Part shown: positions 1-64,000 of the stretch, one piece after another
Position numbering within the stretch: the stretch's first letter is position 1
How the letters are laid out: each line of letters opens with the position of its first letter
NCBI RefSeq assembly: GCF_000497125.1
Contig: NC_090600.1
Span: forward strand, 434,001-498,000
DNA from: Spironucleus salmonicida
Lineage: Eukaryota
Direction: 5' to 3'
DNA: 64,000 nt
Notes under the pieces: generated by a model
What the model was told of the DNA's origin: nothing
Databases searched by the model: none
What the model saw: only the letters and a program-made list of their open reading frames with translations
Program-made: the position numbers and the translations under genes

Positions 1-2339
1 ATACTTTCTTTGGCATCGTCCAGGCGATAGCAAAGCTTCAAGCCGAGTTCGTCAGGTCGCATACCAAACTGTTAACAATACGACAAAAACTAACCGCAGA
101 GTGCTAAAACAACCTCGCGCACTGCCTGCCAATCATCCTCTAAGCTAACACAAATCCTACTCAATAACTGATCGTAAGTAGCCCCAAACTCGCTGCAGTT
201 GTCGCACTCTGCATAAGGGAATGCCTGGCAAAGCTCAGTACGCTGCTTATCAACCAAAACTGTTAAAATCTCAATTGCTTTTACGAGACATTTTGGACTT
301 CTAGCACCGTGGCGCCATGTTGTGCAGGAATACACGCCATTTATCAAGAAAATGAGTTGATCTTAGCGCAGATTGATCTGTTAGCTCAAAATTCGCACGC
401 ATTCCAAACATTCGAAACGGACATCCTGGTTCATCTTTTCAACGTCAGCGGAAATTTTAAGCATTTTAACTGCTATATTAACTGCTTTTTGAGCATTTTT
501 GGTCGCGAAATCGAAGCGTTTTGTGAAGTTCAAAAACTGAGCAAAAATTTAGCATCTTATGACGAGGCGGTCAGTTTTCAGAATTTCGCTATTCAAGTTG
601 ATCGTTTAGAGTGCTAATGCAAAGTTCAGATTAGCTTTAAATTAATCAAAAATAGAGATAAACTCCTCTGTGAGCTTTTTGGATACTTTAAATGCAGTGG
701 TTGCAATAAATTCATCAAAAACGTGCTTTTTGGCTGTCAAAAGCTCTTAATTGCTCAATTTTACGTATACTGCACTAACTAAAATGAAAAATACTTGTTA
801 TTAATCTTCACTTAACAAAGTAAATAAATCAGGTTTTTGTTGCAAAAATTAACAAAAATGACCGCAGCAAACGCTCTAGCTAACAACTAGCAAATAGTCT
901 TCATTCATCAAATAGTCACTACTAGCTAAAATTGTTAAAATAACTTCAATATCAGTATTCTGCATTTCGTTGGAAAATGTATTTTCCATTCCACGGAACA
1001 TTAAAAACCTTCCTAAAAATGCATAAATTCGGCTTAAAAATCGTGAATTCTCAGCACTTTATGTAGAAATTTATTTCTTAATTTGTCCTAATATGTCATT
1101 TGGAGCACAAAACACTGCCATTAGTTCAATTAAAGGGTCAAATTCGCCTTTATTAAATTCATCATGGAGCAAAAATTGAAGTGAATTAGCAAATTTCTAT
1201 CCAAATTTTGCTGTAAAATTATGAGATAAAATAATTAAATTGCAAAGCAAACGAGAGCTAGCAAGTTTCACATGATTTTGAACACTTTCTAAGTCTCGTA
1301 TTATTGCATTAAGTTGCTTTTCGAGGACTTATTAAGCTAGAATTCTACAACCAAGATTGAGCTATTTGTCAAAATGTGGAGCTGAATTTTTATTAAAGTT
1401 AGCAATAAATTCATCATATTTGTCATCCTATCCTGTTACTGTATTTTCAATTTCCTGCTGTAAATGTAAAAATTTGTCATGTTACTTGGTTTCTAAAACA
1501 TAAAATTCTCCGCAAGAGAGGAATATATTAAAAGAATAAATTTCATGTAGATTTGATAAGAGCGGTACCGCAAATATATCGGCATAAATGTGTCGATCGA
1601 TGTGATTGAAAAGAAGTATCTTCATGGCATCTGCTAGTGAATCAGTGAGAAGTGGATCATTGAGTAGTAATGGAAGAAGTTTTTAAAGATGTCGGTTAAT
1701 TTATTTTGATTATGTGGATAAGTGCGTTTATGTAAATGCCTATAGATTAAGTTATCTAACTGTTTTTTAATTGTGATTGAACGTTGCAATTATTCCTTCG
1801 CTCAAATCAGACACTTAAGTTTCTGTTAAAAAATGTTTAAATGTTCGTGTAAACCTAAATATACATTTATCTGTCTGTATTCGGCAATTAGGACATTTAT
1901 CGGTTGATTATTTAATAAGAATAGAAGTAATTGCATCTGAGAATTTTTAGTGAGACTTTTCTAGCTAAACAGATGATATTTGAGTCTTTTCTATATTTAT
2001 AATGATTTTAAGCAGAACAGTAAGCAGGTCTTCCCTTACAGTTTCAGATTTTTCATAAGTATCAAATGGTAAATTCTTTGTATCAACTATGGAGGTTACG
2101 TTGAAAAATAGAGAATCAAAATCTTATGAGATAAATTCTTGAACATTGTCTATCAGAATTTCAGCAGCAGTTGATCTTACAGCATCGAATTTTGAGCGCA
2201 TTGAGGAATACACAGCAGAAACTACTTATGAAATATTTTATTCATCGATTTATTCCTAGATTAATAAGATAGCTTACTTTGATAAATTTCTCTACTACTC
2301 TTTATCAATTAAGGTTGAACATGCACGTGCTAAGTCCAT
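1..2339 (-). CDS. HEAT-repeat protein, DNAAF5/HEATR2-like dynein assembly factor (3' end outside window)
   Basis: Code-6 ORF from ATG 2339, in frame with track ORF 90-347. C-terminal motifs WRHGARS, VSLEDDWQAVRE and RLDDAKES resemble DNAAF5 WHAGRT, LEEDSKMTR and RLDDVSND. Confidence 0.65.
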
Positions 2340-2427
2340 TGTGAAATGAAGAATTTACTTATCCGAATTCTATAGTTTAATTATATAATATTTATATATA
2401 ATCTTGATCATTCATGTCTAGTTAACT

Positions 2428-2844
2428 ATGCAATTTGTTATTACTAAAGCTAGTGAGTTTATGTCATATCTTCCTTAAGATCTAATAAGCTTATATCCAA
2501 CTAACTTATTTATTTATCAAACTCGTCTATTAACAAAAAACGTTAATCTAACTTATTTCGGAAATTTTACCACCTAACCTCTTCTTTAGACTTTTTCACG
2601 GGCTCTTCAATACATTTTATTCCATAACTCAACTATAGATTTTTTAGATATTGAGAAGAGTGTTATTTCAACATTCTCATTATTTATAAAAGATTATAAC
2701 TTAAATTTAATTATATAATTGAATGACTATGAACTAAAATATATTCCTATATAATAAGAATAATAATAAATGATTGATAAGATTTAATAGGGTTTCAGAA
2801 ACAGTTTATTTAAAGATAAGTATTATACTCTATACATTATATGA
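2428..2844 (+). CDS. hypothetical protein (~138 aa)
   Basis: ATG to TGA open under code 6; divergent from the HEAT gene; no family recognised. Confidence 0.4.
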
Positions 2845-3113
2845 ACAGCCGTTCTTTTTAAATGAATATATCACAAAAGTATATGAACACATCACTTGTC
2901 TGTCATAGACCAAAATTTTTAAGATCATCTACACCAGATTTTAGTAGATAACTATCAAGAGCTAGTCCGTGCATGTATATTAAGGGTTAAACTATAGGAC
3001 TAGGAGGTTAACTTGGGGAATCTACTTAGTAACTGAGGAGTTCATGGATAGAACACGAGTCAGTAAGATCTAAGCTTAATAGAGCAAGAAGCTCCGGAAG
3101 ATTAACATTCTGA
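2841..3113 (+). CDS. hypothetical protein (~90 aa)
   Basis: Code-6 ORF with an ATGA overlap with the previous stop. Confidence 0.35.
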
Positions 3114-3158
3114 AATATTCTTTTTATTGTATTTTAGATACCTTTTCATTCCTTCCTA

Positions 3159-3713
3159 ATGAATATTATTGTTCCAAATTAATTTTATCATTCAGTATTC
3201 TCAGAAATTTAATAAAGTCTTCATTTTAAATATGAAGTATAAATAGTTTAGTCATCTTAACTATCATTATCAGAAAATATACTATAAATTCATGGTCTTG
3301 CACCAATTATCTTTTATTTACTTAGAAAAAACGATTTACTCACAGATGATGAAAGAAAATTATATATTCTTGATAATTTTTTGAATATATTAACAAATAT
3401 CAATCAAATTGAAGACTAAATTTTTAGCTTTGCAAAAAAAAAATTATTTAACATGAAGTACACATAACACCTTATGGGGAATATTCAACTTGATTTAGTA
3501 TAAATAACTTAGTTTTTTGACTAGAATACTTATATAATTGCTAGAAATTATAAGCAAGTCAATATTGTGGCAGCTATTATTTTGAAGAATTTTATCAAAC
3601 GTTTTGCAACTGTTGGACGTAAACCATAATTTCAGGGATGCTAAATTTATATTAGATTATGGACTGGCTAAGATCTTTAATTAGCAAAACTCATTGATTG
3701 TTATCGAGAGTGA
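3159..3713 (+). CDS. hypothetical protein (184 aa)
   Basis: Code-6 ORF preceded by C-rich CATTCCTTCCTA; ends in GAGTGA. Confidence 0.55.
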
Positions 3714-4377
3714 TTTACCCTTATTAAGTGTTTTAATTATATTATATAGCGAGACCTAACTATAAAAAATAATACTACGGTTTGTCAATTTTCGATAATA
3801 ACTATTTTTCTAATAATATAGTTCCACTTATTAAATTTCATTTAAATTATGATTATTAAAGGAGCATTATTAGATCAATCTATTAAGTGATAATGCTTCG
3901 TCTTGTGAAGAATAATTATCATTTTTATTTTGTTGAAGTGATATCAAGCTTTTAAAAATGTATTTTTAGTTATATTTCTATTATTGATAATTTTAGTTGC
4001 TTTTTAATAATAAATGAAAAAAATTATCAATCCCTGGTTCAAACTTAATATAATTAGACTTAAAATATTTGATGTAAATAAAATTTAAAGAACTACCTTC
4101 TCTAATTGTGATACAACACATATTCAATGTTAATGGTGTCATATATATTTAAATACTTTTACAATGACTAATATGATCAATAATTACAATAATATGTTAT
4201 AAATGCATCAGAAATGATTAATGTTATTTAAAATAGTAGACAATAACCTTTCTTTCTAGTTTTTACTACAGTTGAAGAAAATAATAACAGAGGGTAGTTT
4301 TAAATTAATAGTAATTATTTACTATCTGTAGGGAATTATCAAATATTATGTTAATTAAAAGTAATTTATATCACTAA

Positions 4378-4665
4378 TCAGTTAGCATCAGAAACTCGTC
4401 GACTGGGAAATGGAACTTCTTCGCATAATTTATACCCTGAACTAGATGGTGTGAGTAATTTTTGTTAACTTTTAGCTATTTCATTGTCGACATATTATCT
4501 TTAACGAGTGAATTAGGCAATATCTTGTTCTTCTAAATAGTATTAAATACGGGCCCTAATTTTGATTCTTCTAGCTGACGTATAAACTTATTTAGAGCTA
4601 GGAGCAAAATTCTCGGATAATGTTCTGGATAATGGTAAAGGTTCTTAATTTTAAGTGCTACCCAT
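4378..4665 (-). CDS. hypothetical protein (95 aa, MGSTQNQ...)
   Basis: Code-6 ORF, ATG to TGA. Confidence 0.45.
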
Positions 4666-4975
4666 TTTGAGGGAATTGAAAAACTAATAAAACCTTACAT
4701 TTACACTAATACTAATACTAAAATTACTAAATATATGAAAGTTTCTAAGATCTATTTAGTATGTAATAAATAAATTAAATAAAAGGTATACGAAAATGAA
4801 ATTTACTAGTACATAATAGATTTATATATCAATAATTACTTGATAACAAAATTATCTATATTTAAATACATTTATTATTAGTTATTTATTATATGTATAG
4901 TTATCAATAACTACTTCTAGTATACAATTACATTATCTTGCTTATTATATATTTAAATATGTAAAACAAAAATTA

Positions 4976-5698
4976 TCATTATTAATCTAATTTATTACTT
5001 ATTTTTAATTTTTAAAATCCAAACATATTGGTTACAGGTTCGTCCAAGTAATCATAGTTTTCGTACTCATCTACTATTTCAGGCTTTAGATCTAAATCAC
5101 CCTAATCATTAATAAACTAATATTTGATCAGATCAATGAAATGACTAATAGGGTATACTATACTTCCTGATTTAATATCAAAATAACTATACATATCATC
5201 TATTATATAATTTTTATATGTTAATAGTATGCCTTTGATTTGGCTGTCGTTTTCTTAATTATTTATGAAATTTTCATCAAAAAATGCAGTTTCTTCTTCC
5301 GTGTCAATAGCATACATAGAATTAAAGAAGTATAGTTTGTGATCTTAGTTTGGAATAAAAGTTAAATGAGCAGCCACTTGTTTGTTAATATTATAGAGTA
5401 TACCTTTGCATACAAATTATTACTTTTTTGAAATTGTAGGAAACGACTCTAAGTTCAGTGACTTTAAAAATATAATATCTTTACCATTAAATTCATATAT
5501 ATTTTTGTTAATAATAGCCTGATTGTTATGGGTTTAGTAAATATTTGATTAATTTGTTTCTGGAAGCGTTACATTAATTGTGAACGTTTAGAGTACTTCT
5601 AGTTCTCTACTAATTTCATATCCTTTATTATTACTATAAACAAAAAATTTTCCTTCGAATTACGAGAAAAAATTTAATTAATGAGGCTTTAAATGCAT
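4976..5698 (-). CDS. hypothetical protein (240 aa)
   Basis: In-frame ATG and TGA under code 6; acidic C-terminus; middle only partly checked. Confidence 0.5.
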
Positions 5699-5735
5699 TA
5701 TAGGAAAGAAAAATTATAACAAAAAATAAAAATAA

Positions 5736-8700
5736 TCATCTTCCATCCAAACATGCGTAGACACCATAAACATCAACAAATACCTAAGTACCATCGTTTG
5801 CTTCGACTATTAAATTTTCTACTACGGCCATTCGCATGGAACGTGATTTATCAACATAAAATGGAACTTCTTTGCCCTAACAAGAACTTACTAACCATAT
5901 CTAGCATAGTTTCATTTCGTTCTAATTGAAGTCCAGGCCTGCCCCATAACCAGCTCCGACAAGCTTAATCGATCCTTTAGATATACAAACTCTAGGTCCA
6001 CTTTCTTTAATTGTACTAGCAACCAAACGAACTTTGTCTAATTCAATTTTATTTATTTAACCCTCGTATCTTCTTACAGCTTCAACTAAGCTAGTAGGTC
6101 TTGGTATGAATTCTAGATCAATATTTATCGGAGATGCACTTTTTTCGCTTTCCACGCAACTATTTAAGCCTCCCAAAATTGCCTTTGCTGAGTCTACCAA
6201 AAACTGCAGAAATCCGTTTGGATTACCTTAATTGAGTGTCACTAGCTCTGGAGCATCAGGAGGTGCTATTGAGCATGGTGGTGATTAAATGAACATACTC
6301 CAACTTTCAGGTACTATTCCTGAGGAGATAAGTTACGCAATTTGCTTAATTTCTGGTGTCGCAAACAGGTAGTTTTCAGATGCAATTTAGGCACTATCAA
6401 AATCTTGAGTAATGATTTTTTATAGTTTTTAAATAACCATACTCTGCTCAATTAATTCTTCAGATATAGCACTAGTTTTTGTTAGCTGTTATACCCCCTG
6501 TATTCCCTCTAAGGTTAAAGAAAGTTCATTTTACGTTTTTTCATTAAATATGTTTTTAAGCTTTAAAATAGCTTCAAAAACACCAGAATCTCCATTTTCT
6601 TCTGAGCTGGATGAAATTGTTCTAGCCAAAATAGACTTTACTAACATCGAATCCTTCTCCCCTTTAATTAAAAGTGCGTTAGATTAAAGTCCTAAAAGAT
6701 CAGAAGTTGGAGAATTAGGAAAATTGTCGCTTATATATGCTACCAAATCATGCTCCTTATTAGACTATAGTATTGCAAATGGTGGGATTAAGTACTTAAT
6801 GAATGGGAAATAGTCAGCTTATTTTACTAATTTAGAATCATCCGAAACTAGTTAAAATGTATCTTTAATTGTTTTAGTGACTTTCGGACAATTTTATGTG
6901 AATTTTACTATTTATGCTTCTATAGAAGGTGAAAATGCGATATTTGCCAGTTGACGAATCAGAGTCAAATCAGCAGCCTCTTTTGTCTGAACGCCGTAAA
7001 TACAGTCGTTCAAGTATCCTTTCACTTTCTTCACAATATCTCCATTCTCTTCCAACTTGCTCAAAATTGTTACCATGACATCAGAATCAGTCCCAGACCA
7101 TCCAGGATCGGCGGAAACTCCTCTAGGCTGATAGTTTTTCCTACCTTCTAAAATCACCTAAAACACGCTCACCATATATGCCAAACAGCGCTTAATATTG
7201 CTCTTACAGCCCATAATTCCCCCGATTCTGCCCATCATGCCCTCTTTTGCGCTCATGACGCCACTGAGACAAATACGCCAACCAACCCCCATTAAGTTCT
7301 TCGGGAAGTCGCCTTTAGGCTCTAAAAGCAAAATAACCCGCGTACTAGCGCAATTCTGCACCGAATTCAGGAAAGACGGCAGATTTTGAAGCCAATTCGG
7401 GCACAAATGAGCCCCCTTGAAAATGATCAGTTTTGGCGGCAATTCGCTTGCCAAAAGCGCCGAAAATTGAGCATTGCTCTCCATTTCGCGCCCAGGAGAC
7501 AATGCGACGATCTCAGCCGAAATGGCACTAGTGGGGTCGTTGCCGGAGGACGTGAAAATCAAAATCGGCTGCGCGATCGAATCCGCTAATTCGACGGCCT
7601 GAACGATCGGATTTTTCTGGATTTGGAGCGTGGAAATCAGGTGCTAATCGGCTGCAAACTGCAGATTCGAGTTCAGGAGGTCCGGGCGCACGCAAATCAG
7701 GAACGCGAGCTTCTCGAATTCGGTCAAATCCGCGCAGTTTTGGGGCAGAGCCTCGCCGTAAAACTTGCAGTTTCCGGCCTTTTGGACGAAGGAGCCCCAG
7801 ATTTGCGCCTAGTCGATTTTCAGCGTTTTGAGTTTTTCTGGTGACAAAATGGATAGCAGGGACGAAATTTCGGCTTAAAACGAGCCCGCCCACGTCAAAT
7901 TTTACTGCTTCACGGTCGGTTAGATGCCGGCCAAAAACGCGTAGATTTCGTTGCTCAAAAGATCTGGATAGTAATTATTATATAATATAGCGATCGCTCC
8001 AGTTTTGTCTGACTAAAAAACCATTTATTATATTCTATTGTATATAATAATGAAATATTCGCGAATTGTCAAATTTACCGTAGAATCTTGAATTTCTACG
8101 GTTTTTGGATTTAGCTATATTAACACTTATTTCAATAGCGGAATGATCGCAGAATCATCCGTAACATACAAATCGTTGAGATGCTAAATTTTTTCCAAAG
8201 CGGCAACGGAGCGCCCGACGTAGCCAGCTATTTTGCTGGCCTTTTCGCGCAGCAAATTGAGCTGTTTTTAAGTGTTTTGGGCCTCGATTTGCGCCGTTTA
8301 AATCTGCAAAGTCTGGTTTTTGGCCTTCTCCAAAACCTTTATCAGATTCTGGTCCTCCAAAATGTTCGGCGCGCTCTTTGAGCCCTCCAGCGCCGTCAAA
8401 AGCTCCTGCTCAATGACGAACAATTTGCCCCGCAAATCGGCCTGGACGGTGTCCAAATCGGTCAGTTTCTTCACCGTTTCAGGGCTCCATTCGTTCAGAA
8501 TTATCTTGATATAAAGCTCGTTTCTGGACTCGTTCGTGGGTGCAAATGACATTTCGAGCACCTTGTTCTGAAGGTTTTCCTCGACGTGGAGCCCCACGCG
8601 CGAGACGACGAAAGCGCTGAAATCTGGCGACATTTCGGTCAATTTAGAGTTCTGAGGCACCAAAAGCGTCTGATTTGTAGCGAGCAAATCGTCGCTGGGC

Positions 8701-11700
8701 GGCGCGGCCGAATCCGCGCACTTGTAGGCCTGTGTGCCGTAGCGGATGTAGGGGACGAGTTCTGGCGGAATTGAGCCCTGGTCGCAGTCTGTGATTACGA
8801 TTTTCTGGCCGAATCTGGCAGCGATTTGGATCAGATTCTGAAGGTTTTCGGACGTTGCGGACACGAATTGGGCCTTGGAATAGGTGTTTTTAATGTAGGT
8901 TAGGAGGCCTGTCGAGTCTGTGACATATGAGAAAATAATTGTGTTTAGCTGCTTATTTTGGTCGAATTGGGACAGCAATGCTACATTTTCCAGAGCTTGA
9001 TTCGAATAAAATAGCCCGCTTTGAACCGTTTAATCGATGAATTGCTGGTTTATCTGAAGGTCGAAAATCAGCTTCCTGTATTCTCCGCAAAGATGCTGTC
9101 TGATATCGTCAGTTTTGTTGCCGCAAATTGTGAACATAACGGCATTTAAAATGGCGCATTTGTCGATTTTTGTCAGTTAAATTTGTATCTGGTCTAGATT
9201 TTCGCTCCATCTAATTTTTTCGTTTTTCAAGTTTTCAAGCATATCCTCACCTCGCTTTTTCTTAACTTCGATCGACTGAAATTCGGTTTTCCACTTCATC
9301 AATTCTTAAGTTTTTTCGTTGAAATTCTCTCTTAATATTTCGGTATCCTTTTCCAACTGAACCACCTCATTTTCTGTTTTTTCGAGCTCATTTTAAAGCG
9401 AAATAAGCGAGCTGGCTGCATTTTCAGCTGCCTTCATCAGAGGCTCAATTTTCACGAAAACCTCGCTATAGCTTAACGAAGCGGAAACCCACTTTGCAAG
9501 CGGAGCGGCGGCCTTGCTGACCTTCTAAATTCGCTCTTATTCGAACGCCTCAGGCTTCTATTTTACGATTTAAATGACCTTTTTGAGCTGATTGGAAGGC
9601 ACTTTTTTGACGTCAAAACTTGCGATTTGGCGCAGAACGCCGCTTTGGCTCAAAAACGCGCGCATTCCCTGCCACGAAATATCAGAATTGCCCATAAACG
9701 TCAAAACTGCCTCTAAAACCGTCGCAACGGCCTGCGGAGGCTGCTTGAACGACTTCACTTCCGTCAGCGCATCGTTGGGAATCGACTGAACGGCCTTCGT
9801 GGCCTCCTCCAAAATAGGCAAAACGGACCCCAAACTGGCCTCCGCGTCCTGCTTCTGCTTGGTCACCGAAATCGACTTTTCGGCCAGTTCGGCCTTCATT
9901 TTTCCAGCGTTTTCCTTGTTACGCTGCACGATTTCCATCTTTTTCGTGATGTCCTCGAGCGCCGCGTTGGCCTGCGCCTGCGCTTTTTCGACCGATTTGA
10001 GCGAAATTTGCGCCTGTTGGCGCAGTTTGTCGATTTCCGACTGCGCTGAATTCAGCTGATTCAGACCAGAAAACAGCTGATTTTTCCGCTGGTTAACGGT
10101 CGCCTGCCAGGACTCCTTGAAAACGGTGAAAAGGCAGTAACTTTTGATAAAAACCGCGTTCGGAATCGTGAAATTTGGCCCGTTTTGGCGCATGAATTTG
10201 CTCGTAAAGTTGAAAATCGGCGTGTGAATCGGCGCGAAGGCCGCGTTCAGGCTCTTGTAAACCGGCACAATGTCCGAATTCAGCGTCGCATTTTCCTGAA
10301 TTTAGAACGCGCAGACCCCGAAATTGCGGCGCAAAACCGGCGCGCTGGCGAAAATTTGGTCCAAAATCGGCCGCTCGGGCGCCAAAATGACGCAAATCTG
10401 CACGTTTTCGACGAACGAATTGAACAGATTTTCGATCTGCTTGGCCTCGTTTTCCTCCGGATTCTCGCAGCTCTCAGCGTAGATTCCGAGCAAGTTCCGC
10501 AGCTCAGAAACGCTGAATTGGGCCCGCAGGAAGCTCACGTCCCGCGCCGAAATCGCCGAAATGAGCACCAGAAACTGCGCGTCGAAATCGAGCACATTCT
10601 CGTCCAGAACGAGCAGAATCCGGAAATTCCGGGCCACCTGCTCGCCCAGCTGCCGCAAATTGAGCTTTTCGGGCGCCTGGAAGTGGATTTTGAGCCCCAA
10701 AGTGAGCGCAGAAATCGTTAGCGCCTCTGCCGAAAAGTTGTTGGATTGCGTGATCAGAACGACCGATTTCTTGAGGAAAAGCGAAATTTCGAGCGTTTGG
10801 AGCGTTTTCAGGAAGCTTTTGAGCTGCAAATCGTCCAAATTGCGCAGGAAACGCCCGAAAAGGACCAGCGCGGGGTAGTACTGCGAGGTGGCGTTTATGA
10901 GCTCCTCGAGCATGTTCAACCGCACCTTCAGGGACACGAATTCGAGCGCTAAAATCATCTAAATCGGCTCATCTTGCAGCAGCAGCCTCTGCACCTGCTG
11001 CGCTGTCTGCGTCATCCTGCAGACCGTGAAAACGCTTTCCGTGCACGTCGAAATTTTCGTTATATCAGTTAGCGCGGCCTCACGTCCCTTCCAAAATGGC
11101 TGTTTTCCGGCGATAACGACCTCCAAAAGCGCGTAAATCTGCTCAGAATCGGCCAATTCGAGCTGCGAAAACGCCAAAAAGCTCGTAAACGAAACCGCGA
11201 GATTTTGGTAAAAGTTCGGCAGGCAAATTACGCTTTTCGCGCGCTGCTGCCTGAGCTGAATTTCGAGCGCCTCAAAATGCGTTATTTGGCCCTGAACGTA
11301 GCGCTCCAAACTGCGCTAATCCGCGAATTTCGCGTAGACGCCGAACGCGTTTCCGAGCACGATTTTCGCGTCGCTCTGCGTCAAATTTCGCATGCGGACG
11401 TGCCCTGCGCGCCGCGCGAGACGCAGCGGCACCGATTCGGCGCTTTTGAGCGTCAGAACGAACAGGACGTTTTTGACGAAAACGGGCGTCCCTTTTACGA
11501 AGATTTTGCTGTGCGCAAGCAGCGCCCAGAGGAGCGTAAAGACCTCAGAATGGCCGTATTCGTCAAGTTTGAGGATGTCGGCGTTTCGGACGATTAGCAG
11601 CAGTTTCTTGTTGTTCTTGGGGTGCAGCTCCTTGTGGCCGTCGATTCGCTGCGTTTCCGCGGTTTCTGAGAGCAAAATTCGCAAAATGTCGTCCCGGGAC

Positions 11701-14700
11701 GTCAGATTCGTGCAGGCCAGAACGAGCGTTTTGTACTGGTCGCGGAACTGGCCTGAGAGGTGCGAAATGTGGAATTTGGCAGAATCCTGGGGGCCCGAAA
11801 TGATGACCGATGTGTTGTTTTGGAGGTACGTTTGGGCGAGGTTCGTGGCGTAAATTTGCTGGTCTGGGAGGTTCTCGGTCGCGTCGACGTGTTTTGGCGA
11901 AATGTTGTGCTGTTTGAGCGCAATTTCAGTCTGGCCGATTGCCTGGCTCAATTGCTTGTAATTCAGCTCTGTCAGCTCCTGCGGGAGCTCGGTAGAGAGC
12001 GTTCTGAGGGCACCGATTACGTAATCTGATTTGTGGTTCATTGCTAGCTCGCCCAGACCTGCGTAGTGCATGTGCGTGGTTAAAACTGGTAAATTTGGAG
12101 GATTCTGCTTAATTAGTAGGTCTAACGCCTCAGAAAGTCCTGGATTTAGCTGGTTTAATAAGATTTTCTGCTCTTCAATTGGTGGGTCGGACACAAGAAT
12201 TACTGCTAGTCTGGAGACCGTAGCAGGTGAAGCATGCTCTAAACTGTCCGTTTCGAACAAAAATGAGACTGGCATTGGGATATTTGATGTTTTTGAAGTG
12301 AAATAGGCCTCTAGGGGATCGAGAGACATAGGGAAACGAATACGTTCTCCAGAGCTCAAAGACAAAAGTCGATTATCGTCTAAACTTGAGTTTAAGGCTT
12401 CTATCCATGCAGGATCAATATCTCCGTCAAAGACCAATACAGGCCATACCATGCCAGTAGTCAGACTGGCAACAGCTTATCTGGCTGCTTTTGAAAGAGC
12501 ACCATCCGTCCATTCCTTACTTACAGGGTCTACATAGCCTAATAAATCCTATCTACTCATTGCCTTGGGAGCTATTCTGTATTCTTGCATTTCAATTTTT
12601 CCATCCGATGCCAAGTTTACTGCTTTTTTCAGCAGTTCCCAAATTGTAGTTTTGCCGCTCGCAGTTGATCCTAAAAGACTTACACCAACTTTGGCTGTGA
12701 GTGCTCTATAAAGCTATAATACTAAACTTCCGATTCTCTCGCTATCAGTGTCAACAAATTCAGCTAATTTATTCTCAATATCACTAGCTGCGCCAAACTT
12801 AGCTCCTTTTTAAGTATCCAATGCCCCAAATACATCCCCTAAGATTTCCTTAAAAATATCAGCCGAACGGCCCTATACACGTGAGAATGTGGCATCTGAT
12901 AATGCTTTTATTACCACCTCTTTTTCTATTTTTTAAATGTCTACGTCAGTCAAATTTTCAGATATTTTACGGAACTTGCCAGCCCGCGCAAGAGCAGATT
13001 GTCGCAAAACTGCCTACAACGATCGAAGGCCCCAATCCAGATGAACTTCTTTCGGAATTCTTCTCGAAGCCAGCGCGTACGTCAAATCGACCTTTTCGGC
13101 CCAAATTTTGGCGAATTTAAAACCAGAAGTAGACAGAATAGTCTCCATAATCAAATTCACATCAGCCTTTCCCATGAAGCAGCCCCGCAAAAGCTTGATT
13201 AGCGAAAATGGAAGCTCTGAGCGACCTCTATACTCACGTGACGCAGGGTTCATGGTCACGAAAACGGCCGAAAAAGCAGAAACCTTGGTTATAGGCACCT
13301 TTATATCAGAAAGCTGCAAATGACCTGAATTTTTGCCCAGGGACTTGTTCTAGATCGCAATTTGAATATTCTCAATATCCGTGCTAACCGCTGACAGCAC
13401 CGCAGGCGAAAGCCGGTTTACCTCGTCAAAGCATCCCACAGAGCCGGAAAGCACAATTCCGATCAAAATTCGGCTCAAATTCTCTCTGTCGATCGCGGAA
13501 TCGCAGTTGAAAACGATGCAAGTCCGCGCCAATTTGCAGGCAAACGCCTTCACCGTTTCCGTTTTTCCAGTACCCGCAGGGCCTTGTGGATTCGACGATA
13601 CCGAAACAGACAGGGCCGAAACGAGCGTCGAAAAACAGCGATCTGTAAGTGGAGTGTGAATTAGACGCTGATATATGCCTTAATACTCGAAAGTATATGG
13701 TAGATTTGTGTCTAAGCCAACGATATACAAGTCTAAGGACTTTTCGTGAATTCGATATTTGAGCGATTTGTTCCACTCCCAGAGTCTATTTTTGCTGCTG
13801 AGTAGGTCGTTAATGAGAGTCAGATAGTGCGTTGCGTCTGTAGAAAGTGCTTTCAGCTTCAAATTCATCACAAAATTTTCCGTTCCAAAAGTTGCTGTTG
13901 AAATTTCAGGGGCAAACAATTTCGTAGTAAAGGCGCTCAGATACGTGTCCAAGCGGGTTTTGACCTTTTCTAATAGCGAATCTGTCTTTTCTGGGTTCTA
14001 AAATGCATAGTCCACCTGCGTTGTAAAAACGACTCCAAATATAACCGTTAAGATTTCAGCTGACGTATTTTTCATGTCTAAATTGCTCTTAACGGCTTCT
14101 GTAAGCTGGCTGAAGCCGAGCCACTGCGTTTTTTCGCCATCATTTTTTACCTCTTGATAGCTGGTGTTAACCTCAAATTCGTCATTTTCGTGCATTTGAT
14201 TCACGTCATGGACTTTCCACGTCAGTTTCAGGCTTGTCATCAACTCAGCTTTTAACGTCTCTTTGATACTTAAATCCAGCCTTTTAAGCCAAACTTCTGG
14301 TGCATCTTTTATCTAAATATCTTGCTTTAACATAATTTTTTCAGTTTCAGAACTCTCTAAGCCAACTATTTTGTTGCCCGAAAATATCAATTTCTCAACT
14401 GCTGAAAACAGCTTTTTAACGTGATTTTACAGTGTTTTCTCAGGCTTTGCGTTAGCGTTAGCCAGGATTTCTAAAACGTCCTAATCCGCCAAAAAATAAA
14501 ACTTTGGGAACGAAAGCCGCTTAGCTTCTAAATATTTCCTTAATGCAGACTAGCACTCATTCAAAATCTACTATGCAAGTTCTATTTATGATATCACACT
14601 AGAAGGAGCGGAAAGTTAAATTTGTTTTGGAATTTCAACTGATAAAAACGAAATTACCGGAATTTCTATTTACCGCGTTTCGTCGTTCAGCAACGCCCTT

Positions 14701-17700
14701 TCGGACGCTGGTGAAGCCTGAATCAGAACGTGCGAAATCACCCGCAAAGCCTTGTAAAACTTGTCGTGCTGATCCGGCAAAACGCGTCTTCCCATAACAG
14801 GCTCAATGACCAAAATCTGCCGTTAAAGCGCCAAAAGCACGTACGCGAGCCGCGTAATTTCCTCCATTTGACGGCTATTCTGATCTATTTAGTCCTTGAT
14901 GAACTTCGAAAACGGATTCGTCAAAACCGACTGCAAAATCGCTTTTTTCTCGGTTATCGCCACCAGAACCGGCTTCCAAACCGCCGTCAGAGGGATGCAT
15001 TTGAAACTGCTCTAGACCTCCTAAATCGACAAATCGCTCATTTCGAGCATCCCGAACATCAATTTTGCCTCATTTTAAACGTAAAACGTCACCTCGTCGA
15101 CCGCCGCGCGAACGCTCAATTCGGCCTCCGCTTTTGCCACAATTTCGCGGATATTGAGCTGAAAACGCTTAAATTCGACGCTGGGAACCTCAGAAACGAC
15201 CGCAGCGGCGCTGGGGAACAAGTTTACGGCAATTGTGTAGAAAAGCGACGTGCCGTCGAGCTGGTCCGGAAGCGCCACGGAATTGACATTTTAGAAGAAT
15301 TTTATCGCAGAAATCACGTTCGTTTTGTCCGAAATTTCGTGCCAGTGCGACTTCGCGAGCGCTGGCGATTTGAGCGATTTGATGATTTGGAGCGACGCCT
15401 GCGCCAGTTTGTTGACGAAATTCGCGTGCAGAAACTGCGTTTGGCAGAACCGTTTCACGACGTCAAATTGCGGCAAAAACGAATTCTGCGGCTGAATTTC
15501 GCCGAAAAGCCGCTGAATTTCGTCCTGGAAATGCGTTTTTACGCGCAAAATGCTCCAGTCCAAATTCAAAATTCCGGAAAAAGCCGCTTCTAAAGCCGTA
15601 GAAATAGATAGTTTCTCGTGGATAAAACTGGATAATTTCTGCTTTTCGAGCAGATTTTGCGATTTTTCGAACTGCTCCTGCGTCAAAAGCGCCGTGTGGG
15701 ACGTGTTGTAGAGGACTTTGACCTCCTCGTCGACTTTCTAGATGCTGAGCGACAAATTCGTCAAATCCGCGTCAAATTGCGCGATTTTGACCGCAAAAAC
15801 GCCGATTGTGAGCTTTTGAGTCGGCAGGTTCACGAACGGCAAATTCGCGCCCTCTGCGACCGGCGGCTGCCGCACGACGACGTTCTGCTCGAAGTAGCCG
15901 ATGACTTCGTAGATTGCGCTCTCGAGCTGCTCGTCGGCGCGCGCCGCCTTCGCGATTTCCTGCAAAAGCGCCGATTTGAAGCCCTCCCACATCTCGTTTT
16001 TCTTGTTTTCGAGCGTTCCGGAAACGTTCGAGAGCGCGGTAACTAAGCTGTTGAATTTCGCTGTGCAGGCGTCAACATTTCGCAAAATTTCGTCCCTGGT
16101 GCTAATGAGCGTTTTGAACTCGTTCAGCGTCGCGATTTTGCTCTTTAAGTGCGTTTTGGCCAGCGTTTCGACCTGAGCGAAAAACTTCGTTATTGCAGAC
16201 AGCTCCTCAGCGGTTTTCGCGTCCTGCAGCCCGCGCTCGACTTTAGCGAAAACGAGGTCGATTTCTGCGATTACCTCGGCCGAAATTTCGCCCAAATGGT
16301 ACCCCGCGGCGCCGATTGCGATCTCCTGCAGAGCGAGCTGTTTCTGGTTAATTACGCGCACAACGGTCGCCATATCGAGCGAAATCGTTCCGCCCGACGG
16401 CTCGACCGAAAAAATGCCTTTTTCGTTCGTTTTTTCGACCAAAAACGGGAATTGGCTCCGGAGCGCCAGAACGGGGTCCTCCGCCTGCGCCTCGCCGCAG
16501 GACGCGTCGTAGACGCGCTGCGCGTCCTGCAGGCTCAATTTCTCGGAAAAGAGCTTTAAATCGCCAGAATTCGCCAATCGGACGCTCCCGCACTCGTTTT
16601 GGACGAATTCGACCACCGCACGAAGGTTCCGCACGACGGAATCGACCGTTTTGAAGGCCTCCGGGAGCGCCGAAATCGACATTTCGGCCATTTTGGGGAA
16701 CATTTGCGTGATTTTCGGGTTTTCCGACAGGTAAAACGCAGAATCGAGCGGGAACAACGCGATTTGCTGAATCTGGTCGAAAAGGTAGTTTTTGACGTCG
16801 AAAAGCTGCGGGAAAAGCTCGATTTTAGTCGTCAGAATCAGCGGCTGCATAGGCCGAATTTGCGACAAATTGCCCGTCAGCGACTGCTGATACTTGACCG
16901 CCATGACCGCAGAAAGCGCTGAATTCCAGTACTGCAGCAGCGTGTCCTGGAACGTCTGCGGGACCTGCGGAATGAATTATGCGATATTTTGACGCATTTG
17001 GAACACTTTTTCCTTCCAAATTTGCCTGTGCGAGAGCGGAATATTGACCAAAAACCGCAAAATCTGCTCGTTCGAGCTGTGAAAATCAGCCACAAGGTCG
17101 ATTTTGCGGCTAAACGCCTCTTTTACGGCGTAAATCGCGTTTGCGACGCCCCTGACGCGTTCTACGGTCGCTGCGTCTTTCTGGCCGTTTCCGAGCAGAA
17201 ACTGGCTGCTCTGACTCGCTTTTTGGAGCTCAGATTCGAACTGGGCGGCCGCGCTCATCAGAAGCGGCTTCTAGTAGCTCTTTACGGTCGTTACGAGATC
17301 GTTGTAATACGCCGCAACGTCCCGCAATTTCTGCAGCGCGGGACTGACGCCCAGACCGGTCTGGACGACGCTAACGACGTCATTTGGGAGCGCGAGTTGC
17401 GGCAGGTACCCGAAATTCTGCATTAAGGCGTAGATTTCGACGATTTCGGCGATCGAAAAATCGACCGAAAGACGCTTTTTTTCGTCGAATTCGAGCAGTT
17501 TCCGGCCGCTTTTCACGTTCCCGCAGAGCGCCGAAATGAGCTTTTTGGCCTCCTTCACGAGCGCGATTTCCTTCGATTTGAGCCGGTCAGCGGCCTCCTT
17601 GAAACGCGCCGTTAGCGCCAAATTGTCGTTCAGGAGCTGCGCCGCCTGGTAGAATTACGAGGCCGAAGCGCGCAAATTCCGCAAAAAAATTATGTTTTTC

Positions 17701-18566
17701 GTTATATCAGTTGAGTTTCTCAGCAAAAAATCGTCAATTTTGTCAAGAAACGCCTCGCAGATCTCGTTCAGGGGCTGCTGGATCGAAATTAGGGCCTGTT
17801 TGACGTTTTTGCGCTTCAGAACGCCTCGGAATTCAGTTAAAAGCGGAATTGAGTCGAATTTCAGTTGATTGAAAATCTGCTCCAAAATCGTCGCGCAGAC
17901 GAGTTCTGCGGCCTGAAAATTGGCAGAAATCGTTTGGATTTCGGCGTCGAATTCTGACTTCGAAATCGTGAAAATTCCGGGCTTCAGGGGGCTGAAATTC
18001 GTGCCTGTGAGCTTGTGGAGCGCCTGGGCGGTTTCTGCGACGTTCTGGAGCGTTTTCAGGCGGTTCACCAAATCGTCTGTTTGGATCAGTTGCTGGAGGT
18101 GCGGGTCTTTCAGATGCGAGAATAAGAGCTCTAGCGGCGCTTTCGCGAGAACTAGCAGCTCTTGGGGCGTTTGCTGGTTCAAAAAAGTTGTGAGGTAATT
18201 GTTAATATTATACGTTAATATAGGTAAAAATTTTTTGTAGCGTGTGTAGTTCTGCTATTTGAGATTCTGAAGGAGCGTGGTAATCGCTGCTGCGGAGGCA
18301 GGAATTTGCGTTAATTCTTCCTTAATCGAGTTCAGGATTTGTAGAATTTGGGTTGCCCTCTAAATCTTTTACGGTGAATCTGGCTGGTTTAGCTCCTTCA
18401 AGTACTAAATAATTTGGCCAAATAGATGGATATCGGCATCTATTGTCGTAAACGGTGTGGTCACCTCAGAAGGAGCCTTTTGGGCAGAAATTAACTTAAT
18501 GAGCTCATCGGATGGTTGCACCATTGCTGCGCTGCAGACTTGGGTGTAATGATCTAATAGGGACAT
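5736..18566 (-). CDS. DYNC2H1: cytoplasmic dynein-2 (IFT dynein) heavy chain, 4276 aa, intronless
   Basis: Minus-strand track fragments (7157, 7562, 8978, 10958, 12452, 15686, 16904, 17258, 17621, 18182) share one frame. Motifs: AAA1 GPAGTGKTE, CFDEVNRL, DWGLRSL, AAA2 [65 protein letters not shown] is closest to DHC2 type. Confidence 0.9.
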
Positions 18567-18782
18567 TTAACTTGGAGTGGCTAAAAATTATCATTTATAT
18601 ATAGTAGAGAAAGATATTGGAAAATGTAACTATTATAAATTATTATATTATTTAATAGACTTATTTAAAATAATATGATTATTAATATTATACAATAAAT
18701 TGATCTTTTAATAATTTCACGATATTTTAAAATATAATTATTCGTATATAATAATTTTATATAAAATTGGATTATAAATTAC

Positions 18783-18971
18783 TACACCGCTCCTTCAGCG
18801 ATTGTTCTAAAGGGGTCTTTTCTTTATTTCAACTTAGTCACGAATATTTTTATTCAAATTAACGCAGCCTAGAAGATGATCCTGCTCTGGTGCGCTGAGC
18901 GTGAAGTCGAGGGCTCCGGCCTCTTGATGATCGAGCCTTAACGGGCGGCACACCAGTCAGTCTGATAGGTT
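18783..18971 (+). ncRNA. U3: U3 snoRNA (candidate)
   Basis: Box A-like CCTTCAGCGATTGTTCTA, box C'-like GAAGATGA (18872-18879), box B GAGCGTGAAG (18897-18906), box C TGATGA (18925-18930), box D CTGA (18962-18965). Terminal stem AGCCTA/TAGGTT and internal stem CTGGTG/CACCAG. 5' end approximate. Confidence 0.8.
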
Positions 18972-19552
18972 ATTCTCAAGTATGTATTCTTTCTATAATT
19001 GGGTTGTATATATAATTTAATATTGATATTATTGGCTTAGTATCTTATTTTCGTATAATTTTAAATGTGCTATTCCAGTTTATATTGTTTTATAATAATA
19101 TAGACTTATTTATTAAAGTTTATATAAAATTAAACTCAGCCCTCGTTCACTTCTTTTAAGGTATAGTAAACCTAGTCAATAGTTAGAAAATCAAATATAT
19201 ATTTATACATTTCTTTCTCATAAGTAATCTGCATTTTCATTTAACTATTTGAGTAGTGTATAATTACAAGGTTGATATAAAATATGTTGTTTGAAATATC
19301 CGAACACACATTATACTATTAATATAAAATGATATTTTAACATATCTATTAATCCTTATTAAAATTTATATCCTCACTAAACTTATAATAATAAATATTC
19401 TTAAATATAATATATTTTATTAAAAATTAACTTAGTTTAATAACTAATTAGTGTATAAAATCTTATTCGCTAATTGATACAACTATAAGTCATGAAACTC
19501 ATGAAAAATTTACTTGGTTTTCCTAATGTATAAAATCATTCGTTTTGAGTCA

Positions 19553-19903
19553 TCAATATTGTAACTACTGCATTGTAACTACTTAGCTTTACTGAATTGC
19601 TTAATTATTTTGCACTATATAATACTAAACGGTATCAACCATTTAAATAGGCTACACAACTTATTACTAGTTCTGATGTTTATAGTCATATATAAAGAGA
19701 CAAATTTTGACCCTCTAAAATCCATTTTTAAGCTTATATCTATCATAGGCGAAGCCTATTATTCCGAGGACTAAAAGTCCTATCACAAAATATATAACTA
19801 ACATAGTGACATTAACAACGGTAATGCCTAAAAAGCAAAGCTCCAAATTGTCAAATTTCTCGCAATACGTCAGGCAACTCTTCTTACAGTCGTAATCTGA
19901 CAT
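19553..19903 (-). CDS. small single-pass membrane protein (116 aa)
   Basis: Track ORF extended through TAG/TAA to TGA at 19553. Cys-rich N-terminus, TM segment MLVIYFVIGLLVLGIIGFAY. Confidence 0.6.
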
Positions 19904-20106
19904 TTTACAGGTGAATACTGAAAAGAAATTTTAATGTTTTTATACAAAGAAAACTACTAATAAAACACTTAATTCCTATCCTCAAAATATTATTTTATTA
20001 TCGATTTTTCTTGAAACTAACAGGAACGGAGTTTCCGAATTTTCCTTTTTTCGCAAAAATCGTATCCTTAGCCCATCGATTTTCGCCACGTAAAGTATAC
20101 TTTTAT

Positions 20107-21111
20107 ATGTCAAAATCAATTTCCAACGTAGACCCCGCTCCAATGACACTCCTGAACGCCCTGTACTTCTCCAGCGCGGTATCGCCTCACTTCCACTGGT
20201 GCTACCTCGCATCGACTGCTGCGCTGGGCCTGAAATATGCGTTCTCGGAGACGGTCTACGAGGCCTGCGTTCTAGCGATTAACGTCGCCATGTCCATTTT
20301 GCATATAATTACAGGCACTTAGCTAGGCGTTTTCGATCCGACACACCTCGAAAACGCGCATTTTGCGCTTATTTTCTGCTCTGTAAACCCGTATTTCGCG
20401 TGGTTTTAAATTGCCGTTAAAGCACTTTATTTGATATAATAATTAATACTTCACACGCTGCCGTTCCTCAGGTCCACGCGCCTCTAAAAGCTGCGGATAG
20501 GACCCAACTTTCAGCGCGAGTAGTTTGAATTTGCGTAAAAGGCTTGCAAATCAAGCCAAAATGGCGTCGTCACGGCTTCGCCGGTATCGTTCACAGGCTA
20601 AAAATCGCGTCACTGCAGGCTCAACATTTGCAATTTCTCCAGCTTGCTCGTGTTCGGCTCTGAAATCCTCACGTTGCCACTGCTCGCGTAAAGTTTGCGA
20701 TTAAATTCTTCGATTAGCACTGGCTTTGCGGGCATCATAACGCTCGTTTTCCTGACGTCGCTGGCGCAGATTTCGGTCAAAAACAAAGATTTTCCGCTCC
20801 TATTATTCGTTTTCCCGGTCCTCAAAATAGCAATTTTGCAGCACCAACTCACTTTTTTCGACGAGGCTCAGGCCGGAATCTCGGGCCTTTGCTACCTGCT
20901 CGCAATCCGCACGATACGCCAAAATGCACCACAAACGCACCTTTGGGCCAGCGCCGCCACTGCGCTTGCGTGCCAGTTCACGCAAATTGGCGTTTGGGGC
21001 GTTTTAGCACTTTTAATAGTAAAGGAGTGGAAAATTGGAAGGGAAAAGGAACGGAAAGGCCGCGCACCTCCGCTGCAGAGCCGAGCGGTCCAGGCAGCGG
21101 CGTGCGAGTGA
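20107..21111 (+). CDS. multi-pass membrane protein (~334 aa)
   Basis: Track ORFs 20011-20322 and 20695-21111 join in frame under code 6; several hydrophobic segments; ends in GAGTGA. Confidence 0.6.
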
Positions 21112-21229
21112 GCCGAATTTTGTAAATTTCGATAAATTCCGGAAACTTGAAATACCGGAAAGGCAGAAATTCTACATTTCCAGTTAATTTTGTATCGAAA
21201 TAGCAGATTTTTCCTCCTGAACGTCCCAT

Positions 21230-21706
21230 TCAAACCAGTTTTATGACCTCCGCGCCGCCCTGCGCGACGTTTTTCCCGAAGGCCTGACTTGAAAATCTCA
21301 GGGTGTAGGCGTATTGGCGCAGAAAGCCGACCAGCTTTGTCTGGATCTCCAGGTGCAGCGCCTGGCTCTGGCGCAGCACGTCCTGGCTCAGGTCCACGCA
21401 GGCCAGATTCTGCTTGAATCCCAGTCGCTGCTGCTGCGCCAGAAAGTGGATTTCGCGCGCCTGCGCCTCGTGGCGTTTTATCTGCCAAGATAGTTTCTCT
21501 GTCAGCGCGAAAAGGGGTGCGATCAGGACGCCAGGGACCGCTGAGAGCTGCAGGGCCGTCCCCCGCAGTGGCTGGCTGGCGTACTTGTGTTGGATCGAAA
21601 TAAGGCGTTTTTGGTGCTCTGTAAGTACGTGGCGCAGGTCCTTGATGTAGCTGAGCTGGTCGAACGATTCTGAGGACAGCGTTAGCGATTTTTCGAAATT
21701 GTCCAT
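21230..21706 (-). CDS. hypothetical helical protein (158 aa)
   Basis: ATG to TGA ORF in the track. Confidence 0.6.
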   Translation of the reverse strand: MDNFEKSLTLSSESFDQLSYIKDLRHVLTEHQKRLISIQHKYASQPLRGTALQLSAVPGVLIAPLFALTEKLSWQIKRHEAQAREIHFLAQQQRLGFKQNLACVDLSQDVLRQSQALHLEIQTKLVGFLRQYAYTLRFSSQAFGKNVAQGGAEVIKLV

Positions 21707-22395
21707 TTTCGAATAATTGGCTTAATATGTATAATAGTTTGGTATGTAGAATTGTATTTGGCGAGCAATGATGGTATAATTTAATATAAAGAGAAGTGAT
21801 AATTGGTAAATAATAATTTTAGGTCATTGTTAAAATACTAGCTTTTTGAAATAATGAAATATAATTTTCGATTGATATGCTTTGGGTTGCAATTGTAGGC
21901 TGCAGCAGAAAATGTCAGAATATTGATATTTAATTAAAAATCTAAGCAATGTGGTGCTTTATGACGGTATGCTATTTGTTCAGAGATATTGATTGGAACT
22001 TTAGTACTATTAATCGGAGTTTACAGAATATTCGTTACAATCTGATTATTCTACTACTTTCTATTTGTATCGTATTTTCTAGTTACACTGATTCAGAATA
22101 GTATATCTCTCACGAATGACGACCGGATCATAGCGCTGTCGGCGCGGAAGTACGAGATTCTCTCGGTACGGGTCCTGGACGAGCAGCAGCAGAAGCTGTC
22201 GGCGCGGATAAAAAAGAGCAAGACGAGCGCCCAGCTATTCTCTTCTAAAAAGTGGCATTGAGTGAGTAAACACTGAGATAACCCCTAGATGGTATTGGGC
22301 CGCCGCAGGAAGCTGCTCTCCGCAACCGGAATGGATCCGGAGAGAACACGCTGGACGAAACAGCGGTGTTCCAGCAATTTGGATAACCTGATCAC

Positions 22396-22560
22396 TCACT
22401 CCTCAGCACCCTGTTCACAGTCGGTGGCACACTTAGTCTCCCGCTAGGACAGCAGCTTGAGTGTGCGGCCGAAACCCACGAAAAGTCGTATCAGACCGCC
22501 CACTATGAATATCAGCAGCGCAGAGAAAAGACAAATCGAAACGATGTCGATGGTGTGCAT
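22396..22560 (-). CDS. small membrane peptide (54 aa), IR1 copy
   Basis: Mirror of 31724-31888. Confidence 0.45.
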
Positions 22561-22639
22561 TGTGGAAGGGCTACTAATTAGGAGGAGGGTAAGCAAAACA
22601 AATAATGTAAATTCTGCTGTACTTTTTATCGTTTAGTAT

Positions 22640-22711
22640 GGGAAATTGGTCTAGTGGTATGATTCCTCTTTAGGGTAGAGGAGGTCCCGGGTTCCATTCC
22701 CGGATTTCCCC
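22640..22711 (+). tRNA. tRNA-Pro(AGG)
   Basis: Cloverleaf with acceptor GGGAAAT/ATTTCCC, anticodon stem CCTCT/AGAGG, loop TTAGGGT, T arm CCGGG-TTCCATT-CCCGG. Confidence 0.95.
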
Positions 22712-22863
22712 AATATTTTTTGTGCCTGGTTTGCACTAAACGAGTATTAGCATGATCCGAAGTGTACACTTAGGACCCTAAGGCTTATTTTTAAAAAATT
22801 AAGAAAGTCATGATAGATATTCCTGCTAGTAGTTAATTTTATGCTTTGTTATATTCTATTATA

Positions 22864-24394
22864 GGGGAAACAAATATTCTCATTCTTAATTTTCTTCTTT
22901 ATCTCTGACATTTTATGCTATTTATTTTTATTTTACATACGCTTTATCTTTTTACGACATAACCTACAATGTTTCAACTTAAGTTGGCATTTACTGCATA
23001 ATGTATATAAACTGACATCAGAAGTATTCATATTAGTTTTTTTGCCTTAGAAATATGTTCCTATTATATAGGGAAAGTGTCATGAATTTATGAGTACTTT
23101 TATATAGGTAAATTATATATAAGACTAACCATTAATTTACCCAAGTATTATCTCAGACATATGTTAAATTCTATTATAATTTTACAAGAGTAAAAAACTG
23201 GTCACAAGACAAAGATGCAAAAGATAGAAAAATAAATTAGTGGACCAAAAACTTACCTTGTGATTCCATTAAATGATTAAAAATATTTGTCACACTACTC
23301 AACCCCTCTGATATTTTGTTAAGAGGTATTTATTATCTCAGGTCATAGCTCAGAGTAATAATTTTCATCAGCATCTTAATGAATAGGAGAACATTACTTG
23401 GTATGGCAAACATGTACAACTTTGGTCTTTTAATTCTGTGATTCAAAAATGGTGATAATTTACTCATCTATATTAGAACAATTTTGAGTAATCTTATAAC
23501 TATGTAAACTTTTATCCATTGGATCTTATAGTTACAATTACTCTTCTTTTATGTAATATGCAAATTATACTGATTCAAATGAAGTGAAATAGTTATGTAC
23601 AGTTCATATTTTGAATTAATCCTTAATAGAGTTTAGGAATGTGTTGAATATATCTTATAACTAATTATTCAACGATTTTTTGTAAAATGGCACTATATGA
23701 CAATATCCTGTAAATAAATCACCACAAAGTCTAAACAGTAAAGCTCGTCGGCAATATTTAGATGATATGTATCTTTTATGTTTATATACTGTCTTATACC
23801 CACTTCTTGATCATAAATTCATGTTCTCACCTTTCTCCACAAATATTGTTGAACTCTATTTACGAAGCTTTAAACGGAGTCATTATATGCCGTATATATG
23901 CCTGTTTTTATCTGTGTTTTCACGCTTCTAACTGTTCATTTTAATGTTCTCTAGAAGTATTTTCATCCTCAATTAATTCTTATATCTATTATTATGCATT
24001 CTCATTCTAGTATATCTCATTTTATGATATAAGATTTAATCTTAGTTCTTCTTTAGGCAGCTTCTCAACCGTAAACTTATTAAAGAATTTTAAGCAAGAT
24101 AATGCTCACAAGAATAAATCCCTGGATAGTAATTATTTTAGACCCGAATGCTGATATCCTGTATCTTTAATAATATAATCATCTAATCTAGGTCTGGGTG
24201 ATATCTTCATAATAATAATTTAAATAATAAACTATTTGACCTCATCTATCGTAACTCTTTGATCAAAGTATTAAAAAAAGTATTTCATAGGGTTATTAGT
24301 TGATTTTAAAACTGAGGACTATAAGTATTCAATAAAAAATTAAAACTGAGTTTTGAATGGATTCCAAAATTTGGTCCATTTTCAGAATTTGGAT
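22864..24394 (-). pseudogene. decayed piggyBac-like transposase, IR1 left copy
   Basis: Mirror of 29890-31420. Confidence 0.7.
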
Positions 24395-24569
24395 GGGTAA
24401 ATAAATACAAATTAAATTAAAAAATAATCATCTAATATCAAAATCAAGTAAACTGAAATGATAGAATGACTATTTTATAATCTTGTAGCAATTTTTTATT
24501 GTCCGACAAAAAATTCAAAACATGCTTGGGCACTTAAATTTATAGGAATATAATACCAAATAAAATTGT

Positions 24570-24654
24570 TCCCCACTACCGGAATTGAACCAGTGACCGT
24601 TCGGTAACTACAGAGCTCTACAGCCAAACGCTCTGCCAACTGAGCTAAGTGGGG
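24570..24654 (-). tRNA. tRNA-Tyr(GTA) with 12-nt intron
   Basis: Mirror of 29630-29714. Confidence 0.93.
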
Positions 24655-24719
24655 ATAGTATTATAGTAGAATGATAGACATCCTGATATATTAAAACCCG
24701 TGCCGCACTCGATGGCAAA

Positions 24720-25472
24720 TCATTCACTCCAGCACCATGCAGCGAGCGCCCGCTCTCTCCCAGCATCGCTCAGCCCACCCATATATCTCCCAATCTGGCC
24801 TTTGCAACTTTCAAGACGCGATTGCGCTAATTTTGCGCGATAAAACTCCCCTAGCACCTGCCCCATGGGTGCACAAATTTGGCTCAGCCTCATGTCACGA
24901 CAGAGTAACATACCTGTATCTAGTACATTACATGCGGCTTCCAAGGTGGCAGGGAGCCTTTTCTCCTACATCAGGGCCCTGGTGGACAGGGGATATAGCT
25001 GCTGCTAATTTTTAAAATCCTCCTTAGTCAAGCACATTCCGAGTAGGTTGAACAAAATAATGCCAAATTTTCGATAGTTTGATCTGGGTGCTCTCTTTTA
25101 TTCTAGTGGAAGCTACCTTATGCATGCCAGCACACAGCATGTAAACTCCGGGTTTTAGATAATTTCCAGCAAGGTACTGTTTAGTGAAACTGCATGATAC
25201 AGCCTTTCAAAGTTAGGATACTACGTGAACGGCTGATGGGACCGTAAAAGCGCCTTCAACGAAACATTGGCCGAAACGTGAAGTGGCGTTTTCTGAGCAT
25301 GCCTTCCAGATCTTAATACCTTACTTTACGACAGACTACTGTTAAGCTAGGATGCTGCCAGTTATGACTTTTAAAGTCGGTCTTTGTCATGATGTGCATT
25401 AACAACTTTCCGCAGTAGCAATTGTAACTTAATAACCTTGTTTTACTTATTGTCAATATACTGCCTAAACAT
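24720..25472 (-). CDS. 5'-truncated duplicate of the C-terminal 250 aa of the IQ/ASPM-like gene
   Basis: Mirror of 28812-29564; an in-frame ATG lies 8 nt inside the arm boundary; expression unknown. Confidence 0.5.
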
Positions 25473-25610
25473 AATTTTTAGTAAAGTTATAGTTTCAATG
25501 ATTATATAAAATTAGTTTAACAGTATTATGATAAATTAAAAATAGAAAAGTAGTAATTTATAGTATAATTAATATATAATAGAAATTACATATTCTATAA
25601 AATTTAACAA

Positions 25611-28600
25611 ATGAATCCTATATTGGTTACGCCATAGTGTCCAATAAAATATAATGGATCATCGACTTTTCCAATTTTAATTAAAAGAAACTTTTAGCCT
25701 GTAGTAAAAGATGGTATGTTGTATATATCATAGTAAACATAAGAAAGAAAAATTTCAATTTTCAATTAGTTTCCGTCTGTTTATATATTTAGTACTTTGC
25801 TTAATAAAGAATATGAGTAAATATAGAATTTTTATCCACTTTTTAATGCGATGCTTAAAAGGTCAGAATATATTAATAGTTCATCTTTTGCCATATAATT
25901 ATAGTCATTAAAACTAAAAGTATCATTGAATAATGATAAAATTATCAAATTTATTGAAAAAGAGGCAGTTGAAAATGATAGGAATGTAGCTATAAAAATT
26001 TTAAAATAACTAGACCCTATTATTTTAAAATATATTACCAAATCAACCCTATCATATGAATAAGGTAATTTTTCGCAACTAATTAAAAACTTAGAAAATG
26101 AAAAACTTCTTTCTAACTATAAGATTTTTAAATTAAGTACATTTTCATTAATCGCATTAGATGCCGCAGATAAAATATCATAAATGATTGATGGAATTTA
26201 AGTATTATTGAATTATTCAACATCTGATCTTTTAAAAGAAGTTGGATTTATAAGTGCTCCTATAAGTTAATAGTTTATAATCGAGAGAAATAAAGACATG
26301 TAAAATATTATGGAATTTCCATGCATTGCTGATTAAATCAATAAAAAAGCAAAATACAAATTAATTGAAAAGTAATAATTTTCTCAGATATTTTAATTAT
26401 CAGAAATTTAACAAATATTAACAAAAATTTGTTATAAAACTAATTTTTTATCGATTAAAAATGACATAATTCGATAAAATACAGTCCTTAAATCGTTTAG
26501 CACATAAGAGTATGAATCGGAAGAGCAATATTTAAAAATTATCTTCTCTTAGGTTGGACTTATTTTGAATAAAACAAATATTCTTTATTAACTTTAAGAT
26601 GGGTTATTTTATCCTTTAATAATAAAGTTACTATTTCATTAGAATAATTGTATATCAATGACTGCATTAAACATACCTTTTCAGGAGATTATAGATATAT
26701 ATTCAGAAATAAGTATAAATTATGAGTCGAATTTGTAAAATTGTGATTTTTTTAAAGATAGATTCTCAAAAATTATGACAAAAACACGCCATACTAATAT
26801 AGCTTTAGGATAAGCTGTCCTTAAAAGTCTGACAAAAGATTTATCAAAAATATTCAAAGATTTTAACATTGATCCATAATCACCTTTATTTTTCCCAGAG
26901 TAACTATTTTAATCCCTCAATAATTATACATCATTTAGACTTTATGCAATATTATTAGTACGGACACTTCAATAATCATCTACTTTATTGAATTGCCAAA
27001 AAATTCATCCATTAGATCATCAAACATAGTTGAAAGTTTCTAATTATTAATAACACTTACTGTTTTTATCATAATTTTTCATGAAATATGATCAAATATT
27101 ATTAATATAGAGGAAATTTAGAGAGAATCAGAGTTATTAAAGAATAAGTCTTTTAGATTAATTCAAATTGAACATATTGAACATTTAGAAACAATCTAGA
27201 TATATTTTAGCAATTAAATATTCTCAAATTAGAAAATCTGCCATTAATAGAATATAAAAATGTTTTAGACTCTAAATAACACTTAAAAACATATCTGCAT
27301 ATCTTTTGAGATAAAATCTTTATTTTAAATCATCAACTTTTATTTAATCATTCTTTAAAATGTAGTTATGCATTTCTTAGTATCAAAAGATATAAGCAAG
27401 TATTAAAAAAATTTAAAATGCTTGTGTCCCAATAAAAATAATGAAATTATCAATTATTTATCAAGATTAAATTTAAAATTTATATTAGAAAAGATTATTT
27501 ACCTCAAGTTTATTGATTTAGTAATCTATTAGAAATAAAATTTATGATAATAAGATTATATCCAAAGCAAAATAGTATTTTATAGAATTTTAAAAAATAA
27601 AAATTATTTAAAAATTTGCCCATGAGAGAATTATTATAGCTAAAATTTTGTAATTATCATAATAATATTATATACAGAAACTATAGGTGTTTGATGCTGC
27701 CCTAAATTTACAATAGAGTTTGAGATAAATTTTCAGAACCAGATGTATTATTAAGTTTTAGATACAAGTGTAAGAATCTATGATCTTATATTGTAAGAAG
27801 ATAAATATGATAAAATCTGCATTGAAATTGCATCAATTAAATGAAAATATAATAATTAAAGCTTAGAAACATCATAATATAGTTGTATAATTAAGTTTAG
27901 ATGCTTAGAAATTGTAATTTTTGATAAAATAAATATTGTAGTAAAGAAGGAAAGACTAACTTAGAAATATGATATAAGACAGTTATAAATAATTTATATA
28001 ATATACAATATAAGTATAATCTTATATTAGGTACTAGAAATATAGCAATTAAATTCTAGATTTAGCTAAAATATAATATTAAAGAATTTCTACATCAAAT
28101 ATTATTAAATAATATCTTAAAAAGGCTAGACTTGAAAATATCATAGTTTAAAGGGCTGGACAGCACTATTTAGCTAAGCTCCTATTATATCAATAAACAT
28201 ATAACCTACAAAAATAGATAAGAGAGCATAAAAGATTAATTTTGTAGTTAAAACTCAAAAATATATTAAACTAATCATATAATTAGTTTACTGGTCAAGT
28301 TATACATATTTAAAAAAAAATTAGATATAGATAAATGTTAGATAATATTATTAAAAAAGCTGCACTATATTAGTTATAAACTATGGCAGTGTTTAAGTTA
28401 AAAATGGCAATAAAGAAACATCAATAAAACAAATAAATATTATCATTAGCACAGTTATACTATAGTAATGTTTAAACTTTATTAGAGAAATAAAGGCTGT
28501 CAGCGCTAGCAATTTAGTGTAAATTTAGAAATAACTAACTAACTTAATCTGTAAAAATATTGTAAAATTCATTTTAACAAATATTACTTCATAAAAACCT

Positions 28601-29564
28601 CATTTAATTAGCAAAGATTTAACAAGAATAAATAGACAAGACTATTGGAATCAGTAAAAATCTGGTAGCCGTATTTTAAAATTATATGAAAATTTAAAGA
28701 AATTAAAGTCTTAAACATAAATTAAATAGATGTATTTTATAAGCTGAAGATTCTATTATAACAATATAAATTAAATTTAAGTAAATTTAACATAGAGATT
28801 TTTTAAAAATTATGTTTAGGCAGTATATTGACAATAAGTAAAACAAGGTTATTAAGTTACAATTGCTACTGCGGAAAGTTGTTAATGCACATCATGACAA
28901 AGACCGACTTTAAAAGTCATAACTGGCAGCATCCTAGCTTAACAGTAGTCTGTCGTAAAGTAAGGTATTAAGATCTGGAAGGCATGCTCAGAAAACGCCA
29001 CTTCACGTTTCGGCCAATGTTTCGTTGAAGGCGCTTTTACGGTCCCATCAGCCGTTCACGTAGTATCCTAACTTTGAAAGGCTGTATCATGCAGTTTCAC
29101 TAAACAGTACCTTGCTGGAAATTATCTAAAACCCGGAGTTTACATGCTGTGTGCTGGCATGCATAAGGTAGCTTCCACTAGAATAAAAGAGAGCACCCAG
29201 ATCAAACTATCGAAAATTTGGCATTATTTTGTTCAACCTACTCGGAATGTGCTTGACTAAGGAGGATTTTAAAAATTAGCAGCAGCTATATCCCCTGTCC
29301 ACCAGGGCCCTGATGTAGGAGAAAAGGCTCCCTGCCACCTTGGAAGCCGCATGTAATGTACTAGATACAGGTATGTTACTCTGTCGTGACATGAGGCTGA
29401 GCCAAATTTGTGCACCCATGGGGCAGGTGCTAGGGGAGTTTTATCGCGCAAAATTAGCGCAATCGCGTCTTGAAAGTTGCAAAGGCCAGATTGGGAGATA
29501 TATGGGTGGGCTGAGCGATGCTGGGAGAGAGCGGGCGCTCGCTGCATGGTGCTGGAGTGAATGA
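25611..29564 (+). CDS. IQ-motif repeat protein, ASPM/abnormal-spindle-like (1317 aa)
   Basis: No in-frame TGA on reading 25611 to 29564. IQ-like repeats: SAINRIQKCFR, STFIQSFFKM, SALAIQCKFR, KVIKLQLLLR. N-terminal LKQLDPIILKY, FSLIALDAA and LQDGLFYPLII recall ASPM CH regions. Crosses the spacer/arm junction at 28804. ORF is secure; family is tentative. Confidence 0.65.
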
Positions 29565-29629
29565 TTTGCCATCGAGTGCGGCACGGGTTTTAATATATCA
29601 GGATGTCTATCATTCTACTATAATACTAT

Positions 29630-29714
29630 CCCCACTTAGCTCAGTTGGCAGAGCGTTTGGCTGTAGAGCTCTGTAGTTACCGAACGGTCACTGGTTCAAT
29701 TCCGGTAGTGGGGA
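29630..29714 (+). tRNA. tRNA-Tyr(GTA) with 12-nt intron (29667-29678)
   Basis: Acceptor CCCCACT/AGTGGGG, D arm GCTC/GAGC, anticodon stem TTTGG/CCGAA, GTA at 29663-29665, intron at position 37/38, T loop TTCAATT. Confidence 0.93.
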
Positions 29715-29889
29715 ACAATTTTATTTGGTATTATATTCCTATAAATTTAAGTGCCCAAGCATGTTTTGAATTTTTTGTCGGACAATAAAAAATTGCTACA
29801 AGATTATAAAATAGTCATTCTATCATTTCAGTTTACTTGATTTTGATATTAGATGATTATTTTTTAATTTAATTTGTATTTATTTACCC

Positions 29890-31420
29890 ATCCAAATTCT
29901 GAAAATGGACCAAATTTTGGAATCCATTCAAAACTCAGTTTTAATTTTTTATTGAATACTTATAGTCCTCAGTTTTAAAATCAACTAATAACCCTATGAA
30001 ATACTTTTTTTAATACTTTGATCAAAGAGTTACGATAGATGAGGTCAAATAGTTTATTATTTAAATTATTATTATGAAGATATCACCCAGACCTAGATTA
30101 GATGATTATATTATTAAAGATACAGGATATCAGCATTCGGGTCTAAAATAATTACTATCCAGGGATTTATTCTTGTGAGCATTATCTTGCTTAAAATTCT
30201 TTAATAAGTTTACGGTTGAGAAGCTGCCTAAAGAAGAACTAAGATTAAATCTTATATCATAAAATGAGATATACTAGAATGAGAATGCATAATAATAGAT
30301 ATAAGAATTAATTGAGGATGAAAATACTTCTAGAGAACATTAAAATGAACAGTTAGAAGCGTGAAAACACAGATAAAAACAGGCATATATACGGCATATA
30401 ATGACTCCGTTTAAAGCTTCGTAAATAGAGTTCAACAATATTTGTGGAGAAAGGTGAGAACATGAATTTATGATCAAGAAGTGGGTATAAGACAGTATAT
30501 AAACATAAAAGATACATATCATCTAAATATTGCCGACGAGCTTTACTGTTTAGACTTTGTGGTGATTTATTTACAGGATATTGTCATATAGTGCCATTTT
30601 ACAAAAAATCGTTGAATAATTAGTTATAAGATATATTCAACACATTCCTAAACTCTATTAAGGATTAATTCAAAATATGAACTGTACATAACTATTTCAC
30701 TTCATTTGAATCAGTATAATTTGCATATTACATAAAAGAAGAGTAATTGTAACTATAAGATCCAATGGATAAAAGTTTACATAGTTATAAGATTACTCAA
30801 AATTGTTCTAATATAGATGAGTAAATTATCACCATTTTTGAATCACAGAATTAAAAGACCAAAGTTGTACATGTTTGCCATACCAAGTAATGTTCTCCTA
30901 TTCATTAAGATGCTGATGAAAATTATTACTCTGAGCTATGACCTGAGATAATAAATACCTCTTAACAAAATATCAGAGGGGTTGAGTAGTGTGACAAATA
31001 TTTTTAATCATTTAATGGAATCACAAGGTAAGTTTTTGGTCCACTAATTTATTTTTCTATCTTTTGCATCTTTGTCTTGTGACCAGTTTTTTACTCTTGT
31101 AAAATTATAATAGAATTTAACATATGTCTGAGATAATACTTGGGTAAATTAATGGTTAGTCTTATATATAATTTACCTATATAAAAGTACTCATAAATTC
31201 ATGACACTTTCCCTATATAATAGGAACATATTTCTAAGGCAAAAAAACTAATATGAATACTTCTGATGTCAGTTTATATACATTATGCAGTAAATGCCAA
31301 CTTAAGTTGAAACATTGTAGGTTATGTCGTAAAAAGATAAAGCGTATGTAAAATAAAAATAAATAGCATAAAATGTCAGAGATAAAGAAGAAAATTAAGA
31401 ATGAGAATATTTGTTTCCCC
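29890..31420 (+). pseudogene. decayed piggyBac-like (DDE_Tnp_1_7) transposase
   Basis: Motifs in piggyBac order: VTIDEVKQFI...RPRLDDY, LLSRDLFL*ALSCLKF, MTPFKAS...FMIKKWVQDS, YHLNIADELY, PEIINTSQQNIRGVEQCD, CRLCRKKIKR. Several in-frame TGA and frameshifts; ends approximate. Confidence 0.72.
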
Positions 31421-31572
31421 TATAATAGAATATAACAAAGCATAAAATTAACTACTAGCAGGAATATCTATCATGACTTTCTTAATTTTTTAAAAATAAG
31501 CCTTAGGGTCCTAAGTGTACACTTCGGATCATGCTAATACTCGTTTAGTGCAAACCAGGCACAAAAAATATT

Positions 31573-31644
31573 GGGGAAATCCGGGAATGGAACCCGGGAC
31601 CTCCTCTACCCTAAAGAGGAATCATACCACTAGACCAATTTCCC
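31573..31644 (-). tRNA. tRNA-Pro(AGG)
   Basis: Mirror of 22640-22711. Confidence 0.95.
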
Positions 31645-31723
31645 ATACTAAACGATAAAAAGTACAGCAGAATTTACATTATTTGTTTTGCTTACCCTCC
31701 TCCTAATTAGTAGCCCTTCCACA

Positions 31724-31888
31724 ATGCACACCATCGACATCGTTTCGATTTGTCTTTTCTCTGCGCTGCTGATATTCATAGTGGGCGGTCTGATACGACT
31801 TTTCGTGGGTTTCGGCCGCACACTCAAGCTGCTGTCCTAGCGGGAGACTAAGTGTGCCACCGACTGTGAACAGGGTGCTGAGGAGTGA
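31724..31888 (+). CDS. small membrane peptide (54 aa, MHTIDIVSICLFSALLIFIVGGLIRLF...)
   Basis: C-rich CCCTTCCACA before the ATG, one TM segment, ends in GAGTGA. Confidence 0.5.
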
Positions 31889-32022
31889 GTGATCAGGTTA
31901 TCCAAATTGCTGGAACACCGCTGTTTCGTCCAGCGTGTTCTCTCCGGATCCATTCCGGTTGCGGAGAGCAGCTTCCTGCGGCGGCCCAATACCATCTAGG
32001 GGTTATCTCAGTGTTTACTCAC

Positions 32023-32517
32023 TCAATGCCACTTTTTAGAAGAGAATAGCTGGGCGCTCGTCTTGCTCTTTTTTATCCGCGCCGACAGCTTCTGCTGCTG
32101 CTCGTCCAGGACCCGTACCGAGAGAATCTCGTACTTCCGCGCCGACAGCGCTATGATCCGGTCGTCATTCGTGTCACTTTTTATTAGTAACTCCTAATGT
32201 TTAAAAGTATTAAATTCTGTAGTTACATAATTAATAATTTACTGTTAAGTAAGCTATTTTCGCATCACAAGAGCTTTAAGACGGTAAAGTTCTACCCAAT
32301 CTGACTTATATGTATCGTCAACTCGACAAAAATACTGCTTGCAAACTTCTATAAGTGAGATTTTGCATTATATTTACTCCTAAATTAGTTTCTTTTTCTT
32401 ATTTATATTCATTGCCTGTTATATATAGTCTTCGGATATAATTTCTGGTTATTGCCTACTGTGTATAGGCAATGGTGGTAGTGTGGAAGCATTAAAGGTG
32501 GTGCCTGTTCGCTTCAT
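32023..32517 (-). CDS. hypothetical protein (164 aa) crossing the IR1 outer boundary
   Basis: Code-6 ORF MKRTGTTF...SSKKWH*; the last ~50 codons lie inside the arm. Confidence 0.6.
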
Positions 32518-32684
32518 TATTAATTTCATTGATCTTATTTGACTATATAATATACTCAATTTCTCATTATAAAAACTTTCGTTAAAACCTAATTGCGGAT
32601 ACTAACATCAATAATTCCAAAATAAATAATCATGAGTTATTAAACAAAACTATAATTATTATACACTAATTAGCTTATAAAATG

Positions 32685-33680
32685 TCACTGGTATTATAAT
32701 GGCGGATATCTGTTTACTTCAAAATCACCACTAAATTAATATGCACGATATATAAGACTGCCACGAGTCTACATTCGTCCTGCGTTACTTTATGCCTAGA
32801 GACTTAGCGCAAAAAGAATAAAAACGAAAACTAGTAAAAATAAGCCAAAACCTCCGATAAAGAGACCTAAAAACCACCATATTCTTATCGAAATTCCAGT
32901 GACACCGAATTCGAGCAGAGCAGTTTACGGGGCTTTTTGGGAATAAATTACCACTTCGATGGGAGAAATTCCTATGAAATTCGACGAAAATTCGAATGGA
33001 GAAGGGCTCAAATAGCGTCCTCTGCTATCAGGGGTAGCCAGAAATGCAATTTAAAACGGTTTCTGTACAAATTCTCCTACAGTTTTTAACTTAAAAATCG
33101 ACTTAATTTGCGGAATATTATTGCCGTATGATACTTCTACTTAGAATTCAGTTCCAGCAGCCACTTTAAAAGGTATTTAAAAATCCCCCAGTTTCCAAAA
33201 ATCGTTAATTAGCATTGGTGGGGACCCAATATTTGTCATAACTTGTGTGCCATCAGGATTGGTTTAAACGAGTTGTGTTTAGACGTTTAATGCATTAAAA
33301 TTCATGTCCGCTACTTCATTTCCAAATTTAAAAATTTTGAATATAATGTTCCGTAAATTGTATTATACCAATGAATTAAATTTTGGGTCTGAAAACGCAG
33401 TAATTAAAAATCCTATAGACAACATGAAAGTGGTGAATCCTAAAAGTAAAATACACAACAAAGGTGGTGAATCGTACCCAGTGAAAGGTTATTTTTATGA
33501 TTTTTTGATGGATTTTGGTTTCTGTCGTTTAGTTTATTTTTGCTTTGTAGGTTATTGCTGGTTTTACGAATTTTCTTGGTGAGTTGACTGTGATTTAGAT
33601 GTAGATAACGATACTGTGGATTCATGCGAGTTTTCTTAATCTTGTGGATCTGGTGTTTAATTATTATGCTCTGAGGACAT
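32685..33680 (-). CDS. two-TM membrane protein (331 aa)
   Basis: Code-6 ORF with polar N-terminus and TM segments LLCILLLGFTTFMLSIGFLITAF and IWWFLGLFIGGFGLFLLVFVFILFAL; ends in CAGTGA. Confidence 0.7.
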
Positions 33681-33731
33681 TTAATTATTGTAAAATATAA
33701 TATAATGTTTTATATATAATAATATAAAATT

Positions 33732-36700
33732 TCACCATTATGGAGCCCACCCCGCATAACTCTGGCATAGATTTTCTAAGTTCTCTGCAACAGTAATAAG
33801 TTTTACAGCATGCTGATCATCATCAGTGTAATTTCCCCATAATTCATATCCATTCATCTTCTTTGACATACCTTCAAGTTATTCCTATTCAATAAAGTCT
33901 CTAAATATTGTTAAAATGTATGATTAATTATGCTTCATTACATGTAGACATTTTGATAATACCGTTTTAAAATAACCTTATGTTCCGCATGCATCCAGAG
34001 CTTTTTCGAGTATTCTCGTTAATCTGAATGGAACTTTTTCTGGAAATTTTTCTCTTTTTTATGCAGCTTCGAAACAGTCGCCATAGTCTATATGTAATAC
34101 TCTTGAGCTCATATTATATAATAATATATTTCCAGGATGACGATCACCTAATCCAATTACATGCCCGATTGCACTCATAGCAGCTAATGTTGCAATAAAT
34201 GGACTTCTACGTTCGATAAAATTTTCACTACTACAAGATATTGCAAATAATTCTTTGCGTAAATCAGTAGAAGGACATGAAAGCTAAGAAAAGAGCATTG
34301 CATCGACTCGTTACGATAATGACAATATACTATAATTATCTGCCCTAAACATAATTTAATTCATTTCAGTAGATTCACTTACATTTTACGATTTTCTTTA
34401 TTTCTAAATGATATCAAGTAATGAGCAAGTTTTTGGAACCCAGAATATCAATCCAGATTGCGATGAAAGAGGAATAACTGGATAAAAATGTACGGTAATA
34501 TCAGTTGAAAATGCGATCCTTTCAGTCTAAAAAATACTATTAATAAACATTAAAAACTGCATAACACGTTCATCTTATCGTAGATCTTCTTTTCCTTTTA
34601 GTAAATAACAATAGACCTCTCCATCAGTGGCTTATATACCTAGCTTCCTAGGGCACTATTTTGATGGTATAATTAACAATTATGGTAAAAATCTTTCAAC
34701 TTTAATTGTATTAGATCCAAATAACATGAAATTAGGCTATTTAAGTTGGGATAAAAATGGAGAAATAGAATTAAGAGGTAAATTTTATTATTAAATTTAC
34801 TCTTGAAGCTCAGATGATATATCTATAAAGTGAGATATTAAATCATCTTTTATAGATGGGTTTAGGTTCAGTATAGATTATTTGAAAAAGTCCCATACTT
34901 TAATTAATTTAGGGTATATTAGTTAATTAAAACTGACTTCTAATGGTATTTAACTATTTAAGTTATACTCCTAAATCAGAATAGTAAATTGATCGAAAAA
35001 TTCAGATATTAAATTGGTATTTAGTAATGTAATAAAAGTTTAGCATTTATCATATGTTTTTTCAAATGTTGATTACGATACTTTATTGAGTTCTTATAAA
35101 GTTTGAAGTAAAGGTATAGCAATATCTTATGAGTTACGTATAATAATATCAATTATTTAGACAAGTTAGTTTTATATTATTATGTTATCAATATTAGCAT
35201 TACAATAAAGTAGTGTTAATGTTTCCTACGGGAACTTAATTCCTAGACTTAAAATAATTTGTTACAATTATTGATTGTATTTGAAATCATACTTGGTAGC
35301 ATATAATGTCAATTATGGAAGAATTGGTAGCCAATTTTCTATTTCTGTTTCTTACATACTTGTAAGTACTAGTTACTCAATTTCATCACAAAGTTAATAC
35401 TAAGATATAATATTTATTATCTATAATCCAGCTTAAATTCGTAAATTATCATTCTTTACAGCTTAAAATAAATATTAAATTGCTTTTTCTAAATATTTTT
35501 AATTACTTGTTTTAGAGATGACATTAGTTGATGATAAAGAAATTGAAGAAATAGATAAATCTAATGGTTCTTAATTGAATAATTAAAATGAAACCTCTGC
35601 AGCTCTAAATGCTAATAAATCACAATTTTAAGCTACCGCTGCTCCAGTCTCTAAAATTTATAATATTTCTTCATTGGATGACATATCACTAGTTATTTTA
35701 AAACATTATTTAGTTTAATTCCTTACAAGGATTTTAATTAAGGAAGATTTATCTGTAAAAGTTCGAGAACTATCAGATAATTAAGACAAAGTAGAAGAAT
35801 ACACATCGGAATCTGTTTATTCTGAAGTTATTGAGTTTGAATTTTAAGAATTATAAATACGGTATATATTATTTACCAAAGAATCATGAATATCATCGTC
35901 TTTAAGATGGGTTTACTATTATTCTAAAGTTTTGAGCATTTCAACAATCTTAAAATGTACTTTTTCTATTAATATATCTCCTTCTTTTAATTATAATGCC
36001 AATCGTGTAAGATGAACAAATCCAGCTACCTTATTTTCGATTTTATAGTCTTTAAATAAGAGTTTTGAATAACAATATATAACTTCTGAAGATTATATTT
36101 CTAATGGTGGGATAAGTATATCTAAATTATCTGAATTAATACTATATTATTTATTATTATTGTGATACATTCTAAACAAATTTTATGGTTTTTTGTTGAA
36201 TAAAGACTCAATCAGATTTCTTGCTAAATAAATTCTTCCTGATTTGAGAGCTTAATTTGCAAAACTAACATAAGCTGAATAATCTTAATGCACAGGTATA
36301 ATCAATTTTCTAATTCTAACAAGTGAGATCCAAAACTCTATGTCCTATCTAATGTTAGCTAATCTTCTACTCCACAGTAGTTATAAATGCTTAATTCTTT
36401 TGTTGTTTTCCTTTTCTATTATTATACGTGAGGTTTCATCTGTAACTTTTTCTAATGATTATTTCTAAGCTACCAAAAAACTGTTCGCTTCCTATAATTC
36501 AATAACCTACTAAAAGTCGATTAATTACTCATATGCACGATCATAATTTTCTTAGATACTAGTTTGTATTTATTTAGCTAATATATGTTTAAGATAAACT
36601 ATTTTTTCTAATGCATCTGTATATTTATTTGTTTTAGTGCTGATAATAATCTAAAATAACAATTTGCTAGATTCTTATTTGCCTGGGATTTTTTCTACCC

Positions 36701-39700
36701 ATTAACTGGCCTCGTCATAATTAGAATCTATTAATGCTTCTACTGCATACTTTGCTATTTAAATATTAAATTTTTCTACATATTATTGTTTTTTATAAGG
36801 CTCTAAATATGATAACGATTCCGTAATATCTTTAAAAGCCTATATATCTGTCAATAATTAATTATAATTGCCAAGACTAAATTACGCTGAAATTTTACTT
36901 AAAGAAATAGCATAGTATTCTCGATAGGAATCCTTAAGTTGCTAAATTAATTTTGGATTACGTTAGATTGATTAGGGAGTCTCTTAAATTAAAAATGTTT
37001 CAATAACAAGTTATTATTACGTATATAATTAAATTGCTTAATTATAATCAAATGATGCTTCAAACCATGCAGGTTTTGGGTTAAAAATTTAAATAAAAAG
37101 TGGTTTTAATTTAGTTAAAATATATGCTAAGATACACTCTGCAATTTTATCTTTTTAATCAAAAGTTAGTTCAGTAAACTAGATAAAAAATTCTGTAAAT
37201 TATAGTTAGATAGTTTGAATAACAGTATTTGCAGTTATAACAGTATCTTATAAAAACATGTTTTCTAGATATATTTAGTTACCTGTAATTATTTAAAATT
37301 AAATTTAAAACCCTTATAAGTCATATTTTTCAATATTCTGCATTATTGTTTCATAAGATGAAGTAAATGGTAATTTAGAAAAATATTTTATATATTTTTT
37401 CGCTAATAATCCTAATGTGAGTAAAAATTATTTATCTAGTTTGATTTATTCAATTTTTAATAAACTTTTTGCCGAATCAACAAAATATAAGCGTTTATAT
37501 GTTTTAAAAAGCATATCTACGTATTAGGCACTACTTTAATCATACAATACTTCTCTGATTCTTAAACTTCTATTATAAGCTTAATATTTGTCACTTAATT
37601 CAGCAATGGTGTCATAATTCATTAAATAACTAATATCTACAGAATTTCTATTCAAAAAATCAATCATATTAATAAAATATAACTAAATATTAAATGGTAC
37701 TGTATTTGAAAATATTTTTTTAGTAACATTTGATATCAAACTTAAATATGTTATTCTTTTCTACTCATTTTATAGTAATTCAAATATAGAGAAATTAATT
37801 AAGGTCTATTAGTTCATTACACTAAGGCTAGCTAGATTAAAACAGGATGCTATAAATTTATTCGCAGACTGTTTTATTAGGTTAGCAATAAAAATAGAAA
37901 ACCATTAGTTCCATTCTTCTGTATTATTACAATTTGGAGATTTCCAAATATCTGTATCAGCTTTTAATACAAGACTTTCTTACTTAATAGAAACTAATGC
38001 AGCTCCAAACAAATATGGTTAGTTTAGTGTTAATGATAATGGTGTTTAATTTTCTGAAATCTATTTCGCTAAATATTCAACATTAGTAAAATCTAACTTA
38101 ATATCAGGATAATTTAAATAAATTGGTTCTATGCATTGATTATTAATAGAATTAAAACAACCCAGGAGATAATATTTATTCAATATAAACCCTCTTTCAT
38201 CCAATAATTTAACGGCTAATAGTAAATTCTATAAGTATGGTGGAGTCTATTCAAATAATTTACGCTTTTATATCAAAAAGTATAACAACTTTGTATCAAA
38301 AATACAACAAATTGCAATAAAATAAAAATTTTTAGTGTCAGTATTATAAAATTTTAATAAGTATTAGTAAATAATATTACTAAACTATTTCCCAGCTTTG
38401 AAATAGCAAAATATACGCATAACAACATCTAAAGCCTTTTCAACATATATAGTATCTTAAAAATATTATGTTGACTTCAATATTTATGGAATTAATAAAT
38501 GAATTTCTGATTCAATTTGCTTTTTTAAGACTAATATGGTAGTTAAAGTCCTTTTTGCCAATTCCATACTTGAATCTTTTTCAAAATTTTAAAATACAAA
38601 CTAAAAAATATCTTATTTATAAGCCAATGTCGTTGAGTCTAAAATATAAGTGATTTACTCGATAAGACTTAACAAATTCGATTTGAGATTTTTATTGGAC
38701 ATTAATTTTAATATTGCTTCTATAATTATTTATTACATGAAAGGAAGAATATAAGAAATATATTACACTATATGAGTTAAGTTCTAAATGACAATCAATT
38801 AGAAATAAAAATCATCAGATGATTTTAAAAACTCACAAATTCTTGTAACATGTCTAAGGACATCAAACTTAAGCTATTTCTCGGAACTATGTAGTAAAAT
38901 ATTCTTAAATGCAACTATAGAACTAATTCGTGCGTTTGAAATTTCGCATTTCATACTCCAGAATATACAATTTAGAATTTCTGAAGTAATATTGTCATGA
39001 TGAAAATTAAGATCAGATTGTTTATACAATACAGAGCTCATATCTGTAATTCTTTGGTTAACTTGGTCAAAAATAACAATTCCATGTGAGTCAATAGCTG
39101 TTACTTTTCTTTGTTAATTGATATGTTTAACCAGTATCATATTGTTATAGGTTTGGCTATTTTATAAGAATGTATTAGTACATTCCTTTTCAATTTTTGA
39201 TAAATCGATTTCACTATTTATTGGGCCTAGAATCACCAAAGCTTTAGTAGCCTCAAGATAGATCTCATTATTCTTTTTATTTTTTATAAAATAAATTAAT
39301 CTGGGAAACAGTTAAGGAACAAGAAGATAATATAAAATTGATGATGCTTATGATCTTACTATTTCATGCAAAGCTAAAAGAACTGCTTTAATTATCTTAT
39401 CGCTATCATTCATAATTAAATATGTAAGTTACTCCATAAATCCTTCTAAGTAATCTCTAATATCAATTTATAGAAATTTGAAGAATCCACTAAAACCTGT
39501 TATCACTTGTACAATACTTTCTTCGTTCCATAAATTAAATTTAACTTTACTAAATATCTTAGCTATTATAGGCTGGTGAACTAGAAATACGTCATGCGCA
39601 TCATTAAGACACCTTGAAATGAATTTAATCTTACCTATATCAGGGTTAATATTTTAGAGCCCATTTAAGCAGAAAAAGAAATGCTCTCTAAGAACTTAAG

Positions 39701-41411
39701 ACTTGAGACCAGTAATATCGTATTTAAATAACTTACTTAGTAAAATAACTGTTTTAATTTAAATTTCGATATCAGTCGCATAAATTAGTGCGGTTATTTA
39801 ATCTAAAAAATTTTCATAAAGCATTAAATGTATAATATCATTTTAAGTTAAAATCGTTAGCGATAACTATGTATTATTATTACATTTTTCACCACAGATT
39901 TAATCAATAATCCGCGATAGTATATTTTGTGTAAGTACAACATTATCCAAAGTTTTAATAGACTTAATTAATACTAAATAACATATCATACGAACTTCAT
40001 CTGTTTCATGGTAACACATATTTAAGAAATTTTCTGATAAAAATTATTATATATTTTCGTAATAAAAATCACATGAATAAAAGAAGTTTAAATAAAATTA
40101 CAATGGCTATGTGAGAACAACACTTTATTTTAAGGGCTAGATATCGATAATTTTATTATTATTTATTTGGTATAAATTATTAGTTAGATATATCGATATT
40201 TTTTAAAATAAATAGTTTCTAACTGTTTAGTTAATTTAAGTTATTTTTAGCAGATTATCAATAATTTCTACGAGCTATTAAGTGATATCTGGTTTAATTA
40301 TAAACTTCTCGACGATTAATTAAATATTTTAAATAACCGACTTTTCAAAATATTTAATTGTAAAATTAAGACCCTATAGCAAATCTGGAGTTGAATTACT
40401 GGATTCATTTTATAAAAGCTTAAGATATATTTCATAAATTTTATTGATATGGTTAAAAATATTAATATCATCAGAAAACTTAAAAAATTTATTAACTATA
40501 GTAAAAAATTAAATTTTATCAACCTTCTCATAAAGCAAGAACATAATACTATCAAATAATACAATATCAATATTTCCTGGGTAATAATTTATAAGCAACG
40601 GGAAAATATTAAAATCAAAATCTTTTTCATTCGCTTTTTATATAAATATATTGATAGTTGATTATATATTGTGCTTAACTAATTTTGAAAATGCAGAATG
40701 CAGCTAATTTTAATATTTCTCTAACAAAAATTTAAATAAATGCGATACTTTTTTCTTAATTTAAATATCTTTAATTACTAAATCATAACATTTTTAACTT
40801 AAAATAGTTGATATTTGATAAAATGAAGTAAAAGATTTATTATTTGTATTAATTTTATATATAGATTCTACAACCCAGTCATTTTATGAAATAATTTCAG
40901 AATAAACGGAATCTTTAATTAGAAATAAAGTTTCTAGCTGTTCTAAGCCATAGATTTTATCCTTTTTTGACTATATATTTGTAAATGCTACTTCAAATAA
41001 TTAATTTTATTCATCAAAACAAAAATAGACCTAGAGAATTAACTAAAAAACAGCATTTTGAACTGATTTATATTTAGAATTAAACTACCCTACTAATATT
41101 TTTGTGGTCTGATCAAAAGAAAAGTTTGTTAATAAAAACTACTCAATAAATTTTAGAACTGCTCTAATTTAGCCTTCTAGGTTATCTTAAATACTAGACT
41201 AAAAAATAATTTTTAGTTATTTCATATAATTCTATTTTTAGTCAAAAAGCATATCATCAAATATTTATTGTTCTTCAATAAGATAATCTGAAATAAGTTG
41301 TTCGTTCTTCTATTATATAAGTGTGGCTACATGATGAAAAACTTATTATGCTCTCATTATTAATAATAAATCATCTTATATTATACATAAAATAGGTATA
41401 TTTCTTAACAT
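33732..41411 (-). CDS. TOR: TOR (PIKK) kinase, ~2550 aa
   Basis: Motifs SKQCPRKL, LLKGKEDLRQDERVMQ, GLGDRHPGN, HIDYGDCFE, PEKVPFRLTR, FAT ENYDRAY and LWSRRL, FATC GWAPQW*. Start is 41411 or 41357; interior only spot-checked. Confidence 0.9.
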
Positions 41412-41837
41412 AAGTTCAGTACATTATATCAATATTATATGGTACAGATAATATATAATTATGTAAAAATAGATCAGTAAGATTTTATAATGATAGAATA
41501 TGTTAGATATCTAATACTAATTATTAATAAAGTATGATGTTATTTATTATTTAGTCAATTTCTACGTTATATATTGTTAATAATTTGGTTTTATCACAGT
41601 ATCTAAGTACTTGATTTTTGTAGCTTTTACTATTTGCAGATTTTATCAATGTAATATGTGAATAACATAGTATTCAATAAGTATCAATTAGTAGTAATAC
41701 AGTAGGGAATGGTGTTTAAATCCTCATAAATTGAATACTTTATAGATATTATTTTCAATAATTCTGCAACTTTTAGTTTAAATAAAATCACTAATTTTTA
41801 TCTCCGTAAAAATTATATTTCGTATAAATTCATTAAA

Positions 41838-44800
41838 TCACCAAACTAATTCTTCATCTTCTTCATCTAAAAGATCTTTTAACTTCTACCTAATTTGGTC
41901 AAAAGTTAATTTAGGACCCTCTTCTGGCACACTTTCGTAAGCCTCATCGTTGGCAATAACCAGTTATTATATTGTATCCATTCTAATGGGACGTGTTTCA
42001 CATACAACATTAACATCCTTATTACAAGTGACAACTTTTTTCAATGAGGAACCTTAGAATAATGGTTAGTTAACTGAATTTTATCTAAGTATATTATTTG
42101 GTTTAGAGAAACTACGAAATGATTCTAAATTATTCACAAATAATAGTTCTTTAGTTTACGAGCGTTTCAGTTCATCATATAACTTAAGGGCTTTCATATT
42201 TTCTATAGGGTTAATTTTACTTTATTAATGTTATTAAGTCGCATTAACAAATTATTTTCGATAATTTATGTATGATTTTATTAATGGTTTTACACCTGTT
42301 GTAATCTTTTCGTCTTGCTTCAGAATATCATTAGATTAGGAATACCATAAAGATGTATGCGTTGTGAAATAAATTAATGCAAAAAGTAAGATTACAAGCG
42401 AAATTATATTCAGAATAATACCTAAATATGATTCTTCATAATGATTTTTAGAAGCTTAATAATAACTCCCAACGGAAGTAATAAAAATTGCCCAAATTGC
42501 AGATGAAATAAGGTTTATGGAAAATTCCACAGCAGAAAGATGCATCATTACGATGATATTAATGACATTAAAAATCAGCTGAGTAATAACACTAAATGTG
42601 AAAATTTTATAGTCTAGGATTGCATCTATCATTTAAGATGGATTGATGCATCCAACAAATGCATTTACAAGTAAAGCAGAAATTGCTAGTCTATTAATAG
42701 AACCCATCTCACCATATTTTAGTAAAATTATTTCATAAAGGTAAAACTTTACACCTATAATAACTATAGCAATACCTATCAATACTTATCCATATATAAC
42801 TGATCCTGGAGAAGCTTCTGATATGTATCCATGAGTTTGAAAAGCAGTAATAGCATTCAAAAATTATAATAAAAGGGGTAGAGCGATACCAACAAAAATT
42901 GATATCTTTTATTACTTTGTAAATTTCATAGCCCCAAAAAATACTGTCAAAAATAGCGTCACCGGAGGACCAGCTAACTTATATGTCTCTTCGCCAAAGT
43001 TTTATAAAAATTCTGGAACACCATCGAATTAGATATAGTTAAAGCATAAATCTAATAAAGATATAAGAGCAAATAAAAAATAATGTGAAGTCTTATTAAA
43101 AAAGAATACATTTTTATTTGGAATATCTGAAAAGAAGAATATGATTAAAATAGGGATCATTGAGACTATATTTACAGCATTTTACATGCCAAAATTGTTG
43201 ATATAAACGTCTTAAATTGCGATAATAACTGAAAGAATTTATGCTAAAATGAAAAATGTTAATCTGCTGCTCAGCCTTTTTATAATTTTTTTCGATTTTA
43301 CTAATATTATTTATTTTTTATGTTTGCTTAATTTGAAATATAGAATAATTAAAACAATAATTATTAGTAAAATTAAAATTGATGATATGCTCCAGAGTAT
43401 TGAATCTATCTTGTTAGATGATACTTTAACACAAAGATTATCCACAAGTAAATAATCCTTAAAACATTACCTACAAATTAATTAATTTAGTTAGTTGATA
43501 TAACATAAGCCCGATATGCTATATTAAATAGGGCAACAACATTGATTAAAAGATTCAACAATGCAATCACAGTCTATATTGCTATCAGAACATTTATCAC
43601 ATTCGGCACCAGACCAGTTTGCCTAACAACTTTCACAAAATATATTTTCGCCAGAAGCATAACAATTACCACGCATTTTATTATTTTCTGGAGGAATAGG
43701 TATCCAACATGATCCATCATGCAGTAAAAAATTTTATTAACATTTCGTACAATCATTGGATTATATAATATGAATAAGGCAGCTCTCATCTGTACATATT
43801 ACTGAATCTCCCTATATATAACACTCTCCTTTATTTACTTCTGAGTGTAGATAGCAGTTAGGTTTTTAGCTATTAAGAGAGCATTCTATACAATTGAATG
43901 ATTATAGATGCACCTCACATTCTTTACAATATTTTTCTCCAATTCCAATTTCACCACAGCCTGAGTCATCGATATTTATACAATACGACCCAAAAAGTGT
44001 GTACCCATTGACACAAGTTCGGCACTGAGTATCAACATCATATCCTTTTTCGCACGACAAACAGAAAATTATATCACCTTAGTAATAACAATCTCCATTT
44101 ATACAGCTTACACATGAAGCTATACATTTATTAGGCCCAATCAAAATTAATTTGTCTGGTGGTAGCAAACTTGAGTTTATATAACCAGTAGAACATACTG
44201 CACAAGTTAAAGTAGATGGGTCAATCTCATAACCTGGTGAACATTCTTTACATAATGGAGGCTAATAATTATACTTACATTCTTCACAAAATTTATCGAA
44301 TTCATTTAATGTATTTTTATAGCAAGTACCAGTATTTATTGAATCATCTTTAATAAAACATTAATCATCTTTAATTATCCCAATACAAGAATTACATTAT
44401 TTTTCAAAAAAACCAGGATAGCAAATGCATATTACTTCATCATTCTTAATATAACAATCACCTCGGGGATTTTCTGTTAACTCATAGCATTTTTAATCAA
44501 TTAAAATAAATCCGTTATAACAATCTTGACAAATATATGATTTATCAGTAAGATAACAAGTACCTTAACACACAGGATTTACACAAATTTCGAGACACGT
44601 ATTTCCAACTAAAACTTTACCAGTTATACAAGAAATACAACTTAGCGTACCATCATTAAGTAGATAACAAGAATCTTCTGTTATTTACTCCTAACATTTA
44701 TCCAAGGCTAGAATAAACCCGTTTAAACAGTTATTACATTATGTCCCAGCTCTATTATCATAACATCTTGCGCATATCACACTGTTAACGTCGATATAAA

Positions 44801-47800
44801 AGCATTCACCATAAATACAAGTGTCACATTTTTTATAACAACCATCAAATGCAAAGAAATATCCGTTAGTATTATCACACTCCTTACATGAATCACCAAT
44901 ATAACCTGTAAAACACATATCAAAACAGAGTTCTACACCACCTTAAATCACACAATCATTACCATTGCATAACTCACATTTTTATAAGCATTATTTATTT
45001 TCAAATATAAACCCTTCTTAGCATTCGAGGCAATCTTGACCCATATAATTATCAAAGCATACAATACACGATATATCACCATCTTTTGTATAAAAACATT
45101 ATCCATTACAATCTGCACACTCTAATTAGCACAAATTATTAAAAAATATTGCGCCCTTCTGACAAGAATCGCAAGAAGGCCCTTAAAAGAACTCATTGCA
45201 CAAACAGGTTTAATCTTCTTAACAGTCACCATACTAGCAATTCTCTTTCGAGCATGCCGCCAAACATTAGTTATTATACAAAATATATTTTTCTACGCAA
45301 CTTATGCATTTTACCGCTCCCTCAAAGTTGAAACAAACCCCAAAATAAGTATCCTAATTAAGCTTCTAATAACAATTAAAATTGTAATATTAATAGTCAG
45401 CTGAGCAGATATTGCACTTGCTACCAGAAACACCCACATTGCATGATTTGCACGAAAATGCGCATAGAGCTGGGTCCTTGCTGGAACAACTGTTCAGGAA
45501 GTAGCAGATCCCTGTTTTGCAATTATTGCATATGCTAAAGCACAAATTTTCAATTTTGATGAAGTTAGTTCTACAGTCTACGCACAGCGGCGGCGCCCTA
45601 TTATTGATACAAGAAGAGCATTGGTATTCCACTAACTGCGCGTTTAAATACACGCAGGTGCTTCCATATTAGCAGTTTCCCTTCGTGCACTCCTTCTGGC
45701 ACTTTATATCATTTCCGATACAGAATTGACAGCTTAACCCGCTGAGGGGCATCTGGCATATGCAGCTCCCGCTGTTGCACGTTTAGCCGTTGCAGGTCCT
45801 GTCGCTGTCGCACGCAAAACCACTGCAGAGCTCGTTTTCAGTGAAATATCCGTCCTAGCATACGCAGAAGTTGTCCGCTTCGACACCGTTTTTACACGTT
45901 GTTTTCTGGTCTCCTTCGCAGCCTGGCAGGGCGTTCAGCTTAGGAGCTGCGCAGGATCCTCCCTTGCAGCTACCGCAGAAGTTACTCTCGCATGTGGGGC
46001 CGTAATTTCCGGGTAGGCAGCTGCAACCAGATTTCGTAGTGCAGGATCCTCCATTTTTGCAAAATCCAGGCTGACAATTGTAGCTTGTGCATATAGATCC
46101 CCCAATGCCAATATTGCAACTGGTGCTATTTCCATCAAAAATGGACGAACCATTGTTGAAGTAGATTTTAAACTAATTTAATAGAAAAATCGTTCCGTTT
46201 AATGTCTATGAAAACGGAAATATGGGAGTTTCTCTAGTCTATAGAGTGTTTTTGGTCTAAGATGTAAATAGATTTTTCAAGAAAACGAAGCCCTAGCTAA
46301 GTGTTGGATTGGTTACCCAATGTCCAGTAAGAACCAATGCATACGCTAAATTGCCAGTTTTCAAAACATCGGCATCGACTACCTCTTTGCCTTTAAGCAC
46401 GCCTTCTAGGATTGCTGAATCAACAATTAATGAATTTGAGAAGGTTTCGTAATATTAAACGTCTTTTTAGCATTTTTAATATAAAGTTAACTCAACAAAG
46501 TAGAGAACCTCGGTTTCTAGAATTTAGCTTCCTAAAATATTGCAAATCGCTGTGTTTACTGCATTATAATAAATATTTAGTAATATATGTTGTAACTTAC
46601 ACTTGAATATGATTGAGGAAATACCTTAAATACTTGAGATATCATCCAGATTTAATTCACCATAAATATTTATGGAATCTAAAGTAGTTCCGTTTACCTA
46701 TTATGAGATACCATGATAATCTAGTAGTTAAGGCTACGAAAATAACATGATTTATAAAACTATATTTGTACACATATTATCGACTATAGTTTAGCCTAAC
46801 CCACCAAATATATTATCGTATTTAGAATCTTAATTACCAAATGTGCATTATAATCGGATTGATAAATTAGTAATTTATGATGATATAGAGCTATTAAATA
46901 GACCAAATATTTGAAATTAGTTATTAATATTTTCAACATCATATATTTAAACAATAACAGCGTTTTATACTTTCATGTATACCGCTTTTTCTGCTAACCC
47001 ATAATGATATTAATACCCTAAATATATATTTGCATTACTTTCAAACATCATATAAAAATTAATAAATGTAACTTTATCAAGTATCTCAACAGTATTAAAG
47101 ATTTAGTTATCTAGCTCTTCAGCCTCTTAAATAATTTAAATTGATACATTTTTAAATTCTTAGTTTTAAATGCTTTTCCCTAAAGTGTTAACGATTAATT
47201 TGGAACGCTAGTCAAATATATTTATCCTGATGGAAATATCACTAATATCTAAATTCTAATTTTACGATTAATAGAGCTAAATTACATTGTTATCTTAAAT
47301 TCCTCCTATATCGACATTAAGCTAAAAATAAATATGCTTTAAATTTGCACCTAACTTTTGAGTTAATCCAGATATAGTAAACTATTTTATATTTTATGAA
47401 GCATGCATTGATAATTAAATTTAACTAATATCTCCTGAAGATTCTATAGATAACCCAGTCGTAAACTAAACCTCGGTAATGTTCTAGTAAATAATTATAT
47501 TTTTAATAGTGCCTGTACTCTTGAATGCAAGGCCAGAAATATTATAGCATTAAATGAGGGTTTGTGTGATAAATATATGGTTGGCATTACCTAAATTAAA
47601 AAAATTAGTTAAAGTTTGGAGATTATACAAAATTTCTGTAATATTCAGGTTTGTGAATGTTGACTTAGGAGTATCAATTGCTAACATGAACTAAGAATCA
47701 ACGAATGTATTAAAAAAAGCATGAATAAAGAAGAATGAGTTTTTAATATCTGAATTTGTAAAACTTTTAAAAAATGATACATTTATGTTCATGGAGGTTT

Positions 47801-48143
47801 TAGTCGTATTTAGTAGCAGGTAAGTATTTGAAATTTATGAGTCTATAGAAGTTTCTATAAGCGAAAAAGAATCCGTAACTAATATATCTGAGATGATTTA
47901 AATGTTAATATCCTGTATTTTTGCTTTATTTATCGTGATTAAATGAAAACTTTCTGAAAGCATGGTAATAGTAATAATATGTCGCGCTCCAGATAAATAT
48001 CCTTCGAAACTATCGATCAAGTGAGAGTCTACCAATTAAATATTAAAATCTCTGTTAATAGCATATTCAAGTTTATTATTCGCATTTATATTGACTAATT
48101 CTTCCTAGGAGTTGATCAAAATTATTTATAATATGCATATCAT
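41838..48143 (-). CDS. 2101-aa fusion: GLUG/beta-helix-like plus Cys-rich ectodomain, TM, DMT/SLC35F-like transporter, cytosolic tail
   Basis: Frame scanned without TGA. N-terminal INSQEELVNI...FEGYLSGARHII; CxxC/EGF-like repeats at ~43450-46130; TM at ~43335-43400; multi-TM region at ~42340-43260. Confidence 0.8.
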
Positions 48144-49306
48144 TTATTAGTTATTAATATCAGTATATATAATATAACTATTATAATGTAAAAAAACTTA
48201 AAAAAACTGGATAAAGATATAAGTATATGTGTTATACTATTTGTAATTAATTTGAATTTAACATAATTGATATATTATCTGTAAGCTTATAATATACCAA
48301 TCTCAAATATTTTGAAGTCAAATATATAAAGTATTAAACTTATATTTGATCTAGTAAGTTCTGTCTAATTTATCTGATATTTATATAAGTTACTAATAAA
48401 ATTTATTAACAATAAGTATTAATTCTTCTATTATAAATAGATTCAATTATTGTATATTATCATAGTTCTAAATTAACTCTGGTAAACACTATTATTTTAT
48501 GATTAAAGGACATAGGATGATATATGATTTATTATATCTATTATACTATTTTGCAATAGAATTAGAATCTGGACCTTCAAATTATAATACGAGCTGTAAG
48601 ATAAAGTATATTTTATAAATATGATACAAATTTTGGAAAATTAGGGATAACTTAGTGATGACAAATTCATGATATGTTTAAGGTACCAGTTATAATAGTA
48701 TTTCATATGGAACTCAAGTTATACTAGGGTATTGAATAAACTTCATTTTTGTATTGTTATATAATTAAATAAACTTATTAGTACTAAATATAATTGGATT
48801 ATTCTACATAATAATTTATTAATATAAGCAAAATATATGGAGTTATTAATTACTGTAATATGAAGGAAATAACTGAAGATTATACTAATAACTTTCCATT
48901 TTGATAGCTCAAGCAATATATTTATATTATACATTATTAACAGTTAATATCATAAACAGATACGTAAAACCTACCTTACAAGATAAAATACAAATATAAT
49001 TCAATTAATATTTATCAGTTTCTTTAAGCTACAATCTAGAATTAATTAATTATTAGAACTAGTTTAATAGATTTCAATATAAAAATGTATACAGTAAAAA
49101 TTATTTGGTTGTATTTTCAGAACACATTGTATTTATTAATATTAAAATATGTCTATATAAACTATTAATCATTGACCAATGTGTAATTTAGAATACAATA
49201 AAATATAATAGTTTAAATACACTAATATATATTAATTAAAAAATTATTTAAAAATATTGAACCAAATTATCGTAATAATAATCAATGTATTCATTCTTTC
49301 TATTTA

Positions 49307-49510
49307 ATGAAAAAGGTAATTAGATCATCAGTTAAGCTTATGAAGATATCGATATAGTTATCTTAGTAGGCTGATGCTATGAGACCAATTGCATCTGATA
49401 GCGATTTCATAGACTTGTTCGAAAACGAAAATTTTAGCTTCAAAAACGACTTATAAGTTATTGATTTTGACAGGGTTAGACCGATATTGATTAAGCAATA
49501 TACTAAGTGA
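49307..49510 (+). CDS. small hypothetical protein (67 aa)
   Basis: Code-6 ORF ending in AAGTGA. Confidence 0.45.
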
Positions 49511-50825
49511 TTATTTTAACGTGATCGTGATTTTATTTGACCTGTAATTTTTCCTTATACTTAGATTTTATAACTAATTTTTTAATATTAAGAGATTATT
49601 AAATGAAGTATAGATTAATTCAATAAATTTTATACTGTGTAAGAGTATACAAATGAATTTATCGATATATCTACACTTCTTAATGCTAGTAAGTAGTATA
49701 GCATCCTTATTATAGTCTTAAATCATAATATTCAAATGATAATGAACTTAAAATCTTTTATTTCATAAATAACCGATAAGTCGCTTATTGATAAATGATA
49801 CTAAAAATTAAAAAAAAGATCAAACATACCATCTTTTATTTTGTATGAATTTTTATCTAAAGGGAAATTTATCATAGAATATTATTTTACATATAATTAA
49901 TGAACCATTTACATTGATAACTTGAAATATTGGCAGTAATAAACTAGATTTTATATAAATTTTAATTTTAAATATGTTTTTAATAAAAGTCAGATTGTTT
50001 TCTTTGCTTAAAACAGAAGTTTTATTGTAGTATTTTAGTAATTCAATAGGTTATGAAAGTATGGGTAAACCAGTTAATCTGACTAAGAATAATAAAATCG
50101 ATTAAATTAGTATTCGTATATTATCTAAGTACAACTAGATTCTATTAAAGTTATAACTAATTTAAAAGTCTATATCTTTTGACTGAATTTCTTTAGGTTA
50201 ATATCTAGTATTTACCATCTTAGATGTTTGTTAATCTATAATTTTTGGACATATTTACATATTTTTACAAAGAATCAAGCATAAATTTATAACTATTCAT
50301 CGTTTTATCAGTATCCTTGCTTTATATGCATTAATAATAATTTCTACATGAAAAATCAGAGAATAGTTATTATTTTTAAAAATGGATATATCGTTGTATA
50401 GAATGTAATTATGTTATTTTAGACTTAAAAATTTTTGTGTGTAGGATTAATAATCATAACGGTCAAGTGTAATTTTTTTCAAAAATCTTACTTATATTAA
50501 TTACAAATCATTACTTTTGATTATTGTTTCGTCTATAAAATTTATTAACAACAATTCATATATTTCTTGTGATTTAAATGTGATTAAATTTCAATTTTAA
50601 TTACATTCCAAATATTACAGGTAAATCTCTCTGATGTGGTGAAGCCCCACGAAGCGGCCTAACGAACATGCTAGGTACCTGGGGTGTATTCCCAATTGCG
50701 CTTACTTGTGGTAACTTCGCTGCATCCGCGCAGGCCGATAGCTGCGGGTGCCATAAAGCCTGCGCGTGTTCCAAGGCAAACCTACTGCGCACGGGTTCGG
50801 CTGCTAATAATTCTGGGTGCTGGGT

Positions 50826-51152
50826 TCAGACAGACGGGATTGAAATGCCCTCCAGCACCGCGAAGGCCTCGGCCACCTGGATGGGGAACCGGAAGACGAT
50901 GATCTTGAAGCACTCCCCCCGCTGCGTGGCGGCGAAGCCTAGGTCCCCTGCGCGGCCCTGGAGGTAGCCAGGCTCGACCACCAGCACGTCAAACTCCACG
51001 CCATTGAGGGCCAGCCTCGTGGCGATGACCTGCGGCCGCGGTGCAGAGAAGAGGCTGACCAGGAGGTCGTGGCCGAAGCGCAGCCCGCGGGACTTCAGCA
51101 CCGTGATGCGGTCGTCGCTGAGCCGGAACACCTCGTAGCAGGGCCTGTCCAT
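50826..51152 (-). CDS. profilin-like protein (108 aa), IR2 left copy
   Basis: LALNGVEFDVLVVEPGYLQGRAGDLGFAATQRGECFKIIVFRFPIQVAEAFAVLEGI follows the profilin core pattern. Confidence 0.55.
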   Translation of the reverse strand: MDRPCYEVFRLSDDRITVLKSRGLRFGHDLLVSLFSAPRPQVIATRLALNGVEFDVLVVEPGYLQGRAGDLGFAATQRGECFKIIVFRFPIQVAEAFAVLEGISIPSV

Positions 51153-51521
51153 TTCTGGGGTTCGCAGGGGCACCGCGTGGGCTTGGTTGCAGTGGCACAC
51201 ATCTCTGGGACCGGGCGGATGAGCGCAGCTACCCCCCAGCCCCGCTGGGATGCCATACCTGCAGAGCAAGCCGCGTAGTACGCTCTGGCGGGTGCACTGG
51301 AAGAAACGAGCGGCCAGGGAGTGACATACCCTGCCAAATTCCGGGCTGGCCACACAGCTGGCGCGCGACTGCACCTGGTGCGCTGGTATCGTGCCCACCT
51401 CCCACCATGCGGGGATGACCGAACGGGCTGCCTCGGGGGCGCCGCTGCCCGAAGTCCAGCAGGCGCCATTGCCACCTGCCGCATTAGTATGTGATAATAT
51501 AGCCAATTCGGCAAAAATTAA

Positions 51522-54146
51522 ATGCCCCCGCGGTCGACTTCGTCCCGCCGGAACCTGAAGGGCTCGTCGTTCCTGCTCTAGAACGAGGAGATCCTGAACG
51601 AAATCCGCCAGCCGCTGACCCCGCCGGCCGTGCACCCCCACAACCTGGGGCAAGAGCTGGAGGCGATCCGCTCGCACCAGCGCGCCCATGACGACCTACT
51701 CCGGGACCTCACGCACCAGATCGCGCAGACCAACGTGACGGTGTTCCGCCAGAAGGTGGCGGAGAACTTCACCAACCTCAAGGAGGGCTTCACGCTGATC
51801 TAGAAGGAGCGGCGCGTCGAGAAGGAGTCGCTGAGCCAGCACAAGAAGGACACCGGGCGGCAGATCAAGGAGTTCCAGGGGGACTTCCTGGAGTTCGCGC
51901 AGATCCTGAAGCGCTTCGAGGGCCGGCTGCAGGACATGCAGGCCCAGGCGCTGCGGCGCGAGCTCAAGCAGCAGAGCCAGATCGCGGTGCTCAAACAGGT
52001 GTTGAAACGCTCTGGCGTGTACAACCATTTCCTGATGGGGGAACACGGCGCGCCGGCGGCGGTGCAGAGCAAGGCCGCGGCTGCCCTCCAACACGGCAGC
52101 TCCCCCGCGGAGATCGAGGCCCTGCTGCAGAAGCAGGCGGCGCTGTTCGACCAGAAGCTGCAGCAGCTGGACGAGAAGCTGGTGCAGAACGAGCAGATCA
52201 CCCACTAGCTCATCGAGCAGCGCACGACCCTGCACACCCAGCAGACGGCACAGATTTCAGAGCGCACGGCCCTGCGGCTGGACCACTTCGAGGAGGACCT
52301 GCAGCGCAGCGAGCGAGGCCTGCAGCAGGTGCGGGACGACTGGCTGGCCAAGGTGGACGCTGTGCAGGCGCAGCAGCGCTTCCTGCAGGAGACCCAGGGC
52401 CAGGTGAACCTGAACGTGGAGGCAGAATCCCAGCGCTTCGCCGCATTCATGTCCTCGGCACGGCTGCATGCAGAGCAGACGACGCACGACCTGAAGGCGG
52501 TGAAGGAGCGCGTGGCCCTGGTGCAGACGCAGAAGGAGGAGGCGGAGTGCCACTTCCAGCAGTTTAAGATGGAGTACCAGCAGTTCATCCAGCAGAGCAA
52601 GATCCAGTCATACTACGTCCGTGTGGACGACATCAGCGACAACCAGGAGAAGATTCTGCTCAAACTAGAGTCCCAGGAGGCCGTCAGCACCATGCTGGGT
52701 GACAAGTATAAGGAGTGCTTCGATGAGATCCAGAGCGTGCTGATGTCCACTAAGCAGAGCAACTTTGAGGCAAGCCAGATCGTCTCGCGCCAGGTGCAGC
52801 AGTACCAGGAGATGAGGCTGCGGCTGGCGGACCACATCGAGCGGGTGAACGTGCAAAGCATGAACGACCTGATCCAGAAGAAAGTGGAGCTCGACACCAT
52901 ATAGTTCCAGGGGACACTCAACAAGCTCGCGGGGCACCTCCGGGATCTAGATGAGCGCCTCACGGGGTAGGAGACCATGATAGTGCACGGACAGAACCAC
53001 ACCGCGGAGCTCATCCAGACGATCGTCAACCAGCCGACGAGCCTGGAAGAGCTGGAGGACTACCACGCGGTCCCAATGGACGACTTCAGCCAGATAGAGC
53101 CCATGCGGCAGGTAGGAAAGCCAAAGGCAGGCAAGAAGGTCAAACTGGATTCGAACCGCCAGCTGATGCTCCAGCAGCAGCTGTTCCGCAAAACCAAGGA
53201 CGAGGTGCAACTCATCCTCGACGAGGTCTCCAAGCTAAAGGTCAGGCTCAGCAAGGCGGGTGAGCGCCACGACAAGTTTGCCGAGCGCACTAACACCACT
53301 CTGTAGGAGCTGACGGACCAAACGCGCCAGAGTCTGCAGAAGGCCGACCAGCTTAGCATCGTCGACGACTAGGCGGAGGAGCAGCTCAATCTGGTGAAGG
53401 CCAGCATCAATACTTTCCAACAAAGCTTCCGGCAAGAGTTATAGTCCCTAAACTAGGTGCAGACCAAGTTTCGCGTCATAGAGACGTCACAGAGAGAAAT
53501 TATAGAGCGGTTTAGCGACTTTACTGGGAAGCTTGTCGACCAGGAACGCCTATTCCAGCTGAAGCAAGAGGAAGCAATGATATAGTCTACGAATCAGCTT
53601 TAAACTATAGGGGATGCGTCAGACACGCACACCGCGCAGCTTGAAACGATTGGGTCTAAGCTAACGAAGTATTCCGAGATTACAGAGAACCTGTTCCTCC
53701 ACAAATCTAACTTCACGCAAACTATCGACAAGGTGGTAAGTAAGTAAGACCACCTCGAAGAAGAGCAGATCAGCATCCGGCACTCAATTTCCAGCCTTAT
53801 TGACTCTACGACGAAACTGCGACTCGAGGCCACCTGCGACTAGGGAAAGGTGGAGAACGTAAGTCAAGAAATAGCTATAATGCGTGGTAACGGGGAGAAA
53901 TAAAAGCAGTTTATTTATCGGTTACAGGATGAAACTGTAACACAGGAGCGGAAACTAGGTGTGTTGAGGTGTGGTTTGGCAGAGATGTAACATTCGTTAG
54001 ATAAATTTAGTTCCTAGTTTAAATAAGAATAGGTACTACAAGAAACAATTGCGATTGCAGATAATATAACAGACGTACAAAGTCTGGCGCTTTAGGACCT
54101 CCGGAGTCAATTTAAGGGGGTAAAGGAGTCAATCTACGGGCAGTGA
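51522..54146 (+). CDS. coiled-coil protein (874 aa), IR2 left copy
   Basis: Track ORFs 51936, 52329 and 52977 join in frame under code 6; Q/E/L/K-rich; ends in CAGTGA. Confidence 0.85.
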
Positions 54147-54180
54147 CTGATTGTACTAGATAAACTCACTAAATTACACC

Positions 54181-55689
54181 TCATACGTCCTCATGGTCCG
54201 AGTTACACTCGATTCGCTAAAGCTATCGATCCATGATGATGGTATTTCCTGGTAGGTGGGTTACTATCTCCTCCCCATCACTACTACTACCGGTAAATCC
54301 TGTATTTTTTGCCATCTTCATTGTCTGCAAGCTAACCAGGTTAACTTGTATCTCACGCGGGTAGTCCACCGAGCTGATGTACTCGCGCGATTAGACTGAG
54401 CGAAGTTTATTTGCTACATCTTGTTATTCAATTATTGTTGTTTTATTATTAGGAATCTATGCGAAAGTACTATTTTTCCTTAAAACTGTAGATTAATCTT
54501 TGTTCACTGATATTTCTGTTTCTTGTTAGTGTTCACATTTATAAATTTCAATTCTTTAAGGCTTCTTTTTGTATGCTATGATAAATACAATAATTAAAAT
54601 AATGATAATTAAAATAAATACTACTAAAAAAGTAATTCCACTAATAATTCCTATACTCAGAGTTTCCTTACAAAGTGACTCTTCTTTTAAAATTAATATA
54701 TTGTTCAATAGTTCTTTTGAAGATAAAACTATGCAAATACATTTTGTATCGCATTTATTTGAGTTAACTTTTACAATATCATTAATTAAAATAAAATCTT
54801 TAAACCTTGGAAAATTATTGTCGTAAAATTAATATAGGATTAAATCAAAATCATGATAATTTTATTGTTATTTTAGCTATTAATCATTTAAAATCAGAAA
54901 TTACTAATTATTTTATATATTGGTATTACTAATAAGCCCAGTTAATACAGATTTATAAGTTGGAAGCTGTAAAAGTTAAAATTATAACTATGTACTTATC
55001 CTAATATTAACAAAATCTAAACCTTACGTGCCTATTACCACATTAACTTAGCTGAGAATAATCGTCTAAATGTAACTTTCTTTAATATTTCCAACGATTT
55101 ATCCTAATAAATTTATTTAATTTTTACTTTAAACAGTATTTTGCATAGCCAATTAATAAATATTAATATTCCCCGTTTAGGATAAACCTAAGAAATAATT
55201 CGCATCTGACTATAAACTAATATATAATTTAGTAATATTTCCATTAAAAACTTCTGCAGATAATAAAGAAAATTAATTTTCCGCAAAAATATTACCGCCT
55301 ATTTGGACAAATGTTAGTTAACATTCTTAACAAATCTAAGTTAGGCTTAACGATGCTGCATTAGTCCTACCAATATATATAACAATAATATTTTTTAAAA
55401 TTAATTTTTTGGCATTTGCACAATAAACAAATGTGGAGAATGCTTTTGAATTTTATAACTAAATTCTAAATATACCATTCTATATCGTTAAATCTTCGCA
55501 ATAAGTAAAAAATCCCAAATTTTTCGCATTAATGTCAGACTAAGTAAATACAGTGTTATTATTTAAATCTAGAATCCCCGATGAAACAGATTTTAATGGT
55601 TCTGAAAGAGTTTCATTTATACTAGAGGTCAATATATTTTCCTTATTAGTCTCAAAACTATAGATTGAAGTAATAACTGCAATTTACAT
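54181..55689 (-). CDS. type-I membrane protein (502 aa) crossing the IR2 inner boundary
   Basis: In-frame ATG and TGA; TM IGIISGITFLVVFILIIIILIIVFIIAY followed by KKK; the last ~72 codons lie in the arm. Confidence 0.7.
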
Positions 55690-55764
55690 TTTTAGATATA
55701 GTAACTTATATTGAATATTATACAGATAAATAAATTCTAAAAATAAAATTGAAAATATTCTTCA

Positions 55765-56145
55765 TCACATATCAGCTGCACGATGAGCATTATCTGAGCT
55801 TTCATCACCTTCCTCATCATCAGAATCATCGTCGTCATATTAATCATATTAAGAAGCAGACTCTGATTCATCGTCATAATAATAAACTTCCTCATATTCA
55901 TAAACTTCTTCCATTTGCTCTTTAATTGCTATGTCTTTATCGACAGCTTTCATTTTAAGGTCATCACCTTCGTTTAAAAAGTCATCATTTTTAACTTCAG
56001 TTCCATCTTCCTTAAAAAGTCTTTAACGAATCCAGGAAACTTTAAAATGCTTGGCGATAACTTTTTTAGCAGATTCAACTTAATTTTTGTTATCAGCAAG
56101 ATCGATTTCCTTAGTAATATCATCTAAAGTAACATAAACTTTCAT
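55765..56145 (-). CDS. ubiquitin-like domain with acidic tail (126 aa)
   Basis: MKVYVTLDDITKEIDL...QRLFKEDGTEV...LNEGDDLKM followed by a D/E/Y-rich tail. Confidence 0.65.
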
Positions 56146-56439
56146 TTTATTAAATAGGTGGAAGGGAAATATTAAAGTGGATGAAATAACATATAATATT
56201 ATATTTCATATTTTATATAAAATAATCAAATCTTAACATTAGTTATTAATAAACGTTGAATATGCAAGATCTATCTCCCTTTCACAATATATTTAATATT
56301 AAACGACTAATATTTAGTAAATACACTGATCAACTTAGTGTGTAGAATATAAGACTATTTTCTATTAGATTGAATTGTGAAATTCTTACTAAGACTTTAT
56401 ATGAGTCTAAACATGAATAGAAATAAATAGTAAATAAAA

Positions 56440-56769
56440 TCAACCCGAATAATCTTCTGCTGACTTTTCATCATAGGCGGAACCACTTTCATAAGCACCA
56501 CTTTCTTCATATTCATATTCAGCTTCATATTACTCTTCATCTTTCTCTTCTTTTGTAGCCTTAGAATCTTTAACTTCTTTTATTGTAAGCTTCATACCTT
56601 CAGTAACTTCGGCTTTAAGATCTAATACTTTTTCATCATTTAAAATTTCAATTTTAGAATCTAATTTAAATGCTTTAGCAAGAATTGGAGCTAATTGTTA
56701 CACAGTTTTCTTATTATCAGGTACTTCAGTATCCTTAGTAGTTGCTTCAAAAGAAATAGTAAGTTTCAT
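56440..56769 (-). CDS. ubiquitin-like domain with acidic tail (109 aa), paralog of 55765-56145
   Basis: MKLTISFEATTKDTEVPDNKKTV...VTEGMKLTI followed by an E/Y-rich tail. Confidence 0.65.
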
Positions 56770-57181
56770 TTTTTGATTTAAAGTGGAAATAAAGTGTAAG
56801 ATTATCAGAACTTATATATCATATATTTTTTATCTTATAAAAATCTATTCATATTTCACTAGTTTTATTTTTGATAAACATTATCTAGGATGCAAGATAT
56901 CTAATCCGTTATATTTAACTACAATATTATGCATTTATCGATATTTGAACATAAGATAAAATAATAATACAACTATTTTGACTAAAATAATGAAATCGTT
57001 AAAACCATTTCACTTTCATAACTTTAAATTATAATATTATAAAATAGAATTATAATTTAACCATTTTAGTATAAATTGTGGTTTGTATAAAATTAGTAAT
57101 TTTATTTAAATATATTTCATATAGTATAATAACTAATTTTAAATTTCTCTTTATTAAACTCTCTTTATAACCATTCCACCA

Positions 57182-57781
57182 ATGCATTACTCTTATTGCT
57201 CTTACTTCAAAAATATGTGCTCTAGACTGATTTATAGCTTGATTATAGCTATTTTTATCACAGTAATTGCAATATTTACGGCTGATATTTTATAAGTAAC
57301 AATGAGCTTTTCTAAGTTTGTTTATCATGAAGAAGAAAAAAGTACTACATTTACTAGTATTGGCGAACCAATTAAGATTGAATCTACTTATTTTAAGTTC
57401 GAGCTACCTGGAATTGCCCAAATTGCAACAAGAACTGATGGTTAAAAATGTCTTTCTTTTAATATCAAAAATAAAGCTACCACGACAAATATAGGTACTA
57501 AATACCATGAGTCTCTGTTTAACATAGTAATATCCGATCAATAATAAGTAACCTGTATAGACTCCACTTCATATGACAATTTAGCCAATGGATTTTTATA
57601 TCATAATATGGATTTAATGGTAGCTATTTTAGTAATTGCTGTCTTATTATTCCTAGTTATTCTCACTATTTGTATTTGGTGTTGTTGCGATGGATTCTGT
57701 GGATGCAGATGTTGTAACTTATTTACAATGTGTTGTGATGCAGATAGGCAGGAAAATAATGTTAGCTATATTTAAGTATGA
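57182..57781 (+). CDS. two-TM protein with Cys-rich juxtamembrane tail (199 aa)
   Basis: CCATTCCACC before the ATG; second TM followed by ICIWCCCDGFCGCRCC. Confidence 0.7.
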
Positions 57782-58211
57782 GTGATTGTTGTTATATATT
57801 TTTCTTTAAAATTGATTAGTATATATTAATGTATGTATTTATGCTATGAATGATTGAATAGATTGATTTTACATTAATTCTTGACATAATATTTTTATCA
57901 TTAAACCCTTGAAATTATCACAATTTGTAGTTTATAAATAATATACTACTATCTGTGTTTAGTCTAATCGCGCGAGTACATCAGCTCGGTGGACTACCCG
58001 CGTGAGATACAAGTTAACCTGGTTAGCTTGCAGACAATGAAGATGGCAAAAAATACAGGATTTACCGGTAGTAGTAGTGATGGGGAGGAGATAGTAACCC
58101 ACCTACCAGGAAATACCATCATCATGGATCGATAGCTTTAGCGAATCGAGTGTAACTCGGACCATGAGGACGTATGAGGTGTAATTTAGTGAGTTTATCT
58201 AGTACAATCAG

Positions 58212-60836
58212 TCACTGCCCGTAGATTGACTCCTTTACCCCCTTAAATTGACTCCGGAGGTCCTAAAGCGCCAGACTTTGTACGTCTGTTATATTATCTG
58301 CAATCGCAATTGTTTCTTGTAGTACCTATTCTTATTTAAACTAGGAACTAAATTTATCTAACGAATGTTACATCTCTGCCAAACCACACCTCAACACACC
58401 TAGTTTCCGCTCCTGTGTTACAGTTTCATCCTGTAACCGATAAATAAACTGCTTTTATTTCTCCCCGTTACCACGCATTATAGCTATTTCTTGACTTACG
58501 TTCTCCACCTTTCCCTAGTCGCAGGTGGCCTCGAGTCGCAGTTTCGTCGTAGAGTCAATAAGGCTGGAAATTGAGTGCCGGATGCTGATCTGCTCTTCTT
58601 CGAGGTGGTCTTACTTACTTACCACCTTGTCGATAGTTTGCGTGAAGTTAGATTTGTGGAGGAACAGGTTCTCTGTAATCTCGGAATACTTCGTTAGCTT
58701 AGACCCAATCGTTTCAAGCTGCGCGGTGTGCGTGTCTGACGCATCCCCTATAGTTTAAAGCTGATTCGTAGACTATATCATTGCTTCCTCTTGCTTCAGC
58801 TGGAATAGGCGTTCCTGGTCGACAAGCTTCCCAGTAAAGTCGCTAAACCGCTCTATAATTTCTCTCTGTGACGTCTCTATGACGCGAAACTTGGTCTGCA
58901 CCTAGTTTAGGGACTATAACTCTTGCCGGAAGCTTTGTTGGAAAGTATTGATGCTGGCCTTCACCAGATTGAGCTGCTCCTCCGCCTAGTCGTCGACGAT
59001 GCTAAGCTGGTCGGCCTTCTGCAGACTCTGGCGCGTTTGGTCCGTCAGCTCCTACAGAGTGGTGTTAGTGCGCTCGGCAAACTTGTCGTGGCGCTCACCC
59101 GCCTTGCTGAGCCTGACCTTTAGCTTGGAGACCTCGTCGAGGATGAGTTGCACCTCGTCCTTGGTTTTGCGGAACAGCTGCTGCTGGAGCATCAGCTGGC
59201 GGTTCGAATCCAGTTTGACCTTCTTGCCTGCCTTTGGCTTTCCTACCTGCCGCATGGGCTCTATCTGGCTGAAGTCGTCCATTGGGACCGCGTGGTAGTC
59301 CTCCAGCTCTTCCAGGCTCGTCGGCTGGTTGACGATCGTCTGGATGAGCTCCGCGGTGTGGTTCTGTCCGTGCACTATCATGGTCTCCTACCCCGTGAGG
59401 CGCTCATCTAGATCCCGGAGGTGCCCCGCGAGCTTGTTGAGTGTCCCCTGGAACTATATGGTGTCGAGCTCCACTTTCTTCTGGATCAGGTCGTTCATGC
59501 TTTGCACGTTCACCCGCTCGATGTGGTCCGCCAGCCGCAGCCTCATCTCCTGGTACTGCTGCACCTGGCGCGAGACGATCTGGCTTGCCTCAAAGTTGCT
59601 CTGCTTAGTGGACATCAGCACGCTCTGGATCTCATCGAAGCACTCCTTATACTTGTCACCCAGCATGGTGCTGACGGCCTCCTGGGACTCTAGTTTGAGC
59701 AGAATCTTCTCCTGGTTGTCGCTGATGTCGTCCACACGGACGTAGTATGACTGGATCTTGCTCTGCTGGATGAACTGCTGGTACTCCATCTTAAACTGCT
59801 GGAAGTGGCACTCCGCCTCCTCCTTCTGCGTCTGCACCAGGGCCACGCGCTCCTTCACCGCCTTCAGGTCGTGCGTCGTCTGCTCTGCATGCAGCCGTGC
59901 CGAGGACATGAATGCGGCGAAGCGCTGGGATTCTGCCTCCACGTTCAGGTTCACCTGGCCCTGGGTCTCCTGCAGGAAGCGCTGCTGCGCCTGCACAGCG
60001 TCCACCTTGGCCAGCCAGTCGTCCCGCACCTGCTGCAGGCCTCGCTCGCTGCGCTGCAGGTCCTCCTCGAAGTGGTCCAGCCGCAGGGCCGTGCGCTCTG
60101 AAATCTGTGCCGTCTGCTGGGTGTGCAGGGTCGTGCGCTGCTCGATGAGCTAGTGGGTGATCTGCTCGTTCTGCACCAGCTTCTCGTCCAGCTGCTGCAG
60201 CTTCTGGTCGAACAGCGCCGCCTGCTTCTGCAGCAGGGCCTCGATCTCCGCGGGGGAGCTGCCGTGTTGGAGGGCAGCCGCGGCCTTGCTCTGCACCGCC
60301 GCCGGCGCGCCGTGTTCCCCCATCAGGAAATGGTTGTACACGCCAGAGCGTTTCAACACCTGTTTGAGCACCGCGATCTGGCTCTGCTGCTTGAGCTCGC
60401 GCCGCAGCGCCTGGGCCTGCATGTCCTGCAGCCGGCCCTCGAAGCGCTTCAGGATCTGCGCGAACTCCAGGAAGTCCCCCTGGAACTCCTTGATCTGCCG
60501 CCCGGTGTCCTTCTTGTGCTGGCTCAGCGACTCCTTCTCGACGCGCCGCTCCTTCTAGATCAGCGTGAAGCCCTCCTTGAGGTTGGTGAAGTTCTCCGCC
60601 ACCTTCTGGCGGAACACCGTCACGTTGGTCTGCGCGATCTGGTGCGTGAGGTCCCGGAGTAGGTCGTCATGGGCGCGCTGGTGCGAGCGGATCGCCTCCA
60701 GCTCTTGCCCCAGGTTGTGGGGGTGCACGGCCGGCGGGGTCAGCGGCTGGCGGATTTCGTTCAGGATCTCCTCGTTCTAGAGCAGGAACGACGAGCCCTT
60801 CAGGTTCCGGCGGGACGAAGTCGACCGCGGGGGCAT
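58212..60836 (-). CDS. coiled-coil protein (874 aa), IR2 right copy
   Basis: Mirror of 51522-54146. Confidence 0.85.
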
Positions 60837-61205
60837 TTAATTTTTGCCGAATTGGCTATATTATCACATACTAATGCGGCAGGTGGCAATGGCGCCTGCT
60901 GGACTTCGGGCAGCGGCGCCCCCGACGCAGCCCGTTCGGTCATCCCCGCATGGTGGGAGGTGGGCACGATACCAGCGCACCAGGTGCAGTCGCGCGCCAG
61001 CTGTGTGGCCAGCCCGGAATTTGGCAGGGTATGTCACTCCCTGGCCGCTCGTTTCTTCCAGTGCACCCGCCAGAGCGTACTACGCGGCTTGCTCTGCAGG
61101 TATGGCATCCCAGCGGGGCTGGGGGGCAGCTGCGCTCATCCGCCCGGTCCCAGAGATGTGTGCCACTGCAACCAAGCCCACGCGGTGCCCCTGCGAACCC
61201 CAGAA

Positions 61206-61532
61206 ATGGACAGGCCCTGCTACGAGGTGTTCCGGCTCAGCGACGACCGCATCACGGTGCTGAAGTCCCGCGGGCTGCGCTTCGGCCACGACCTCCTGGT
61301 CAGCCTCTTCTCTGCACCGCGGCCGTAGGTCATCGCCACGAGGCTGGCCCTCAATGGCGTGGAGTTTGACGTGCTGGTGGTCGAGCCTGGCTACCTCCAG
61401 GGCCGCGCAGGGGACCTAGGCTTCGCCGCCACGCAGCGGGGGGAGTGCTTCAAGATCATCGTCTTCCGGTTCCCCATCCAGGTGGCCGAGGCCTTCGCGG
61501 TGCTGGAGGGCATTTCAATCCCGTCTGTCTGA
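61206..61532 (+). CDS. profilin-like protein (108 aa), IR2 right copy
   Basis: Mirror of 50826-51152; CAG changed to TAG (Gln) at 61326. Confidence 0.55.
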
Positions 61533-61857
61533 ACCCAGCACCCAGAATTATTAGCAGCCGAACCCGTGCGCAGTAGGTTTGCCTTGGAACACGCGCAGGC
61601 TTTATGGCACCCGCAGCTATCGGCCTGCGCGGATGCAGCGAAGTTACCACAAGTAAGCGCAATTGGGAATACACCCCAGGTACCTAGCATGTTCGTTAGG
61701 CCGCTTCGTGGGGCTTCACCACATCAGAGAGATTAGCTTTTTACCTTTATTTATAAATAACTTATATAATATATAATCAACTTCTATATTAATGATTTGT
61801 CTATAATTTTATTATTATAATACAATTACCACTATAATTACCAAAAATTGTAACTCC

Positions 61858-64000
61858 TCAGTCAACAACCGCAACCTGGCTGCCGTTGTGCCCTTCTAAT
61901 AAGCCTCCATCAGGTAATTTAGCCCTTACGGCGGTGCTCTTACGCCGCCTGATCAGAATCACAACCAGTGTGACCAGCAGCAAGACGGCCAGTATGGCGA
62001 TAACGATGCCAGCGATTCCCCCCGCACCAATCTGCGCAGTTTGCACTGAACACTTTCCCTTAACGGGAATCGAGCCGTCCGCGCAGGAAATACACTTATT
62101 TGCGCTGGTGCAGCGCCCGCACCCTTCACCGCATGACTTGCACACATTCTAGGACAAGAAAAGCCCAAACTTGCAGTCTGTGCAATTTGTCAAGGGATCC
62201 AAGCTTTTGTAGCAGATTTCGCACTAATTTTCATTCCCCATAACGCAGGTTTGGCAGTCCTTGACCTTGCATATTTAGGCTATTTCGCAGGACCCAGCGG
62301 CCGTCAAATCGTAATCTTGGGCGCACCCCTGGCAGCGGTTTGGGTTGTTCCAGACGCAGGTGAGGCAGTTCTCCACTACGCAGCTTTGCTTGAGTTCGCA
62401 GTGTTTATAGCTGGTGAGCTAGTAGTTTGGAGCGCAAACTTTGCACTTTTTGGCGTCGCCCTAAACGCAGGTTTGGCAATTTTAGACTTCGCAGGTTTCC
62501 AGATTCTCGCAGTTCCGGCCGTTGTATCCGGGCTTGCACTCGCAGGTGCTGTTGCCAGACGTGGTTTTGCAGGCCCCGTTGCCGCCGCACGGCACGGAAA
62601 ACTCGCATGAAACGCTCTGGCAGAACGTACCGTTGAACTGCTTCATGCCGGCGCCGCAGTCGGTCTCGCAGGTCACGCCGGTGAAACTCGCCGTGCAGGC
62701 GTCGCAGGTGATGTCCGTGAACTGGTCGGCCTGGGTGCAGGTGCGGCAGTTTGGAATAGCGGCAGTGCAGCCGACGCAGTTCGCGTTTTTGAGGAATGGG
62801 AAATCGGAGTCGATTTTGCATTTGGTGCAAGCTGTGGGGGCCTCCATTTCGCAGCCGCCGCAGTTGTTCGTGCAGCACTCGGTCTGGTTGTGGTTTATGG
62901 TGGTGCCGGCAGCGCAAATCGCGCAGGCAGCTGGGCTCGTGTTCGTGCAGATCACGCATTTTTCGATCTTGTATTTTCCGTTGCAGGTCTTTCCAGAGCC
63001 AGAATGAATCTCGCAGTTGGGGCCTGTTGAGTCAGACTTGCAGGTACATTTCAGACCAGTTCCGGATGCAGTGCATTGGGATTATCCGGAGCACGGGTGG
63101 GGTGTCGTGCAGGAAAATGGTTGGCAGCCCACGTTATTGTACGGAACGGTATCTAATTTGCATTCAATTTCACAGCTTTGCCCGGTAAAATGAGGTAGGC
63201 ATTTGTTGCAGCTGAGGGGGCTGGTGAAAGCGCATTTATCGCAGTTGGGGAACTTCGTCTAGCAATTTGTGCAGGTGGAGCCTTCAACTACATCAAAGTT
63301 ATAGCATGATAGGCATGTGGTCTTATCCTCTTGGCAGGTTTTGCAGGGTGCGGCGCAATTGTTCTCGCAGTTAGGACCGCTAAAGTTTTCGTTGCAAACA
63401 CATTTTTTGCCAATAGTCGAGTCTTCTTAACAGACTCCATTGCTGTTACAGCCAGATGCGCATGAAGTTGGTTGGCAATGTTCCTGTTCGTATTGCTCAT
63501 AACCATTATCGCATTACTTATCGCACTATTCGCCAGTATATCCATGTTTACATGTACCGCACGTGAAATTACCAGTTGAACCTTAGCACAAACTTTAACA
63601 ATTAGGAATGGACTCCTGGCAAGTTAAGGCTGCACACATATTTCCCTGAATCTTGTAGTCGTTTATGCATTCTTAGCATGTATTGCTATCATGGAGTTAA
63701 CACAATTTACAATTTTACACAGAGCAGGGTGGCCTAGATTCACAGTTAATGCCACCAACTCCATCCTGACACTGGCACACCATGTCGTCTTGATTACGGA
63801 CACACTACCCTTCTCCGTTACAGGGAACATGATCATCGCAAGTAATAGGCTGACAATAGCTCTACATGAACTATTTATTTCCGGCAGGACATTGCTAAGT
63901 ACAATCCTCGCCAGTAAATGTAGCTTTGCAAGTGCTGCAAGTAACTTTATTCAGGAAGCCTATTTAAGCACAGGATTGACAATTGGGATAGACCTGTTCG
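61858..64000 (-). CDS. cysteine-rich membrane protein (CRMP/VSP-like), 5' end outside window
   Basis: CxxC and EGF-like repeats, TM GAGGIAGIVIAILAVLLLVTLVVILI followed by RRRK, TGA at 61858. Confidence 0.88.

What the first reader, a model, noticed from the sequence alone, without database searches (positions are those of the whole stretch)
22111..61734. Two similar-sized palindromic cassettes whose spacer genes survive inversion (candidate flip-flop segments)
Seen: two near-perfect inverted repeats, with arms of 3370 and 3774 bp and spacers of 3323 and 3563 bp. In both, a gene starts in the unique spacer and ends inside an arm (25611-29564 and 54181-55689), and the other arm holds an orphan copy of that C-terminus. 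Established: recombination between inverted arms inverts the spacer. Inference: either orientation rebuilds an intact gene, so these could be tolerated invertible segments or products of a recurrent duplication mechanism. No target-site duplication was seen.
Basis: partly seen in the sequence, partly recalled or inferred. Interest (0 to 1): 0.8.

Follow-up and report, generated by a model that had tools for sequence, protein, structure and literature searches.

The report
Gene-converted inverted duplications in Spironucleus
Two mirror-image duplications in a fish-parasite chromosome are real and look like old copies that keep correcting each other and have become rich in G and C, which points to concerted evolution rather than a genetic on/off switch.

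Summary
Both inverted repeats are as described (arms 3370 and 3774 bp, spacers 3323 and 3563 bp). The DNA is from a diplomonad (code 6); protein hits name Spironucleus salmonicida. 'Either orientation rebuilds the gene' holds for any perfect inverted repeat, so a flip changes no protein, and no recombinase or special site was found. The sizes are not a fixed module: 864 kb of the genome hold 20 close inverted pairs (arms 0.6-8 kb, spacers 0-6 kb) against 2 direct pairs. The telling feature is compositional. In three genes that cross an arm edge, third-position GC jumps within 3 codons of the edge (0.18 to 0.47, 0.18 to 0.56, 0.28 to 0.78). Two paralogues of one gene show that the high value is derived. 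Best reading: old duplications kept identical by GC-biased arm-to-arm gene conversion, as in primate sex-chromosome palindromes and plastid repeats. The scan reached this reading before on other DNA of this genome. New here are the excess of inverted pairs at short range, an outer-to-inner GC decline seen only in close pairs, and a young AT-rich mobile element shared by both arms. Flipping itself is untested.

The parts
22111..25480 (.). IR1 left arm, probably the inserted copy: it lies between two divergent genes, 404 bp from ATG 21706 and 130 bp from ATG 25611
   Evidence: neither junction scored as gene-crossing
25481..28803 (.). IR1 spacer, unique, 21% GC
   Evidence: one DNA contig 25451-28833 in each of two runs
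28804..32173 (.). IR1 right arm, native copy: genes cross both of its edges
25611..29564 (+). 1317-aa orphan gene; 1064 codons in the spacer (GC3 0.18), 253 in the right arm (GC3 0.47)
   Evidence: probable RNA contigs bridge 28803 in 2 of 2 runs; no Pfam hit, no homologue, no paralogue
24720..25480 (-). orphan copy of the 3' end of the 1317-aa gene, with an in-frame ATG at 25472
29630..29714 (+). tRNA gene with an intron, read as tRNA-Tyr(GTA) by my inspection; mirror copy 24570-24654 (-)
29759..31507 (.). 1.75-kb AT-rich (26% GC) dispersed element between the two tRNA genes; mirror copy 22777-24525; 95% identical to a copy at G000:C5:690573-692313; three copies on C2 have TTAA-flanked short terminal inverted repeats
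   Evidence: no transposase in Pfam
31573..31644 (-). tRNA-Pro(AGG); mirror copy 22640-22711 (+)
31724..31888 (+). 54-aa hydrophobic ORF, whole in both arms (mirror 22396-22560, -)
   Evidence: probable RNA contigs cover it
32023..32529 (-). 168-aa gene crossing the outer edge of the right arm; GC3 0.28 outside, 0.78 inside; orphan tail at 22111-22261 (+)
   Evidence: probable RNA contigs bridge 32173 in 2 of 2 runs
50624..54397 (.). IR2 left arm, 57% GC, falling from about 0.66 (outer) to about 0.45 (inner)
54398..57960 (.). IR2 spacer, unique, 25% GC; holds the 5' part of the 502-aa gene and a 263-aa ORF at 56990-57781 (+)
57961..61734 (.). IR2 right arm, probably the inserted copy: 179 bp after stop 57781 and 123 bp before stop 61858 of two convergent ORFs
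50826..51152 (-). 108-aa ORF, profilin-like (lead only), whole in both arms (mirror 61206-61532, +); both copies give the same protein
51522..54146 (+). 874-aa Gln-rich gene, whole in both arms (mirror 58212-60836, -); GC3 0.90 in the first 629 codons, 0.53 after
54181..55689 (-). 502-aa putative single-pass membrane protein; 430 codons in the spacer (GC3 0.18), 72 in the left arm (GC3 0.56); orphan tail at 57961-58177 (+)

Best explanation
Each cassette is a local inverted segmental duplication. A few kb were copied in reverse into a nearby intergenic gap, leaving one native arm (genes run across its edges) and one inserted arm (the same genes appear as cut tails). The duplications are old, not recent. 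The arms pair and repair from each other by non-reciprocal gene conversion, which keeps them 99.9-100% identical. Mismatch repair favours G/C, so everything inside the arms drifts to high GC right up to the edge of homology, even in the middle of a gene. Close inverted copies persist because a crossover between them only flips the spacer, which changes no protein, whereas a crossover between close direct copies deletes one. SHOWN: the repeats, native continuity of one junction gene, coincidence of GC steps and edges, derived state of the high GC in that gene, abundance of such pairs and their inverted bias. INFERRED: conversion as the cause, the GC bias of repair, the age, the deletion of direct copies, and occasional neutral flips.
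For: (1) Free change-point fits of GC3 fall on the arm edge in 3 of 3 crossing genes: junction codon 1064, fit 1067 (interval 1063-1073); 430, fit 429 (426-433); 118, fit 118 (117-122); Fisher p 3e-20, 7e-11, 2e-9. (2) Two paralogues of the 168-aa gene have GC3 0.30 and 0.28 where the arm copy has 0.88 and 0.84 (33 and 43 aligned codons), and match it outside the arm (0.28 vs 0.27; 0.24 vs 0.26). A named paralogue aligns across the junction, aa 20-142, 36% identity. (3) Synonymous Gln codons TAR:CAR are 156:36 outside and 14:16 inside the arms, p=1e-4. (4) Orphan tails are still identical to the working genes. (5) A 26%-GC element only 5% diverged from a distant sibling sits identically in both IR1 arms, between GC-rich ends, where two other copies of the same tRNA pair are about 54-60 bp apart. 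It looks younger than the GC gain, so the arms exchanged it afterwards (inference). (6) In 864 kb, 59 pairs (>=500 bp, >=90%) cover 26% of the DNA; GC is 0.447 in them and 0.311 outside; inside exceeds outside at 148 of 169 edges with unique flank; identity falls with distance, rho -0.67, n=43. In 17 of 26 crossing genes with a significant step, the step is within 60 bp of an edge. (7) Inverted:direct is 20:2 below 6.5 kb and 23:14 above, Fisher p=0.018. (8) Arm-to-arm GC-biased conversion with multi-kb tracts and rare inversions is measured in primate palindromes (PMC3723533, PMC8981503; passages).
Against: GC-rich DNA also occurs with no present partner: window 5001-22110 (dynein gene, GC3 0.34-0.74 in all 200-codon bins but the last three) has no close duplicate of the gene in the genome, 32 of 110 genes in DNA unique within the sample have significant internal GC3 steps, and 81 of 233 windows above 50% GC are not in a sampled duplicate. 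The substitution bias in the element is not significant: 32:18 unpolarised (p=0.065), 13:9 versus 4:7 polarised (p=0.28). No decayed homology beyond the edges in 7 of 8 tests; the eighth is an AT-rich alignment I do not trust. Arm GC does not correlate with identity or distance. No homologue tests continuity of the 1317- and 502-aa genes. No second strain or species was available, so conversion was not observed directly. Edges and pairs are not independent counts.
Confidence: 0.74

Rival explanations
1. Recent duplications whose breakpoints prefer existing GC/AT boundaries, for example template switching at melting borders. The GC steps are older and have another cause.
For: Near-perfect identity; GC steps exist in apparently unique genes, 32 of 110; a long GC-rich region has no duplicate; no decayed homology beyond the edges.
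Against: It needs breakpoints to hit an unexplained intragenic step to within 3 codons in 3 of 3 genes, and a higher GC inside at 148 of 169 edges. Paralogues show that the GC-rich state is derived and confined to the arm. Some near-identical pairs are AT-rich (GC 0.23-0.32), which is what young copies should look like.
Confidence: 0.11
2. The arms are old and homogenised, but the GC gain comes from a different mutation spectrum or chromatin state of duplicated DNA, or from selection on codon use, and not from biased conversion.
For: The same composition data; the polarised bias in the element is not significant.
Against: Codon selection should not change within one reading frame at a DNA homology edge, and orphan tails share the gain. 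No repeat-specific AT-to-GC mutagen is known to me (recalled).
Confidence: 0.08
3. Programmed or selected flip-flop cassettes (phase variation): the spacer is inverted to change expression.
For: Crossover between the arms would invert the spacer (established; plastid flip-flop in PMC5430533). One repeat elsewhere in the sample has its native junctions on opposite arms, the footprint of a past inversion.
Against: With identical arms both orientations encode the same proteins with the same 3.4-3.8 kb of flanking DNA. IR2's 3 differences lie in the outer 810 bp; the one inside a called gene is silent. No recombinase among 22 ORFs scanned. The two cassettes share no sequence. Sizes vary freely. 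IR1 has both native junctions on one arm.
Confidence: 0.04
4. Assembly artefact.
For: IR1's arms are 100% identical; the left flank 20001-22110 was not covered by the laid contigs; the DNA contigs overlap the arms by only 30 letters, one short of the tool's bridging rule; both DNA runs may be the source sample.
Against: Contigs of two DNA runs break exactly at 22111 and 25480 and restart 30 letters inside the arms (25451-28833; 32144 onward), as expected at true branch points. Arm contigs carry depth 316-458 against 138 (spacer) and 160 (flank) in X1, and 20-29 against 12 in X2, although the tool warns that this figure is no copy number. IR2's arms differ at 3 sites. A published long-read assembly of the species reports normal coverage at its two largest duplications (PMC9509377).
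Confidence: 0.03

Closest known systems
Primate X/Y-chromosome palindromes (PMC3723533, PMC8981503; passages read)
   Same: Inverted arms >99% identical around a unique spacer; arms richer in GC than flanks; conversion tracts of kilobases; inversions rare and neutral; spacer/arm borders shift over time.
   Different: Arms here are 3-4 kb (primate arms can exceed 1 Mb), frequent (about 22 per Mb in the sample), not on a sex chromosome, and the GC contrast is large (GC3 0.18 to 0.5-0.9) with codon-sharp edges. Conversion is inferred here but measured there.
Identical inverted vsp gene pairs of Giardia (PMC2996952 passages; PMC7641422 passages and section 9)
   Same: Diplomonad nuclear genome; identical inverted copies with abrupt divergence points; 2.2-3.8 kb between ORFs in G. 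lamblia and 1.7-10.6 kb in G. muris; genes or gene fragments in the spacer.
   Different: The duplicated genes here are not VSP/CRMP antigens but two-copy orphans, tRNAs and a profilin-like ORF. The passages read give no GC analysis or mechanism.
Plastid large inverted repeat (PMC5430533, passages)
   Same: Copy correction by gene conversion, flip-flop isomers, and small expansions and contractions ('ebb and flow'). Genes cut at the junction leaving truncated copies such as ycf1 and rps19 is recalled, not read.
   Different: One conserved rRNA-bearing repeat per organelle genome versus many unrelated nuclear repeats; flip-flop is shown there and untested here.
GC-rich duplicated regions of Spironucleus salmonicida (PMC9509377, passages)
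   Same: Reports 19.2% of the genome in duplications (>=2 kb, >=95%) with GC 44.7% against 30.7%; my sample gives 44.7% against 31.1%.
   Different: The main text has 0 occurrences of 'inverted' or 'palindrom' and names gene conversion once, for surface-protein expansion. The orientation bias, intragenic steps and polarity are not in the passages seen. Supplements were not seen.
Site-specific invertible segments (Hin, Fim, Cin; recalled)
   Same: A segment bounded by inverted repeats that can be reversed.
   Different: Those use short sites and a dedicated recombinase and change expression or protein ends; none of this is seen here.

Membership tests
Gene-converted palindrome (Y/X type) | inverted arms >99% identical around a unique spacer | tested here: met
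   100% and 99.92%; spacers unique
Gene-converted palindrome (Y/X type) | arms richer in GC than flanks, as a derived state | tested here: met
   polarised with paralogues for 1 of 3 crossing genes
Gene-converted palindrome (Y/X type) | AT-to-GC excess among substitutions fixed in both arms | tested here: inconclusive
   element 32:18 (p=0.065), polarised 13:9 vs 4:7 (p=0.28); Gln TAR:CAR shift p=1e-4 is compositional, not polarised
Gene-converted palindrome (Y/X type) | conversion events seen across individuals, or palindrome older than its arm divergence by a species comparison | not testable with these tools
   G000 has no relatives here; all four DNA runs listed are one sample
Flip-flop repeat (plastid type) | both spacer orientations coexist | not testable with these tools
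   only contigs shorter than flank-arm-spacer were laid
Flip-flop repeat (plastid type) | arm borders move by expansion and contraction | tested here: inconclusive
   outer-to-inner GC decline in 10 of 13 close repeats, but step and smooth models fit the IR2 gene alike, AIC 748.7-758.5
Site-specific phase-variation inversion | dedicated recombinase nearby | tested here: not met
   no recombinase family among 22 ORFs or in six frames of the element; the rest of the genome was not searched
Site-specific phase-variation inversion | orientation changes a promoter or a protein end | tested here: not met
   arms identical across all junction genes
Composite transposon or foldback element | target-site duplication and arms that recur elsewhere as an element | tested here: not met
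   no TSD; IR2 arms have no third copy; only an internal 1.75 kb and the tRNAs of IR1 recur
Giardia identical inverted vsp pairs | the duplicated gene is a cysteine-rich variant surface protein | tested here: not met
   arm genes are not cysteine-rich surface proteins; the geometry is alike

The most novel reading that the evidence does not exclude
This nuclear genome runs a genome-wide palindrome life cycle. Short inverted duplications arise often, are homogenised by unusually strong GC-biased intrachromosomal conversion that can copy kilobase insertions, and grow inward by converting across their inner edges until the spacer is consumed. That is how spacer genes come to end inside an arm. 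When one arm is later lost, the other remains as a GC-rich fossil tract. The GC landscape of the genome would then be a dated map of past duplications. Support: outer third richer in GC than inner third in 10 of 13 repeats with spacer <4 kb (p=0.027), but in 11 of 22 distant inverted and 9 of 15 direct pairs; inner-end GC rises with spacer length, rho 0.60, p=0.0065, n=19. Not excluded: conversion simply works less well next to a short loop.
Probability: 0.3. Interest if true: 0.72.

Novelty: new variant of a known kind. Interest (0 to 1): 0.45.

Why it matters
If right, a diplomonad genome carries many small palindromes under strong GC-biased conversion (20 in 864 kb sampled; a few hundred if the sample is representative). 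This gives sharp, countable units for measuring homologous recombination and repair bias in a lineage where both are poorly known. It would also explain a published but unexplained link between duplication and GC content, and it warns that near-identical copies in this genome need not be young. It removes the case for a regulated switch at these two loci.

Tried and rejected
Genetic codes 11 and 4 leave most of the window without long frames; table 6 fits. Homologue searches for the 1317-aa protein (0 of 6831 candidates), the 502-aa tail (self only) and the 874-aa protein (self plus a same-species entry that departs from it in two stretches, probably frameshifts) gave no outgroup. A resemblance of the 1317-aa protein to IQ-repeat spindle proteins is recalled and untested. 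Run search: no holder is on record as RNA; X5 and X6 are guessed RNA from one study. The uncovered left flank of IR1 proves nothing. IR2 had no reads laid. Decayed homology beyond the edges: not found. Discrete strata in IR2: a one-step fit is strong against a constant but no better than a smooth decline, so I do not claim strata. Native-junction phasing of 26 repeats: 2 cis, 2 trans, 22 undecided, and the script failed to call IR1 itself. The junction classifier missed IR1's inner right junction, so its counts are rough. Transposase in the 1.75-kb element: none in Pfam over 12 frames. TSD: none. Literature searches listed no paper on palindrome conversion in Spironucleus or Hexamita; only listings were seen, supplements were not read, and subscription papers are missing from the library.
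Full report
Observation. Self-BLAST of the window gives exactly two hits, both inverted. Walking inward base by base fixes IR1 at 22111-25480 / 28804-32173 (3370 bp, no mismatch, spacer 3323) and IR2 at 50624-54397 / 57961-61734 (3774 bp, three mismatches, spacer 3563). The two cassettes share no sequence. Long frames appear only when TAA and TAG are read as Gln. They include an intronless dynein heavy chain, a TOR-like kinase and cysteine-rich membrane proteins, which fits a hexamitid diplomonad; protein hits name Spironucleus salmonicida. The window is G000:C5:434001-498000.

Are the repeats real? On 20001-35000, contigs of two DNA runs break at 22111 and 25480. The spacer contig is 25451-28833 and the right-flank contig starts at 32144, that is 30 letters inside each arm, as at true branch points. 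Arm contigs carry two to three times the depth figure of spacer and flank. Two probable RNA runs of one study each bridge 28803 and 32173 with more than 31 letters on both sides.

Anatomy. IR1's right arm is native: the 1317-aa gene crosses its inner edge and a 168-aa gene (32023-32529) crosses its outer edge. The latter has a paralogue that aligns across the junction (aa 20-142, 36%), so it is not a chimera. The left arm sits in a gap between two divergent genes, and IR2's right arm in a gap between two convergent ORFs. The arms also hold whole genes: two tRNAs and a 54-aa ORF in IR1; an 874-aa gene and a 108-aa profilin-like ORF in IR2.

With identical arms, reversing the spacer is the same as swapping the outer flanks, so any gene crossing an inner edge is rebuilt. 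This is geometry, not design, and it makes a flip silent. No recombinase was found among 22 ORFs. IR2's three arm differences lie in the outer 810 bp, and the one inside a called gene is silent.

Is it a size module? I compared 864 kb: the window, 100 kb on each side, and 200 kb at fixed coordinates of C1, C3 and C7. With tandem arrays set aside, 59 same-contig pairs of at least 500 bp and 90% identity cover 26% of the DNA; 43 are inverted and 16 direct. Below 6.5 kb the ratio is 20:2, above it 23:14 (p=0.018). Thirteen of the 20 close inverted pairs are in the three fixed blocks, so the window is not special. Among 19 close pairs (one cut by the sample edge was dropped) arms span 565-7989 bp and spacers 0-6171 bp. 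Only 2 of 171 pairings are as alike in size as IR1 and IR2, one being that pair itself; 6 of 20 have spacers of 2.5-4 kb. A crude coding classifier found an inner junction inside a gene in 7 of 18 close pairs, against 40% of 1500 random unique positions, and it missed one true case. Several pairs share multi-copy units and are not independent.

What the composition shows. Third-position GC jumps at the arm edge in 3 of 3 crossing genes (0.18 to 0.47, 0.18 to 0.56, 0.28 to 0.78). Free change-point fits land within 3, 1 and 0 codons of the edge. Two paralogues of the 168-aa gene stay at 0.28-0.30 where the arm copy reaches 0.84-0.88, and match it outside the arm. Synonymous Gln codons shift from 156:36 (TAR:CAR) to 14:16. 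Across the sample, GC is 0.447 in duplicates and 0.311 outside; 148 of 169 edges with unique flank are richer inside; identity falls with distance (rho -0.67); 17 of 26 significant steps in crossing genes lie within 60 bp of an edge. Raising GC3 this far needs changes at a large share of synonymous sites, yet the arms, including useless orphan tails, are identical. I infer old copies under continual GC-biased conversion.

An internal clock. Both IR1 arms hold a 1.75-kb, 26%-GC element between the tRNA genes. It is 95% identical to a copy about 225 kb away and 74-75% identical to three copies on C2, whose ends show TTAA followed by short inverted repeats; elsewhere the same tRNA pair is about 54-60 bp apart. 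An AT-rich, little-diverged insert within GC-rich arm ends is most simply younger than the GC gain. It was then copied from arm to arm (inference). Its own substitution bias points the expected way but is not significant (32:18, p=0.065; polarised p=0.28).

Polarity. In close repeats the outer third of the arm is richer in GC than the inner third (10 of 13 with spacer <4 kb, p=0.027; 12 of 19 <6.5 kb, p=0.039). Distant inverted pairs (11 of 22) and direct pairs (9 of 15) show no such trend, and inner-end GC rises with spacer length (rho 0.60, p=0.0065). In IR2 the 874-aa gene falls from GC3 0.90 to 0.53 near codon 629, but step and smooth models fit about equally (AIC 748.7-758.5). Inward growth of arms and weaker conversion near a short loop both remain open.

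Against my reading. The GC-rich dynein region 5001-22110 has no close duplicate of the gene in the genome. 32 of 110 genes unique within the sample have internal GC3 steps (188 genes selected, 5 in tandem arrays dropped). These may be fossils of lost arms, may have partners outside the sample, or may have another cause. No decayed homology was found beyond the edges in 7 of 8 tests. Arm GC does not track identity or distance. Continuity was tested by homology for 1 of 3 genes only. Conversion and flipping were not observed directly. One repeat on C1 has its native junctions on opposite arms, which shows that an inversion has happened in this genome, by crossover or at the birth of the repeat.

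Comparison with what is known. It works like primate X/Y palindromes, where conversion is GC-biased, tracts reach kilobases, and 3 inversions were seen against 56 conversions (PMC3723533, PMC8981503; passages). It also works like the plastid inverted repeat, with copy correction, flip-flop and 'ebb and flow' (PMC5430533; passages). The geometry matches Giardia's identical inverted vsp pairs (PMC2996952, passages; PMC7641422, passages and section 9), but the genes are not surface antigens. A genome paper of the species reports that duplicated regions are GC-rich (44.7% vs 30.7%) without the words 'inverted' or 'palindrom' (PMC9509377; passages). The 2014 paper has no occurrence of 'gene conversion' or 'inverted' (PMC3916229; passages). 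Searches listed nothing closer; supplements were not seen and may bear on this. Earlier notes of this scan proposed GC-biased conversion for other repeats of this genome. They turned my attention to the GC steps, which I then tested here on this window.

Verdict. A real feature; a strong variant of a known process; not a switch. Interest 0.45. The most novel open reading, a genome-wide cycle of inward-growing, GC-accumulating palindromes, has probability about 0.3.

Noticed in passing
window 50826-51152 (-) and 61206-61532 (+): A 108-aa ORF with weak profilin signals: Pfam PF00235 E=0.06; atlas top hits are profilin clusters at 0.90, 190 shared features. [quoted passage not shown] A lead for a divergent diplomonad profilin; not folded.
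   Followed up: partly
window 29759-31507 and 22777-24525; L001-L005: A dispersed 1.75-kb AT-rich element with at least five other copies (95% to about 67-75% identity), TTAA-flanked short terminal inverted repeats in the C2 copies, decayed frames with a weak RING-like stretch, and no transposase hit.
   Followed up: partly
G000:C1:503317-513418 (L027, L028); intact copy at C1:543160-551454: A second copy of a large cysteine-rich membrane-protein gene lies in two halves of opposite orientation that overlap in a 798-bp inverted repeat (spacer 4687 bp): the footprint of an inversion.
   Followed up: partly
window 5736-18566: The dynein heavy chain gene has patchy GC3 (0.23-0.74 per 200 codons) with no close duplicate in the genome; possibly fossil conversion tracts.
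   Followed up: partly
window 61856 onward and G000:C5:522096-526130: A third, more diverged inverted pair (about 4 kb, 96.6%, 22 kb apart) begins 122 bp after IR2 and holds the cysteine-rich membrane protein gene 61858-63867.
   Followed up: no
window 18798-18970: U3 snoRNA (Rfam RF00012); the surrounding 300 bp has a 93% copy at G000:C5:432387-432686.
   Followed up: no
window 22396-22560 / 31724-31888: A 54-aa hydrophobic ORF, duplicated whole and covered by probable RNA contigs; no family above cut-off.
   Followed up: no
G000:C5:509899-517883, 531160-552927: Three near-perfect tandem arrays with units of 660, 582 and 618 bp; tandem DNA in the sample is 54% GC.
   Followed up: no
G000:C7:685542-690145 and C7:544020-552188: Palindromes with almost no spacer (about 0 and 171 bp) and arms of 2.3 and 4.0 kb are present in the assembly.
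   Followed up: no
window 24720-25472 (-): The orphan tail of the 1317-aa gene has an in-frame ATG 9 bp inside the arm and could encode a separate 250-aa protein; no contig showed transcription across that junction.
   Followed up: no
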